Translations under genes and position numbers: made by a program
Part shown: positions 1-64,000 of the stretch, piece after piece
Layout of the letters: each line of letters begins with the position of its first letter
How positions within the stretch are numbered: the first letter of the stretch is position 1
IMG/VR virus record: IMGVR_UViG_3300020204_000006
Reading direction: 5' to 3' (one strand)
DNA length: 64,000 bases
DNA from: a virus
Notes under the pieces: model-generated
What the model was told of the DNA's origin: nothing
What the model saw: only the letters and a program-made list of their open reading frames with translations
The model's database searches: none

Positions 1-13
1 TGGCAATATTGTC

Positions 14-3000
14 ATGTGCAAGGGCAAATCACAGTCTATTATCATCGGACTATGCAATGGTATTGAAAATTTTCAAGGAATTAAAGGCGTTAAGTCTAAC
101 GAAATTTGCGTAAATTTTGGTTCTGATGTAAAAGTTAAAGAATTTTTTGGTAATGCTTTTAAAGTTCCCAATAGGGCTGATCCTTTTATTTTGTATGGAA
201 AATCATCATATGGAGACGCTTCTTCAAAATTTGATTTTTATAGAGAGTCGTATCTTGAATGTAAAAATTACAATATATTCAATCAAGAATATATGTATAA
301 TTTTTTAAGCGATTTTGATTATTGGAAAATTAATTCTATATCTGAAATATGGGATAGAGCTTTTGATATTCCAAATGTACATATGGAAACAGATGTAATG
401 GAATACTCAACTGGTTCTAGATCTCCGGTTACTCAAAGGTCTTCTAGTGTAGATACTGCATCTGATGAAAATTATGCTTCTATTTCTCATGGGTATTCTA
501 ATGTTATATTTTATACTACTAGAGATGGAACCGTAAAATACATAGCTGGTTATAATGCTAATCCAGCTTTGCCAGAATCTGAAAGAAATGTTATAGGTGC
601 TGGAATAAGAAATATTACTCCATTTTCAAGCCCATACGGAAGCTTTCTTGCAGGTCAAGGTGGTGTTGATTTAACTCCTCCATCTGACTTGCCTAAATGC
701 AAACAGGTTGTCACTGGTTATAGAAACGCTCATGCTCTTACCGTAAATGATTCCATAGTTAGCTGGGACGGCACTCCCCACCAGCAGTGGAAAAAAACTT
801 CTGAAGTTTTTATGCAGCAGCTTAGGTACTATCAGCAGCCAGGTAGAAGGCTTGAGGGAGTAAAGATAAAAAAAATATCTCCAGGTGCAGGCTTTGTCGC
901 TGTTTTACTTACTAATGGTGAGGTAATAACCTACGGAGCTAACGAGAGTGCCCAAATGAGTGATGTTGATACTGTTCTTACTCCCATCGGTATTATTCCT
1001 CTCCCTGTTAGGGGAGACAATTTTTATATTAAAAGATGGAAAGCATATAAAACATGGAAGTATGGAGAGAATTTATCAACCTATCTAGATCCTCTTTCTT
1101 CTCCAAATTCTTGTGTAACTCAACAGGAAATAGACGAGGAAGCTAATGATGATTTTCCCGATACTGATTCTGGTACAAATTCTAATTGGAGACTTTATAG
1201 ATCCGCTGCTCTTGGATGTGAGCAGCACGAAGGATCTGGTGCAATAGCAGATTCTCCTTATATAAACGGTTCCAATATTTATCCTCCGCCTCCTGTTAGT
1301 TGGTCTGGTTTTCTTGACTGGTCTAAATTTACTGGTGCTCCAAATGATTATCAGTTCTCTAGGTCTACGACTGGAGACGTATCTAGTGTTAATTTTAGTT
1401 TTGGTGCTTCTTGGACTAGGAATTCAGATAGAATACCAATGACTGTTGTGTACCCATGCACTACAGACCCTGACGGAGAATGTAGCTATATTTCAAATGG
1501 ATATCAAAGACCCCAGGGTCATCCACTAGAAAGCGATAGACCCCCCAATTCTTTATTCGGTTTTTCTGGCAATAGATATAGAGATGTTGCCTGCAGCAGG
1601 ACTAGCATTATCCTTATGACTGAAAATGGTAATCTTGAATCATGGGGTATGAATTTTTACTATAATGTAACTGGCAGTGGTCGTCAGTTTGGGGCCTTTA
1701 GGAGGATGGGTAGCGGCATCCCAGGAGGAAACTCAAATGATGCAGGCTGGTCTACTCCAGGCCATCCTAGGCCTTTCCCTGATGCCCCTTGGGGCGACAA
1801 TAGCGCGGTTGAAGTCAAACGTCTCAAAACAACACCTGAATCATTGTTGGGGATAGGTACTGGGTATTATATAAGTATTGTTATAAGGAGAGATGGATCT
1901 ATATTTGCATGGGATAGAAATGAATGGGGAGAGTCTCTTCCTCGTAGTAATTCTGATGGTACTCCCGGTCTTCCAAGTGGAATATTTAAGCAAGTTGATG
2001 GTGGATATCATCATTCTATTGCTCTACGTGAAGACGGAACTGTAGTTTGTTGGGGAGAAAACAACGATGGAGAATGCGATGTCCCATCTATTCTAAAAAA
2101 TCCTATTACTTCAAAATGTGTTTGGGTTTGCGCTTTATCAAGAATGTCTTTTGCCTTAAGAGACAATGGAGATTTAATAGGTTGGGGAAATACTGATGAG
2201 GCTGCTATGGGATTCAAGGGCTTTACGTCTGGTTCTGTTTTTAATCCAGGAGAACCAATATTACTTACGTTTGCAGATTCTTCTTCAAGTTCTTCCTCTT
2301 CCTCTTCTTCCTCTTCTGTTTCTAGTAGTAGCAGTAGTAGTTCTGATTTGGCAGAAGGTTATATTGTTACTTCTAGTTTGCCCGGAAGAGATGCAACATT
2401 AGCTGAATTAAACATTATAATACCTAGTTTGGTGCAAAACAACATAAAATACAGTCATACTTTGTATGGCAGCGATGTCGATTCTTCATCTTGGCTTGGT
2501 AGTGACCCGCTGTGCTGCGACGTTAATCTTACTATTTTTGGTCAAAAGGTTCAAGAGCACATAAGTTCTTGGAGTTCTATAAATACTGAATATAATTTTT
2601 ATTATGGAAATCCTGAATATGTAGTTTTGAACATGCTCCACACACTTGGAGTGCCAGTTGAGCTTCAAGAAATTTTACCAATAGAGGAAGATATAACTAG
2701 CGGTAGAGGTTTAAGAGCATTTAATATGCTTACTGGATTGCTTGATACTACAAAATCTGTTTTGCCTCAATCGAGTGTTTCTCAGTATTCCTATCCTTTT
2801 CTCCCTTATTTTTTCTTGCCACGTCCTGACGGTGGTGACGCGTGCACTTGGTCTTCAAGATGGGCTGGTCTTTCACTGGAAGATTATGAAAATGAAAAAG
2901 ATAGATTGTTAAACCTACTAAAAAACAAAGTTGCTTCTTTTGCTCCTCATACTGATATAATAACGACAGCTCATTATGCAACCTATAGCGAAAGGAGAGC

Positions 3001-6000
3001 TGTTTTCTTTCCTGGAATAGAGGCCTCTACTTTTGAATGGGTTCTTAATAATTGCAGATCTATAATTGAAGCATCGCAGGGGAAGCCTGTTAATGTGTAC
3101 GTAAGTCCTGTGATATTTCCAGGAAGTGAGTATACTTTGGAATCTGTTAGACAGAGTAATTTCACTCTTCCTTTGTCTCAATTAAAATCTAATATTGAGG
3201 CATTGCCAAAGCTTGTTGTTTCTACTCCATACATGGAAAGAGTTATATTTAAACCAATGAGGCAGGCCGGAGTAAAAAGAATGCATATGTGGATGGAATG
3301 GAGATACACTCATAATATTGCAAGGCTTTTGCCATCTGGATCTTCTACTTTCGGCATAACGGATGCTGATATATATCTTTCAAGAAAAATGATTAATGAT
3401 TTGTTTATTGATCAGAATTTTAGGTCTCCTATAGACCTTAGTGATGACTCTTTGTGGAACTCTCCCTCTACCAGAGAAGAAGTTATACGTTCAGCTTTGT
3501 CTAAAGATATAGAGATGGCCAATTCATTTAGGTCTGATGGTGTTGATGGAAATGAAAATGCAGTTTGGGCTTATTGTTGGAATGCACCTGATTCTACTGA
3601 TGTAAATAAATTCGAAAGAGTTAAGCCAATGATTTGGGTTTCAGGTGGTCAGAGATATGACATAGATCCAAGACCTACTATCGGAGAACTTTCAGTCGTT
3701 GTTTCTAGATTGAATCAGTTGCCTCCTGGAAAAAGAACGTTGGGGCTAATGAGGTACAATTCATCTGCTATTTGGAATAATCCTTCCGATTTCTTGCTTG
3801 GGCAATTTAAGAGCCCTTGGCCAGATAATGAGCTTGAAAATATGAAAAATGATTGGCAATCTATACTTGGCGATCTAAAGTCGTTGAACGCTCCTATAGA
3901 TTTTGTTTCTATTGACAATGAAGGAAAGTTTTCTGCTGGTCCAGCATGGTATGACCCCGCCAATTCTACAAATCTTTCTTGGATTGAGGCCATAAAGAAT
4001 GATTTAAGGTATAATCAATCGTGGAAAGGCTTTTCCAGCCTATCTAGTAAAATATCTCCTTTCAATATAGACCAAATATTTACTTTTGGATCAACTGATG
4101 ATTATATTGGTTATTGGAGGGGTCTTGGTCATCTTGGAGCTGCAGCATTAAATTATGCCATATGGGATCCACTAACTGCCATTTATCCTAATGTTGGTGG
4201 CAGTAATTATCAGGGAAATTTTGTTTTATATGGTGATAGTTTTCCTGATACGAATGGTCATGAGTTTGCTTATGATAACATATTTGGAACTTCTTCAAGC
4301 CCCGCATTATATGGTTCTTGGAAAAATACTCCTCCTCCATCCGGTCCTGGATCAAGAGTAATTAGTCCATCTGATCCAACTCATATTATTAGGTGGAACG
4401 GATCTGATCCTCAAACTCCGTCTTCTCCTTGGTTCGCGTTTTTGATAGATATTCAGGCCGTCAGGGCTTGCAAAAGAAGCAATGAACAGTTGCAGGATGA
4501 ACCGGATATAGAACCTTGGATAGCCTCTGTCTCATGGTCCGGTGATACCGCTTATAATTATGAATACAAAAACAACAAGTCTTACTATTATGAAATGATT
4601 AGACATGCAGTTTTAAATGGGGCTCAAAGATTTGCCGTATGGAATCCTTTTGAATCTTCATCCACAAATAGCGGATTTTTAGATGACGTTTTAAGGGACA
4701 TAAATATTAAAATACTTTCAGCCACAAAGAATGTCACGATTACTGACAGAATAAGCTATCTTTCTAAATATTTGATATCTGGAGTAAGAAGACAAGATGG
4801 AGATTATATATGGAGAATAACTCCAAAGCCAGGGGTTAATTTGACAATATCCGGAGGGACTGAGCTTTTTGATACTTCTTCTAACGGCGGTTTTGCAAAT
4901 GTCGGCAGATGGTTTTTGACATCTAGCTCATCTCCTCCTTCGGTTTTTGTAGATTCTAGTAGTTCTAGCTCATCTAGCAGCAGCAGCGGTTCCAGCAGTA
5001 GCAGTAACTCCAGCAGTAGCAGTCAGTCCAGCAGTAGCAGCGGTTCCAGCAGTAGTAGCGGTTCCAGCAGTAGTAGCGGTTCCAGCAGTAGTAGCGGTTC
5101 CAGCAGTAGTAGCGGTTCCAGCAGTAGTAGCGGTTCCAGCAGTAGTAGCGGTTCCAGCAGTAGTAGCGGTTCCAGCAGTAGTGGCAGTTCCAGCAGTAGT
5201 AGCAGCAGTCGTTCTAGTAGTTCTAGCTCATCTAGTAGCAGCAGTCGTTCCAGTAGTAGCAGTAATTCAAGCAGTAGTAGCAATTCCAGCAGCAGTAGCT
5301 TGTTGAGTAGTTCAAGTTCGACAAGCAGTAGTTCAAGTAGTTCATTGTATATGGAATATGACCCGTATTCCGGACCTCAGCCAAGAATCACGGTGGTGCA
5401 AATTGAATCTAGTGAGCCCTCTTTTGTAAACGAAGAATTTGGAATAAATTATTTTAAGGGTGTTTTTGGTGGAGCTGTTTATGATTCTGTTGAAATTAAT
5501 TTTAGAGATATTGTAAAAGTAATGGCAAAAGCAGATTCTATAAACGGTATTATTAAATTTATTGGAAATACTAAATTTGCCAAATACGACAAATTAACTA
5601 TTTCTCTTTCTAGTGTTTCTCATAATAATTCAGGAGATGTTGATCATATAACTATAGAAGATTCTTTTGAGGGGGTAAATGCGGGATTACCATCTTTATT
5701 GAGTAGGGTTGTTCATTCTAATATAAATTTATCTTCAGCTTTCATAGTATCATCTGAATTTGGTAGTGACTTTGAGGGCTTCCAGTCTTTCATAGTTTCA
5801 AATAATGATCCCAATAAAATAAGTTATGATACCTCTGATTTCAATAAAAAACAACTATTTTCTTCATCTGAATTTAGTGTAAATGAAAACTTTATTAACT
5901 CTATGTTGTTTGATGAAGAGCAAAATTCTGTTCTTCTTGGTGGTAAATTTGGCGTTTACAAATTCTCCTTGGACTCTAAGTATTTGGTGTATGATGTTAG

Positions 6001-6844
6001 GTTTATGGGTTCTGTAGACTGCATAAATATATTGCAAACTTCAGTTGAAATAATTGCTGTTTGTTCTGGTGGAATATATGTTTACAGTAAATATAGCAAC
6101 TCAAGTTATGTAATAAGTCTTATGGGTTTTCCGTTTAAGATTTTTGGTGGATTTATAACATCTAAAAATGATCTTGCTGTATTGACTTCTGGTGGAATAT
6201 TTATAAAAAATAAAGATGCCAATCAGATAATTCCTGTCCTACAGGATATAGTTTCTAGTTCAAGTTCTTCTGGTCAGAGTTCTAGCTCTTCTAACTCCTC
6301 AAGTTCTAGTTCTTATAGTAATTTTGTTTCTTTTTACAAAGGCATAGGATATCAAATTAATATGGCTTTTACTGATAAGAATTTGTATTACTCTGGACAA
6401 ATATCTCAATGGGCAAAATCGGAAGGTGTTCTTCCTTCAACTTCAATATCTGACGTTGTAATTTTTGGAAATAATTTATATATATGCACATCTTCTGGTT
6501 TGTATGTTAATAAGCTTTCTGAGATATTTACTCTGAATTTTAAAAAGGTTATTTTAGATGTTAATAACCAAAATTTAAGTATTAATGCATTAGGTGCTTC
6601 TTATTCATTTAATGATGAAGGTGCAAGGGTGGATCAATTAATGCTTGCTGGAGACGAAAAAGGGAAAATATACTCAATTGTTATAAATAATGATGAGCAG
6701 GTAACAAGTACTGTTCAAACAGAGTTTTCAGTTATTCATAAGGTATTAAGAGTGGAAGATGACTGGATTTTATCATCGTATAATCAATTTAAACTACTTA
6801 GTAACGATAAGATATATACCTTGTCTCTTGGGGTAGATGTTTAA
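14..6844 (+). CDS. Giant modular protein 1, probably 5'-truncated by the window: RCC1-like propeller, two TIM-barrel glycoside-hydrolase-like domains, 130-aa Ser-rich linker, C-terminal beta-propeller
   Basis: 2276-aa ORF. The frame is also open from position 2 (G-N-I-V) to the ATG, so the true start is probably upstream. RCC1 repeats such as FKQVDGGYHHSIALREDGTVVCWGENNDGECDVP; IDFVSIDNE motif; C-terminal blades such as ISDVVIFGNNLYICTSSGLYV. Confidence 0.85.
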   Translation: MCKGKSQSIIIGLCNGIENFQGIKGVKSNEICVNFGSDVKVKEFFGNAFKVPNRADPFILYGKSSYGDASSKFDFYRESYLECKNYNIFNQEYMYNFLSDFDYWKINSISEIWDRAFDIPNVHMETDVMEYSTGSRSPVTQRSSSVDTASDENYASISHGYSNVIFYTTRDGTVKYIAGYNANPALPESERNVIGAGIRNITPFSSPYGSFLAGQGGVDLTPPSDLPKCKQVVTGYRNAHALTVNDSIVSWDGTPHQQWKKTSEVFMQQLRYYQQPGRRLEGVKIKKISPGAGFVAVLLTNGEVITYGANESAQMSDVDTVLTPIGIIPLPVRGDNFYIKRWKAYKTWKYGENLSTYLDPLSSPNSCVTQQEIDEEANDDFPDTDSGTNSNWRLYRSAALGCEQHEGSGAIADSPYINGSNIYPPPPVSWSGFLDWSKFTGAPNDYQFSRSTTGDVSSVNFSFGASWTRNSDRIPMTVVYPCTTDPDGECSYISNGYQRPQGHPLESDRPPNSLFGFSGNRYRDVACSRTSIILMTENGNLESWGMNFYYNVTGSGRQFGAFRRMGSGIPGGNSNDAGWSTPGHPRPFPDAPWGDNSAVEVKRLKTTPESLLGIGTGYYISIVIRRDGSIFAWDRNEWGESLPRSNSDGTPGLPSGIFKQVDGGYHHSIALREDGTVVCWGENNDGECDVPSILKNPITSKCVWVCALSRMSFALRDNGDLIGWGNTDEAAMGFKGFTSGSVFNPGEPILLTFADSSSSSSSSSSSSSVSSSSSSSSDLAEGYIVTSSLPGRDATLAELNIIIPSLVQNNIKYSHTLYGSDVDSSSWLGSDPLCCDVNLTIFGQKVQEHISSWSSINTEYNFYYGNPEYVVLNMLHTLGVPVELQEILPIEEDITSGRGLRAFNMLTGLLDTTKSVLPQSSVSQYSYPFLPYFFLPRPDGGDACTWSSRWAGLSLEDYENEKDRLLNLLKNKVASFAPHTDIITTAHYATYSERRAVFFPGIEASTFEWVLNNCRSIIEASQGKPVNVYVSPVIFPGSEYTLESVRQSNFTLPLSQLKSNIEALPKLVVSTPYMERVIFKPMRQAGVKRMHMWMEWRYTHNIARLLPSGSSTFGITDADIYLSRKMINDLFIDQNFRSPIDLSDDSLWNSPSTREEVIRSALSKDIEMANSFRSDGVDGNENAVWAYCWNAPDSTDVNKFERVKPMIWVSGGQRYDIDPRPTIGELSVVVSRLNQLPPGKRTLGLMRYNSSAIWNNPSDFLLGQFKSPWPDNELENMKNDWQSILGDLKSLNAPIDFVSIDNEGKFSAGPAWYDPANSTNLSWIEAIKNDLRYNQSWKGFSSLSSKISPFNIDQIFTFGSTDDYIGYWRGLGHLGAAALNYAIWDPLTAIYPNVGGSNYQGNFVLYGDSFPDTNGHEFAYDNIFGTSSSPALYGSWKNTPPPSGPGSRVISPSDPTHIIRWNGSDPQTPSSPWFAFLIDIQAVRACKRSNEQLQDEPDIEPWIASVSWSGDTAYNYEYKNNKSYYYEMIRHAVLNGAQRFAVWNPFESSSTNSGFLDDVLRDINIKILSATKNVTITDRISYLSKYLISGVRRQDGDYIWRITPKPGVNLTISGGTELFDTSSNGGFANVGRWFLTSSSSPPSVFVDSSSSSSSSSSSGSSSSSNSSSSSQSSSSSGSSSSSGSSSSSGSSSSSGSSSSSGSSSSSGSSSSSGSSSSSGSSSSGSSSSSSSSRSSSSSSSSSSSRSSSSSNSSSSSNSSSSSLLSSSSSTSSSSSSSLYMEYDPYSGPQPRITVVQIESSEPSFVNEEFGINYFKGVFGGAVYDSVEINFRDIVKVMAKADSINGIIKFIGNTKFAKYDKLTISLSSVSHNNSGDVDHITIEDSFEGVNAGLPSLLSRVVHSNINLSSAFIVSSEFGSDFEGFQSFIVSNNDPNKISYDTSDFNKKQLFSSSEFSVNENFINSMLFDEEQNSVLLGGKFGVYKFSLDSKYLVYDVRFMGSVDCINILQTSVEIIAVCSGGIYVYSKYSNSSYVISLMGFPFKIFGGFITSKNDLAVLTSGGIFIKNKDANQIIPVLQDIVSSSSSSGQSSSSSNSSSSSSYSNFVSFYKGIGYQINMAFTDKNLYYSGQISQWAKSEGVLPSTSISDVVIFGNNLYICTSSGLYVNKLSEIFTLNFKKVILDVNNQNLSINALGASYSFNDEGARVDQLMLAGDEKGKIYSIVINNDEQVTSTVQTEFSVIHKVLRVEDDWILSSYNQFKLLSNDKIYTLSLGVDV
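4955..5344 (+). repeat. Ser-rich 18-bp tandem repeat array (X-SSSSS), including 7 perfect copies of GGTTCCAGCAGTAGTAGC at 5042-5167
   Basis: Read directly from the sequence; encodes 130 aa that are mostly Ser. Confidence 0.97.
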
Positions 6845-9800
6845 TGGCACTTACAATAAATAATAATCCCTCAAAGTACGATCTGTGGACATATGAAGGT
6901 TCTGGAAGAATTCCCATAGGTCCAAATTACAATAATATTTTTATATTAAATGGTATTCAAAATATATTTTGTGTATCTGCTAATTCAAGGTCAACTGCAT
7001 CTGTTCCCAATGGTCCTCCTGCATCTTTTAATTGCAACGGGTCTTTAGTTAATTCTTCTGGTTCAATAAACGGTCCTTTTGTAATTGCTATATCTCCTCA
7101 TTGCGCTGTAGGTTCTTTAAAGAATTTCATAAGTGCTGGTCAGCCAATAAAGTTCTGGTACAAGCACGCAAATGGCGGATCTGGTGGTTTTATTACTAGG
7201 ACAGCTTCCAACATAAGATTTTCTTCTAGTCCATCAAGGCCATATGAATGGGTTGCTGGCGGCTACTATGAAGGCACATCAAGTTTGTATTCTGGTTCTT
7301 TTAGTGATGTTTTGGTTTACTTTTTTGATGAGCCATTGCCAGTTGATGCTGATTTTGCGGTGTTGCCCATATTTAATGACTATAAAATGTGGAGAAAAAA
7401 CTCTGGAGTCTTCCCATACAATCCTGGTGTTATAGTTGATCATGATTCAAGAATGGTTCCTGGATCTGTTTTTATGAATTTCACTGAGATTTATGATTCT
7501 GATCAAATCGGTGGCGTTACTCCTGGTGCATCAGATGTAAGAATAACTGGAATAGACGGGTACTTTCTTTCAGATTTAAATTCAATATCAGATAAAAAGT
7601 ATAAAGAAAATTACTTAAAATATTTAGATGAAGACGCTTCTTATTATGACAACATATTTAGAATTATAAAAGGTGGTGCTACGGATTCAACTTCTCCAAT
7701 ATTTGAAGTTGATTTTGAAAGCAACTGTTTAGTCCTTTATTCCTTGTCTACTATTTTAACTAATAATAGAAATCCGAGTTGGATTAAATCTCAAAATAAT
7801 TACGATTGTCTTTGTGGTATTAGGAAGGGTAATCTGGTATCAGTAAATATGTTTGGTTTGGATTATTTTGACAGATCAGAAAATCCATACATAAGACTTG
7901 GAAAAAACTTTTTCAATACTTCAAGACTTGAGGGTGATCCTTTTATTCCAGGAGAGCCTAATGTAATACCTTCAGATCTTTATAAAATACCCGTAAAAAG
8001 CATAGACTCTGAATATATAAATAAATTTTATTTGGGCTTTGATGTTTTAGATTATAATCAAGAGTCTAGATTTTCAAAAGCTTACTCTCTTGGATACTCT
8101 CATTATTTCTATCTTGATAATTACTTTGATTCTTCTGATCCTTTTGATGGACCATTCATACCTAATGGCCCTGGCGTGCCATTCCAATTAAGGAACAGTT
8201 TTAATGTTTCTGGTACAATAAATTATTTTTCTCAAAAGTATCCAAGCACTTGGGACCAAAATTCTAGCAAAAATTTAGTTATTGGGATATATGGATATTC
8301 AGGATCTGGATCTTATGGTTCTTTTACTGTTGTCTCTGATTTCAAAAATGCAATAAATCAAGATAGTTTTAGTGGATTTGATTTAGTAATAGGATCGGCA
8401 TCTTTTAAAGAAGCAAAAAGTAAAATAATAAAGTATATTTCTGACATTAAAGCTGCGTTGCCAAATATGAAAATAGGCTGGTGTGACTTGGTAGGTTATT
8501 CAAATTGGTACCCACCTTATGTCTATGGAGATTTACCAGAAAGTGAAAAATCTTGGTTAAGTGTAAATGATTCACAAAAAAGTCTTATATTTAATTGTTG
8601 GGATAAAATATGGGAAGGTGTGATAGAAAAGTTAGATTTTATATCTTTTTCTTTTAATGATAATGTAAATAGAAATAGTAACGCTGGTTCAGATCCAGCT
8701 TTATGGCATGAGGTAAATAGAAAGAGAGCAGAAATAGCAATAGAGTATGTAAAAAGATATTGTTATAGAAAAAACATACGTTGTCCCAAAATTTTACCGT
8801 GTATATCTTCATGTACTGGAGAAAACATATTTGAGAATTGCGGTACATCTAATCTTTTTAGTCACGCAAACAGGCCTATTTCTGATGTTGAATTTATAGA
8901 GAGAGTTGTTTCCCCTTGTGTTGATTACGGAGTGGATGGTTTTATTTTAAAGAATAATTCTATATTTGAAGAATATTACGATGGATGGATAAATCCAAAT
9001 ATTAATATTAATTCAAGAAGAAAATTGTCATATAATTACATATGCAATTCTGCTTCTTCTATTGATTTATCAGATTGTTCTTATTATAATATAATAAATA
9101 ATTATTCCCTCTGTAGTGCATCTCAAAATGCACAAAATGTTATAAACTCAATATTTTCATATGTTGAAAACAAGATGTCTGTTCTTTCTAGGTATCTTGT
9201 TGATTTTGAGGCATTTGGTTCTGGCTCCTCATCTCTTAAAAATTTTAGTTTAATAACTGAAATTGGCATGAACCCCTGGGACACTAGTGCAGAACAGTTA
9301 GAAAAGTATTCATTGCTTAATTATGATCTTTTTAATTCTACCCCTAGTGTTGATTCTCATATGAATTACACTTCAAGCGTTCTAGCTGATAGTTTTATTG
9401 AAAATCCTATTTATTCAAATGGTGTTGATTGGGATCCTGACAATACAAATATATCTATATATTCTTATGATTCTACTTATTCTGCCGGTAATTTAGTTAA
9501 ATTTTTTGATACAAAAACTTATAGATGGTGTGTTTTCCAGGCAACACAGAGCGTTTCTGTTGGTGATTATCCTGGAAGAAGTAATTATTTTTCAACAGAC
9601 GGATCTGGCAATCGAGAATATTATAGATCAAATATAAATATAAGATGGAAATGTGCAGATATAAATTTCTTATACTCTCACTATTCTTTGGTGCCAAGCA
9701 TAAATAAGTACTATGAAAATAACAAATTAAGTCTTGTTAAAGGTCGCAGTAAATATAAGGCTTATGATCTAGAGGTTCCGTGGACATTTTTACCTGTCCA

Positions 9801-12800
9801 TGAAGCAAATTATCTTTTATATTACGATCAGGGTGTTTACGGGCTTAGAAACGGGTATGAAGATTTTAATTTTGACGGAGGATTTGTCAATTTAACTTCA
9901 TCTGGTTTTGGATATTCTCATGAATTAGGTGCTGATTTATTTAAGAATTTCTATTTCTCTTCTGTTAGCTCTTTATTTGATTCAAATAAAGGCATTATAT
10001 CTGATTTTATATTTTGGTATAAAAATATATCAGAGGATAAACATAAAAAATCATTTACTGATAATTTTATTTATGATTTAATCTTTTCTTATGATTTTAA
10101 TAGTGCATCTTATGATGAATTTGATAAGCCACAGATTGTATCAAATCTTGGTATATCTGAAAACGTAACAAGATACCAAATATTTGAATATCAAAAATAT
10201 ATTGTTCCCAAAATAGAAAGAATAATAAAAGAAAAATCACATGGAAAATATGTGATGAATTCTGGTGATTTTAGATTTGACTGTGGTTTAATAACAACAG
10301 AAAACACTGGCTCTAGAGATGATAATGGTTCTCAAGAATTTATGGTGAATTCTTTGAGGCAACTTACAGAAAGCACTCCTCATGTAAGTTCTTGGGACTC
10401 TTTTGGAAGAAATATTTCATCAATTGGTTCTACAGAATATTACGAGCCAATATTTTTACCTCAATTTTGGTTCGGCAAAAAAGATGGACTATATGATGTT
10501 GTTTTTGAAAGAACAAGAGATATAAGCATATTTAGTTCAAATTATTCTCTTAATAGGTTTGTAAATGATTCTTTACAGATGTATTCTTCTGACGCAAGTA
10601 TTATTACTTTTAAGGTTTTAGGTAAGGATGAAAATAGTGTTAGTCTTATCTCGGAAAAAGATCAGTATGGTTTTATCTTTGGTCTTGGTGTAAAATCAAT
10701 TTCTCTTATTATAGAATCTTACGAGGAGCAGGGTAGTCCAGTTAAAAGCCGCGATGGAGATGGAGAAGAATATGGACCACCAAGTTTTTCACCAGCAATT
10801 GAAAAATATTGGATATGTAATCTTTCAATTGAAATGAATTCCCAAGACTCTCAAAATGATTTTGAGAGAAAATTTGGTAAAATATTTTTTAATAAATTGA
10901 TGGGCAATCTTCATTCAGATGGACTAAAATTCTTCACAAGATGGAAAATAAATAAAAAAGGCGTAGTGTATCCATCTACTTTTCCTGTTAAGTCATTTAA
11001 TCCGTCGTCTTTGTATCACCTTTTAGAGCAAGACGATATTTCTATATTTGATGTAAACAGTAGATATAACGCAAGTATAAGTTTGTGGTCAAACTCTGAA
11101 ATTATGTTTGCGACTAACAGTTATACTTATTCTGCAAAATCTCTTTCCTCTCTTCCTCCGCTGTCTGGTGGAAGTGGTTACTATCCTGTATATAAAAACG
11201 GTCAGGAATTATATCAATTTAATTCAGACCATTCTGGTATAGAATTTATTTCAAATGCTTTAGACTCAAAGCATTACGAAGAACTTAAAAATCATTTTAG
11301 TATATTTGATTCAGAAAATAAAAATACTTTGATGGTTCGTTCTTATTACGGTCTTTTGCCCTTATGGATGTCTAAATATGGTCTTGACGATCCTCAGTTT
11401 AGATATAATACTAGATATAGTGACAAAAGTTTAGAGCTTTCTAGCAAGAACTCTCGTGAATATACTGGTTTTTTGATACATAGTAATTATGGTCGTGGAA
11501 CATCAGCTGCTCAAACTCCATACGAAAGTTATGAAGAATCCGTAGCCAGTCTGATGAAGGTTGCAAAAAATCTTAGTCCCAATAAAGTAATTGTACCATT
11601 TGTTTGTCCAAAAAGCATTGGACAGCACTATTTTATTTCTTGTCTATATCATCCAAAGGAATTTTGTTATTATCTGGTTAGGCCATGGTTTATAGGTAAT
11701 TACCGTGCAGACGCAGTTCACGTTTGGGATTCATATGTATATTATGTAAATTCTTGTTTTTACGATCTTTCTAATTACTCAGAGCCAGCTGGTTTTAGAA
11801 CTGGTATTGAAATGGCTATTTTTAATGGCAACATGCTTTCAATCGATGATGCATGGAATATAAATAACTCCTCATCTTTTGATTGGAACTCGGTTGAAAA
11901 AGGTGGAATGCTTTGGGATAATTACGGCGAAAAGGCTATGATTAATTTGGAATATACTTCTTTAAATGGAAATGATTCCTATTATGAAAAACCAAAAATA
12001 GTCATATTCATTAAAGAAGTAGTGTCGCTTTATTTAAAAGATCTTTACTCTGAGCTAAACAAGCTGCTTCAAAATCCTGAAATTTACGAAAGGCCATCTG
12101 ATAAGTCCATAGGTTATGATGTTCTCTCTTTCTTGAATGGGCTTCTTGTGTCTTGTCAAAATGAACTTAAAGTTGAAATAGTTGGTGGTGGATCTTACTC
12201 ATCTGAAAACTGGGTTGGTTATAAAATAGAATGGTACAAGTCGAAATCATACGTTGATAATCCATATGGTTTTGAGCTTATATACACGGAATCTGGTGCT
12301 GGATTTATTCAATATATATATGCTCCCAGGGCATTAACAGATCTTCTTGCCAATGGAGACGTAATAAAGGCAAAGTTGCATGTTAATACTGGCTACGGTT
12401 TAAATTCTTCATCTACATATGAATGCTCACTATATTTTGATTCCAAAGTTAATAACATAGGAAATTATTTTATACCTAGTTCTGTCGTTAACACAAGAGA
12501 AAAGAACATTTTAAAAATCGTAAATTCAGAACAAATAGCAATGCTTGTTGATCCCCCAAGCAGCTCAAGCAGTTCAAGTGGTTCATTTAACAATTCTTCT
12601 AGTTCTAGTTCTATTTCTTTATCTTCATCTTCTTCTAGCTTAAGTTCAAGTTCAAGTTCAAGTTCAAGTTCTTTGCTTTATATTCCTGGTGGTGATTTGC
12701 CAGAACCTTCTTCTTCTTTAGATTATGAGGTTTGGGCTGCGCATTTTACTGGAAACATGTTTGATGCAAATAATCCAGAATACGGAAGATTTGGTCATCC

Positions 12801-15800
12801 AAATTACAAGTTACTTTCCATAGTTCCTGGAATAAGTATTTTTGGAACCAATTATAATGGCCATAGAATGCCATCAGATACTAATTCTGCCTCCATAACA
12901 AGCGCTAATTTTCAACAATTTAAAAATGAAATAACCTCCGTACCATCAGGAAGAAGGGTGATGATTCCTTATTATTGGTTCCCTGATATTGGTTGCTATA
13001 CAAAACTGCACGATCAATATTATAGAAATACTTCCGATGGTGTAGTTTATGATGACGGCACAAGACAAGACAGAATATTAACTTGCTGGCTTGATAATAA
13101 TTCAAATGATTGCGCTGATTCTTTTAGGTCATTTTTACAAAGATGCATCAATGATGGATTTAATTTTGATTACATAATGAATGATCAGGAAACTCAAGAC
13201 AACTATTGGATAGATGGCAGAAACTCGTATCCAAATTGGCTTGATGATACAGATGGAGATGGATATAGAAACGATCCATCCCCGGGGATTGACAGCGCTG
13301 GATTTATGCACGATGCAAGACGTGTTTCGGCAATCATGTCTGATTCAAGATTTACCAGCTATGTCAATCCGTATACTGGTAAAACTTTTGCTCAAGAATT
13401 TATGGAAAATTACCAGGCTCTTAGAGTAAGGTCTGGATTATCTGAGGATTCAAGATCGTGGCAGGAAATTTTGGCTCCATTTGCTAACGCAAATTCCCCA
13501 ATGCATTTTAGGCCTTCTAGTTTCTATTGGCAAGCCTATGGCTGTTCCAATGGGTGCTCTCCTGACGGAATAACAATTAACGGTCTTGTTCATCCAGAGG
13601 GGTACAATCTTTTTTTCCATGCCTTGCCTGCTTGGCGTGCCGCCGCTGACTCTTGGCATTTTAATGTGTATTGGAAGAGATTTAGAGACGTGCTTGGTGA
13701 GTTTGCTGAGTTTTCAAATACAATTCACATGGAATATACTGCCTCTGCAATAAATTCTGAAGAAGCAAAATTTTTCCAACAAAGTAACCTCGAAATAAGT
13801 ATGCAGCCAGCTTTGGCTGATTCATGGACTGGTTCGAGCAGATACTATGCTGGATTTTTTAATATCATATTCCCTAATTGGGCTTTGCCTCCTGACGGAG
13901 AATATAATAATGCGAAAGAATATTGCAGCGGTTATGTTTTAACTCCGCAAAATGAAGATGAGTTGTTTAACTGGTGTGGATATTTAGTTCTGGATTACAA
14001 GGGGCCGTCTGGTGAATCTAATTTAATAAGGTATCCTGAAACTGATGTTTCTCCAAATGCCACCGGTTTTGATCAGTCTCTAGTTAAGAGATGGTATACT
14101 GAATACTGCTTTAAACATTTAGTTAATATTATAAAACTTGAAAGGGTGCATTTAAGAAGCGATCCCAATCATTGGGAAAAGTTTGTTCCCTGGATAGGAT
14201 ATCAGGGATATTTTCAGGCTCGTTGGTATAATGGCGATGTTGCGTATTATCATGAAATGATAAGACACACCATATTAAATGGCGCTAGGATTTTCCAAAT
14301 ATTTGAAAGCAATTATATACCAGATTCTTGCAGAATAATACATAAAATCCTTGACGAATGGAGATCTATAAGTGGAAATTCAAGAGCACAGCCATGTTCT
14401 AATGCATTTGGAGACGCATCTCAGCCTGTAGACAGGATGGTTCTTAAAGATGTATTTGAAAACGTATTAATAAGTGGAGGGAGACTTGTTGAACATCCAG
14501 ATTGGTATATTTGGAGAATATCTGTTGCTCCAAAGCACTTTAATTCTGATGGAATTTGTATTTTAAGAAAGCAGATTCAGGACCAGGATCTACCAGATAC
14601 AATTATTATAGATTCAAATACTTCAAGAAATAATGATGACTCGTCTAGAAGAGGAGTATGGGTTCAAAGAAATGTGCCTGGTATGCCTATTTATTCTGTT
14701 GCAACTTTTAGCTCTAGTTCATCCAGTAGTTCTAGCTCATCTAGTAGTAGCAGCGTATCTAGCTCCAGTTCGAGTAATTCAAGTAGTAGCAGTGTTTCAA
14801 GTAGCAGCAGTGTTTCTAGCAGTTCGATCAGTAGCAGTAGCAGTGAATCTAGTAGTAGCAGTGAATCTAGTAGTTCCAGCAATTCCAGCAGTAGCAGCAA
14901 TTCCAGCAGTAGCAGTGGTTCCAGCAGTAGCAGCGATTCCAGCAGTAGTAGCGATTCCAGCAGTAGCAGCAATTCCAGCAGTAGCAGCCAGTCCAGCAGT
15001 AGTAGCCAGTCCAGCAGTAGCAGCCAGTCCAGCAGTAGTAGTCAGTCCAGTAGTAGCAGTGGTTCCAGTAGTAGCAGCGGTTCCAGTAGTAGTAGCGATT
15101 CCAGCAGTAGCAGCAATTCCAGCAGTAGCAGTGGTTCCAGCAGTAGCAGCCAGTCCAGCAGTAGCAGCCAGTCCAGCAGTAGCAGTGATTCCAGTAGTAG
15201 CAGCGGTTCCAGCAGTAGCAGCCAGTCCAGCAGTAGCAGCGATTCCAGCAGTAGCAGCAATTCCAGCAGTAGCAGTAGCAGTGGTTCCAGCAGTAGCAGC
15301 CATTCCAGCAGTAGCAGTGGTTCCAGTAGTAGCAACTCTAGTAGTAGCAGTAGTTCTTGCTCTGCTCCTAATTGGCCAGATTTTGTGGCATATTCTTTCT
15401 CAAATATATTTCCTAATGCTCCTTCTGTCCAAGTTTGTTACGCTGATAATTACACCATATCCTACTCAACATCTGCTCAATATATTCTTCAGTATAGGGT
15501 TACAGGTTCACCTGTTCAGGAATGGACTGACCATATAGATAATCCTGGTAGTTATACTGATGTTCTTAGTACTCAAAGTATAAATGTTTCTAATCCTTTT
15601 GAATATCTAACTTTTGCATTAAGATCTACGTCTCCTGTCACTTCATCTACCTCTTTTGTAGTGCAGGTATCTATTTTAGATCCCGTAGAAATGACTGTTG
15701 AAGTTGTTGATTCTTTTACTGTTACTGTAGACAATTCTGGTAGTTCTTCATCTTCAAGTTCTTTATCCAGCAGTAGCAGCCAGTCCAGTAGTTCTAGCAA

Positions 15801-18800
15801 TTCCAGCAGCAGTAGTCATTCCAGCAGTAGCAGCCAGTCCAGCAGTAGTAGCGGTTCCAGCAGTAGCAGTCAGTCCAGCAGTAGCAGCAACTCCAGCAGT
15901 AGTAGTCAGTCCAGCAGTAGCAGTGGTTCCAGTAGTAGCAGTGGTTCCAGCAGTAGTAGTCAGTCCAGCAGTAGTAGTGAATCTAGTAGTTCCAGTAACT
16001 CCAGTAGTAGCAGCCAGTCCAGCAGTAGCAGCAACTCCAGCAGTAGCAGTGGTTCTAGTAGTAGCAGCAACTCCAGCAGTAGCAGCGGTTCCAGTAGCAG
16101 TAGCAACTCCAGCAGTAGCAGTCGGTCCAGCAGTAGCAGTGGTTCCAGTAGTAGTAGCCAATCAAGTAGTTCCAGTAACTCCAGTAGTAGCAGTCAGTCC
16201 AGCAGTTCTAGCAACTCCAGCAGTAGCAGTCGGTCCAGCAGTAGCAGCGGTTCCAGCAGTAGTAGTCAGTCCAGCAGTAGCAGTCGGTCCAGCAGTAGCA
16301 GCCAGTCCAGCAGTAGTAGTCAGTCCAGCAGTAGCAGCGGTTCTAGTAGTAGTAGTCAGTCCAGTAGTAGTAGTTTGTCTAGTAGTTCTTCTTCAAATAC
16401 TGATCCTCTTTTTGCGTACAGGTCTTTTGGTGGAGACCCAACCGATACGCAATGGACTAATAATTTTGCATTTAACGGGAATGTAAGTAAATCAGATTCT
16501 CAGCTTACATCAGATTATATAATTTCTTTTAATAGTACATCGCTGCCATTTGCGAGATCTTATGAAAGGTACGTACATGCTCTTGTAAAAAGTTGGTACA
16601 GAGGCGGTCAAACAAATACGACATATTTTAATTTGGCAGTAAAAATGATTCAAGCCTCTCTTAACTATAGGCCAAACATCACAGATGGAACTGGTAATTT
16701 ACCTGGTCAATTGAAGATTAATGAGGCATCAGAATTTGATCTTCACAACACTATAACTCTTGATGGTGCTAAATCTGCAATAAATTATCATTTAAGAGAT
16801 GCCTGCTTGCATTTTGCGCAGCTTGGAATACTAACTAGGAATGCATCTGCCATACGTAAAGCAAGTTCTATAATATCTGGTTTTGCTGATAAAATACGTG
16901 ACAATTGGCCAGTTTGGAACCCTTATTTTGGTGTTGGATTCGGAACCGGAAGATTGCCAAGTAGCCAAAATATTCCTGCTTCTTATCAATTGGAAAGTTC
17001 TTCTGGTATTTGGGGAGGATGGATTTATTACGATCTAAATCTTGCAATGCCACTTGTTCAAGCATGGTCTCTAATAAAAGACAATCCAAATTGCACTTCC
17101 GATAAAGATTGGGTTAAGTCTATGTTTAATCTTTTCTTGCAGTTCCAAACCTGGAGAAGACAGGCCGCTCCGCCTACTACCCCTTGGAGATCAAATGGCC
17201 AGCCTGATTATTCAAACCAAGATATGAGACTCATACAGGGCTATCTTGAATTTGGAATTTTACTTGAAGAGCCTGAGCTTGTTCACTATGGTGTTTGGTA
17301 TCTTAAAAATATTTACAGAGGTTTGTTTACTTCAGATGGTTGGTGGCACGAGGGAGCCCCAGCTTATCAGGATGACTTGCAAAGAGGTCTTAATTGGGCA
17401 ATAATGGATTTCCCTGGATGGGAAAATTCTACATATAGATATAGTGACCCACCAGGATTTATTGCTTCTGCAATTGATGGTACTAGATTTGACGACATCA
17501 ACTTATATGATTTGGTGAAAAGACAAACAGACAGGTCCAATCGGGTTTTCTCGCATATTCAACTGTTTAATGGATTCCCTCTTTGTAGAGGAGATTCTAA
17601 TTGGAATCAGGCAGATTCAATTCAAGTAAGAAATACTCTTACTATAGAAGACAGCCAGATTATATATCCTGCTTCGTCTAAGCTTTTTGGCACTGGATGT
17701 TTAGCAATTTTAGGAAATGAAAAAGGAAGTAGTTCTCAAAAGGATATTGGCACTATAGTAAGTCTTGAATATGGTTCTGCCCAAACTCACAGTCATGCAG
17801 ACTCTCTTCATTTAAATGTTTTTTCCAAGAATCAAGAAGTAATGAGCGAAACTCAATACAGACCTGTTTCTGGAGATACAATATCAAGTAGAGCTTGGCA
17901 CTCTTGTACTGCATCTCATAATACTGTTGTTGTCAATCAGATTAGTCAAAATACAACTGGCTCTTTTGGTGACAATAGAAGAACTAAAAACGCTCTTGAC
18001 GAAATTAATGGCATGCCCGATTGGGCATGGAGATTCTATAGCGGACAAAGAACTACTAATTATGGCAAATTGAGACTATATAATAAAGATTATTCTAAAG
18101 TCAAGGTCATGGAAGTAGATGCGGAAAAGTCGTATAATGCAGTTGTATCTCCCATGACTAAATACAGAAGAACTGTCTCTCTTGTTGAGATAGATACAGA
18201 AGACAATTATATAGTTGATATATTTAGAGTTTCTGGTGGGACACAGCATGATTACATGTTGCACAGCTGCTTACAGACAGACTATTCTGCAACAATTAGT
18301 GCAGGTGTAATGCCATCTTCTGTTAGCGGTCAATTATTTCCATCGGGAACCGCTGAAAATGGCATGGATCGTATTAACAAGAGTGAATCATTCTTGACTA
18401 GCAATAATTGGAATGTAGAGTTCTTGCCATCTGCTTCATCTGAAAACTGGAAACAATATACATATATGATTGGTCAGTCTGGTTCAGAAATAATAAAGTG
18501 TACCGCACCAAGTATGAGAATTGCAAACCAGACAAGGCCATTTATTTGCGTAAGACGCACTGCATCAGAAAGTGTATTTGTAGCAGTTCATCATGCAGTT
18601 AAAAAATCAAATTCAAGTAAAATATCAAGCATACAGTCTTTGCCGAGTACAAATCCTAATGTGATTGCTTTAAAAATTAATTTGACAAATGGTAGAAGTG
18701 ATACTGTAATATCTGGAGAGGGTCCAACCGATAGCGCTTTAATAGATACTAAAATACAATTTACTGGTTCATTCGCTCACGTTGCAGAGCATTCTAATTC

Positions 18801-21696
18801 AATGTCTGCAGATAGATGGTTATATTTGGTAGACGGTAGCAATCTTTCTCTTGGGTCAGATAGTATATCTGAAAATGTTTCATATAGTGGCACTATATCT
18901 CATGTATATAGAATAGAAGATGGAGATATAGAAAACTCTTTTGAAACAAATGCTGTGCTTCCTAGTTGGAAGGATTTCCAAAACTATACGTTACTTATAG
19001 ATCCTCAGGGTTTACCAAGATGGGCCTACAGTATATCTTCCGTAAGATTTGGCTCTTCAACTCGATTTATAAGAACAGGCGATGAGCCTGGAATAAAGAT
19101 AGAATCAGATACTATTGGTTCCTATTGCAAGCAAAAGTATTTTCCTAATTGGGGAGAGCGTGGATCTATGCAGTTTAAGATTCCTGGTTCTGCACTTCTT
19201 ATGATTGCCCCAAGTTCAACCAGTAGCTCTAGCAGCAATTCCAGTAGTAGTTCTTTCTTTGACCAGCTTGCTGCTGATGTAGATTCGATTATAAGGTTAA
19301 GATTCCAAAATGCTCCCAGTACAGGTTCTTGCACCAATTCACCATTAGATTCTGATATTATGTCCTTGTACAACAATCCACATAATTCAACTTTTACTTG
19401 GTCTGAACTTAATTGGGACAACTTGTTTGTTAATACAAATCCCAATTCCACAGTTACTGTTAATGGAAGTTCGGTTGCTGTTGACACAACGATTCGTTCT
19501 TTAATTTCTCAATATGTTGGTAACAATTTTAATCCAAGACATGGAGCGACAAATATTCTTGGTTTCCCTAATGGCAGTCCTCCCGTTGCAAATACATGTC
19601 ATCCAAGAAGTAGATATGTAAGAGTATTTACTATAGAAGATATCCCTAAGGGTTGTTGCAGTGGGGTTGCATGGGACAATCTAACTCCTAGTTGCAAATG
19701 TATATCTTCTGGTACGCTTGATGGATGTGGATCAAGCTCTACTACATCAACTCCAGATTTGTGTTCATGTAATGATAAGAGAATAAAGAAGGCTCTTTCT
19801 GAACATGACAATTCTTGTGGACATTGGATAAGAACTACTGGTGTTCAAACTGCTTTTGCTTATAGGGCGGTGAAAAAAAGAATAGAATATGGCGGATCAA
19901 TTGGTAGCGGGGCATCTGCTGTGTCTGGTGCTGCTGCGCAGCAACAGCTTTTAACTGACATATTTGATCGCTGCATGGACATATTGCGTGAAATAAACAA
20001 GTATACTACAAGTCCTAATGGCCAGGGCTCTTATGATATGATGAGAAATGGATGGACTATTGCTAACTGCTCAAATGATCCTAATGTAAATGACGGTCCT
20101 TATCTTGGTACAGCATGGGGAACTAATGGGCTAGTTAGGATGCTTGATCTTATTGGTCCAGATGTTCAGCAGGCAGATCCAGTTTTGTATAGTAGGCTTG
20201 GAGACCAGCTTAGGTCTGAAGTTCTTCAAATGGTTGATGATTGGAAAAATAATCGTGCATGGTACATGAAAGGACATTTGGGTACAAATCCTTGTGGATC
20301 AGGAAGATCAAACACCAATCAGTGGATTGAGCCTGTTTGTGCCCTTGTAAATGCTTCACTTTTCCTGATTGATAGATTTGGTCAAACTGATTTAAAACCC
20401 GCATATAACATGGGAGTTTGTCTTTTAGGTTTTTCCGTAAAAAATCAATTTACAGATGGTGGTTTTGCTGAAGGTTGGGGTTATGCAGTACAGTGTGCCC
20501 CAGAAATGTTCTTTACTATAGAAATGATGAATAAATCTGGTGATTTTAGGATAAGAGATGCCGCGTGGTCACGTAATTTTGTTAATAATTATTGGAATTG
20601 GTTTACTAATCATATGTTGCCAGGAAATTATATAGCTAACTATTCTGATTGCAGGGCTCAACAGGTGGCTTCTTGGGCACTTAGTACGCCATATAGGGAT
20701 CTTCCATTCTCTTCAGAAGCTTGTGATCAAGAAAACAAGATAATTGCTTATAATAATTTTACATTTTTATTCCCTGGTAATCCTGGAAGTATAGATGGGA
20801 TAAAAGGCTATTCTGGTAAAAAGGCGCTAACTGCACTTAATCAGGGCTACGATTTAAATAATCCTATATTGAATATGAGTAATTTTAGAAACTATGCAGA
20901 TTCAAGAATCGTATTTTGGAGAACAGGAAGAGCTAAGCCTTCGGATATAAATAGTTCTTCTGCTAGTTCTCATTTTGCTTTATGGGTTAAGGGAGGTAGC
21001 TTAAAAGATGGGCATAAGCACAGGGATGAAGGTCAATTTGCAATATACTGTGGCAAGAAATCAATTATTCTTGAATCTGGCATGGATTATGATATAGCTC
21101 CCGCACAGGCCGAGGCTTTGGCTAATGAGAGAGGACATAACATATTGCAGATCGGAGCAAAAGCAAGAGGTACTCTTGTTGATTGTCCCATGACGGTTTC
21201 CGCACTAAGTCAGACAAATGGCGATGTTTTTATAAATCTAAATGACTCTTATATACCTGGTGTAATAACTTCATGCAACAGAAGACTTCAATGGTCTCAT
21301 TCTGGAATATTAACTAATCCACTATCGGTTACTGTTTCCGACAGTGTGGTGTTTGCTGCAGCAGTACTTTCTACCCAGGAAATATTTAGATTCCATACTG
21401 GAAGATCTACAGATTCATCTGGTTCTACAAATTCTCTTACTGTTTCTGGCTCTGGTACATCTTGGAATATTTCTTGGCCAGGTGTTACAATGTCAATATC
21501 ATCAAATATACCTATAGTTGTTGCTGATAGTTTTGCGATGGATTTTACTCAACTTTTGCCTCCCACTCAATCTAGTATAAATAATCCAAGGTATCACAGA
21601 ATTATTTCAATAAAACCAGTAAATAATATATCAGCAAATTCTTCGCTTACTTTAACTACAAGTATTATTGCAAATCATGATGTCAATGGTGGATAA
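6844..21696 (+). CDS. Giant modular protein 2 (4950 aa), putative multi-enzyme polysaccharide depolymerase/adhesin: degenerate trypsin-like domain, three TIM-barrel GH-like domains, two long Ser arrays, two heparinase II/III-like lyase modules
   Basis: Uninterrupted ORF whose ATG overlaps the ORF1 stop (TAATG). Motifs GWWHEGAPAY / HSHADSL / SHNTVVVN and DGGFAEGWGY / GHKHRDEG / GHNILQI; FDYIMNDQE; ISPHCAV...SDVLV...TDSTSP. Confidence 0.85.
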   Translation: MALTINNNPSKYDLWTYEGSGRIPIGPNYNNIFILNGIQNIFCVSANSRSTASVPNGPPASFNCNGSLVNSSGSINGPFVIAISPHCAVGSLKNFISAGQPIKFWYKHANGGSGGFITRTASNIRFSSSPSRPYEWVAGGYYEGTSSLYSGSFSDVLVYFFDEPLPVDADFAVLPIFNDYKMWRKNSGVFPYNPGVIVDHDSRMVPGSVFMNFTEIYDSDQIGGVTPGASDVRITGIDGYFLSDLNSISDKKYKENYLKYLDEDASYYDNIFRIIKGGATDSTSPIFEVDFESNCLVLYSLSTILTNNRNPSWIKSQNNYDCLCGIRKGNLVSVNMFGLDYFDRSENPYIRLGKNFFNTSRLEGDPFIPGEPNVIPSDLYKIPVKSIDSEYINKFYLGFDVLDYNQESRFSKAYSLGYSHYFYLDNYFDSSDPFDGPFIPNGPGVPFQLRNSFNVSGTINYFSQKYPSTWDQNSSKNLVIGIYGYSGSGSYGSFTVVSDFKNAINQDSFSGFDLVIGSASFKEAKSKIIKYISDIKAALPNMKIGWCDLVGYSNWYPPYVYGDLPESEKSWLSVNDSQKSLIFNCWDKIWEGVIEKLDFISFSFNDNVNRNSNAGSDPALWHEVNRKRAEIAIEYVKRYCYRKNIRCPKILPCISSCTGENIFENCGTSNLFSHANRPISDVEFIERVVSPCVDYGVDGFILKNNSIFEEYYDGWINPNININSRRKLSYNYICNSASSIDLSDCSYYNIINNYSLCSASQNAQNVINSIFSYVENKMSVLSRYLVDFEAFGSGSSSLKNFSLITEIGMNPWDTSAEQLEKYSLLNYDLFNSTPSVDSHMNYTSSVLADSFIENPIYSNGVDWDPDNTNISIYSYDSTYSAGNLVKFFDTKTYRWCVFQATQSVSVGDYPGRSNYFSTDGSGNREYYRSNINIRWKCADINFLYSHYSLVPSINKYYENNKLSLVKGRSKYKAYDLEVPWTFLPVHEANYLLYYDQGVYGLRNGYEDFNFDGGFVNLTSSGFGYSHELGADLFKNFYFSSVSSLFDSNKGIISDFIFWYKNISEDKHKKSFTDNFIYDLIFSYDFNSASYDEFDKPQIVSNLGISENVTRYQIFEYQKYIVPKIERIIKEKSHGKYVMNSGDFRFDCGLITTENTGSRDDNGSQEFMVNSLRQLTESTPHVSSWDSFGRNISSIGSTEYYEPIFLPQFWFGKKDGLYDVVFERTRDISIFSSNYSLNRFVNDSLQMYSSDASIITFKVLGKDENSVSLISEKDQYGFIFGLGVKSISLIIESYEEQGSPVKSRDGDGEEYGPPSFSPAIEKYWICNLSIEMNSQDSQNDFERKFGKIFFNKLMGNLHSDGLKFFTRWKINKKGVVYPSTFPVKSFNPSSLYHLLEQDDISIFDVNSRYNASISLWSNSEIMFATNSYTYSAKSLSSLPPLSGGSGYYPVYKNGQELYQFNSDHSGIEFISNALDSKHYEELKNHFSIFDSENKNTLMVRSYYGLLPLWMSKYGLDDPQFRYNTRYSDKSLELSSKNSREYTGFLIHSNYGRGTSAAQTPYESYEESVASLMKVAKNLSPNKVIVPFVCPKSIGQHYFISCLYHPKEFCYYLVRPWFIGNYRADAVHVWDSYVYYVNSCFYDLSNYSEPAGFRTGIEMAIFNGNMLSIDDAWNINNSSSFDWNSVEKGGMLWDNYGEKAMINLEYTSLNGNDSYYEKPKIVIFIKEVVSLYLKDLYSELNKLLQNPEIYERPSDKSIGYDVLSFLNGLLVSCQNELKVEIVGGGSYSSENWVGYKIEWYKSKSYVDNPYGFELIYTESGAGFIQYIYAPRALTDLLANGDVIKAKLHVNTGYGLNSSSTYECSLYFDSKVNNIGNYFIPSSVVNTREKNILKIVNSEQIAMLVDPPSSSSSSSGSFNNSSSSSSISLSSSSSSLSSSSSSSSSSLLYIPGGDLPEPSSSLDYEVWAAHFTGNMFDANNPEYGRFGHPNYKLLSIVPGISIFGTNYNGHRMPSDTNSASITSANFQQFKNEITSVPSGRRVMIPYYWFPDIGCYTKLHDQYYRNTSDGVVYDDGTRQDRILTCWLDNNSNDCADSFRSFLQRCINDGFNFDYIMNDQETQDNYWIDGRNSYPNWLDDTDGDGYRNDPSPGIDSAGFMHDARRVSAIMSDSRFTSYVNPYTGKTFAQEFMENYQALRVRSGLSEDSRSWQEILAPFANANSPMHFRPSSFYWQAYGCSNGCSPDGITINGLVHPEGYNLFFHALPAWRAAADSWHFNVYWKRFRDVLGEFAEFSNTIHMEYTASAINSEEAKFFQQSNLEISMQPALADSWTGSSRYYAGFFNIIFPNWALPPDGEYNNAKEYCSGYVLTPQNEDELFNWCGYLVLDYKGPSGESNLIRYPETDVSPNATGFDQSLVKRWYTEYCFKHLVNIIKLERVHLRSDPNHWEKFVPWIGYQGYFQARWYNGDVAYYHEMIRHTILNGARIFQIFESNYIPDSCRIIHKILDEWRSISGNSRAQPCSNAFGDASQPVDRMVLKDVFENVLISGGRLVEHPDWYIWRISVAPKHFNSDGICILRKQIQDQDLPDTIIIDSNTSRNNDDSSRRGVWVQRNVPGMPIYSVATFSSSSSSSSSSSSSSSVSSSSSSNSSSSSVSSSSSVSSSSISSSSSESSSSSESSSSSNSSSSSNSSSSSGSSSSSDSSSSSDSSSSSNSSSSSQSSSSSQSSSSSQSSSSSQSSSSSGSSSSSGSSSSSDSSSSSNSSSSSGSSSSSQSSSSSQSSSSSDSSSSSGSSSSSQSSSSSDSSSSSNSSSSSSSGSSSSSHSSSSSGSSSSNSSSSSSSCSAPNWPDFVAYSFSNIFPNAPSVQVCYADNYTISYSTSAQYILQYRVTGSPVQEWTDHIDNPGSYTDVLSTQSINVSNPFEYLTFALRSTSPVTSSTSFVVQVSILDPVEMTVEVVDSFTVTVDNSGSSSSSSSLSSSSSQSSSSSNSSSSSHSSSSSQSSSSSGSSSSSQSSSSSNSSSSSQSSSSSGSSSSSGSSSSSQSSSSSESSSSSNSSSSSQSSSSSNSSSSSGSSSSSNSSSSSGSSSSSNSSSSSRSSSSSGSSSSSQSSSSSNSSSSSQSSSSSNSSSSSRSSSSSGSSSSSQSSSSSRSSSSSQSSSSSQSSSSSGSSSSSQSSSSSLSSSSSSNTDPLFAYRSFGGDPTDTQWTNNFAFNGNVSKSDSQLTSDYIISFNSTSLPFARSYERYVHALVKSWYRGGQTNTTYFNLAVKMIQASLNYRPNITDGTGNLPGQLKINEASEFDLHNTITLDGAKSAINYHLRDACLHFAQLGILTRNASAIRKASSIISGFADKIRDNWPVWNPYFGVGFGTGRLPSSQNIPASYQLESSSGIWGGWIYYDLNLAMPLVQAWSLIKDNPNCTSDKDWVKSMFNLFLQFQTWRRQAAPPTTPWRSNGQPDYSNQDMRLIQGYLEFGILLEEPELVHYGVWYLKNIYRGLFTSDGWWHEGAPAYQDDLQRGLNWAIMDFPGWENSTYRYSDPPGFIASAIDGTRFDDINLYDLVKRQTDRSNRVFSHIQLFNGFPLCRGDSNWNQADSIQVRNTLTIEDSQIIYPASSKLFGTGCLAILGNEKGSSSQKDIGTIVSLEYGSAQTHSHADSLHLNVFSKNQEVMSETQYRPVSGDTISSRAWHSCTASHNTVVVNQISQNTTGSFGDNRRTKNALDEINGMPDWAWRFYSGQRTTNYGKLRLYNKDYSKVKVMEVDAEKSYNAVVSPMTKYRRTVSLVEIDTEDNYIVDIFRVSGGTQHDYMLHSCLQTDYSATISAGVMPSSVSGQLFPSGTAENGMDRINKSESFLTSNNWNVEFLPSASSENWKQYTYMIGQSGSEIIKCTAPSMRIANQTRPFICVRRTASESVFVAVHHAVKKSNSSKISSIQSLPSTNPNVIALKINLTNGRSDTVISGEGPTDSALIDTKIQFTGSFAHVAEHSNSMSADRWLYLVDGSNLSLGSDSISENVSYSGTISHVYRIEDGDIENSFETNAVLPSWKDFQNYTLLIDPQGLPRWAYSISSVRFGSSTRFIRTGDEPGIKIESDTIGSYCKQKYFPNWGERGSMQFKIPGSALLMIAPSSTSSSSSNSSSSSFFDQLAADVDSIIRLRFQNAPSTGSCTNSPLDSDIMSLYNNPHNSTFTWSELNWDNLFVNTNPNSTVTVNGSSVAVDTTIRSLISQYVGNNFNPRHGATNILGFPNGSPPVANTCHPRSRYVRVFTIEDIPKGCCSGVAWDNLTPSCKCISSGTLDGCGSSSTTSTPDLCSCNDKRIKKALSEHDNSCGHWIRTTGVQTAFAYRAVKKRIEYGGSIGSGASAVSGAAAQQQLLTDIFDRCMDILREINKYTTSPNGQGSYDMMRNGWTIANCSNDPNVNDGPYLGTAWGTNGLVRMLDLIGPDVQQADPVLYSRLGDQLRSEVLQMVDDWKNNRAWYMKGHLGTNPCGSGRSNTNQWIEPVCALVNASLFLIDRFGQTDLKPAYNMGVCLLGFSVKNQFTDGGFAEGWGYAVQCAPEMFFTIEMMNKSGDFRIRDAAWSRNFVNNYWNWFTNHMLPGNYIANYSDCRAQQVASWALSTPYRDLPFSSEACDQENKIIAYNNFTFLFPGNPGSIDGIKGYSGKKALTALNQGYDLNNPILNMSNFRNYADSRIVFWRTGRAKPSDINSSSASSHFALWVKGGSLKDGHKHRDEGQFAIYCGKKSIILESGMDYDIAPAQAEALANERGHNILQIGAKARGTLVDCPMTVSALSQTNGDVFINLNDSYIPGVITSCNRRLQWSHSGILTNPLSVTVSDSVVFAAAVLSTQEIFRFHTGRSTDSSGSTNSLTVSGSGTSWNISWPGVTMSISSNIPIVVADSFAMDFTQLLPPTQSSINNPRYHRIISIKPVNNISANSSLTLTTSIIANHDVNGG
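14710..15357 (+). repeat. Ser-rich 18-bp tandem repeat array (216 aa, X-SSSSS; X = V/I/E/N/G/D/Q/H)
   Basis: Unit NNN-TCC-AGC-AGT-AGY-AGY read directly. Confidence 0.97.
15736..16395 (+). repeat. Ser-rich 18-bp tandem repeat array (220 aa, X-SSSSS; X = Q/N/H/G/E/R/L)
   Basis: Same unit as the other two arrays, with a partial higher-order duplication at a 180-bp offset. Confidence 0.97.
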
Positions 21697-21810
21697 TTTA
21701 TAAAAGGATTATTTTAAAATAATATTTATTATCAATTTGTTGAATGTCGATAAATTTATAAACTTTTTATGTATAAAATGTTTTATTGCATTTTTTTTGT
21801 ATAAATATAT
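21697..21810 (+). promoter_or_regulatory. AT-rich intergenic region with candidate promoter; TATAAATA at 21800-21807 directly upstream of the ATG
   Basis: The only intergenic gap over 100 bp in the window. TATAAATA matches the T4 late -10 consensus; there is no Shine-Dalgarno motif. Confidence 0.4.
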
Positions 21811-24800
21811 ATGGGATTTCCCAATACAGTACACGTACACGGCTCTTTAAGTGACTCTTCAATAGTTGGTCAGGGTAAATATCCTACTATATCCCCTTCA
21901 GCTGTTACTGTTATTGATTGTGGTAATTTTTATTCAGCAGAAAATTCTGGTGATTTGTTCTACATGGTTGATTTTCAGCAATCTGGTGCTGTATCTACTT
22001 CTTATGTTAGGACGATAGCTGATTCTATTGACAATTTTACTGGTGGTTCTTCAAGTTTTATTTATAAAATAAAATCTAGTTTTTCTGGCAAGGTTTATTA
22101 TGGTATTAGACTAGGTTTTACTGCAGAATTTTCTGGTTGTAGAATAAATTTTTATTACTCTAATTCTTTAAATCATTCAATATTTATTTCTGAAAGTGAC
22201 GTGCTTTCTTTGGGTGGTTTAAATAAGTTTTATTTTGTTCATGATTCTTTTACTGCTTTTGATTCAGAGGTTAGAGATTTTAAAATATCAATAGACGCTC
22301 CTGGTGTAATTATTGATTCTATAGTTTTTAGCGATTCTTCAGTCCGTTCTTTTCCTGATATACAGTCTTACATATCAAAAGAAATAGGTTCTATTTTTTC
22401 CCTTGAGTCAAATATTGATCAGAGCGTATCTCTTTCATATGCTTCTTTAAAATCAAAAATTGATTATTCTTCTATTACTCTTCACATGCAAATCTATTTG
22501 ATAGATCAATCTGAAAGAGTTGTTGGTTTTCTCAAATGCCATTCATACATAAATACAAATTCAATAATATTTGATGACGGGTGGATTGCTTTTAACATAA
22601 ATTATTTTAAAAATTATTCTGCTCAAGATCAATATTTTATAATGCAGAATTTCAAGCTTGGCATATCATTGGTCGGTTGCCCAAAAAATGAAAATTTATA
22701 TTTCATATGGTCTCAAGCCGCAGATTACAATTCTGGATTTTTGACCATGAACAGAAATAATGAAGATCAGCTTGTTCAATCTGAATATGATCTGGCGGTA
22801 AAATTATTTGATCAAGGTGAAAGTTCATCTGAAAATAATATACAGACACAGTCTCCTGAAGTTCAAAATTTGATAATAAATAATTTTGATAACTACAAGT
22901 ATTCAAATCCAGTAAATGTAGACATAGAGAATATAGATGACAAAAGAAGTCAAATGGTTTTGAAACTTCCAGACAGAGTTGTGACATTCCTTTTTGACGT
23001 AAGTGGATCTATGACATGGAATGACCCTAATGGTAAAAGATTTGATGTTGCAAAATCTATAATAGACAGATTTGCTGGTGGATATCCTGGCAACCTAAAT
23101 TACCAAGTATTAACTTTTGGTGGAACTAGAATTCTTACAGAGTGGTTTGGTGTTGTTGAAGGAAAAGTTAGTGATACATCTGACGCAAACGAAGCTAAAA
23201 GAAAAGCCTTTTTTGATGAGGCTTTTAAGTTTAATGGTGTTCAAATAGTAAGAAAGAAAGGTTCTCCTCCGGTATCTCCAACGGATGGAGACATAGTTTT
23301 TTCTGGATATTCAAAAATACTATACGACTCTGGGCTAGAAGAAAATACAGAATATTATTATTCCGTATTTAGTCAAACTGATGATGGTAGATTTTCTGAT
23401 CCAGTTGTGATAAAGGCTGTCCCAGAGCCTAGAATTGTTCCATCTGGAATAAAAAATTTAAATGGAAAGTCTTTTAAGGCTTCGGGCATTTCTAGAGATG
23501 TAAACACTCATTGTCTTTTGCACATGGATGAGTCTGGAGGTCTTAATATATTTGACTTTGCAAAAGGGGCAATATTTGTTTATAAAAATACAGAAGAAAA
23601 TTCTTTGCCTATATGGATAGAAAAAAGTGAGTCTATACCTTCATCAAGTGTTCAAGGTGAGGGTAAGGGCAGTGGTCTAAGATTAAATGGCAAAAGTGAA
23701 TATATTCACGTTGAAGATAGTAGCTTTAATCCACTAGTTTCTGAATCTTTTGGATTTATGGTTTGGGTTTACCCATTTTCCTCCAATGAATCATATTTTG
23801 ATTCTCAGCTTGGCTTGATTAATTTAACAAAATCAAATGATGAAATTATTAGAATTTTTATTCAAGAAGACGGTAGCTTATTTGTAAATTCTTCATTGGG
23901 GTCTTTTGTTTCTTCAGAAAAAATTACACCCAATACATGGAATCATATTTGTATTTTTTCAGACTCTTCATCTTCTAAATTATACATAAACGCAAATGAG
24001 GAAGTACACGGTAGTATTTATTCTGGTGAGTCAATAAAAAATTTAGAAATAGGAAGATCTACTGACGATACTTATTACTTTGGAAAAATAACAGAGTTTT
24101 CTCTTCACTCTTCAATAAGAGGTCCTTCGTATGTGTCAGAGCACTACAACAATGTCCCTTCTTGGAATGGAGAATCTATTGCGGTTATGTCATTTGACGT
24201 TCCATCTTCTTACTTAGATGGGAGTAAAAGGTACTCAATAAGGTATAAGCCGGAAATAGGTCCTCTTAGGCATTTGAGTGACGATATAAGTGGGCCTGCA
24301 AATTATGGTTCCTATCAGGGTGATACCGGATTAAGACCGGAAAATGTCCCTCCTGGTTACGTCGTAAGAAATGTAAATTTTTCTAGAATAGTATATGGTG
24401 ATGACTTGGGTCCTACTCATGTGTTTGATGGTACCGAATTTAAGTCTGGAATAATAGACAAAAAAAGTTATAAGCATGTTTTTATTGGTGATTTTGCATC
24501 TCCTTTTGATGAAATTGAAAAACTTTCTATAGGATTAGAGGCTCCCGGTTTTAGACATTTCTTTAGAATTTTTACAATAAATCAAAACGATATATCTTCT
24601 TTGCCAGAAGATAGTGGATTGTTTGAATTTACTCCTCCTATTTGGCGGCAAAGATCAGAATATCCTGTTCAAATATCAGGCGTTTCGGATGTAGAGTATT
24701 TTGTTGGCGACTCAAAAGTCATGCTAACTTGGAATTTAAACAATAAGCAAAATGTAGAAAATATTTTAGTTTATTTTAGTAGGAAGTATAATCCAGACAT

Positions 24801-27800
24801 ACATGCCGCATATAGAAAATACAACGATGCAGCTTCTACCATGGAATTATATCCTGTGTTTTTGGGAGATAAAAATTCCACAGAGTTTGTTTTAAGAAAA
24901 GGTATAGTAGAATTTGCAAGAAGAAATACTAATGACCAGAATAGCCAATTTCAAAATCTCGGACCAATCGGAAGATGTCCAGAGTGCGATCTTCTTAATG
25001 GAGAAAAAGGTTATTTTTCAATATACACCAGAGATAAATTTGGCAATTATAGTGAGCCTGTTTTTGTTGAGGCAATTCCAAATCCAGGAAATCAAGAGTC
25101 GGCTATACCTCCGGATCAAATATTTGGCATTAGATATCAGCCTGTTGATGAGCAGAGTGTCTCAATAAGATGGATTAATCCTAGTAAGATAAATTCATAT
25201 TCTGATATACAATGTTGGCTTGACGACAGAATAGTTTTTTACTTCAGGGCAACTGATATATTTGGTAGAAAATTAGAGACAAGATATGAATTTAAATTTG
25301 TAACAAGTAGAGGTATTGACGTTTCAAATACAGACTCATTCGGTTTTCCTGGTCAAATTTTTCATGGATTCGGTGGTAATTCTTGGGGGTCTAGGTCTTT
25401 TTACTCAGAGCCTCCTCCTCTTGGCTTTTCTGATTCTGAGGCAATTTCTTTATTTTTTGATCCCGAAAGATCAGAGGCACTTAGGGAAAAAATATATTTC
25501 TCTAAAATAGTCAGTGTACAAGAAGTAAAAAATTCATTAGATGGATATTATAAAATATTTTTTGATCTTTCTAATGCTTCTTCTGACCAGCTTTCTATGA
25601 TAAATCAGGTGTATTTTGCTGCTCAAATAGTTTTGAGAACATCAAAAGATATAAGAGAAAATGCTATTGCAGACAGATCAAATACTTCTATAATATTTGA
25701 TTCTCAAGATAAATTTGAGTATGCTACTTTGCCAATAAGGGTTTTAATGGATCAGCCACTTGCTATAGTGGCATATCAGAATGGCAATGTTGTATATCCA
25801 AGAGGCACTACTTTATTTGTTCCTGAACCAGGTCCTGGTAATGTTAGCTTCGATCCCTGTGATGATGCATTTTATGGTCAATCTCAAGATGGGTTTTACT
25901 ATGAAAGCGGTAAATTAACACCAGGCTGTTATGTTTCTAGAAATAGACCATACTCAATTTTAATTAGAGCTTCATATAGGAAGCAGCCATTGCCGGATGG
26001 CACATTAATAGATGCATATGTGTATAACGATGTTAGTCCATATGATCCTTCTTTATCAAATAGATTTAATGCTTTTTCTGTTTGGGGGGAAATTTGTGGA
26101 TTAGTGGCATATTGCAATCAAGACAGTCTTTTGGATCCAGATCCTTTTGCTGGTACATATTCTTTAAGCAACATAGGTTTGCTTAGTTCTTCTGGAACCT
26201 TTGCGACTCATTCTTCTGGTAGATTTTCAGAATGCGTATATAGAATACCTGTTCCTGATTCTCCTTCTTCTGTAAGAGTAATATTCAAACTAAGTATTGA
26301 TAGTTTTTTTGCATGTCCTCAAGTATATTTGAATTTTGTATCTAATTTAAGAATAAAAATTAATACAAGGGGACCTATAGCTGATGGAGTAGACGTTGCA
26401 AAGCAACTTTGTTTTGCATATACAATAGACCCAGATTTTGATGTTTCATCTGGAAACAATGTTGATATAGCTCAACAGTATATACAGCCAGTACCTGATT
26501 TTACCCCAATATCTTGGGAGCTATTGAAATATAGAAACGCCAAAGAAAGACCTTTTTATTCTACTTCTCAACAGCAGAACAATGGATCTTTTGTTTTGGC
26601 AGATGGAGTGTTTGATTTTACTCAAAATGGCTATAGTCAAAGTGTGTTTTTTGGTCCAGCAAACGGAGTAGTTGCTAGTTTAATTGGAGACGGAGAAGAT
26701 GTATTTTTAATAGGAGAAGAATACGCTATTAAGGCTTCTATTACATATAACGGTTATACAGTAAGTGCATTTGGCCCTGCTTGTATATTCCCAATTAATA
26801 CAACAAGTAATTCCGATAATCCTGATTTACCTTCAATAAAAAAATCTTCATTTTTTATGTCAAATGCAAATGGAGAGTTTGTTGAGAATATATATAGTGA
26901 CGGTAAAGACTATGCGGTATTTTTGGTTTCTAGGGATCCAGAAATCACTTATGTTAATTCTTCAGGGGTTTTAAGATCAACTGTTTCTGGTTTCTTAAAA
27001 TGCTATAATTCAACCTTGTTTGATGATTCTGGTATAGAAAATGCAATTATTTATAAACCACAGGTTGGTTCTTCTTTGCTTTTTGAAATTATAAGGCCAT
27101 ATTCTTATTTTGAATCAACTGAGCCTTATTGGAAAAACCAAGTAAAAATAATACACAAGAATCTTCTTTTCGTAGAAGAAAATGGCGTTGTAGTCCCAAG
27201 AGGTGACGTTGTGTCCTCCAATTCATCTTTTGTGTCTATTGGAAACGAAAATGAAAATCTTATTGCCATTACTTGTAATGCATTTATTCCTTTAATGTGG
27301 TCAAAATTTGGAGAGCCCACTACGTTGAAAGACAACGGTATGATATGCTCCCATATACATCAGAATCCTTTTGGTTCTGCTGGTGCAATTGGTCCTCCTC
27401 AAGTTCCTTTTATAGACTATGATATAGAAATAAAAGGAACTATAAGTGCAACTGTAGACGGAAAAAGCCAGAATATAATTAGTTCTGGTAACTGGGGCAC
27501 TGGCAATCCACCAAAATTTGTTAAGTTTATAGAGCCTCTCAGGGTAGATCTTGCTTATGTTATGGTTAACGGTCAACCTTCATCTACATTAAAAATAGAT
27601 GGTTTCTCTCAAAATAGACTTGTTTTTGTAGTTACTTTTGCTGGAAGGCCAGTTTCTGAAAATAGCATACTTAAAGTGTATCAGTGTGGCACCGAAATAC
27701 TTGTACCAGAACAAGATATAATAAGAGCAGAAATAAAAAATGATCCATTTTTTACCGGTAGGGATATTTCTGGTAATATAATACCTGGATATATCCCGGG

Positions 27801-30800
27801 TAATCAAAGTTTTTTCTATCTTGATATATTGCCAATACAAACTATTGATTTAGTTGATTGCAAAATTTTTGTTGAAAGTAATTATGACGAGTCTGGAACT
27901 ATCGCTAGGCAAAGAGTTCTTGGAGTAAAGATAAATTATGTTCCTAGTAGTGGTGGTGGTACATCAGGATTTTTTGACTCTGATGTAGAAGTATCTTCTT
28001 CAAGTAGTTATTCGGAAGAATCGCCAGACTCTTCTAATGGAGAGGGTTTTTCTTCTTTTGTCGGTGATGCTGGTTTCATTACAGATAGTGAATCTTCTTC
28101 GTCTTCTTCTTCGTCATTTTCTTCATCCTCTTCTTCGTCTTTTAACATACCCATATTAGAAGATGATCTTTCTGAAGCAGTTAGACCATCAGGTTCGTCG
28201 CCTTTTACAAAAACATGCTATATATATGATTTGTCCCTAGAGGGTCAAGAAGAGACTTCCCCTTGGATTAGAATTGCAGATATGGCAATGGATAGAGCTT
28301 GGAGCTCAACTGAGTATATAAATGGAAATATTTATAACATAGGTGGAGTTATATCTCCTGGTATAACATCTTATAATGAGTACTGGATTGCTAGTCAAAA
28401 TAGATGGGTTTACAGGGCTGCCATGCCTGTTTCTAAATTTGGCATGCAAAGCTGCAATGATGGTCGTTATATATATTGTTTTGGCGGCATAGAAATAGCA
28501 GACGTTAGGGTTGGTGGTGGATTTGGTGGTGGCATGGGTGGACCAACAGGGGGTGGCACTTCTAGTTCATCTGGCTCAAGTTCAAGCAGTTCCATATTAA
28601 CTCAAAGAAGACCAGTGGTTTCCACTACTGTTCATAGATATGATACAGTCACCGACACTTGGATTCAACTAAAGTCTATGCCTGTTTTAGATGTAGATGG
28701 TAATGATATTAGTGATACTACTATACCAAGCAACCTCAGTATAACAAAATATGGTGTTGCTTTTGGCAAGGCTCATTTAGTAGGCGACAAAATTTATATA
28801 ATTTGCGGTGCTAACTATATAAATTATTCAACTTTTGAGCCATCAAAAATGAATGACAGAATATTAATTTATGATATTTTAACAAATAAGTGGTCCTTTA
28901 GTGAAGCTCCTGATGATCTGTCAAAAGCTACTTATCAAAGAGTTTATCCGTCTTCTTTCATAAAAGACGATAAAATATTTGTTTTTGGTGGTACAAAGTA
29001 TGAAATACAGCTTGAAACAATTTATGTAACTGGATGGTTTGGTTCTATACAGGTTCCTTATACTAGTAAAATAACTGCTACAGATATTTACAGCATAGAT
29101 TTAGGAGTATTTAGTGCATCAAATTATTCTTCTATGAATTTCAGTATATCTGATGCAAGTTATTTATTCGACACAATACCTTATCCAAGAGATCAGGCTG
29201 GATGTTTGGTTCTTAATCAAGATATTTATGTTCTTGGTGGTAGGATACTTCCGAATGGCGACTATCCTGGCACCCCTCATTCTAGGAAGTTTGAAAGACT
29301 TGTTTATTCAAATGGTTCCTATTCTCATCAGAAAATTGAAAAAATACCCCAGGGAAGAAGTATTTTTGGTATGGTTTCAGATAGTCTTAGTAGAATATTT
29401 GTATGCGGTGGTATAATATCTTCATTTGCTCCAGGGTATGCTCAAATAAAAGTTGAGGCATATGGAGAGCAGACCGAAAAAAACTCTGATTATACTGTAA
29501 GCATTTACGAAGAAGCAGATGCAGTTGTTAGGCTTGACGGAAGATCTTCTTGCGACTTAATAGTAACTTTGTATGATGAAGAAGGCGACATAATAGAAAA
29601 AAGTGTTCGTGTAGAAATATACGGATCTATTAAGTTTCCAACTGAAGATGACTTTGAAGATGGCCCAGGAATGGGATTCTTTAACAGAGGTGCAGAAGTA
29701 AGAAAAAGAATACTTAAAAGAAGAGGAACAAGAGTCTATCCAATTCAAATATCTCCACAAAATTCACTCTCACAAGATGGCAAGATTTTTGCAAAAGTTC
29801 TTCCTAGAACAGAAGATCCCCTTAGGACTCTAAGTGAAATTGCATCTATACTTAATAGGGATGTAAGTACAGACGGTGTTGGAGATCAATCTGATATAAT
29901 AAATATTGTTCAAGATACTGTTAGATTCCCATATCAAATTGTAATTTCAGCTCAAGTTGTTGATGATTTTTACTTTGGAAGTACAGTATATAATCCTATT
30001 TCCTCTTCAAGTTCATCTTCTGATGTTCTTTTTTATCCTGAGCTTTTTGAGCCAGATACTCAGGCGGATGCTGGAGAGTTTTCATCAGCCAGATCTATGC
30101 CCTCATTTAAGGTAATAAATACATCTGGCACTAGTGCAGTTTTGCCGACTTACTTTTTTGATCGTGGTTTTATTCTCATGACTCAGCAATTTGGATTTAT
30201 TGGCACAGTTGGAGATTCAGATCTTTATGCTGTTACTGTTCCCAAAACAGGATCTTATAAATTAAGTGTTGTAAGAAGAAACTTTAGTTCAATTAAAACA
30301 AAAGTAAAAATATACAACTCAAATACTCTTCCATATCCTGTGTGCTCAACTGGCGGTTCTAATACAATAGCATTTAGAAACCAATTTGGTATACCAGAAT
30401 ATTTTTCGCCATGTGGTTCGGCAAATCTTGGAGAAATAGGAGACGCTATAAATCTTGTTGCTGGAAAATTATATTATCTTGAGGTTTCTGCTCTTGATGA
30501 AAATTCAACAAATTTAAGTGAAAAAGTAGGAGAATATTCTCTAAGGCTTGGCATAGTTATTAACCAAAATGAAGTTGGTTTTTATGCAAATATATATAAT
30601 TCTGGATCTCAATCTGGATCGTCATTTAGATCTGTTCGATCCTCTGGTAATAATTCATATTCTGATGGAGCTATTCAGGGTTCTTCCGATTCCGAAGAGA
30701 GTTTTGCTGCTTTGAATTTTAGAAATGGCTCATCTGACTGTATATTTACTTGTCCAGAGTGTCTGCCAGATAGCTCTAAGTGGGCTGGAGTTTCATGTAC

Positions 30801-33576
30801 GGGAAGTGACAATACTAATTGCGTATCTCTTCAAGTTGACTCATCTCCTCCTTCTGGCAGTCTTGATTTCTATTCATTTAGAAGCTTGCAGACATCATCA
30901 AGTACTTCTTCTGATCCTTACGATCCTTATGGAGGCGTAGTTGTTCCTCCTCCACAACCTCCGATTACTCTGCCAGAATATCTTTCTGTAGAATTTTCTA
31001 ATATAGATATTGTAATTTTAGCAAACTCTGCTGGTTTTTCTTTATTTGATAGAAACACCAGTCCTATTATACAGTATTACGCAGATTTTGACTGGATACC
31101 AGAAGTTAGAGAAGTATTATCAATAGATGACGGTAATTATTCAAATGTGAATTTAGCTATAAATAGACTCAAAAATATACCTCCATTTGGTTGCTCTCCA
31201 CTTTTTGATGGTGTTGACTCTATAGTTAGATCTTTCGATTTACAGAAGCTTGATCCATACTATCAGGATTTTAAAGAAACGCTGTATATAATGACAGATA
31301 ATGATGAGAATACAAGTGATTCAAACCCTGATGATGTTGCTTCAAATGTCAATTCTATATCTGGAGAATTTAATACTCCTATTGTTGCATACAATTTTAA
31401 CTTGTTTAAGCCAACCACAATAGCCAATGAGGCATCTGTTGCCAACTCTGGCTCTTTAGCTAGATTTATGAAGCAAGTTGGTGGAGAAATAATTAACTTT
31501 GTTGAAGAATCCATATATGAAAAATATGTTGACTTTGGAGTTGGTGAGGCAATAGGAGGTGTTGGTCACGGAGAAATTGAGCTTTTAATATCATTTGATG
31601 AGAATGTATCCATAACAGGTTTTGAGTATGAGTTTGAAAAACCAAATTTTACAAACATATTATGGAATGCAAAATCTTCTTCTGATGGTGAGACTTTCGA
31701 TAATGATAAAACATTTTACGACATAAAAGAAGGCAAACAAGAAAAATTTATTAATAGCAGTTTTATTAAATTGACTTTTAAATTCTTGCATTTCTTTAAG
31801 GATTCTTTTGTAGATCCTTATGAAATTTCACCTGATGCAGAAACTCCTAAGATAAAATCAGTAAAAATTTATTATAATTACCCAAGGGAAAACATAATAG
31901 TCCTTAAATCTCTTAATTTTACTGACAATCCACAACAGGTATCAATAAATATAATTGCAGAAAATGATGAAAACAGCAAAATATATGTAGGTGTTTCTTC
32001 AAGGGGCAGCCCTGATTGGAATAATTATTTCCGCGATTCTCAGCCTTATTCTTCTAACAACGGTAAAATATTTGTGCCATTAAGAGAATTGGCTTCCGTT
32101 GGTTTTGAAGAACCAATTATAGAGCCTCTTATCAGAATAGATAGTTTCACTTATGTGGCGACTCATGGTTCTTGGAACATAGATTCTATCATAAGACTTT
32201 TGGACGGCACTTCTGAAATAGATAGTTCTAATTATAAGTCTTTTTCATCTACTGGCACAATTATACTTAATAAGTCTTTAGAAATATCTGACCCCAAGAT
32301 AGAAATTGTAAATAGACCAGATTTTAATGTCGCTATAAAATGTGTTAATTACAGTTCTGAAAAAGCAGCTTTGATAAAAAGCATATCCCTATTTGCAAAT
32401 ACAAATCAAAAAAATCAAGCTATAGACTTTAACACTAAACCCATAGCTTACAACTTGCGTTTTGAAAATACAGAATTAAACATTTACTCTTCAATTAGAG
32501 TTGATTATAGCTATGCTGATCTTGATGGAGATGTGGAAGATAGAACAAAAACCATAATTAAATGGTATAAAAATGGTGTTGAGATTCAAGAACTTACTAA
32601 TCAAAAGAGATATAATGATCTTAATAATCCAACAGATATAACTTATAGTTTTGTGTATTCTCCATTGGGAGGCAAAACGTATGCTGAAGTTGCTGCAGAA
32701 ACTGGTTTAACTCCAGAGTATCTTGCATCTACAAGAGGAGAGTATTTATTTGAGTCAGGAGATATAATTTATTTTACTGTTCAGCCTCATGATGGAACTC
32801 AGTATGGAGATATAGCAAGAAGTGAGCCAGTAACAATAGTTGATACATCTGATTATCCTGCTTATATAAAAATAAGAGGAAGAGTATTTACCTCGTATAT
32901 TGAGCTTGATTTTCCTGGCAATGAGGGCGGTTCTTCTGGTTCCGGTATAATATTAACTAGTGTTTTTGATGCAAGGACTGTTATGTTTGCAGATTTTGAT
33001 TTCTTTAGTCCTGAAAAAATGAGTCAATCTATATTAAGGTGGTATTTAAACGGTTCTATATGGAAAGAGGGTCCTTTGACTGGAACAAATTCTACTGGCA
33101 TATATGAAATAAATCCACAAGATCAAGATATATCTGGTAGAAGGGCTAACAGTCCAGGCAATATAATAGAGGTTGAAATTATAGTTCCTAGGGACGGGCA
33201 GCCTGATCCATTTAAACTTAAAAGCGATCCAATTCAGGTTGTAAACAGTGTACCTATAGCATACAATTTAAAAATAGATGTTTTTGTAGATCCTGGACAA
33301 GGCAGTCCAAAAGAATATTTATATGCGGATTTTAACATTAATGATCCTGAAATAGATGAAGGAACACAGCCCGATCAATCTTCTGTGAGATGGTATTATT
33401 CAAATGACGATGGTGCAACTTGGAATTTTTATTATAAATCAAATCCTGCAGTTCAGCCTATAGGTCCAAATGATCATCAGGTTGGACAGAAATGGAAATT
33501 TGAAGTAATTCCTTTTGATGGATCACAGGAAGGTCCAACTGTTGAGAGTGAAATAAGGACTATTCTATATTCATAA
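21811..33576 (+). CDS. Giant modular protein 3 (3921 aa), putative adhesin/virion protein: split VWA, FnIII-like, LamG/ConA-like, Kelch propeller, PPC domain, three C-terminal Ig-like repeats
   Basis: FLFDVSGSM (MIDAS DxSxS); GCSPLFDG...YIMTDNDEN; LamG signature FMVWVYP...WNHI...LYIN...YFGKITEF; Kelch GG motifs (IYNIGG, IYCFGG, IFVFGG, IYVLGG, IFVCGG); GDSDLYAVTVPKTGSY (PPC). Confidence 0.85.
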   Translation: MGFPNTVHVHGSLSDSSIVGQGKYPTISPSAVTVIDCGNFYSAENSGDLFYMVDFQQSGAVSTSYVRTIADSIDNFTGGSSSFIYKIKSSFSGKVYYGIRLGFTAEFSGCRINFYYSNSLNHSIFISESDVLSLGGLNKFYFVHDSFTAFDSEVRDFKISIDAPGVIIDSIVFSDSSVRSFPDIQSYISKEIGSIFSLESNIDQSVSLSYASLKSKIDYSSITLHMQIYLIDQSERVVGFLKCHSYINTNSIIFDDGWIAFNINYFKNYSAQDQYFIMQNFKLGISLVGCPKNENLYFIWSQAADYNSGFLTMNRNNEDQLVQSEYDLAVKLFDQGESSSENNIQTQSPEVQNLIINNFDNYKYSNPVNVDIENIDDKRSQMVLKLPDRVVTFLFDVSGSMTWNDPNGKRFDVAKSIIDRFAGGYPGNLNYQVLTFGGTRILTEWFGVVEGKVSDTSDANEAKRKAFFDEAFKFNGVQIVRKKGSPPVSPTDGDIVFSGYSKILYDSGLEENTEYYYSVFSQTDDGRFSDPVVIKAVPEPRIVPSGIKNLNGKSFKASGISRDVNTHCLLHMDESGGLNIFDFAKGAIFVYKNTEENSLPIWIEKSESIPSSSVQGEGKGSGLRLNGKSEYIHVEDSSFNPLVSESFGFMVWVYPFSSNESYFDSQLGLINLTKSNDEIIRIFIQEDGSLFVNSSLGSFVSSEKITPNTWNHICIFSDSSSSKLYINANEEVHGSIYSGESIKNLEIGRSTDDTYYFGKITEFSLHSSIRGPSYVSEHYNNVPSWNGESIAVMSFDVPSSYLDGSKRYSIRYKPEIGPLRHLSDDISGPANYGSYQGDTGLRPENVPPGYVVRNVNFSRIVYGDDLGPTHVFDGTEFKSGIIDKKSYKHVFIGDFASPFDEIEKLSIGLEAPGFRHFFRIFTINQNDISSLPEDSGLFEFTPPIWRQRSEYPVQISGVSDVEYFVGDSKVMLTWNLNNKQNVENILVYFSRKYNPDIHAAYRKYNDAASTMELYPVFLGDKNSTEFVLRKGIVEFARRNTNDQNSQFQNLGPIGRCPECDLLNGEKGYFSIYTRDKFGNYSEPVFVEAIPNPGNQESAIPPDQIFGIRYQPVDEQSVSIRWINPSKINSYSDIQCWLDDRIVFYFRATDIFGRKLETRYEFKFVTSRGIDVSNTDSFGFPGQIFHGFGGNSWGSRSFYSEPPPLGFSDSEAISLFFDPERSEALREKIYFSKIVSVQEVKNSLDGYYKIFFDLSNASSDQLSMINQVYFAAQIVLRTSKDIRENAIADRSNTSIIFDSQDKFEYATLPIRVLMDQPLAIVAYQNGNVVYPRGTTLFVPEPGPGNVSFDPCDDAFYGQSQDGFYYESGKLTPGCYVSRNRPYSILIRASYRKQPLPDGTLIDAYVYNDVSPYDPSLSNRFNAFSVWGEICGLVAYCNQDSLLDPDPFAGTYSLSNIGLLSSSGTFATHSSGRFSECVYRIPVPDSPSSVRVIFKLSIDSFFACPQVYLNFVSNLRIKINTRGPIADGVDVAKQLCFAYTIDPDFDVSSGNNVDIAQQYIQPVPDFTPISWELLKYRNAKERPFYSTSQQQNNGSFVLADGVFDFTQNGYSQSVFFGPANGVVASLIGDGEDVFLIGEEYAIKASITYNGYTVSAFGPACIFPINTTSNSDNPDLPSIKKSSFFMSNANGEFVENIYSDGKDYAVFLVSRDPEITYVNSSGVLRSTVSGFLKCYNSTLFDDSGIENAIIYKPQVGSSLLFEIIRPYSYFESTEPYWKNQVKIIHKNLLFVEENGVVVPRGDVVSSNSSFVSIGNENENLIAITCNAFIPLMWSKFGEPTTLKDNGMICSHIHQNPFGSAGAIGPPQVPFIDYDIEIKGTISATVDGKSQNIISSGNWGTGNPPKFVKFIEPLRVDLAYVMVNGQPSSTLKIDGFSQNRLVFVVTFAGRPVSENSILKVYQCGTEILVPEQDIIRAEIKNDPFFTGRDISGNIIPGYIPGNQSFFYLDILPIQTIDLVDCKIFVESNYDESGTIARQRVLGVKINYVPSSGGGTSGFFDSDVEVSSSSSYSEESPDSSNGEGFSSFVGDAGFITDSESSSSSSSSFSSSSSSSFNIPILEDDLSEAVRPSGSSPFTKTCYIYDLSLEGQEETSPWIRIADMAMDRAWSSTEYINGNIYNIGGVISPGITSYNEYWIASQNRWVYRAAMPVSKFGMQSCNDGRYIYCFGGIEIADVRVGGGFGGGMGGPTGGGTSSSSGSSSSSSILTQRRPVVSTTVHRYDTVTDTWIQLKSMPVLDVDGNDISDTTIPSNLSITKYGVAFGKAHLVGDKIYIICGANYINYSTFEPSKMNDRILIYDILTNKWSFSEAPDDLSKATYQRVYPSSFIKDDKIFVFGGTKYEIQLETIYVTGWFGSIQVPYTSKITATDIYSIDLGVFSASNYSSMNFSISDASYLFDTIPYPRDQAGCLVLNQDIYVLGGRILPNGDYPGTPHSRKFERLVYSNGSYSHQKIEKIPQGRSIFGMVSDSLSRIFVCGGIISSFAPGYAQIKVEAYGEQTEKNSDYTVSIYEEADAVVRLDGRSSCDLIVTLYDEEGDIIEKSVRVEIYGSIKFPTEDDFEDGPGMGFFNRGAEVRKRILKRRGTRVYPIQISPQNSLSQDGKIFAKVLPRTEDPLRTLSEIASILNRDVSTDGVGDQSDIINIVQDTVRFPYQIVISAQVVDDFYFGSTVYNPISSSSSSSDVLFYPELFEPDTQADAGEFSSARSMPSFKVINTSGTSAVLPTYFFDRGFILMTQQFGFIGTVGDSDLYAVTVPKTGSYKLSVVRRNFSSIKTKVKIYNSNTLPYPVCSTGGSNTIAFRNQFGIPEYFSPCGSANLGEIGDAINLVAGKLYYLEVSALDENSTNLSEKVGEYSLRLGIVINQNEVGFYANIYNSGSQSGSSFRSVRSSGNNSYSDGAIQGSSDSEESFAALNFRNGSSDCIFTCPECLPDSSKWAGVSCTGSDNTNCVSLQVDSSPPSGSLDFYSFRSLQTSSSTSSDPYDPYGGVVVPPPQPPITLPEYLSVEFSNIDIVILANSAGFSLFDRNTSPIIQYYADFDWIPEVREVLSIDDGNYSNVNLAINRLKNIPPFGCSPLFDGVDSIVRSFDLQKLDPYYQDFKETLYIMTDNDENTSDSNPDDVASNVNSISGEFNTPIVAYNFNLFKPTTIANEASVANSGSLARFMKQVGGEIINFVEESIYEKYVDFGVGEAIGGVGHGEIELLISFDENVSITGFEYEFEKPNFTNILWNAKSSSDGETFDNDKTFYDIKEGKQEKFINSSFIKLTFKFLHFFKDSFVDPYEISPDAETPKIKSVKIYYNYPRENIIVLKSLNFTDNPQQVSINIIAENDENSKIYVGVSSRGSPDWNNYFRDSQPYSSNNGKIFVPLRELASVGFEEPIIEPLIRIDSFTYVATHGSWNIDSIIRLLDGTSEIDSSNYKSFSSTGTIILNKSLEISDPKIEIVNRPDFNVAIKCVNYSSEKAALIKSISLFANTNQKNQAIDFNTKPIAYNLRFENTELNIYSSIRVDYSYADLDGDVEDRTKTIIKWYKNGVEIQELTNQKRYNDLNNPTDITYSFVYSPLGGKTYAEVAAETGLTPEYLASTRGEYLFESGDIIYFTVQPHDGTQYGDIARSEPVTIVDTSDYPAYIKIRGRVFTSYIELDFPGNEGGSSGSGIILTSVFDARTVMFADFDFFSPEKMSQSILRWYLNGSIWKEGPLTGTNSTGIYEINPQDQDISGRRANSPGNIIEVEIIVPRDGQPDPFKLKSDPIQVVNSVPIAYNLKIDVFVDPGQGSPKEYLYADFNINDPEIDEGTQPDQSSVRWYYSNDDGATWNFYYKSNPAVQPIGPNDHQVGQKWKFEVIPFDGSQEGPTVESEIRTILYS

Positions 33577-33600
33577 TTTGTTTATTGTCGAATAATAATT

Positions 33601-34326
33601 ATGGACAAAATATTTGTTGCGGTACTTCATCATAACAATATTGATAATATAAAAACTTTTTTAAAATGTTATTTTGACAATATTGATAAAAAAGACTCTG
33701 AACTATTTATTATAGATAATGGTTCAAATGAAGAAATTTATAATATTTTAAATTCATGGAATAATAATACTGATTTTTTTGAATTTAATTTAACAAGAAG
33801 CGAAGTAAATACTGGAGTTATAGGCGGAAGAAATTTACTATTTAATAAATTTATACAGTTAAAAGATAATTATTCTGGTATTTTATTCCTAGACGATGAC
33901 CAGTTTGTAACTTCAAAAAATTTTCTAAATATGTATAAAAAAAAGATAAATAATGGATTTGATCTTGTTGGCTATGAGTCCTGGAAGATGAACAAAAATT
34001 TTCTACCTAAAACAAAAGTTGTTAAATACGGAGATAAATTTACTTATGTTGGTTGTGGTGGCATGTATATAAAAAAAGAAGTGGTAGAATCGGTTGGTAT
34101 ATTTGATGAGATATTTAACCCGTGTTATTTTGAGGATCCTGATTATAATTTTAGATGTATGCAAAAGGGTTTTAAAATAGACTGGATACCCAATCTTCCA
34201 CTTATACATAAGGCTCATTCAACTTTAGGAAAAAGAAATGATAAAAGAATAAAATTTAGATCAAGCTGGGAGTTATTTAATAAAAAATGGGCAGGGAATG
34301 TACCTAGTGGTGTTCACTTAATATGA
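33601..34326 (+). CDS. Glycosyltransferase, GT2 family
   Basis: IFVAVLHHN...IIDNGS...LFLDDD...GGMYIKK...FDEIF..CYFEDPDY, a typical GT2 pattern. Confidence 0.85.
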   Translation: MDKIFVAVLHHNNIDNIKTFLKCYFDNIDKKDSELFIIDNGSNEEIYNILNSWNNNTDFFEFNLTRSEVNTGVIGGRNLLFNKFIQLKDNYSGILFLDDDQFVTSKNFLNMYKKKINNGFDLVGYESWKMNKNFLPKTKVVKYGDKFTYVGCGGMYIKKEVVESVGIFDEIFNPCYFEDPDYNFRCMQKGFKIDWIPNLPLIHKAHSTLGKRNDKRIKFRSSWELFNKKWAGNVPSGVHLI

Positions 34327-35255
34327 AAATATTTATAAGCGACAAGAAATTATCTGGTGGGCCATCTGTTTTTAAAGAACTTTTAAAAAGTTCTCTTAAA
34401 AAGAAAGGCTATCATTTAGTGTTAGATACTTCTGAAAAAGTAGATATTGAATTAGGTTTTATATCTTTTAAAAGTAAAAATTCAAAAAAGAGAATCTTGA
34501 GACTTGATGGAGTATATTATCAATCTCATCAGATTTCTATGAATTCGGAAATTAAAGAAAATATAAAAAAGGCAGATGCAATAATATATCAAAGCGAATT
34601 CTCAAAATCTATGGTAAAAAACATGGTATTAGATACTCATGTACCAGAATGTGTAATTTACAATGGCACGGATTTAAACAAGATAAAATCGGCTAGTCCA
34701 TTAAAAAAATATTGTAAAACACAATTTGTTATGTGTGCTGATTGGAGAAATACAAAGAGACCCATGTCTGCTGTAAGAGGTTTTTGCAAGTGGATTAAAG
34801 ACAATAAAATTAAAGATACAAAACTTGTAGTGATAGGAGATTTTGGTAAATATAAAAATGAAATTTCAAGCGATTATAAAAATAATATAATTTTGTTAGG
34901 CGATGTTAAAAATTCTTTAATATTTCCAGTTCTAAAGTCAAGTGACTTTATGATACATCTTTGTTTTATAGACTCTTGCCCTAATTCTGTTGTTGAAGGT
35001 ATCTCTTGTGGTCTTCCTGTGCTTTGTACAAACCTTGGAGGTACAAGGGAAATAGTTGGCGACTATGGGCATGTTATAAATTATGATAGTTTCAATTTTT
35101 CTCCAACAGAAAAAATTATAGACAATATACCTCCTGATATAGTTTCTGATGGAATAAATGCTCTCTGTAGTAAAAATTATAATAATAAAAATACTAAAAA
35201 CTTAGATATTAATATAGTTGTCGATAAATATATAAAATTTATGGAGTCTTTATGA
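34323..35255 (+). CDS. Glycosyltransferase, GT4-like (GT-B)
   Basis: DSCPNSVVEGISCGLPVL...GGTREIV, the GT4 C-terminal motif; ATGA overlap. Confidence 0.85.
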   Translation: MKIFISDKKLSGGPSVFKELLKSSLKKKGYHLVLDTSEKVDIELGFISFKSKNSKKRILRLDGVYYQSHQISMNSEIKENIKKADAIIYQSEFSKSMVKNMVLDTHVPECVIYNGTDLNKIKSASPLKKYCKTQFVMCADWRNTKRPMSAVRGFCKWIKDNKIKDTKLVVIGDFGKYKNEISSDYKNNIILLGDVKNSLIFPVLKSSDFMIHLCFIDSCPNSVVEGISCGLPVLCTNLGGTREIVGDYGHVINYDSFNFSPTEKIIDNIPPDIVSDGINALCSKNYNNKNTKNLDINIVVDKYIKFMESL

Positions 35256-36004
35256 AAAAATACTATGTTACACAGTCTTGCTCTAAATTTACTCCTATAC
35301 TAAAAGTTTTTTATAAAAATATAAAATCACTAAATTTTTTTGATGGGATTATAGTTTACACTGATGACAAAAATTTTTGCCCTAATGACAATTTTATAAA
35401 TGTTGTTCACGGAAAAGACAGAAGTTATTCTTCCAATTTAAAAAATGCAGTTGACGCTTGTGACCAGGATTGTTTTTTTTGCGGCTGTGAAGATTACATG
35501 TTCTTAAAAGAAGACTTTAACAGAAACAGCTATCTTGTTAATTCAATTTTTAATTTTTTTAGTTCTTATAAAAATTTAGGAATATTAAGATTAAACAAAG
35601 CTGTTTGTATAGGTGATAAATCTAAATTTATAGATAAATCTCTTGGAATTTATGAAGTTCCAAAAAAATATCAGTATTGTGTTAATCTTCAGCCGTGCAT
35701 GTGGAAAAAAGAATTTTTTTATGATTTATTTAAAGACAAGCTTGACGCTTGGGAGTTTGAATTGAAATTTTCTTCTCGAGCTAGAGAGCATGATATGGCT
35801 TGTGCATGCACAGAAAAAGACTTAATGGTATTGATAAATGGCAATAAGCAGGGAAACTCTTATAGAGACAAATTTGTAGATCTTGCTGATTCATTTGGTT
35901 CTGAAATAGATTTTTCAAATTCACTCGTATATGTGAAGAAGAATGGTATCAAAAAAACTGTTTCTTATAAAGAATACATTAAAAACAACAAGTTTGAAAA
36001 ATGA
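35252..36004 (+). CDS. Putative glycosyltransferase (GT-A-like, unclassified)
   Basis: FFCGCEDYMF, LQPCMWKK and AWEFE resemble a GT-like family seen in glycan loci; cluster context. Confidence 0.5.
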   Translation: MKKYYVTQSCSKFTPILKVFYKNIKSLNFFDGIIVYTDDKNFCPNDNFINVVHGKDRSYSSNLKNAVDACDQDCFFCGCEDYMFLKEDFNRNSYLVNSIFNFFSSYKNLGILRLNKAVCIGDKSKFIDKSLGIYEVPKKYQYCVNLQPCMWKKEFFYDLFKDKLDAWEFELKFSSRAREHDMACACTEKDLMVLINGNKQGNSYRDKFVDLADSFGSEIDFSNSLVYVKKNGIKKTVSYKEYIKNNKFEK

Positions 36005-36990
36005 AATTAGGTAATTTTTTTAGAGTTGGTATTACTGGAATGGATTTTCAGGGAAAATTTCATGATTTTGACATTGGTATTGTTAGAAAATATTTGTCAA
36101 TAAGTGATCAGGAAAAAAAACTTCCAAATAATAGTTTTTACATAGTGTCTACTTCGCATTTGTATAGTAGTCAGGTTCTAATTTCAAAAAAAATAAAGTT
36201 TGCTTGCCATCCATTTGGCGAAAAATGCAACCATTTATTCCAGGGTATTAAGTGCTATGATTTGTGTGAGTCTGACATGGTTGATCCCTCTTGGTGTTAT
36301 AATAAAAGCCTAGAAAAAATATTTGACGTTATGTGTATAACAAATGATTCTATGCATGGAATAAGCTGTAAAGGTTTCCATTACATACCCTGCCTATTTG
36401 AAGCCTGCAAAAAAGCTAATCTTTCTTTGTGTGTTGTTAATTATACGGGCAAGAAATACAGATCAAATGATTCTGAACTTCTATCAATAAGAAAATTTAT
36501 TAAAAAAAATTCTTTGAATATGCAACAGAGTAAGCCAAAAATTTCACAAAAACAAGTTAATAAAATAATGCAGGGTGCAAGAATTTTATGTGTTCCAAAT
36601 TACTTGGACGCTAGCCCCAAAATAATAACAGAATCAATTATAAGAGGAGTGCCTGTTGCTCTTGGAAATTGTATAGTTGGTGGCACTAAATATATAGATG
36701 GAGAAAATGGTAAAATTTTTGAATGTGCAAAATCTTATAAAGAGTTTTGTTCAAATAAAGATTATTATGTTGATAGTCTTAAAAATTGTCTTATATCTTT
36801 AACATCAAAAAAATCAGATAGAAAAATTATGGTAAAAAACTATATGTCAAAATGGGGTCTTGCATGTACGAGTCGCAGACTTGCAGATATTTTAAAAGAA
36901 CATAATATGATACCTGGCAACATATCTTACGTTTTTTATCCTGAATTCAAAAAACAAATGGAGAATCTTTATGAAATTTTTCATAAATGA
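36001..36990 (+). CDS. Glycosyltransferase, GT-B/GT4-like
   Basis: LCVPNYLDASPKIITESIIRGVPV...GGTKYI matches the GT-B C-terminal E-x7-E-type region. Confidence 0.7.
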   Translation: MKLGNFFRVGITGMDFQGKFHDFDIGIVRKYLSISDQEKKLPNNSFYIVSTSHLYSSQVLISKKIKFACHPFGEKCNHLFQGIKCYDLCESDMVDPSWCYNKSLEKIFDVMCITNDSMHGISCKGFHYIPCLFEACKKANLSLCVVNYTGKKYRSNDSELLSIRKFIKKNSLNMQQSKPKISQKQVNKIMQGARILCVPNYLDASPKIITESIIRGVPVALGNCIVGGTKYIDGENGKIFECAKSYKEFCSNKDYYVDSLKNCLISLTSKKSDRKIMVKNYMSKWGLACTSRRLADILKEHNMIPGNISYVFYPEFKKQMENLYEIFHK

Positions 36991-37885
36991 AAATTTTGAG
37001 GATAAAACAAGCGGCAAAATAAAATTTCTTGGATTGCTGTCTAGGTATCTTCAGGAAATGGGTTTAAAAATGGATAAAAATAACCCAGATGTTTTACTTC
37101 ATATTGGCAGAGATTATAAAAATTATATTAAAAAAAGTAAATTAATATGTAGGCTAGATGGTCTTGCAATAAATACAGATCAGGACTACAGCTCATCCAA
37201 TAATAAAATATATAAAGCTGTAAAAAATAGCAACGCGATTATTTATCAAAATGTATTTTGTAAAGAGTCTTATGAGTCTTTTTTTCCAAAACTTAAAAAA
37301 CAAAAAAACAAATGTATATTAAACGGAAACGTTGTTAAATATCATGGTAATAAAGAATTTTCTTTTTTAGCAAATGTAAAGTGGAGGCCTCACAAGAGAG
37401 TAAAAGAAACTGCTATGTGTTTTGCTAGGGCCTGTGACATGGGACTTAATAGTAAGCTTTATATAACCGGTGAGGTTTCTAAGGAAGATAGGATCGCGCA
37501 TAGCTCTATAGTTTATGCTGGATGGGTTCAGGACGCCGTATTAGAACAGCTGCTTGCTAAATGCTCTTTTGGATTGCATCTTGCTTGGCTTGACTGGTGT
37601 CCCAATACTGTAGTTGAATATTTATGCAACGGAATGTCTGTTTTGTATTCTTCTAGTGGTGGTACAAAGCATGTCGTTCAAGATAGTGGCATTTCTTTTA
37701 TTGATAAAGAGTGGGATTTCAAGCCACACAAACTTTACATTCCACCTAAAATAGACGTAGATCATGTCGCTAATAAAATTATAGATTTAACAAAAATTAA
37801 AAACGTCAATTCTGGTCATGTTGATATTTGCAGCATTGCAAATCAATATAGTTTATTTTTTAATGAGGTATGTAATGAAAAATGA
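36971..37885 (+). CDS. Glycosyltransferase, GT4-like; paralog of 34323..35255
   Basis: RLDG, IYQN.F.K, NVKWRPHKR, DWCPNTVVEYLCNGMSVL...GGTKHVV. Confidence 0.85.
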   Translation: MKFFINENFEDKTSGKIKFLGLLSRYLQEMGLKMDKNNPDVLLHIGRDYKNYIKKSKLICRLDGLAINTDQDYSSSNNKIYKAVKNSNAIIYQNVFCKESYESFFPKLKKQKNKCILNGNVVKYHGNKEFSFLANVKWRPHKRVKETAMCFARACDMGLNSKLYITGEVSKEDRIAHSSIVYAGWVQDAVLEQLLAKCSFGLHLAWLDWCPNTVVEYLCNGMSVLYSSSGGTKHVVQDSGISFIDKEWDFKPHKLYIPPKIDVDHVANKIIDLTKIKNVNSGHVDICSIANQYSLFFNEVCNEK

Positions 37886-38615
37886 AATAGGTGTAAGTAT
37901 AATAACTCCGCTGTATAACTATGCAAAATATATAGGTGAAAATATAAAATCAGTTAAAAAATCTGGTGATTATAGTGGTATAAATTATGAACATATAGTT
38001 GTAGATGATTGTTCAAGTGATAATCCTGGTCCTCATATTGAGAAGGGGTTTCACTCTAAACTAATATATATAAAAAGAGATAAAAACGGCGGTATGTCTG
38101 CTTCTAGAAATACAGGTCTTTTAAAATCTTCTTTTTGTTATGTTTGTTTTTTAGACTCAGATGACATGCTAACTAAAAGTAGTGTGATTGACAGATTCAA
38201 TAAGCTTGAAAAGGGATATGATTTTGTGCATGGTCCTGTTCTTTCTTGTTGCGAAAGAAAAAGGTCTATAAATAAAGAGTGGAGTAAATGGCCTTCAAAA
38301 TCTAAAACAGAGGAAGCATATAGATTTATACATGCCCAAGGAGTGTGCTGCAAAAAAGAATTATTCACAAAATATGGAATGTTTGATGAAAATTTAGTAT
38401 GGAAGGCTGATAGGGAAATGTGGTCTAGGCTTATTAATAGAGGAGTTAATATAGGTACTGTTTCCGAACCAGTTGCTCTTTATAGGAGTCATGACAAGCA
38501 GTGGAGCAAGCATCCTGAAAAATTAAAAAACAATGAAAGACTTACTTTGGAATTAAAGAAATTAATAGAAGTCAGGAGATCAAACTTAAATAATTTGAAA
38601 TTTTTAAATGAATAA
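37875..38615 (+). CDS. Glycosyltransferase, GT2 family
   Basis: VSIITPLYN...VVDDCSSD...SRNTGL...CFLDSDD. Start moved to the ATG at 37875 (GAGG upstream, overlap with the previous stop). Confidence 0.88.
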   Translation: MKNEIGVSIITPLYNYAKYIGENIKSVKKSGDYSGINYEHIVVDDCSSDNPGPHIEKGFHSKLIYIKRDKNGGMSASRNTGLLKSSFCYVCFLDSDDMLTKSSVIDRFNKLEKGYDFVHGPVLSCCERKRSINKEWSKWPSKSKTEEAYRFIHAQGVCCKKELFTKYGMFDENLVWKADREMWSRLINRGVNIGTVSEPVALYRSHDKQWSKHPEKLKNNERLTLELKKLIEVRRSNLNNLKFLNE

Positions 38616-39243
38616 AATTATAAAAAACATCATATTTGATTTAGACGGAGTTTTAGTAGATGCTTGTGACTGGCACTATGAATCTTTAAACAGGGCTTTG
38701 ACTAAAAATGGATTTGAAGAAATAAATATTTCCGATCATAAGAAGACTTTCAATGGCCTACCTACTAAAGTTAAATTAAAAATGCTTAATTTAAATGAAG
38801 AGCAAATTGAGATGGTATCAAAAGACAAACAGTATATAACTCTAAATGTTATACACGAAATGTGCTTGAGAGATAAGTCAAAAATAGATTTTATGTTTTA
38901 TTTAAAAAATCATGGAGTCAAAATAGGTTGTGTTACAAATAGCATAAAAAAAACTACAATAGCAATGCTATCTAATTGTGGAATAATAGACTTCATAGAC
39001 AAAATTATTACAAATGAAGATGTTGTTGTGCCTAAACCAGATCCAGAGGGCTATATTAAATGTATGAAAAGTTTTTCTGCATCTCCACAAGATACCGTGA
39101 TTGTGGAAGATAGTGAAAAAGGTGTTATGGCTGCATCAAAAACAAATTCATATATTTGGGTTGTAAAAAATGCAAAAAGTGTTACGATTGAAGATTTTAA
39201 CATGTTTTGTTCTTTTAATTCTTTAGGTATATTTGAAAAATGA
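38608..39243 (+). CDS. HAD-superfamily phosphatase (beta-phosphoglucomutase-like)
   Basis: IIFDLDGVLVD motif I; CVTNS; KPDPEGY; IVEDS..G. Confidence 0.9.
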   Translation: MNKIIKNIIFDLDGVLVDACDWHYESLNRALTKNGFEEINISDHKKTFNGLPTKVKLKMLNLNEEQIEMVSKDKQYITLNVIHEMCLRDKSKIDFMFYLKNHGVKIGCVTNSIKKTTIAMLSNCGIIDFIDKIITNEDVVVPKPDPEGYIKCMKSFSASPQDTVIVEDSEKGVMAASKTNSYIWVVKNAKSVTIEDFNMFCSFNSLGIFEK

Positions 39244-39959
39244 TAAACATAGTTATTCCTGCTGCTGGAAGAGGAAGTAGATTTTCTTCATTAACAAGCA
39301 CACCCAAGCCATTTATAGACATAAAGGGCAGAATTATGATTGATCATGCCATATCCAGTCTTGTTTCTAATTATGTTGATACATTTCAAGTCCATGTGTG
39401 TTTTCATAAAGATCATATTAAATATGAAAATTTTCTTAGTGAATTAAAAAATAGATATGATTTACACTTAACGTACATAGATTATGTGACGTCTGGTCAG
39501 GCAGAGACTGTAAATATACTAGTAAAAAAAATAAGTAATAATTATCCAATATTAATTGCTAATTGTGATCAGATAATAGAATGGGATATTAATGATTTTA
39601 TTTCTTATTGTTTTTTAAATAATCTAGATGGGTGCATTCCTGTTTTTAGTTCAGACTCAGATAAATGGTCTTATGCGCAAACTGATGATAACGGATTTGT
39701 TTTAAAAACTGTCGAAAAAAAAGTTATATCTAATAATGCAACTGTTGGTATTTATTATTGGAAAAATAAAGAAATATGCATTAAGTCAATAGAAGACATG
39801 AAGAGTAGTAATGACATGACTAATAATGAGTATTATGTTTGTCCAGCTTATAATTATTTAATAAAAAATGGTGGAAAAGTTATGATATGGAATGACATAA
39901 TAATGCATGGAGTTGGGACTCCGAATGACCTCAAAAGTTATATTGAATTACAAGGATAG
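39240..39959 (+). CDS. Sugar-phosphate nucleotidyltransferase (NTP_transferase family)
   Basis: VIPAAGRGSRF...PKPFI; ANCD; EK..IS..ATVGIYYW; GTPNDL. Confidence 0.9.
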   Translation: MINIVIPAAGRGSRFSSLTSTPKPFIDIKGRIMIDHAISSLVSNYVDTFQVHVCFHKDHIKYENFLSELKNRYDLHLTYIDYVTSGQAETVNILVKKISNNYPILIANCDQIIEWDINDFISYCFLNNLDGCIPVFSSDSDKWSYAQTDDNGFVLKTVEKKVISNNATVGIYYWKNKEICIKSIEDMKSSNDMTNNEYYVCPAYNYLIKNGGKVMIWNDIIMHGVGTPNDLKSYIELQG

Positions 39960-39965
39960 CAATTA

Positions 39966-40739
39966 ATGTTTTTTGTTACAACATTTAGTGAAAGAGGATA
40001 CAGGGAGTATGGAGAAAATATGCTTAATTCGTATGTTAAAAACTGCGACATTCCTATTTATGTATATTATGAAAATTTTAAACCAAACATAGTTAGTCAA
40101 AATATTAGATATGTAGACATATTTGAAGTCAATCCCGATCTTATTTCTTTTATAAAAAGGAACAAAGAAAGACCTGTTTCAAATTTTAAATTTGACGGAG
40201 TTAGATTTAGTTATAAAGTTTTTGCGATAACAAATGCTGGCGTGAATCATTCATCTGAATGGATGTTTTGGATAGACGCTGATACTGTATTTAAAGAAAA
40301 AGTTAATCCCAAACAGATGATAAAAAAAATGCAAGATTGTGCATCTCTAAAAGATTCTAAATGTATTGATAATTATGATTTGGCATGTTTTTCAAGAAGA
40401 AAGACACCAAAAAGGCCTCCAGAAAAGTGCTGGACAGAATGCGGATTAGTGGGATACAATCTGAGAAATCATAACACTTTAAACTTTCTTAAATTATTTA
40501 GAAATTTTTATATTAAGGATAAAATATATCAAGAAAAACAGCAGCATGATTCATGGATATTTGATGTTGTAAGAAAAAATTTGTCGCTTACAAATAAATT
40601 AATTGTTTTGAATTTAAACCCACAAAATTATTCTCACCCAATAGTACAGAGTCCAATGGGTTCTTTATTTGACCATCTTAAGGGCAAGTTAAGAAAAAGA
40701 AGAGGCTCTAGTCCTGAAAAAAGAAAAAATATTACCTAA
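39966..40739 (+). CDS. Putative glycosyltransferase (GT-A-like, DAD motif)
   Basis: FDGVRFSYKVFAI...WMFWIDADT; cluster context. Confidence 0.6.
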   Translation: MFFVTTFSERGYREYGENMLNSYVKNCDIPIYVYYENFKPNIVSQNIRYVDIFEVNPDLISFIKRNKERPVSNFKFDGVRFSYKVFAITNAGVNHSSEWMFWIDADTVFKEKVNPKQMIKKMQDCASLKDSKCIDNYDLACFSRRKTPKRPPEKCWTECGLVGYNLRNHNTLNFLKLFRNFYIKDKIYQEKQQHDSWIFDVVRKNLSLTNKLIVLNLNPQNYSHPIVQSPMGSLFDHLKGKLRKRRGSSPEKRKNIT

Positions 40740-41059
40740 TGAGACATTTTAATATAAAAAATTTTGATAGAGGATGGATAATAGGCAATTTTGATAATTC
40801 GGTGTTAAAAACAGAAGATTTTGAACTTGGTATTAAAAATTACAAATCTGGAGAATTTAATCCCAATCATTTACATAAACTCTCAAAAGAAATAAATTTT
40901 ATTGTAAGCGGTGTTGTAAAATTTAATAAAGAATATTTTAGTGCCGGTGATGTGGTAGTTGTCGAAGAAAATGAATGTAGCTTTTTTGAATGTATTGAAG
41001 ATTGTTGTATTGTAGTAGCAAGAAATAAATCTATAAGCACAGATAAGTATGAATGCTAA
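40739..41059 (+). CDS. Cupin-fold protein (possible sugar isomerase/epimerase)
   Basis: RGWIIGNF...HLHKLSKEINFIVSG...AGDVVVV, the cupin H-x-H-x4-E motif. Confidence 0.75.
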   Translation: MRHFNIKNFDRGWIIGNFDNSVLKTEDFELGIKNYKSGEFNPNHLHKLSKEINFIVSGVVKFNKEYFSAGDVVVVEENECSFFECIEDCCIVVARNKSISTDKYEC

Positions 41060-41534
41060 TTTTGACATAATAAGCCATAGAGGATATATAGAAGGTTGCA
41101 ATCAAGAATTTGAAAACAATCCAGATCATTTGGAACATTGTTTTGAAAGATATCCTTGGATGTTTTTTGAAATAGATGTATGGAAAATAGGAAATAATTT
41201 TTATCTTGGTCATGATGAGCCTATCTATAAGGTCTATCTTGATTTTTTATATAATAAAAAGTTTTATATTCATGCCAAAAATCTGAATGCCTTTGAGTTT
41301 TTATATCAAAATAAAAATGCCAATCTTTTTAGGGACATGTTTTATCATGATAAAGATGATGTTACTGTGACTTTATCTGGTAAAATATGGTGCAACAAGA
41401 AAATATGGGTTAAAAATTCAATACTTAATCAGGTTTCAGAGGAAACAATAAATTTATATGATTTAAATTATATTGGTATTTGTACTGACTTTCCATTAAA
41501 AGTTAAAAAATATATGGACCATCAATATGGGTGA
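41049..41534 (+). CDS. PLC-like/GDPD-like phosphodiesterase
   Basis: IISHRG...EN...EIDVW...LGHDEP...HAKN...GICTDF. Confidence 0.8.
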   Translation: MNANFDIISHRGYIEGCNQEFENNPDHLEHCFERYPWMFFEIDVWKIGNNFYLGHDEPIYKVYLDFLYNKKFYIHAKNLNAFEFLYQNKNANLFRDMFYHDKDDVTVTLSGKIWCNKKIWVKNSILNQVSEETINLYDLNYIGICTDFPLKVKKYMDHQYG

Positions 41535-42615
41535 TAGGGGAGTTATTATTTTTACAAATCATGTTGCTCCATGGCATATTGGAGGCAGTGAAATTGTTGT
41601 AGATAAAATAGCTGAAAATTTAGCCAATTATGTTCCGGTTGTTGTATGTGGTAGTGATGTCCCTGGTTACAAAAAATATAAAAATTATTTTCAGCACCGC
41701 GTTACAGACACTAATGATTTGAATTCTGTCTTGTCAAAATACAAAAACTATGAAATATTTATTTACAGTGATGGATATTTTTTTACAAAATTTATTTTAG
41801 ATTATTGCAAGTTAAGAAATAAAAAAGTCCATTTGGCTCCAGTCGGATTCAATATAACTAGGGAAAAGGAAGAACTTAAAAAGAGAATTTTATCATACAG
41901 CAATATAAAATATATATATCATGATGTTAATTATGTGGATTTTATATGGGGTAATGAAAATTTATCTACCATGCCAAAATATTCTTATTCAATAATACCA
42001 AATGGATTTGATGATTTTGAATTTAGTGGTACAGAAAAAAGACAATTTGACAAAAAGTCAATTATTACTATTGCTAATACTTTCCCATTTAAGGGTCATG
42101 ATTTGTGCATTGATGTTCTTGATGGTCTAATACAGGAATTTGACTTTGAATATCATATTTTTTGCACAACACCATCTTGGATTGTTGCTAAAAATAAAAT
42201 GAAATGGCTTATTTCGGAGTGCAACAAAAGATCAAAGTGGATGAGCGTTCACGTTGATTCTAAAAGAGAAAAAATGATTAGCTACTTAAAGGGTTCATCA
42301 CTTATGCTTTTTCTTTCTCAAAAAGAAGTAAGCCCACTTGTTTTAATAGAATCTTGTGCTGCTGGTGTTCCATGGATAGCTTTTAATGTTGGGAACTCAA
42401 GGTCAATACCATCTGGTGTTATTTTTGATGCAGAAGAAGATTTTAAGGGCAATAAGATAATGACCGAAAATTTGAAATTAAAAATCTCAAACTGCATAAA
42501 GAATGAAATATTTGATGGTAATTTAATTGTCGATAAAGCTATTTCAAATAATTTTTTATCCGAAAGATCGTGGTCATCTATATCTAAAATGTATTATGAT
42601 TTTATACTAAAATAA
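41527..42615 (+). CDS. Glycosyltransferase, GT4-like
   Basis: HIGGSE N-terminal loop; IIPNG; KGHD; EVSPLVLIESCAAGVPWIAFNVG. Confidence 0.85.
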   Translation: MGDRGVIIFTNHVAPWHIGGSEIVVDKIAENLANYVPVVVCGSDVPGYKKYKNYFQHRVTDTNDLNSVLSKYKNYEIFIYSDGYFFTKFILDYCKLRNKKVHLAPVGFNITREKEELKKRILSYSNIKYIYHDVNYVDFIWGNENLSTMPKYSYSIIPNGFDDFEFSGTEKRQFDKKSIITIANTFPFKGHDLCIDVLDGLIQEFDFEYHIFCTTPSWIVAKNKMKWLISECNKRSKWMSVHVDSKREKMISYLKGSSLMLFLSQKEVSPLVLIESCAAGVPWIAFNVGNSRSIPSGVIFDAEEDFKGNKIMTENLKLKISNCIKNEIFDGNLIVDKAISNNFLSERSWSSISKMYYDFILK

Positions 42616-42616
42616 T

Positions 42617-43441
42617 ATGAAAGTTTCAGTTTGCATAGCAGTTAAAAATTGTAGTAATTTTATAAAAGATTCACTATTTAGTATTTTGAATCAAGATTTT
42701 AAAGAAGATTGGGAAATATTACTTGGAGATGATCTGTCTAGCGATGGCACTATAGATGTTGTTATAGGTGCACTTAAATATATTGGTGGGAAAATTCCTG
42801 TTAGGTTATATAAATCTGATAAAAATATTGGATGTGGTCTTAGAAGGAATTGTCTTGTTAATTTTTCTTTTGGTGATTATGTTGCTATAGCTGACGGAGA
42901 TGACATATATCCTCCCAAAAGAATAAGTGAGCAGTACTCAATAGCTTCTTCTGATAGTGGAATATTTGCATTATCGGGATCCTGTAATGTTATTGATGAA
43001 TTTGGAAAAAGTATTTCACATATACACAAAGACAACATGACAGATCGTGAAATATTATATGCTCTTTCAAATACCTATGAAAACCCAATATGTGATCCAT
43101 GTTCATTTTTTGACAAAAAAATATTTTTTGAAATGGGAGGGTATTCTTGTTTAGATCAAAATAAGCTTATACCTGATCTTGATTTGTGGATGAGATTTTT
43201 TGAATTTTCAAGATACGGCATTATAAGCAACAAGACAATTTTGGTTTTTGAAAATACTTGGGTTGATTACAGAAAAAACCCAAATGGTAATACCGTAAAA
43301 TTTAGTCGAGAAATGATGCGTGCACATGGTTTAAGACGAAAGATATTTAACCACAGGCTTTTAAACGAAGCAAGTGTTGAATTTAAAAAAGATTTTTCAA
43401 CCCCTGGAAGGATGGAACTGATATATGAGCAAGGTTACTAG
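42617..43441 (+). CDS. Glycosyltransferase, GT2 family
   Basis: VSVCIAVKN...GDDLSSDGT...AIADGDD...DLDLW. Confidence 0.88.
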   Translation: MKVSVCIAVKNCSNFIKDSLFSILNQDFKEDWEILLGDDLSSDGTIDVVIGALKYIGGKIPVRLYKSDKNIGCGLRRNCLVNFSFGDYVAIADGDDIYPPKRISEQYSIASSDSGIFALSGSCNVIDEFGKSISHIHKDNMTDREILYALSNTYENPICDPCSFFDKKIFFEMGGYSCLDQNKLIPDLDLWMRFFEFSRYGIISNKTILVFENTWVDYRKNPNGNTVKFSREMMRAHGLRRKIFNHRLLNEASVEFKKDFSTPGRMELIYEQGY

Positions 43442-44630
43442 TTCTCAAAATTGGTCGGACGAAGATTTAGAGTATTTGTATAAGGCTAGAAGTGAAAGCA
43501 TTCCATATGACGTTATAGGCAGAGAGTTAAACAGGACAGCCGAAGCCTGTAAAAGCAAGTGGTTAAAAACAGAGTGGGATAAAATGTCATTTTTTAGATC
43601 TAGCGACACCAGGGTTAAAAAATCAAAAATTGTAGCCTTTGAAGAAAAAATGAATAAGACGGTTGAGAATAAGCTAGAGATGTTTAGACTTCGTGCCGAT
43701 GTGCTGGGAGATAGAATAGAGAGTGCAATCAAAAAGGCTCCTAAAATAAAATTAACTCAATGGTCTCCTAAAAATAAAAAATATAAAATTGATTCTGAGG
43801 ACATAGGTTTGGTTATGAGTGACCTACATATAGGCCACTCTCACAGTTTAGAAGAAACGGGCGGATTAAGTGAATACAATCTTGACATATTTATAAATAG
43901 GTTGAGAAATTTGGAGAATAGTGTTGCTGATATATATGAGCTCCACACTAGTCTTTATAAAATACCGAAGCTTCATATATTTTGCCTTGGCGACATAGTT
44001 GACGGAATGAACAACGCAGGAAGTTGGAGTCCTGTATATATAAACACGCCAATTTATGATCAGATAATGATAGGTTTTGAAAATCTTTGTCATTCAATAT
44101 GCTATTGGCTTACTATATTTGAAGAAATTCATTTTTATGGGGTTAGGGGAAATCATGGTAGGATAGCTCCATCTGGAGCTGAAAAGGACTACGCCAACTG
44201 GGATAACCTTTGCTATGACATGTTGAAACTTAAATTTGCTGACAACCCTCGTATAAAATTTAATGTACCTAAAACATGGTGGATAATGGGTGAAATAAAA
44301 ACACATAAGTTCCTTCTTGTCCACGGAGATGATGTTAGAAATTCTGGTCACGCTATTAAGGGTCTTGAAAATTTTGTCCAATCAATGAGCGGAATTATAA
44401 ATGATAAACCAGATTACACTATATGTGGACATTTTCACCAATCTTCTGAATTAAGCACTAATTTTGGAAAAATGATTATTAATGGAAGTTTTGTTGGGGG
44501 TGACGTTTATTCCATAAAAAACCTGCATAAATGCTCTAAAGCAGAGCAAAAAATATTCGGCATAAATGAATCCAGAGGTATAACGTGGAGGTATGATATA
44601 GATTTAGATCGTAAAAGATCTAAGAGATAA
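43425..44630 (+). CDS. Calcineurin-like metallophosphoesterase with an N-terminal Myb/SANT-like HTH
   Basis: SDLHIG, GDIVDG, GNHG, VHGD and GHFH (all five motifs); N-terminus WSDEDLEYL...IGRELNRTAEACKSKW. Confidence 0.85.
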   Translation: MSKVTSSQNWSDEDLEYLYKARSESIPYDVIGRELNRTAEACKSKWLKTEWDKMSFFRSSDTRVKKSKIVAFEEKMNKTVENKLEMFRLRADVLGDRIESAIKKAPKIKLTQWSPKNKKYKIDSEDIGLVMSDLHIGHSHSLEETGGLSEYNLDIFINRLRNLENSVADIYELHTSLYKIPKLHIFCLGDIVDGMNNAGSWSPVYINTPIYDQIMIGFENLCHSICYWLTIFEEIHFYGVRGNHGRIAPSGAEKDYANWDNLCYDMLKLKFADNPRIKFNVPKTWWIMGEIKTHKFLLVHGDDVRNSGHAIKGLENFVQSMSGIINDKPDYTICGHFHQSSELSTNFGKMIINGSFVGGDVYSIKNLHKCSKAEQKIFGINESRGITWRYDIDLDRKRSKR

Positions 44631-44633
44631 ACT

Positions 44634-45089
44634 ATGCTTAGACTACCTGAATGGGCTCAAAAATTTATAGAAAACAAAGAATGTCCTTATTGTGGTCATT
44701 TTTTAAAAAGTTGTAAAATTTTACACATGGGTATTAAGCTCAGATCAGAAGAAAAGCCATCTGATGGTTGCTGTTTGTGTTTTGACGCAAGGTGTAAAAA
44801 ATGTGAAAATATTGCTTCTACCACAATAGTTACAGATATAAATTTTAGTTCTTTGCAAATAGCTAATGAGATATATAAGGCTTTAGAGGATCTTAGTGTA
44901 GTTAAGTCTACAGGAAAAAAAAGCAATAGAAATGTTTCTAGGGAAATATATAAGAAAAAATATAAAATTCCAGAAAGCGAAAGCGGTGAACTTAAAAAAT
45001 TTTTAAAACATAACGATGACTATGAAACTTTTTTAAAGTTTATAGGTGTTAGTGATTTTGAAATAAAAAAAAGTAGCTACGATGGCTGA
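44634..45089 (+). CDS. Hypothetical zinc-ribbon protein
   Basis: 151 aa with CPYC and CKKC pairs; tight gene packing. Confidence 0.65.
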   Translation: MLRLPEWAQKFIENKECPYCGHFLKSCKILHMGIKLRSEEKPSDGCCLCFDARCKKCENIASTTIVTDINFSSLQIANEIYKALEDLSVVKSTGKKSNRNVSREIYKKKYKIPESESGELKKFLKHNDDYETFLKFIGVSDFEIKKSSYDG

Positions 45090-46095
45090 TATGTGCATTT
45101 CTGAAAATTTCCCTTTTGTTTTTTCTCTATTAAAATGTTTTTACAATAGTGAAAATATATCATTAGAAAATTATAAATTAAAATTTTTAGATAATGCTAT
45201 TGGTACCATTTCAGATAACTGTATCATTTTGCCAAATTCAGATGTGGAAAGTAACAGTATAAGATTGGTTGATATAATGCTTTCAGAAGCATCTGCAAAA
45301 AAAATAAATTTAGATAAAACTCAACTTAATAATTTTTATGCATTTGCTATTGGTATTATAAAGTACACCTACGCGAATTCTTATCTTAAGTCATTTAGCG
45401 AAGATGAAATATCTTCTTCAGTAAAAAGAGAAACTTTTTATTTGCCTTCTAGTTTATTTTTTGATATTGCTTGTCCTGTTTTTGAAATTTCTCATTCTAA
45501 TAAATTAGATTTGAATTTTGGAAAAAAAGTGCCTTATGAGGTTTGTATTAAAAATAAATGTGCTTATTTGAGCATGATGAACATGCACAATCCAATAGGT
45601 GACTTTATTATACTTGAATCCATGATGCTTGCTAATCATTGTGACCCTAAACATGCTTTTAATAAATTGATATCAAATGCCAAAATAAATAATATATTTT
45701 TTTCTTCAATAAAAGATTTTTATCAAGATGATTTTAGTTTTTCTTTATTTGTTTTTATTTGCTGTATGAAATATGAAATATCGTACAATTTTGATTACTC
45801 TGTTTTATATTTAGAAAGTGGTATTAAGACTGCAAAAAAATTCCAAGATCCACCTTTTTGGATATTCGGATTAATAGAGAAAATGCTGGAGTCAGAAAGA
45901 GGTCCAGATTTTACTGTTAAAATGGTATGGGATCCATATGTTGCACAAACATATAAGATGATAGAGGATGCAAGACGAGAAAAGAAAATTTCCGGTACAA
46001 CTTTGGAGTTTATGTTACGTGTTTTAAATTCTAATGAAGATGGTAAAAAAGATCTTATTGAAAAAGTTCTTGAGGATAATAGATATGAAAAGTGA
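45082..46095 (+). CDS. Hypothetical protein
   Basis: 337-aa ORF overlapping its neighbours; no recognised motif. Confidence 0.65.
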   Translation: MADMCISENFPFVFSLLKCFYNSENISLENYKLKFLDNAIGTISDNCIILPNSDVESNSIRLVDIMLSEASAKKINLDKTQLNNFYAFAIGIIKYTYANSYLKSFSEDEISSSVKRETFYLPSSLFFDIACPVFEISHSNKLDLNFGKKVPYEVCIKNKCAYLSMMNMHNPIGDFIILESMMLANHCDPKHAFNKLISNAKINNIFFSSIKDFYQDDFSFSLFVFICCMKYEISYNFDYSVLYLESGIKTAKKFQDPPFWIFGLIEKMLESERGPDFTVKMVWDPYVAQTYKMIEDARREKKISGTTLEFMLRVLNSNEDGKKDLIEKVLEDNRYEK

Positions 46096-46276
46096 AAATA
46101 AAGAAAATCTAAAAAAACTTTTATACAAGACCGACTCGTGTCTTAATATGATGCAAAACGGAAAATTTATAGTAGCTTTTGAAAAGCTTCAAGGTATAAG
46201 ACAAATTATACTAAATATGATAGTAGAAGACGGATTTGAAAACAAGGTAAATAAAGATGTACAAAATATCGAGTAA
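46085..46276 (+). CDS. Small hypothetical protein
   Basis: 63 aa from the ATG at 46085; fills the gap with short overlaps on both sides. Confidence 0.5.
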   Translation: MKSENKENLKKLLYKTDSCLNMMQNGKFIVAFEKLQGIRQIILNMIVEDGFENKVNKDVQNIE

Positions 46277-46445
46277 AATCAAGGAGTCTGATTATGGAGT
46301 TGATTTTGGAGAGTCTGGATTAGGTTATACTCATCAAAACGGGGGACTTTTATCGATATTCCGTAAAACTAAAAAGAAAAATAAATATAAAAAAAAGAAG
46401 ATATATCAACTGGGACGATACATTACTGATGCAGGAAAAGATTAA
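46257..46445 (+). CDS. Small basic hypothetical protein
   Basis: 62 aa, AAGG upstream, Lys-rich C-terminus. Confidence 0.4.
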   Translation: MYKISSKIKESDYGVDFGESGLGYTHQNGGLLSIFRKTKKKNKYKKKKIYQLGRYITDAGKD

Positions 46446-47955
46446 AGTCTCTTTGTCTGTCTACAATACTCATATAAGAATTGATCCGCCAATAAGAGGT
46501 CCTTTGTATCAGTCCTTTAAAAAAGCGCTTGGGTACAAGCCAGCTAATTCTGTATGGATGAGTAGTAGTAATCCAAATTGGGATGGTTGGATAACTCTTG
46601 TTTGTTTTGATAAAAAAAGATGCAAATGTAGTCTTAAAAAAGATGGCATGCATTTCCCTGCTGGTTTATTTTCTCAAGCTAAATCTTTTTTTAAAGAAAA
46701 TGGTATAGAGTATACCGCAATAGATTTAAGATCTAGCATAAATACTTTTGAAATAAATTTTAATAATAAGTATTCATTAAGGGACTATCAGGACAGGATA
46801 GTTAATGATAGTTTTGCAAAAACAAGAGGAATAGTAAAAGCTGCAACTGGAGCAGGAAAAACCATAATGGCGGCTGGCATATTTTCAAAAATCAAAGCTA
46901 ATCCTAGTATATTTTTTGTTACAAGTAAAGACCTTATGAATCAGTCTTATGAGGAGTTTTGCAAATTTTTAGAGCCTTCAAAAATAGGTATAATAGGTGG
47001 TGGAAAATTTAAACCAGCAGAAATCAATGTTGTCACTGTTCAAACCGCCGTTAGAAGTCTTGGTCTTGATTGGACCGGAAGTTCTGAAGAAGATGGTGAT
47101 TTTGATGACACATATGATGTTTCTTCTGAAAACAAGAAGTATATGTCTGAAATTATTAAAAACGCTGGTTGTATAGTTTGCGATGAAGTTCAGCATTGGG
47201 CTGCAAATACTTGCCAGATAATATCTGATTATTGCGTATCGGCCAAGTATAGATACGGCATATCGGCAACTCCGTGGAGAGACATGGATGATGACATCTT
47301 AATAGATTCTTGTTTTGGTAAAAAAATATGTGACATAGATGCAAGTTTTTTGATAGACAGGGGTGTTTTGGTCAAGCCACACATAAATATGATAAAGATT
47401 AGTTCAAAAATGGGTGGTACTTATGCTGATGTATACAAAACAGGTATAGTAGAAAATGATTTAAGAAATGAGATAATTAAAAATTGTGCCGAATATCTTT
47501 CCTCATGTGGCAGAAAGGTTCTAATACTTGTTAGGCAGATAAAGCATGGTGAGTTTTTAGAATATTCAATACCTGGGAGTGTTTTTATTCACGGTTCTTG
47601 TTCCTCAAAAGATAGAGAAGAGCATATAAAAAAAATGAGATCTTCTAGTTATAGTTCAATTACCATAGCCTCCAGTATATTTGATGAGGGTATTGATGTA
47701 AAGCCTCTAGATGCTCTTATATTGGCAGGGGGAGGCAAATCCCAGACGAGAGCTCTTCAGAGAATAGGTCGCGTCATAAGGCCTTTTGACGGCAAGAAAG
47801 ACGCAGTGGTTGTGGATTTTTTTGATGACATGAAATACATGAGAAACCACAGTAAAAAAAGAATTAAGATGTATGGTACGGAAAAAAGATTTAATATAAA
47901 AAATCTTGAAATAGAACAAATTGTGAAAAATCCATCCGTATTATATCAGGCTTGA
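46429..47955 (+). CDS. Superfamily 2 DNA helicase, UvsW-like
   Basis: LRDYQ; AATGAGKT; CDEVQH; SATP; FDEGID; QRIGRVIR. Confidence 0.9.
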   Translation: MQEKIKVSLSVYNTHIRIDPPIRGPLYQSFKKALGYKPANSVWMSSSNPNWDGWITLVCFDKKRCKCSLKKDGMHFPAGLFSQAKSFFKENGIEYTAIDLRSSINTFEINFNNKYSLRDYQDRIVNDSFAKTRGIVKAATGAGKTIMAAGIFSKIKANPSIFFVTSKDLMNQSYEEFCKFLEPSKIGIIGGGKFKPAEINVVTVQTAVRSLGLDWTGSSEEDGDFDDTYDVSSENKKYMSEIIKNAGCIVCDEVQHWAANTCQIISDYCVSAKYRYGISATPWRDMDDDILIDSCFGKKICDIDASFLIDRGVLVKPHINMIKISSKMGGTYADVYKTGIVENDLRNEIIKNCAEYLSSCGRKVLILVRQIKHGEFLEYSIPGSVFIHGSCSSKDREEHIKKMRSSSYSSITIASSIFDEGIDVKPLDALILAGGGKSQTRALQRIGRVIRPFDGKKDAVVVDFFDDMKYMRNHSKKRIKMYGTEKRFNIKNLEIEQIVKNPSVLYQA

Positions 47956-47957
47956 TA

Positions 47958-48731
47958 ATGAAAAAAGAAAAATTAAAAAAAGAAACTACGGAAGTAGGCA
48001 CTGTTGAGTGGTCAGCTTTTTCCGTAAAAAAGAAGGATGAAGACGTATTGTCTTGGTCTCTTCAGGACTTTATATCATATATAAAGCAAATATATTATTC
48101 AAAATATTGTACTCCACTTGCATATTCTCCAGCATTTACAAATATGGAGATGTCTAAATTAAGAGACATATTATCTCCTCATTCTAAAAAAAATAATGAG
48201 AATATTAATATGTTCATTAAAAACTATGTAGATTGGTATTTTGACAACAAGATATATCAGGATCATGTTAAGTATAAGACATGGTCTTTTAAAAATTTAA
48301 ATAAACAATCGACAATATCTTTATTTTTAATTAATTCCGGATTAACTAGTTCTCCTCAGCCCATTACGGTAAAAGAAAAAATTAAAAGAAAAAGCACTAG
48401 CTCTCTTGTTCTTAAGAAGTATATGAGCGGTGATGAAAAAGTTTTTATTAAAGATTACGGAATAATAGTCCCGTTTGCTTATCTTTTTGCTGCTTGTAAT
48501 ATGGATTGGCCAAGTGCACTGTCTTATATTAAGAGAGGTATCAGGAAATGTATAGATTCATCTATAAGCTTGGAGTTTATAGTTGATGTAACAAACCAGT
48601 ATGGTCCCTATGACAAATTAAAAAAATTGGACATGTCTGGTCTTATTTCTGAGTTGTCATCAGAATTTAAATTCCCTTTTGCGAAAGTGAGGCTTTACGG
48701 TAATGTCAGAGAAGATATGGAAAATAAATAA
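47958..48731 (+). CDS. Hypothetical protein (replication-module associated)
   Basis: About 257 aa from the ATG at 47958, between the helicase and IF-3. Confidence 0.65.
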   Translation: MKKEKLKKETTEVGTVEWSAFSVKKKDEDVLSWSLQDFISYIKQIYYSKYCTPLAYSPAFTNMEMSKLRDILSPHSKKNNENINMFIKNYVDWYFDNKIYQDHVKYKTWSFKNLNKQSTISLFLINSGLTSSPQPITVKEKIKRKSTSSLVLKKYMSGDEKVFIKDYGIIVPFAYLFAACNMDWPSALSYIKRGIRKCIDSSISLEFIVDVTNQYGPYDKLKKLDMSGLISELSSEFKFPFAKVRLYGNVREDMENK

Positions 48732-49203
48732 TCAAATTAGAAATAGATTCGTTTTTGTAATAGACGATGATGGTAGAAAAATTGGCTCTATGATAATAGA
48801 TAGTGCTATCGATTATGCACGCAATAAGGGTATGGACCTAGTTCAGGTAAGCGAAGATTCTTCTTCGGAAGTTGTGTGCAGGGTCGCAGATTACGGAAAG
48901 ATGAAATACCAATCTCAAAAAAACAAAAAGAGTGGCAATACCTCTTCTTTTAAGAAAAAAGAGATGTTTATTTCTATGACGATATCTGATCATGATTTAG
49001 AGACAAAGCTCAATAAGGTTCGTGAATTTATGAGCAAAAAATATGAAATAACTTTTGGAATAAAATTCAGAAGTTTTAAGGAAAGAAACAGTACTGAACA
49101 GGCTAGGCAAAAAATAATCAAGAGCCTTGATTCTCTTGGTGTTTCTCAGGATGGCCTTAAGTACAACGTTACACACGAGAGGATATCGGTTGTTTTCAGA
49201 TGA
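48703..49203 (+). CDS. infC: Translation initiation factor IF-3 homolog
   Basis: KINNQIR...VIDDDG...A...ARNKGMDLVQVS...VCRVADYGKMKY (IF3-N) and KEM...ISDHDLETKL...EF...IKFR (IF3-C). Confidence 0.9.
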   Translation: MSEKIWKINNQIRNRFVFVIDDDGRKIGSMIIDSAIDYARNKGMDLVQVSEDSSSEVVCRVADYGKMKYQSQKNKKSGNTSSFKKKEMFISMTISDHDLETKLNKVREFMSKKYEITFGIKFRSFKERNSTEQARQKIIKSLDSLGVSQDGLKYNVTHERISVVFR

Positions 49204-49991
49204 GTAACAAGCTTGAAAATCTATTTAATTACTTTGTGAATAAGAATAAGGCTTCCTGTAAGAGATATATTAAGGAGAGTAACTCCTGTTGTGCTTCAAG
49301 GTGTGTTTGTTCTGCTCTTGCAGAAGTTTTCTCTTACATGGAGTATTGTCTTCCGCACAATACAAGCAAGCTTGAACTTTGTGATTTTACCGGGATATGC
49401 AATGGTGAAGAAATAATAGAAAAAGCAAGTGTAGATTTAGTGCTAAACAAGATATGTAAATACTGTTTTGATAAAGACAAAATAGACTTAAGTCAATCAA
49501 GAAATTATTTTAACTCTATATCTGTTATGGATAAAAGATATTCCATGGGTACAAATGTTATTATCCACGGAAGCGAGAAAACCTCTAGCGATGGTATGAA
49601 AAAGAAAAGCGGCAAAACTCTTGTTGCCTCTCTTATAATGAAGGAGGCAATATGGAGAAGGCTGTTTAAGACAAACAAAGCTTTTACTTATTATTATTCT
49701 CCAATATCAAAAATAATAGATGATAGATTGTCAAAAAGAGAATCTGACATGTTGGTTACTCCAGTAAATTGCGATTGGCTTGTTGTTGATGATATATATG
49801 ACAAGAATAGGCAAATTCAGCCATCTATAATAGAAGATGTTTTTGTTTATAGGCAAATGAAAAGTCTACCAACAATATTTGTTATTAAGTTTGATGCTTC
49901 AAGTCGAAATAGCTTGGAAGAGGTTTTGGGAGAAAGTTTGTCCAGATGTTTCTATGGAGATCCCAATTCTTTTATTATAGATATATCTTAA
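49200..49991 (+). CDS. DnaC/IstB-like AAA+ ATPase (putative helicase loader)
   Basis: IIHG...SGKTLVASLIMK; Walker B CDWLVVDDI; R...LPTIF; directly upstream of dnaB. Confidence 0.7.
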   Translation: MSNKLENLFNYFVNKNKASCKRYIKESNSCCASRCVCSALAEVFSYMEYCLPHNTSKLELCDFTGICNGEEIIEKASVDLVLNKICKYCFDKDKIDLSQSRNYFNSISVMDKRYSMGTNVIIHGSEKTSSDGMKKKSGKTLVASLIMKEAIWRRLFKTNKAFTYYYSPISKIIDDRLSKRESDMLVTPVNCDWLVVDDIYDKNRQIQPSIIEDVFVYRQMKSLPTIFVIKFDASSRNSLEEVLGESLSRCFYGDPNSFIIDIS

Positions 49992-49992
49992 T

Positions 49993-51444
49993 ATGAATTC
50001 TTCATATAAACTACTGCACATTCTTCTTAACGATCTTTCTAAGGTTGAGAAGCTTAGTCATGACACAAGAGTGAATGAATTTTTTTTGGCAGATTATGAG
50101 TCTAATATATATAGGGCCATGATCTGGTGTTTCAATAAGAATAAATTACTTACGGAAGAACAGCTTGAATATTTTTTAAGAGAAGTTAGAGCTTCTTCTC
50201 CTGTATACATTTCTGAATGTGTTTCTATACTTAGAGAGATATCTTTTTTACAAAACATAAAGATTGATGATTTTGATGTTATTTTTGCAGATTTAGAAAA
50301 AGAATTTATTACTAGATCAATTAAAAAAGGTCTTAAGGAATTAAAAGAAAAAGTTGAGCCTGATTTTAAGCAAAATGTTTTAGAATTCTGCAAAAAACTA
50401 GAAGATGTTGCATCTTCTTCAAATAAAGAATCAAATTTTGAGTTTTTTGATTCAGCGGAAAGTTATTTAAATATAGTTGATAAGCTAGAAAAGCAGAGTA
50501 AAGAGCCAGATAATAGAATAGCTTGTGGCATTAAGGAGATCGATGACTGTATGGTTGTCGGATTTAGGCCAGGTACTCTTACTTTAACTGTTGCTGATGT
50601 TGGTGGCGGTAAAACCACCATGATGCTCAATATGGCTTTTAATTTATTTAAAAGAAATCACAACGTTCTTTTTATTCCTCTGGAAATGCCTTTCGAGGAA
50701 ATATTTAAAAAATTTATTTCCAGAGAGTGTCTTGTTGAGTTTGAAAAGCTGGCTCGTCCTCAACTATTAGTAGATTCGGACTGGGCAATGATAAGGCAGC
50801 ACGCAGAAGCTTTAAATAATGCAAAATCTAAATTTATGTGGGCTGATGTTAAAAGTAGACCCACCGTATCTGAAATAAAAAGACAGATAGAGAGAAGGCT
50901 TTCTTATTTTAAGCCTGATATTATAGTTATTGATTATATAGCAAATATAAAACCGGAATCTAATTCAGATAATTGGCTTGCCATTGGAGATATACTAAAA
51001 GAGTTGAGAGCATTTGGCAAAAAACATAATTTTGCCATACTAAGTGCTGCTCAGTTAAGTAGAGATGGAATTAAAAAAATGAAGGGAGACAAGGATTCAA
51101 ACAAGGCTCCTGGATCAGAGGACCTAAGAGGATCTCATGAATATAGTGCAGACGCTGACAATATATTTGCTCAAGTTCCATCTCAAGAGGACCCAAATAG
51201 AAAAATATTACTTTATTGTATAAAAGCTAGATACGGAAAGAAAACTTTTGGTGATAAAAATTATGCCATTATGGATTTTTATCCAGAATTTTCTAAAATA
51301 GAATCTAGTAATAACTATTCTTTTGATTCCGATAGCGATGATTTAAAGGCTCAGATAGATGAGATGTTTAAATCAAAAGTTAATCAAAGTGAAGAATCTT
51401 CAGATTCTAAGTCTTCGGAAGATTTTGATTGGTTCTCTTTATGA
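49993..51444 (+). CDS. dnaB: Replicative DnaB-like helicase
   Basis: ADVGGGKT; FIPLEM; IVIDYI; SAAQLSR; GS..YSADAD; KARYG. Confidence 0.92.
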   Translation: MNSSYKLLHILLNDLSKVEKLSHDTRVNEFFLADYESNIYRAMIWCFNKNKLLTEEQLEYFLREVRASSPVYISECVSILREISFLQNIKIDDFDVIFADLEKEFITRSIKKGLKELKEKVEPDFKQNVLEFCKKLEDVASSSNKESNFEFFDSAESYLNIVDKLEKQSKEPDNRIACGIKEIDDCMVVGFRPGTLTLTVADVGGGKTTMMLNMAFNLFKRNHNVLFIPLEMPFEEIFKKFISRECLVEFEKLARPQLLVDSDWAMIRQHAEALNNAKSKFMWADVKSRPTVSEIKRQIERRLSYFKPDIIVIDYIANIKPESNSDNWLAIGDILKELRAFGKKHNFAILSAAQLSRDGIKKMKGDKDSNKAPGSEDLRGSHEYSADADNIFAQVPSQEDPNRKILLYCIKARYGKKTFGDKNYAIMDFYPEFSKIESSNNYSFDSDSDDLKAQIDEMFKSKVNQSEESSDSKSSEDFDWFSL

Positions 51445-51980
51445 GTAAAAATTCTTCCCAGCAAGCTGACGTGTTCTTTACTGTAAAGAAACTGTTATCT
51501 ATAGACGAGTTTTTACAACAAAGGGGTTGTTCTCCATCCAGAAGATATGGAGACAAATCTGTATATTGCTGCCCAATACACAAAGATAAAACTCCTAGCT
51601 TTTATGTTTATAAAAAAAGCGATGGTGATGATTTTTATTGCTTTGGTTGTAAAAAAGGTGGTAGCGCAGTACACCTAAAAAGCTATCTTGATAATGAAAA
51701 ATTCGGTAAAAGTTTATTATATTTTTGCGATAAGCTTAAAATTAAAACAAACTCAAAAATTAATATTGAAGACATATTAGATGATGAGCTATTTTCATTT
51801 AAAAAAGAAAGCTTTGATATAGACAAAAAATATGAATTATGTCTTTTTAGATATTCTTCTTCCCTTAATATGGGTAACATATCAATATCTGATTTTCTAA
51901 ACACTATTTCTGTTTTGCAGAAAATCTATGAAGAAAGAGACGAAATAAGAATAGGTAAAATGTTAAATGGAAGAATTTGA
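51441..51980 (+). CDS. Stand-alone DnaG-type CHC2 zinc-binding domain protein (primase N-terminal part)
   Basis: CCPIHKDKTPSFYV...FYCFGCKKGG; no Toprim domain. Start at 51441 gives an ATGA overlap with the dnaB stop. Confidence 0.85.
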   Translation: MSKNSSQQADVFFTVKKLLSIDEFLQQRGCSPSRRYGDKSVYCCPIHKDKTPSFYVYKKSDGDDFYCFGCKKGGSAVHLKSYLDNEKFGKSLLYFCDKLKIKTNSKINIEDILDDELFSFKKESFDIDKKYELCLFRYSSSLNMGNISISDFLNTISVLQKIYEERDEIRIGKMLNGRI

Positions 51981-52383
51981 AAAAACAATATCCGTTATTT
52001 TTGGTCATCCCTTTACAAAAGAATGCGATTGTGATGAGGTATGTATTTCAAATAAAATGTTAAATGAAAAATTTACTAAAAGCTGGATGATTGAAGATGA
52101 TCTATCCGTCAGTCACCAATTTGGCTCTTCGGTATTCACTGTTCATTTTTATCCTTCCAGGGAAGTAATAATATATTCTTTTCATAAAAACAGACCAAAT
52201 GGATCTGATATGATGGACCTTAGGGCTCTGGTCATATTTTTAATGAATAAAGGATGGAATCGACCATCTCCAATATCAAGTGAGATAGATTATGCTATGG
52301 ACTTTTGGAGAGAGGCATGGGAAACTGGTTTAGTAGATAGTGATTATCTTCAAAAGAAATTTGGAAAAAGAAAATTATTTTAA
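51967..52383 (+). CDS. Hypothetical protein
   Basis: 138-aa ORF, tightly packed. Confidence 0.65.
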   Translation: MEEFEKTISVIFGHPFTKECDCDEVCISNKMLNEKFTKSWMIEDDLSVSHQFGSSVFTVHFYPSREVIIYSFHKNRPNGSDMMDLRALVIFLMNKGWNRPSPISSEIDYAMDFWREAWETGLVDSDYLQKKFGKRKLF

Positions 52384-52392
52384 GGAAAAAAT

Positions 52393-52974
52393 ATGCCAAT
52401 AATATCAAAAAAACAAGAAATAAAAATGTCTTTTACTTCAATAATTCTTGATGGCGATGATGAATCAGAAATAGATTTTGATCTTTATGATAAAAATGGT
52501 AAACTTTATATAAAAGCATTTAAGAACAAAAAAACTATTTTTGATTGGCCCTTTGAGTCATTTCAGGAAATAGCAGATTTTATATTTGGAAAAATGAGTC
52601 TAATTTTTCCATCAAAAAACAGAGTAAATAAAAATATAGATTTCCCGCAAAAAGATAATTTATTTGATGCTTCTCAGTCTCCTACTCCTAGTGTAATTCA
52701 GAATTCTGTTCCTGATAATTCTACTGCTAGTTTTGCTGGTGACGTATCTGATTTTGAAAATTATCTAAAGAACAAGAAGCCTTCTTTTTATGGAAACTCC
52801 TCATCACTTATATCCAATCCGGCATTTAGGGCAGCCATGAACTCTGATGAAAAAAATAATACAGTTGAAAAAGAAAGAATAAGTAGAATAGTAAATGGCA
52901 TGGATGCTATAGAAATAGATTTAAATGACGACATTCAGGATGAAGCAGTTATAGAACAACAAAATGGAATATAA
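52393..52974 (+). CDS. Hypothetical protein
   Basis: 193 aa; AAGGA Shine-Dalgarno upstream. Confidence 0.65.
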   Translation: MPIISKKQEIKMSFTSIILDGDDESEIDFDLYDKNGKLYIKAFKNKKTIFDWPFESFQEIADFIFGKMSLIFPSKNRVNKNIDFPQKDNLFDASQSPTPSVIQNSVPDNSTASFAGDVSDFENYLKNKKPSFYGNSSSLISNPAFRAAMNSDEKNNTVEKERISRIVNGMDAIEIDLNDDIQDEAVIEQQNGI

Positions 52975-53209
52975 ATGTAATGTAAAACAGTTGACAAAGA
53001 TATCAAGTGATGAGGGCTCTGGCAATTCTTTATCTCTTTGTTCTTCTTGTAAAAATTTAGATTGTAGGAACCCAATAGAATTTGTTAGTATTTCTGTGTT
53101 CGGAATAAATATGAAGGGTAGATTTTTTAAATCAAACAGTAATTTTTATTCTGTAACTTCTTGTGAAGGTTATCAGAAAGAGATCAAAAAAGAGGAAGAA
53201 GATGAATAA
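52964..53209 (+). CDS. Small Cys-containing hypothetical protein
   Basis: 81 aa with CxxC-x4-C and further Cys residues; overlaps both neighbours. Confidence 0.55.
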   Translation: MEYKCNVKQLTKISSDEGSGNSLSLCSSCKNLDCRNPIEFVSISVFGINMKGRFFKSNSNFYSVTSCEGYQKEIKKEEEDE

Positions 53210-54491
53210 TTCTTGTTTTTGCCATATACATAATCACACTGAATTTAGTTCTTTTGATGGATTAAATAAGGTTTCCGAGTTTCCTATGCTTGCAAGAGAA
53301 ATGGGTTTTAGGGCTCTTGGTATAACGGATCACGGAAATATTGCTGGTACTTTAAAGTTTTTTAAAGAGTGTACAAAAACACATGATTCTGATGGCAATA
53401 TTCTTCCTTACGATCCAATAACTCCCATACTTGGATGTGAATTTTACTTATGCAAAAATCGTCATGCTAGAAGTAAGGCAGAACAGCCTGACGGCAGAAA
53501 GGGCAATAGACATATACTCCTTCTGGCAAAAAATTTTGCTGGCTATAGAAACCTGTGTGCTCTTAGTGAGATTAGTTGGACTGAGGGTTTTTACGGTGAT
53601 CCTAGAATAGATTTTGATCTTATTGAGAAGTACCGCGATGGCCTGATGTGTTCTTCTGCCTGTCTTAGTAGTGTTATAAATTCAAATTTACTTCATGGAA
53701 GATACGATATTGCAAAAAAGGTTGCTACTAGATTAAAAGATATATTTGGTGAAGATTTTTATCTTGAAGTCATGTTTCATGGAATAGACGCAGAAAGATA
53801 TATTATTCCAGATATATTTAAGCTTGGTTCTGATCTAGGTATAAAATGTATAGGGACAAACGATTGTCACTATGCAAAAAAAGAAGATGGTAAAAGTCAA
53901 GAAATACTTATGTGTATGAGCACAAGCAGGTGCATCAAGGACACTAATAGATTAAAATTCCCATATCATGAATTCTATTTAAAAAACGCGGATGAAATGT
54001 ACTCTGTTTTTAAAGGCTATGAGCATGCTCTTCATAACACAAACGAAATTTACCAAAAGGTAAATATAGAAGATTTAAAAATTAATTTTGGAGGAATGCG
54101 ACTTCCAAAGTTTCCATTGCCAGATGGCTTTTCTGATCCGTATGAATACTTAAAGTTTCTTGCTTTTGAGGGTTTGAATAGGTGTAATTTGCAAAATTCT
54201 GAAAAGCATGTCGCTAGGTTAAACATGGAGCTTAACGACGTAAAAATTGCAAAAGATAGTAATAATTATGACTTTGCAACATATTTTTTGATAGTAAGAG
54301 ATTACATAAATTTTGCCAAAGATAATAACATTATGACTGGATGCGGAAGAGGTTCTGGATTTGGAAGTCTTCTTTTAAAGTGTCTTGGTATAACTTATGG
54401 AGTTGACCCTCTTGAATACGATTTGCTTTGGGAAAGATTTTTAGGTTTTGATTCAAAAAAATTTGTCAAGATGAGTGATTTTTATGAATGA
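53202..54491 (+). CDS. dnaE: DNA polymerase III alpha, N-terminal part (PHP domain and first palm segment)
   Basis: HIHNHTEFS.FDG; ITDHGN; GCEFY; SSACL; TNDCHY; GCGRGSGFGSL...GVDPLEYDLLWERFL. Start moved to the ATG at 53202. Confidence 0.92.
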   Translation: MNNSCFCHIHNHTEFSSFDGLNKVSEFPMLAREMGFRALGITDHGNIAGTLKFFKECTKTHDSDGNILPYDPITPILGCEFYLCKNRHARSKAEQPDGRKGNRHILLLAKNFAGYRNLCALSEISWTEGFYGDPRIDFDLIEKYRDGLMCSSACLSSVINSNLLHGRYDIAKKVATRLKDIFGEDFYLEVMFHGIDAERYIIPDIFKLGSDLGIKCIGTNDCHYAKKEDGKSQEILMCMSTSRCIKDTNRLKFPYHEFYLKNADEMYSVFKGYEHALHNTNEIYQKVNIEDLKINFGGMRLPKFPLPDGFSDPYEYLKFLAFEGLNRCNLQNSEKHVARLNMELNDVKIAKDSNNYDFATYFLIVRDYINFAKDNNIMTGCGRGSGFGSLLLKCLGITYGVDPLEYDLLWERFLGFDSKKFVKMSDFYE

Positions 54492-56427
54492 AAAAATAAA
54501 AGAATTATTATTAGAAATAAAAAAGAAGTGCAGTGATGCATCAAAAATAGAAATATGCACAAAAGAATTAATGGATATGGATGAAACAGATTCTGTTTCT
54601 AAGGGGACTGTATTGGATGAATTTTATAAAGTTTGGAAAAACAAAAAAGATCAACTTGGTGTAAAAAATGAAATAAATTCATGGTCAGCATATTACTTGG
54701 ATATTACTTCTGTAAAACCAAAAGAAAACAATATTTTTTTGCCATCAAGGCGCATATTTGCTAGAGCTGGATTTCCTGATATAGATGCCGATTTTGAATT
54801 TGAAAAAAGACAACAAGTTTACGATTATTTAATAAATAAGTACGGTAGAGAAAGAGTTGGCAATATAGGGACATATGGAACATTAAAATTAAAATCATAC
54901 GTTACTAGGGTGGTTAAGGCCCTAGACTTGGCAAATAGTTTTCATAAAGGCAAAGATTCATACGTTAAAGAAAATAACATTTTAGTAAGAAAAATTATAG
55001 ACTCTCTTCCTGAGCAAAAAGGAGCCTTTTTAAAGGTATGGGACGAAGATGGAGATGAGCACGTCATTAAGAGTCTTCAGGATGCATATGACCATTGCCA
55101 CTCTTTTAAGTCTTATTTAGATGAATTCCCAGATATAAAAGTGCATGCTGATGCTATAGAGGGTTTATCTAGTAATTTTGGTGTTCACGCTGCTGGTGTA
55201 GTTATAAGCGATGATCCCTTAAAGACAATAGCTCCTTTGAGATCGACATCTGGTGGCTCCTCCGGTAAATCAGTTGATTATGCCACTCAATTTCCATATG
55301 AAGATTTGGAATATCTTGGTCTAATAAAATTTGACATACTTGCGCTTAGCACCTTATCAGTAATATCAAAAACTGTTAAATTAATTAAAGAAAGAAATTC
55401 TATTGACTTGGATATGGAAAATCTTAATTTAAATGATGAAAGAACTTTTGAGCTTTATAGATCTGGTAATTTAATAGGTGTTTTCCAGTGTGAAGAAAAA
55501 GGCATGCAGAAAACGATGATGGAAATGAGAGTTGACAGATTTGAAGATATATGTGCAGGTATAGCCTTGTTTAGGCCTGGTCCCATGGCTTCAATTCCAA
55601 AGTATTGTTCAAGAAAAAAGGGTAAGGAAAAAATAGAATATTTTCATCCTTCAATTGAGCCTTTTGTTAAAGACATTCTGGAGCCAACATATGGTGTTCT
55701 CTGTTATCAAGAGAGCATTATGCAGCTTTGCAATAAGCTTGCTGGTCTTTCAATAAGCGATGGATATGTTATAATAAAAGCAGTAGGTAAAAAGAAAGAA
55801 GATTTACTCAAGAGGTACAGGTCAAAATTTGTACATGGTTGTGTTAAAAATGGTATAAAAGAAAAAATTGCAGGTGATTATTGGGAAAAATTTATTATGC
55901 CCTTTGCTGCTTATGGTTTTAATAAGTCTCACTCATTTTGTTATGGTTTATTAAGTTATCAAACTGCCTATTTAAAAGCAAATTTTCCACATGAATTTAT
56001 TCTTAGCTATTTGAATGTAGAACTTGGGCAAAAGAAATGGGAGAGAATAGAAATTTTAGAAAAAGAGTGTCAAAGAATGGGTATTAAAATTTCTTCTAGA
56101 AACATAAATGTATCAAAAGAAGAATATTCAATGAGAATGAAAAAGGATTTAAGCGGAGAAATTTGTCTTTTTGTTCCTCCATTATATTGCAAGGGTATAA
56201 CTGCTGAGGCGGTCTATGATATTTGCAGAAACCAGCCTTTTAAAGATTTGAAAGATTTTGCTTTCAAGACATCTAAGTCTAGTGTCGATATAGAAAGTCT
56301 TCAAGCTCTTGTTGACAATGGGTATTTCCCGGGCGTAGAAGACGTGGTTTCAAAATTTGAAAATTATAGAGAGTATTTTATTAAATCTAAAAAAAGAGGA
56401 GTCAGCGGATTAGATCTTTTTGGCTGA
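54484..56427 (+). CDS. dnaE: DNA polymerase III alpha, C-terminal part (catalytic palm, thumb, fingers, HhH)
   Basis: PDIDADF; GVHAAGVVI; LIKFDILAL; GVFQCE; FRPGPM; GVLCYQE; FAAYGFNKSH; YLKANFP. Ends SGLDLFG. Confidence 0.92.
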   Translation: MNEKIKELLLEIKKKCSDASKIEICTKELMDMDETDSVSKGTVLDEFYKVWKNKKDQLGVKNEINSWSAYYLDITSVKPKENNIFLPSRRIFARAGFPDIDADFEFEKRQQVYDYLINKYGRERVGNIGTYGTLKLKSYVTRVVKALDLANSFHKGKDSYVKENNILVRKIIDSLPEQKGAFLKVWDEDGDEHVIKSLQDAYDHCHSFKSYLDEFPDIKVHADAIEGLSSNFGVHAAGVVISDDPLKTIAPLRSTSGGSSGKSVDYATQFPYEDLEYLGLIKFDILALSTLSVISKTVKLIKERNSIDLDMENLNLNDERTFELYRSGNLIGVFQCEEKGMQKTMMEMRVDRFEDICAGIALFRPGPMASIPKYCSRKKGKEKIEYFHPSIEPFVKDILEPTYGVLCYQESIMQLCNKLAGLSISDGYVIIKAVGKKKEDLLKRYRSKFVHGCVKNGIKEKIAGDYWEKFIMPFAAYGFNKSHSFCYGLLSYQTAYLKANFPHEFILSYLNVELGQKKWERIEILEKECQRMGIKISSRNINVSKEEYSMRMKKDLSGEICLFVPPLYCKGITAEAVYDICRNQPFKDLKDFAFKTSKSSVDIESLQALVDNGYFPGVEDVVSKFENYREYFIKSKKRGVSGLDLFG

Positions 56428-56728
56428 AAAACTTATGAATATAAAAACAAATCTATCTTTAGAAAGAAAAATATCTACTGGTCAATATGAAAATATAACA
56501 ATTAGAATGGAAATGGATTCGGATATATCATCCGATCACATAGATGAGTTTAATAACAAATTTGATTTGTTCAGGGCTCAATTCTTAAATAAATTTTCAG
56601 AAACTCAGGTAAAAGTTATAGAGGAGCTTTCTATACAGGAAAAAGTTGCTTTTTTTAATTCTCCCAACAATTCAAATAAGACTTTTAAATTAAATGAAAT
56701 GGATCTAAAGGAGGTGTTAGGTGATTGA
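56420..56728 (+). CDS. Hypothetical protein
   Basis: TTG start (or ATG at 56435); motif RKISTGQYENITI. Confidence 0.6.
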   Translation: MAEKLMNIKTNLSLERKISTGQYENITIRMEMDSDISSDHIDEFNNKFDLFRAQFLNKFSETQVKVIEELSIQEKVAFFNSPNNSNKTFKLNEMDLKEVLGD

Positions 56729-57755
56729 CAATAAGGAACTTGAAGAAATTTTCGGTATACCGCAAGATGGATCAAATATATCAGAAGAGTCTCATGACTC
56801 TGCGTATATAGATGTATGTGGCTCTAGGAGTAACAATTCTTTTGATGATGAATTGTTGAAATTACAAAAAGACATGGAGCAAAAAAATGTCAAACCTTCA
56901 GCGAATGAAAATGTTTGTATCAGTAATGAGACAGAGTATGAAAAGCAAAATCAAAATGATATCAATAACCATAGCGGGTTCGAAGGTAGTTCGGCTTGCG
57001 TCTCCGAATCCGATGATTTTTTGGGAGACAAAATTCTACAGCATGAAAATAAGAAGAAAATGGATGATAGCGGGGAAAAAATTACAAATGCTTCAGTCTT
57101 TTCTGCCCAAAAGAAAAAAGAAAGATGGAAATTAGAAAATTCAGATTTGACTTTTGAAAAATTTTACACCTATAAAAGAGAGGCATTAAGTGATTGGTTA
57201 CTAACCGGAGGTGCTATAGATTTTGATTTCATAAATAGTCAGCTTATAGAGTCAAGAGTTGATCTTTCAAATGTTAATTTTGCTGATTTTTCAACACTTT
57301 TTGATATATTAAAACAAATACAAAGATATAAAGATAATATTACACAGCTGGAACTTATTTGCAATAATCAGTATTTTTGCTGGAAGCGTGCTATTGATCT
57401 CTTTCAGGGCGTATTGGCACAGTGTTATTATGAAAAACCAGCAGCAAAACAAGATGGTGTTGTGTATGAGCATATGAATGATTTTGTTAGTTATTTTACA
57501 AAGATTGAATCTCTTCACCACAACATACAATCTGTAATTAAAAATTTAGATCAAGCTTTTGATACTGTATCTAGACAAATAACTCTTTCTATGCCTTCTA
57601 GGGATTACGAATCCGTAGAAAATAGGACAAACAAAAATATTTCTGTTGGTACAGAAAAAAATGATATAAACAAAATAAACATTAACAGACAGCCGGTTCG
57701 TAATTCTGTCGATACTATTAAGACAGGAACTGTTGACTGGATCGTCTTCAAATAA
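56721..57755 (+). CDS. Hypothetical protein with disordered N-half and helical/coiled C-half (possible UvsY-like mediator, weak)
   Basis: GTG start with AGGAGG Shine-Dalgarno; lies directly before the ssb-recA pair. Confidence 0.6.
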   Translation: MIDNKELEEIFGIPQDGSNISEESHDSAYIDVCGSRSNNSFDDELLKLQKDMEQKNVKPSANENVCISNETEYEKQNQNDINNHSGFEGSSACVSESDDFLGDKILQHENKKKMDDSGEKITNASVFSAQKKKERWKLENSDLTFEKFYTYKREALSDWLLTGGAIDFDFINSQLIESRVDLSNVNFADFSTLFDILKQIQRYKDNITQLELICNNQYFCWKRAIDLFQGVLAQCYYEKPAAKQDGVVYEHMNDFVSYFTKIESLHHNIQSVIKNLDQAFDTVSRQITLSMPSRDYESVENRTNKNISVGTEKNDINKININRQPVRNSVDTIKTGTVDWIVFK

Positions 57756-57772
57756 AAAGAAAGGAAGCACAT

Positions 57773-58438
57773 ATGGGTTTAGTTGATTGGACATCTTTGA
57801 GCGGGAAAAAAGAGGGAAATGGTGTTAAGTATTTAAAGCTAGAGCCAGGTAAGACCTATAGGGTCAGACCTGTAATGAAGCCGCATATAATTTGGAAGTA
57901 TTATCTTGAGCGTCCAAATGGCGGATTTGGAAAGGCAATAACAGAGGATCCTAATAACTGTGTTATAGTAAAGAAGTATAACGAAAAGCCCAAGCAGAGA
58001 TTTGCTGTCAATGTAATTGATAGGGCTGATGGTCAATTGAAGGTTCTTGAGGGACCAATAAGCATTCTTAAGCAGATAGGAACCTGGGCTTCAGAAACAA
58101 ATGTAGATCCTGGGTCAAATCAGGGTGGAGAGTTTGCCATAAGAGTTGAATGCCCAGGAAATGACAGGAAAAAGACTAGATATCTTGTTCAATTTATTAA
58201 TTATGCGCAGTTCACTGATTCAGAAAAGAAGATGTTAAGGGAAAATATTTACAATTTAGCTGAAGTTTTCAAGCCAGCTCCTCAGGACAAGATTGAATCT
58301 TGGCTTTTCGGTGAGGAAAACTCTGGATCTTCTGAGTCCTCTGATTCTGATTCAGAGGAAGATGTTGTTCAGAAGTCTCCAGTCAAGCATGGCAAGTCTA
58401 AGTCAACAGACAGTCTTAACGAAGACTTGGATTGGTGA
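57773..58438 (+). CDS. Single-stranded DNA-binding protein, gp32-like
   Basis: YLKLEPG...RVR...KQRFAVNVIDRADGQLKVLE...DP...G.EFAIR...TRY; acidic tail ending EDLDW; AAGGA SD. Confidence 0.78.
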   Translation: MGLVDWTSLSGKKEGNGVKYLKLEPGKTYRVRPVMKPHIIWKYYLERPNGGFGKAITEDPNNCVIVKKYNEKPKQRFAVNVIDRADGQLKVLEGPISILKQIGTWASETNVDPGSNQGGEFAIRVECPGNDRKKTRYLVQFINYAQFTDSEKKMLRENIYNLAEVFKPAPQDKIESWLFGEENSGSSESSDSDSEEDVVQKSPVKHGKSKSTDSLNEDLDW

Positions 58439-58450
58439 TTGGAGTAATTA

Positions 58451-59647
58451 ATGAAATCAAAAAATATAGGTCTAGAAAATCTTAAGGGATTTAAAATTGG
58501 TGCTGATTCAGATGTTAAGGATCTAATTCCTTCTGGTCACGCCGAATTAGATCACGCTATTAGTTCTGGTATAGTTCAAGGAACCTCCAAATTTAAATTT
58601 GGAGGTTTTCCACTTGGAAGAGTTATACTTTTTTATGGAAATGAAGGTAGCGGAAAAAGTTCTCTTGCATACAGATTGGTTGGTAGTGCTCAAAGAATGA
58701 ATTACAGGTGTGCGTGGATTGACACAGAGCATTCTTTTAGTGATCAGCTTGCTCTTGTTAATGGTGTTGATAAGTCTGTTCTTTATTACAATAATTTGAT
58801 TAATGAGGAAAATCCAGATGAAATAGCAACAGCAGAGAATGTAATGGATACCATGATATCTGCTTGCTCTAGTGGTCAAATTAATGTTATAGTTCTTGAT
58901 TCTATAGCTAATCTTGTGCCATATCGTGTTATGGAAAATGGTGCAGACAAGGAAACGGTCGCTGAGCTTGCTAGAGTTCTTTCTAGAACGATGGGAAAGC
59001 TTCTTAGTTATGCGGCAAGCAATAATGTTCTTGTAATACTTATAAATCAACTTAGAGAAAAGGTTGGTGTGATGTTTGGCAGTCCAGACACTATGCCTGG
59101 TGGCAAGGCTCTTAAACATGCTTGTTCTTGCATATTGAAGGTTACCAAACTTGAAAGTTCTTCTCACTGTATTTCTATACAGGATGATGGTGGCACAGAA
59201 AGAATAATTGGCAAATATTCAAGTGTTATAATTGAAAAGAACAGATTTGCTAAGCCGCATTTTGGATCTATGAAAGTTCCAATATACTATGAGCCATACT
59301 TTCCTAATATAGAAGATGTTTGCTTTAATTCTGGAAGAGATCTTAAGATAATTAAGGTTCGTAATAATGTATATTCTTGGAAGAATCTTAAATCTGAGGG
59401 CAGATCTTCTTTTGTTGAAATGATTAAAAATCCAGAAGTTATCGATGAGTTAGTTTCATCAATAAAAGATGAAGCAAAAAAGCAATCTATGAGTTTGCCT
59501 ATAGAGATTATCAATTTTGATATATCTGATTATAAAAAGAACTCTAAAAAGTTTGTTAATAAAAAACCTGTATCAGATGAAAAAGAAGAAATAAAAAATG
59601 AAGTCTCTGAAGAAGTAGAAGATTTTGATATAGATTCAAATGAATAA
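58451..59647 (+). CDS. recA: RecA/UvsX recombinase
   Basis: GGFPLGRV...YGNEGSGKS; AWIDTEH; IVLDSIANL; INQLREKVGVMFGSP.T.PGGKALKH; KNR. Confidence 0.95.
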   Translation: MKSKNIGLENLKGFKIGADSDVKDLIPSGHAELDHAISSGIVQGTSKFKFGGFPLGRVILFYGNEGSGKSSLAYRLVGSAQRMNYRCAWIDTEHSFSDQLALVNGVDKSVLYYNNLINEENPDEIATAENVMDTMISACSSGQINVIVLDSIANLVPYRVMENGADKETVAELARVLSRTMGKLLSYAASNNVLVILINQLREKVGVMFGSPDTMPGGKALKHACSCILKVTKLESSSHCISIQDDGGTERIIGKYSSVIIEKNRFAKPHFGSMKVPIYYEPYFPNIEDVCFNSGRDLKIIKVRNNVYSWKNLKSEGRSSFVEMIKNPEVIDELVSSIKDEAKKQSMSLPIEIINFDISDYKKNSKKFVNKKPVSDEKEEIKNEVSEEVEDFDIDSNE

Positions 59648-60380
59648 TTTTTCTAGTGTAGAAAGAAGTAAAATATTTAATCTCTCTCAAGAGTCCCTTC
59701 ACGAAGATAGTGAGGGGGCTTTTTCTTGTAGAGAATATTTAAAGTCTAGAGGGGTATCAAAGCAGTGTGCACATGACTTCTGTCTTGGCTATGTACCAGA
59801 AAGAGTCGGCCACTATCTTTCAGACAGGCTAATACTTCCTCTTAAATATGCCAATGGAGAGCTTGCGTACTTGACTTCTAGAAAGTTTAGAGATGCTTCA
59901 CTTAATAGAGGGCATTGGCATGAAAGCTTTGATAAAAGTTTGTTTTTATTTTCTCATCCAAATTCTTTTTTGACTTCTTTTGAAAAAAAATATTCCATAG
60001 TTGTTGAGGGTCAATTTGATTGCATGTCTGTATCATCTGTTGGCTTTCAAAATACTTATTCCATATTGGGTTCTAATTTTTCTAAAAAACAATTACTTCT
60101 GCTTTTCGGAATATCTAAAAACATAATACTTTTTTTTGATAATGACGAAGCTGGTGAGGCTGCAAATAAAAAGGTTTTTGATATATTTTTTAAAGAGAAG
60201 ATGTTTAAAAAAGGTTATAGTTTAGCAAAATGGCCAAAATATCCTGAAAAAGATCCAGATGATTTGTGTCGATCAAGAGGTAGAGAAAACTCTATTAAAT
60301 ACATTAGTGGAGTAGTTGATAAAATACTAGGAGAAATCAATGTCAGAAGAAATAACGAAACAGGTATATTCGATTTCTAA
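59640..60380 (+). CDS. dnaG: DnaG-type primase catalytic/Toprim part lacking the zinc-binding domain
   Basis: YLKSRG...LGYVP...DRLILP...SRK; VVEGQFD; LFFDNDEAG; KDPDD. Confidence 0.85.
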   Translation: MNNFSSVERSKIFNLSQESLHEDSEGAFSCREYLKSRGVSKQCAHDFCLGYVPERVGHYLSDRLILPLKYANGELAYLTSRKFRDASLNRGHWHESFDKSLFLFSHPNSFLTSFEKKYSIVVEGQFDCMSVSSVGFQNTYSILGSNFSKKQLLLLFGISKNIILFFDNDEAGEAANKKVFDIFFKEKMFKKGYSLAKWPKYPEKDPDDLCRSRGRENSIKYISGVVDKILGEINVRRNNETGIFDF

Positions 60381-61290
60381 AATCGTAGATGAGTTTTTTC
60401 AATTTAAAAATGCAAGTTCTTCTAGCGATAGAAGCTATTCTGTTTATCATCCAAGTGCATTTGGTAAGTGCCTTAGAAAGATGCAATATCAAAGATATGC
60501 ATCGGATGGCATAATAGAAAAACCTCAAATCCAAGACCCAGAATCTAAAATGATTCGCATATGGGATACTGGACATTCTTTGCATGCTAGATGGGCCAAG
60601 TACATGGAGGATCTTGGCATACTTCGTGGCGTTTGGATATGTTCTAATCCTACATGCAAGTTAAAGTATGGAGAAGACGACAAGATTGGCATATTTAAGC
60701 CTTCTTCTTGTAAATCCTGTGGTTGCAATTGCTTTAACTATGAAGAAATAACTCTTAAGGATCGTTCTTTAAATTTTTATGGTCATTGTGATCAGATATT
60801 AGATTTTTCAAATTTAAGTTCAAAATTTTTAAGCTGGGTTGAAAACAAATGGGGTTCTCAGATATTTTCAAATAATATACCTAGCAAGCCAATTGTTGTT
60901 GACATGAAAAGCATAAACAAAGCACAATGGGCCAAAATTCAAAATGAAGCTCATTTCTACTATGTTATTCAAATAACCATATACATACATATGCTTAATC
61001 TTGATTATGGACTTATAATTTATGAGAAAAAAGATGATTCTGAAATTAAAATTTTTAAAGTTTTAAGAAATGATGATTTATGGAACGCTATTAAAAAACA
61101 GGCTGACATTATGAATAAAATGTTTGAAAAGAAAAGTTTGCCTCCACCAAGACCTGATTCAAAAGGTTCTTTTGAGTGTAGGTTTTGCGAGTTTTCTTCC
61201 ACGTGTCATAATTCTGGTATTTGGGATGTCGATAACCTAAATGAGCTTCGTAGTAAGTTCTATAATTTTGATAATGAATATGGAGATTAA
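60340..61290 (+). CDS. PD-(D/E)XK exonuclease, Cas4/RecB-like
   Basis: HPSAFGKCLRK; G...H; GHCDQI; VVDMKS; QITIY; C-terminal CRFCEFSSTC; AGGAG SD. Confidence 0.85.
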   Translation: MSEEITKQVYSISKIVDEFFQFKNASSSSDRSYSVYHPSAFGKCLRKMQYQRYASDGIIEKPQIQDPESKMIRIWDTGHSLHARWAKYMEDLGILRGVWICSNPTCKLKYGEDDKIGIFKPSSCKSCGCNCFNYEEITLKDRSLNFYGHCDQILDFSNLSSKFLSWVENKWGSQIFSNNIPSKPIVVDMKSINKAQWAKIQNEAHFYYVIQITIYIHMLNLDYGLIIYEKKDDSEIKIFKVLRNDDLWNAIKKQADIMNKMFEKKSLPPPRPDSKGSFECRFCEFSSTCHNSGIWDVDNLNELRSKFYNFDNEYGD

Positions 61291-61292
61291 AA

Positions 61293-61631
61293 ATGGAAAA
61301 CACAGAACAGAAGAAGGGTAATTTGTTGAAGGTAAGAGGAGAGCAGGATGGTTCTAACGGTGGAATATCAAATAGAGCATATATTAAAAAGGTTGCCTCT
61401 GCTATACTTACCGTTCTAGATAAATTTGACGAAGTAAAGCTAAAGGCAGTTGGTGCAAGCTCTGTAAATAATGCTGTGAAGGCATTTATAGTTGCCAAAA
61501 ATATGTCTAGTAAAAAAAATAAGTCTAAAAAGATAGAGCTTGTCTGTACTGCTGATTTTGATATCGCTAAGTTTGATCAGTCTGAAAAGACTGCAATTGT
61601 ATTTACTGTTTTTTCTGAAGAGGTTGAATGA
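61293..61631 (+). CDS. spoVS: SpoVS-family (Alba-like fold) protein
   Basis: LLKV...KKVASAI...VKLKAVGASSVNNAVKAFIVAK...LVCTADF...EKTAIVFTV matches the SpoVS consensus (AIGAGALNQAVKA..IAR...ERTAI). Confidence 0.85.
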   Translation: MENTEQKKGNLLKVRGEQDGSNGGISNRAYIKKVASAILTVLDKFDEVKLKAVGASSVNNAVKAFIVAKNMSSKKNKSKKIELVCTADFDIAKFDQSEKTAIVFTVFSEEVE

Positions 61632-62161
61632 TGATTGATGATTTTATTGAAAACTCTCTTTCTTCAATTAAATCTTTAAACACAGAGATAGAGGATATCT
61701 CTTCAAAAAAGAAAGAAATAGAAGAACGTCTTTCTTCTAAAAGAAAAGCTCTAGAAGAGATAAGAAACAACATATTGATGCATATGAACCAGAATAGCGT
61801 AAAGTATTATTCAAATGGAGAATCTGAAGTGGTAGTAAAGAATTCTCCCAAAACATATGAAATACAGGATGAAAATAATTTAATAGAATATTTGAAATCC
61901 GTTGGCGAATACAAGAAGTGCTGCAAGGAAGAAATAAAGATAGATAAAAGGAAATTAAATCAAATTCTTGCAGACATGTCAAGCAGCGATAGTGTACCTT
62001 CTTGTATCAAAGTAGTTTCTGGTGAACCTTCACTTCAAATTAAAAGTGCAATTACTATTCAGTCTGATTCAGGGTATGAAGAAAAGAATTTTTCAAAAAA
62101 ATTAGCATCAAAATCAAATTCTAATCAGGATTTAGATATAGACTCTTTTGATTCTTTATAA
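61628..62161 (+). CDS. Gp157/Gam-like coiled-coil DNA-end-binding protein
   Basis: N-terminal coiled coil; IDKRKL...VPSCIKVVSGEPSLQIK resembles the Gp157/Gam C-terminus. Confidence 0.6.
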   Translation: MMIDDFIENSLSSIKSLNTEIEDISSKKKEIEERLSSKRKALEEIRNNILMHMNQNSVKYYSNGESEVVVKNSPKTYEIQDENNLIEYLKSVGEYKKCCKEEIKIDKRKLNQILADMSSSDSVPSCIKVVSGEPSLQIKSAITIQSDSGYEEKNFSKKLASKSNSNQDLDIDSFDSL

Positions 62162-62162
62162 T

Positions 62163-62399
62163 ATGCAAAAGTCTTATAAAGTTAAATGCGTAGAATCAAA
62201 ATATGATTCTGGAAATGATATGCTCGTATGGAAGCTTTATTTTTTAGAAAAAAGCGCAGAAAGAACTTTTGTATTTCCAGCTGATGATTTTAAAAAAGCA
62301 AGGAATATAAGTCACTCAGTTTCAGAAGAAGATTGGAATTATTTTTGTAGAGCCATAACTGGAAAAGAATTTAATTTCATTATGGAAGAGGAAAATTAA
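62163..62399 (+). CDS. Hypothetical protein
   Basis: 78 aa from the ATG at 62163, just after the previous stop. Confidence 0.55.
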   Translation: MQKSYKVKCVESKYDSGNDMLVWKLYFLEKSAERTFVFPADDFKKARNISHSVSEEDWNYFCRAITGKEFNFIMEEEN

Positions 62400-62401
62400 A
62401 T

Positions 62402-62773
62402 TTGGATAAACTTATTAAAATAAGAATATTTGGCAGTAGTACTTGCGATCTTTGTAACAGATCAAAGACAGAATTAAATTCTATGTCTATGGAATATGAA
62501 TTTATTGATGCACTTTCAGATGAAAATCAAGATTTATGTGATCTTCATTCCGTAGAAAAATTACCTCATATTCAAATGTATTTTGCAGATACTGGTAAAA
62601 TTATAAGAGAGCACAGAGGGTATATAAGTCCAATAATTTTTATAAGTAATATTGTTAGTAAAAGTAGTAAAAAAGCAATTGTAAAAAATTATTTTAATAA
62701 AAAATGCAACGGATGTGGGAGCAAGAATATTAAAGATAACGAAATAAAACCAGATATGGACTTTTTAAACTAA
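62402..62773 (+). CDS. Glutaredoxin/thioredoxin-like protein
   Basis: TTG start with GAGG SD; IFGSSTCDLC; LPHI (cis-Pro); C-terminal CNGC. Confidence 0.7.
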   Translation: MDKLIKIRIFGSSTCDLCNRSKTELNSMSMEYEFIDALSDENQDLCDLHSVEKLPHIQMYFADTGKIIREHRGYISPIIFISNIVSKSSKKAIVKNYFNKKCNGCGSKNIKDNEIKPDMDFLN

Positions 62774-62774
62774 T

Positions 62775-64000
62775 ATGTTAAATAAAGAGCAACAAGATGC
62801 TGTTTCCCATATAGATGGACCATGCTTGGTAACTGCGTGTCCAGGAAGTGGCAAAACTAGAGTTATAGTTCACAGAGCTTGTCATATGATAAAATCTGGA
62901 ATAGATCCATCTTCTATATTGATGCTTACATTTACCAATAAGGCTGCTAAGGAAATGAAGAACAGATTGAGTGAAATGCTAGGTTCTGAGCAGTCTGAAA
63001 AAATTAGTTGCTCAACTTTTCATTCTTTGTGTGTTAAAATACTTAGAAAATATTATTCTTTATGCGGTGTGCACAAAAACTTTAATATATCGGATGAAGA
63101 CGATTGCATGGTTATAGCTCAGTCTTTAGTTGATTCAAAGAAAATCAACCTTGATTCAGAAGAAATAAAATCTTTTATAAGAAAAGTTAATTCAAGCAGG
63201 GAAAATAATGATATTTCTATGGAGCGTATTTATGAATGGTTTCCAGGTGATGATATATTGTCTTCCTTAATACTTGAATATATAGATTCAATTAAAAAGT
63301 CTGGGAATATAGATTTTACAGGTATACTTCATGAAGTTTATATGCTATTAAAAAGTAACGAAGAGTGTAAAAATTTTATAAATAGCAGATTTAAATATGT
63401 CATGGTAGATGAGGTGCAAGACACAAATCTTTTACAATTTGAGCTTTTAAAGCTTATGGCATCTCATAATAATCTTTTTATGGTTGGAGACCTAGATCAA
63501 TCTATTTATAAATTTAGAGGTGCAAGACCTGAAAATATGATTAAATTTTGTGAAGAAAGAAGCGCAAAAATAATCAGATTAACTTCTAATTATAGATGTG
63601 GGCCGCATATAATAAAACTTGCTAACAGCATTATAGAAAAAAATTCAAATAGAATGAATGAAAAAATTATTGGAGCAAAAAATAATGGCCACGAAGTTGT
63701 AAAATATATAGCTCTTACTAGAGAGGAAGAATCTGAGGCTGTTGCAAAAAGTATTAAAAATTTGTATCATTCCGGGACTAGGTTAAATGAAATAGCAATT
63801 TTATTTAGGACTAGTTATATATCTAGGTCTTTTGAACTCAGCTGTTCTAAATTTGGAATTCCATATGATCTTGTTGGTGCTTTTAAATTCTTTGAAAGAG
63901 AAGAAATTAGAGATACTATAAGCATGTTAAAATTTCTTAATAATCCAAATGACACTATGAGTTTATTTAGATTTGTAAATAAGCCTAAAAAGGGCATAGG
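62775..64000 (+). CDS. uvrD: UvrD/PcrA/Rep superfamily 1 helicase, 3'-partial (missing from the ORF track because there is no stop in the window)
   Basis: Hand translation: MLNKEQQDAVSHIDGPCLVTACPGSGKTRV; LTFTNKAAKEM; TFHSLC; VDEVQDTN; VGDLDQSIYKFRGA; NYR; AILFRT; FFEREEIRD. Confidence 0.93.
   Translation, partial: MLNKEQQDAVSHIDGPCLVTACPGSGKTRVIVHRACHMIKSGIDPSSILMLTFTNKAAKEMKNRLSEMLGSEQSEKISCSTFHSLCVKILRKYYSLCGVHKNFNISDEDDCMVIAQSLVDSKKINLDSEEIKSFIRKVNSSRENNDISMERIYEWFPGDDILSSLILEYIDSIKKSGNIDFTGILHEVYMLLKSNEECKNFINSRFKYVMVDEVQDTNLLQFELLKLMASHNNLFMVGDLDQSIYKFRGARPENMIKFCEERSAKIIRLTSNYRCGPHIIKLANSIIEKNSNRMNEKIIGAKNNGHEVVKYIALTREEESEAVAKSIKNLYHSGTRLNEIAILFRTSYISRSFELSCSKFGIPYDLVGAFKFFEREEIRDTISMLKFLNNPNDTMSLFRFVNKPKKGI

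Follow-up and report, generated by a model that had tools for sequence, protein, structure and literature searches.

Polyserine-linked giant proteins beside a soluble glycosyltransferase block in jumbo phage-like DNA

The serine-rich-repeat proteins (SRRPs) of Gram-positive bacteria combine repeats of Ser-x dipeptides with an LPXTG anchor and a long signal peptide, and are served by GtfA/GtfB and accessory Sec partners. The locus described here lies in the window, by which we mean the whole 64,000-nucleotide stretch of viral DNA that was analysed. It resembles the SRRPs Fap1, GspB and PsrP by analogy only, in that a very serine-rich extended region of a surface-exposed protein is encoded beside soluble cytoplasmic glycosyltransferases (GTs), which could act on it ahead of assembly or export. 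However, the phage repeats are X-Ser5 rather than Ser-x dipeptides, and they come without an LPXTG anchor or signal peptide. The GtfA/GtfB pair (PF09318/DUF1975) is absent, a Pfam search of all cluster proteins giving generic Glycos_transf_1 and Glyco_trans_1_4 matches. DUF1792 is likewise absent from the cluster, GtfA is not among the PDB profile matches of the core GT4, and SecA2, SecY2 and Asp1-3, which are not expected in a phage, do not occur among the window ORFs 33601-63998. The missing GtfA/B, accessory Sec and Ser-x repeats rule out membership of the SRRP systems. What stands of the original prediction of an SRRP-like system is a set of soluble GTs that is kept behind a giant gene across the lineage, without homology to SRRP systems. 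The accompanying idea that the repeats serve as N-x-S sequons finds no support, as neither an HMW1C-type GT41 nor a PglB-type oligosaccharyltransferase, nor indeed any membrane protein, is present in the cluster.

A second comparison is with bacterial carbohydrases, on whose polyserine linkers we know of no glycosylation. Modular polysaccharide depolymerases are well known to use polyserine linkers, which occur in more than a quarter of the depolymerases of Saccharophagus degradans (PMC2386152). As in S. degradans, Cellvibrio and Teredinibacter, the serine runs of the phage lie between folded catalytic or binding modules, and a language-model lead suggests that at least one tethered module resembles a polysaccharide lyase, which Pfam and PDB sequence searches did not match. 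The phage linkers reach 223 aa, whereas the examples in the tables of PMC2386152 span 25-58 aa. They also differ in their strict X-Ser5 period from an 18-nt unit, in belonging to proteins without signal peptides and in having GT genes adjoining.

Virion glycosylation by phage-encoded GTs is described for the mycobacteriophages Che8, Corndog and others (Freeman et al. 2023, as cited in PMC12619734). There too, soluble phage GTs have structural genes as neighbours, and virion proteins are their proposed cytoplasmic substrates. However, the known acceptors in those phages are C-terminal ends of the capsid and tail tube proteins rather than giant fibres, no sequence relation was found with two core GTs as queries, and the cluster here is much larger. 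The fibrils of the Megavirinae are associated with clade-specific glycan gene clusters (PMC9614988), and the likeness is one of a GT and NDP-sugar cluster, clade-variable in content and linked to a fibre-like virion component. Those are eukaryotic viruses whose glycosylation has been shown chemically, whereas for the phage it is a proposal.

Giant proteins and serine linkers

The DNA is phage-like, as had been predicted: it encodes a split DnaE, DnaB, a primase, a RecA/UvsX-like protein and IF3 (window ORFs), and the genome of one relative is estimated at about 400 kb. The source is read as an uncultured freshwater jumbo phage, and the locus as the far end of its tail/fibre module. The 'moraphage' group (PMC12619734) was ruled out as the lineage, since those phages have a PolB polymerase and the phage studied here a split DnaE. 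An IMG/VR search gave one relative only. Phages in GenBank showed no DNA match to the window, and at the protein level nothing useful matched the GTs; when two core GTs were compared by tblastn with 50,697 phage records, a single marginal match resulted. Promoter and terminator scans were at background level.

Three giant genes, G1 to G3, fill the left part of the locus (Table 1). They encode chains of folded modules (an RCC1 propeller, a heparinase II/III-like lyase candidate, LamG, Kelch and vWA) on polyserine linkers. Hydrophobic segments and signal peptides are absent from the giants. G3 alone of the three is conserved across the lineage, G1 and G2 being hypervariable; for example, a homologue of G2 is not detectable in the relative G001. 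The G1 counterpart in the close relative P0001 has 2628 aa. Pfam and PDB sequence searches of G2 were without match. The module of G2 downstream of its arrays is probably a heparinase II/III-like lyase, judging by a language-model lead (score 0.98, 216 of 256 features) to clusters carrying PF07940. Because a PHROGs search of G1 and G3 gave no match, the place of the giants in the virion is read from position only.

Table 1. Coordinates of the features of the locus (aa, amino acids)
Feature	Coordinates	Strand	Remarks
G1, giant modular protein, RCC1-type beta-propeller	2..6844	+	5' open at window edge, 2280 aa visible
G1 serine linker 1, 26 aa	2273..2350	+	left edge of 3.0-kb domain cassette
G1 long (X-Ser5)n array, 134 aa	4949..5350	+	right edge of 3.0-kb domain cassette
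G1 short serine linker	6248-6322	+	linker mapping
G2, giant modular protein, 4950 aa	6844..21696	+
G2 short serine linker, 42 aa	12553..12678	+	linker mapping
G2 long (X-Ser5)n array a, 221 aa	14704..15366	+
G2 long (X-Ser5)n array b, 223 aa	15733..16401	+
G2 module 3' of arrays, heparinase II/III-like polysaccharide lyase candidate	16450..19200	+	language-model lead, no alignment
G2 short serine linker	19210..19257	+	between two C-terminal modules
G3, giant, 3921 aa	21811..33576	+	LamG, Kelch, weak vWA matches
G3 short serine linkers, four, 9-21 aa	27991-28146, 28558-28599, 29995-30027	+
Core GT2 (GT-A)	33601..34326	+	Pfam
GT4, accessory	34323..35255	+	Pfam; also in cluster types B, C and window type
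250-aa protein, conserved DD motifs	35252..36004	+	weak GT-A or nucleotidyltransferase-like fold evidence
Probable GT4	36001..36990	+	below Pfam cut-off
Probable GT4	36971..37885	+	25.0 vs 27 bits Pfam cut-off
GT2	37818..38615	+	Pfam; real start probably near 37890
HAD-IA hydrolase, beta-phosphoglucomutase-like	38608..39243	+
Sugar-1-phosphate nucleotidyltransferase	39240..39959	+
257-aa protein	39966..40739	+	sole lead: phage nucleotide-diphospho-sugar transferase / GT8-like clusters
Two small genes, 106 aa (faint cupin match) and 161 aa	40739..41534	+
Core GT4, retaining type, BshA/TarM-like	41527..42615	+
Core GT2	42617..43441	+	3' end overlaps exonuclease gene by 17 nt
Mre11/SbcD-like exonuclease	43425..44630	+	right-hand limit of GT block; first gene of replication/repair module

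The giants contain 11 serine linkers with a sum of 742 aa. Three of these are long (X-Ser5)n arrays that together make up 578 aa, in agreement with the original estimate of about 570 aa. Long arrays had been attributed to all three giants, which is right for G1 and G2; G3 has short linkers instead. Tandem Repeats Finder (TRF) gives the arrays an 18-nt period, with a unit of TCC AGC AGT AGY AGY NNN in which X is mostly G, Q or N. Their GC content is 50%, compared with about 31% in the surroundings, and their serine codon use is inverted relative to the remainder of the genes; the arrays therefore cannot be chance. They arose by amplification of one 18-nt unit in this phage, and they look like extreme forms of the polyserine linkers of modular polysaccharide-degrading enzymes. 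A codon-level scan for the X-Ser5 pattern found 6 viral and 11 cellular contigs, all unrelated to the window, with no match to the window GTs and no host signal. We also considered phage tRNA-Ser genes that might serve the arrays. The relative G001 encodes tRNA-Ser(GGA) and tRNA-Ser(ACU), but its serine runs use ordinary codons and the idea was dropped.

All 11 linkers are placed at module junctions, where the adjoining modules are conserved and the linkers are variable. The linkers change length fast: across strains about 90% identical in the flanks, the long array of G1 measures 143, 83 (P0001) and about 35 aa (P0002). Furthermore, the 3.0-kb domain cassette of G1, which has a linker at either end, varies in presence between strains and is missing from the relative L057.

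The glycosyltransferase block and its conservation

The spacer of 24 nt between the G3 stop and the first GT is as originally reported, and it opens a block of 13 genes. The original count of about nine GTs was generous. Five are firm, having passed the Pfam cut-off (33601, 34323, 37818, 41527 and 42617), two are sub-threshold GT4 matches (36001 and 36971), and two are leads only (35252 and 39966). For the protein at 35252 the AlphaFold model is poor (pLDDT 53), and Foldseek gives only a weak GT-A/nucleotidyltransferase superfold; that at 39966 has a language-model lead to GT8/PF03407 clusters (152-156 shared features) and an AlphaFold model too poor to use (pLDDT 33). The nucleotide-sugar cassette was confirmed, consisting of the HAD hydrolase (38608) and the nucleotidyltransferase (39240). 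The soluble character of the block also held up. No transmembrane segment was found in it, save in an artefactual N-terminal extension of 37818, whose counterparts in relatives are called as genes of 246-260 aa. Nor did we find in the block a flippase, polymerase, membrane GT, Gtr-type gene or phosphoglycosyl transferase. The GTs belong to generic families, and their PDB profile matches mix polysaccharide, teichoic-acid and protein-directed enzymes. For example, the core GT4 matches BshA, TarM, PimA and WaaG, and GalT1 (5hea) of the Fap1 pathway is one among many generic GT2 matches.

A core of GT2, GT4 and GT2 is conserved between the G3-like giant and the exonuclease gene in about 25 related contigs; the extra genes are clade-specific, as a comparison of cluster types A, B, C and D and the window type shows. 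About 17 metagenome contigs, and others more distant, share the order G3-like giant, GT2, variable genes, GT4, GT2, exonuclease. Wherever a related locus extends upstream of the GTs, the first core GT2 is present; it lies immediately 3' of the G3-like giant in all of these loci except L065. In that locus three genes and a 372-nt gap come between giant and GTs, and the GTs are still joined to the exonuclease. In all 12 loci compared, the distance from the G3 stop to the first GT start is 0-24 nt or an overlap. The identical 13-gene block occurs in four contigs from different samples. It is the largest GT block found and belongs to the lineage with the longest arrays, which is one lineage only. 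The GTs evolve fast, at 26-42% identity across loci against 57-65% for the exonuclease. In one variant a PF01973 (MptE/Maf-like) protein, of a family that we take to include flagellin O-glycosylation factors, stands in place of the GT4-GT2 pair.

Co-occurrence of GTs and serine-rich giants had been proposed as a test. In L066 the G3-like giant is complete and has no serine run of at least 5 residues, and the GT trio is still present; in type B loci and in L031 there is no serine run in the 1400-2400 visible residues of the G3-like giant. As the GT core is kept beside G3-like giants in which no serine run is seen, co-occurrence does not single out the serine arrays. Moreover, with the last GT running into the exonuclease gene, adjacency and gene order link the GT core no less tightly to the replication module than to the fibres.

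Possible targets of the glycosyltransferases

Our best explanation, which we offer tentatively and at a little under an even chance, combines giants that are chains of modules on polyserine tethers with a GT block that would O-glycosylate virion proteins. The arrays would be long flexible tethers. Late in infection, the GTs would build an O-linked oligosaccharide stepwise in the cytoplasm, directly on virion proteins and before assembly, and the most obvious acceptors would be the exposed serine linkers of the giants. Direct cytoplasmic glycosylation of a soluble acceptor fits the anatomy of the block. From gene content and order, we lean slightly towards the view that the block glycosylates virion proteins; that the serine linkers would be among its acceptors is more doubtful. 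A bolder version, to which we give a shade less weight still, would have mucin-like fibres, in which a clade-variable, phage-encoded GT cassette adds dense O-linked glycans to polyserine tethers of 130-220 residues while these are still in the cytoplasm. A clade-specific virion glycotype would result, with stiff, protease-resistant stalks holding depolymerases off the particle and linkers doubling as recombination joints. A virus would then have independently invented the SRRP principle.

The arrays may instead be bare, serving as tethers and recombination joints, with the GTs modifying other virion proteins such as the G3-like giant, capsid or tail tube, as in the mycobacteriophages. We consider this unlikely, although the GT core is invariably found with the conserved G3-like giant and not with the array-bearing, hypervariable G1 and G2, the trio persists in L066, array length is unconstrained, and bacterial polyserine linkers function without known glycans (PMC2386152). 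What weighs against it is that, in a phage with many GTs, long exposed polyserine offers the proteome's richest O-acceptor, as well as the coincidence, seen in a single lineage, of largest block and longest arrays. The GTs could also serve takeover or superinfection exclusion by acting, during infection, on a small molecule, a protein of the host or the precursors of its envelope glycans. Their families match LPS, teichoic-acid, exopolysaccharide and bacillithiol enzymes as well as they match any others, and clade-specific cassettes could follow host surface types. That said, such a role would leave the constant position behind fibre genes unexplained, the NDP-sugar enzymes are supplied by the phage, and the membrane-associated genes listed above are missing, all of which makes a host target quite improbable.

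We regard as the least probable a block that adds sugars to phage DNA to evade host nucleases, like the T4 glucosyltransferases or metagenomic 5hmC-glycan clusters. The block does abut and overlap the replication/repair module, and in L065 it is with the exonuclease that the GTs remain. The GTs that build phage DNA glycans are furthermore of GT-A and GT-B type, drawn from LPS and teichoic-acid families, and a number of them lie near structural genes (bioRxiv 10.1101/2023.12.21.572611). Against this, the window, an incomplete genome, encodes no C5-methyltransferase, TET/JBP-type oxygenase or hydroxymethylase, and a 223-kb relative, also incomplete, has no thymidylate-synthase fold (PF00303) in a search with a valid control. 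A search for Tet_JBP (PF12851) gave no match, but neither did its control. Known DNA glycans extend to about 3 sugars (bioRxiv 10.1101/2023.12.21.572611), compared with the 7-9 candidate GTs here.

Implications

Were the fibres decorated by the GT block, uncultured jumbo phages would possess a self-made, variable glycan coat. To our knowledge, chemical evidence of such a coat exists so far only from mycobacteriophages and giant viruses. It would matter for host recognition, for protease and grazer resistance, and for the recognition of particles by immune or defence systems. The contig of the close relative L056 stops within array a of G2; the arrays break metagenome assemblies, and such genes are therefore poorly represented in databases. 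Better established is that length changes, and gains and losses of modules, concentrate at the serine linkers, which provide a concrete mechanism for domain shuffling in giant phage fibre genes.

Layout of the window and its serine arrays

The + strand carries every gene of the window, and its first 33.6 kb consist of three giant fibre-like ORFs, G1, G2 and G3, with serine contents of 17%, 19% and 12%, respectively. Defining a linker as a stretch where any 8 residues include at least 6 serines, we find 11 serine linkers across the three giants, 742 aa in total. The original prediction placed long arrays in all three genes; this is correct for G1 and G2, whereas G3 has only four short linkers of 9-21 aa. 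An 18-nt unit, TCC AGC AGT AGY AGY NNN, is repeated in tandem throughout the long arrays, and its NNN codon chiefly specifies Gly, Gln or Asn. Within the arrays AGT and AGC account for ~75% of the serine codons and TCC for 15%, while TCT (45%) and TCA (21%) prevail outside the arrays of the same genes, and the GC content is 50% versus ~31% in the surroundings. Given this repeat unit, codon use and GC content, the serine arrays are not a product of chance.

Features of the window (positions in nt)
Feature	Position	Strand	Remarks
G1 giant ORF	2..6844	+	truncated by window edge
G1 long array	4949-5350	+	134 aa
G2 giant ORF	6844..21696	+	4950 aa
G2 long array	14704-15366	+	221 aa
G2 long array	15733-16401	+	223 aa
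G3 giant ORF	21811..33576	+	3921 aa
GT block	33601-43441	+	13 short genes, directly 3' of G3
GT2 genes	33601, 37818, 42617	+	above Pfam cut-off
GT4 genes	34323, 41527	+	above Pfam cut-off
Probable GT4 genes	36001, 36971	+	below Pfam cut-off
HAD, beta-phosphoglucomutase-like	38608	+	clear
Sugar-1-phosphate nucleotidyltransferase	39240	+	clear
Gap 5' of helicase gene	46095-46429		~330 nt
IF3 homologue	48703-49203	+	N domain above Pfam cut-off
DnaE-type polymerase III alpha, gene 1	53163-54491	+	PHP and start of NTPase domain
DnaE-type polymerase III alpha, gene 2	54475-56427	+	remainder, with fingers and HhH

Behind the glycosyltransferase (GT) block lie the genes for replication and repair, which encode an Mre11/SbcD-like exonuclease, helicases, an IF3 homologue, DnaB, a two-part primase, a DnaE polymerase (split between two genes), a RecA/UvsX-like protein and a Cas4-like nuclease. 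The two DnaE genes overlap, and relatives have a separate gene of ~440-450 aa at this site. The position of the IF3 gene is kept in relatives, including L001, L014 and L065. The gap 5' of the helicase gene, conserved in all relatives, is the only sizeable non-coding stretch from G3 to the replication genes and may mark a real transcription-unit boundary. IMG/VR has a single relative, G001, a contig of 223.6 kb with a CheckV completeness of 55%, therefore jumbo phage is a fair description. A more distant relative with the synteny of the window, L065 (a 152.7-kb Logan contig from SRR8931232), gives a correct translation only if TAG is decoded as Gln. The window has no such recoding; a recoded stop codon thus appears to be used in part of this phage group.

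The glycosyltransferase block and its relatives

The spacer between the G3 stop and the first GT gene measures 24 nt, as had been stated. The description of about nine soluble GTs with a nucleotide-sugar cassette, and no flippase or polymerase, holds in outline, but the GT count was generous: five are above the Pfam cut-off and two are sub-threshold. ORF 35252 has conserved DD motifs, and its low-confidence structure model matches the GT-A/nucleotidyltransferase superfold weakly. For ORF 39966 there is a language-model lead only, to clusters of phage nucleotide-diphospho-sugar transferases or GT8-like proteins, and a single-sequence structure model gave nothing usable. Two further small ORFs complete the block, in which no transmembrane segments were found, bar an artefact of the over-long 37818 start. 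The core GT2 profile also matches many proteins of 1000-4400 aa (P0007-P0152), in as many as 10 separate stretches per protein; these are apparently giant multi-GT fusion proteins.

A metagenome scan with the exonuclease as query gave 24 related loci. Wherever upstream DNA is present, the genes run in the order G3-like giant, GT2, variable genes, GT4, GT2 and exonuclease. Type A clusters have the three core GTs only; in type B these are joined by two GT4-like genes and a 35252-like gene, and in type C by a GT4, a GT2 and a gene for a 192-aa protein. The 13-gene window type recurs as an identical block behind a 3917-aa G3 in four contigs from different samples. In type D the first GT2 is followed by a PF01973 (MptE/Maf-like) protein, scoring 35.9 bits, barely above the cut-off, without confirmation from a PDB sequence search; in L063 this 249-aa protein (6264-7013) stands in place of the GT4-GT2 pair. 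Since the family includes the Maf factors, linked to O-glycosylation of flagellin with nonulosonic acids, the protein is a lead to a possible protein acceptor.

Across the lineage the GTs are 26-42% identical, compared with 57-65% for the adjoining exonuclease. The first GT starts 0-24 nt after the G3 stop, or overlaps it, in the 12 loci compared, and the last GT overlaps the exonuclease gene. The GTs of L065 are separated from the G3-like giant by three genes and a gap of 372 nt, and they are still joined to the exonuclease.

Possible acceptors of the glycosyltransferases

The evidence does not establish that the GT block is linked to the serine arrays. Conservation pairs the core GTs with G3, which has few linkers, while the long arrays sit in the hypervariable G1 and G2, and no homologue of G2 is detectable in G001. 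The GT2-GT4-GT2 trio persists in L066 beside a complete G3-like giant of 3163 aa in which serine never occurs five times in a row, and in type B loci and L031, where no serine runs occur within the 1400-2400 visible residues. Gene order is ambiguous, with the GTs adjoining both G3 and the exonuclease, and the GT families are generic. Their PDB profile matches include chondroitin and heparosan synthases, TagF, TarS/TarP, SpsA, BshA, TarM, PimA and WaaG; protein-directed enzymes (GalT1 of the Fap1 pathway, GmaR, SunS and polypeptide GalNAc-transferases) are among them but are not preferred. The single suggestive point for the array link is that one and the same lineage has both the largest GT block and the longest arrays, which is one observation.

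A real alternative is that the GTs put sugars on phage DNA. Phage GTs from LPS and teichoic-acid families add up to three sugars to 5hmC, and some of their clusters lie near structural genes (bioRxiv 10.1101/2023.12.21.572611). However, no methyltransferase, oxygenase or hydroxymethylase is encoded in the window, and G001 has no thymidylate-synthase fold; a Tet_JBP search had no match, and neither did its control. Action on host glycans sits poorly with a block that has no membrane component. Bare linkers, with the GTs glycosylating other virion proteins, fit well with the pairing of G3 and the GTs. Virion glycosylation is the most economical reading because, among other things, G001 encodes 13 or more GT domains within 223 kb, and one lies directly 5' of another giant gene. 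The block is comparable in principle, but no further, to virion glycosylation in mycobacteriophages and to the clade-specific glycan gene clusters for the fibrils of giant viruses, and no sequence relation to the GTs of cultured phages was found.

Serine linkers between fibre modules

The original prediction likened this locus to the serine-rich repeat glycoprotein systems of Gram-positive bacteria. The GtfA/GtfB pair, accessory Sec genes and Ser-x repeats that define those systems were not found, and the arrays act like polyserine linkers, placed between folded modules of the giants. Polyserine between modules is an established device of polysaccharide depolymerases, e.g. in more than a quarter of the >180 depolymerases of Saccharophagus degradans (PMC2386152), and the window arrays are an extreme form of it. 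The G2 module 3' of both arrays (nt 16450-19200) has a very high language-model score, a lead with no alignment, against clusters with a heparinase II/III C-terminal domain; Pfam and PDB sequence searches gave nothing for G2.

The arrays differ between close relatives. A G1 homologue with 92% identity has an array of 83 aa, versus 134-143 aa in the window, and in another (~88% identical) it is ~35 aa. By DNA comparison the contig of the latter (L057, ~90% identical) is without window nt 2317-5321, at its site 6631-6677. This 3.0-kb cassette of G1 (~1000 aa, region 2273-5350) is shared by the window and L056, a 94%-identical relative, and it runs from serine linker 1 (2273-2350) to the long array, with one end inside each. 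The G1 array DNA matches a G2 array of L056 at 82-87%, and the L056 contig ends within the first long G2 array (L056 25759-25944). From the length differences, the cassette, the cross-gene match and the contig end, we infer that the linkers are fast-changing repeats that share sequence between genes and break assemblies. The linker-bounded stretch absent from L057 means that they also act as recombination joints for the gain or loss of fibre modules.

Module junctions in the giants of G001 hold serine runs, 13-43 aa long, one directly 5' of a domain homologous to that after the G1 array. G001 also carries tRNA-Ser genes with the anticodons GGA and, unusually, ACU, at 167953-168040 and 206032-206123 (L010, L012), near tRNA-Asn, Thr and Tyr genes. 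A link from these to the arrays is unsupported, as the codons of the G001 serine runs are ordinary.

If the window is a short-read assembly, there is doubt about the exact lengths of its three long arrays and even about the joins across them, because the arrays share exact matches of up to 42 nt and the sister contig stops inside one. Serine arrays break metagenome assemblies, and array lengths in assembled sequence need care. That serine linkers are hypervariable joints at which modules are exchanged is the firmer and, we think, the more original result.
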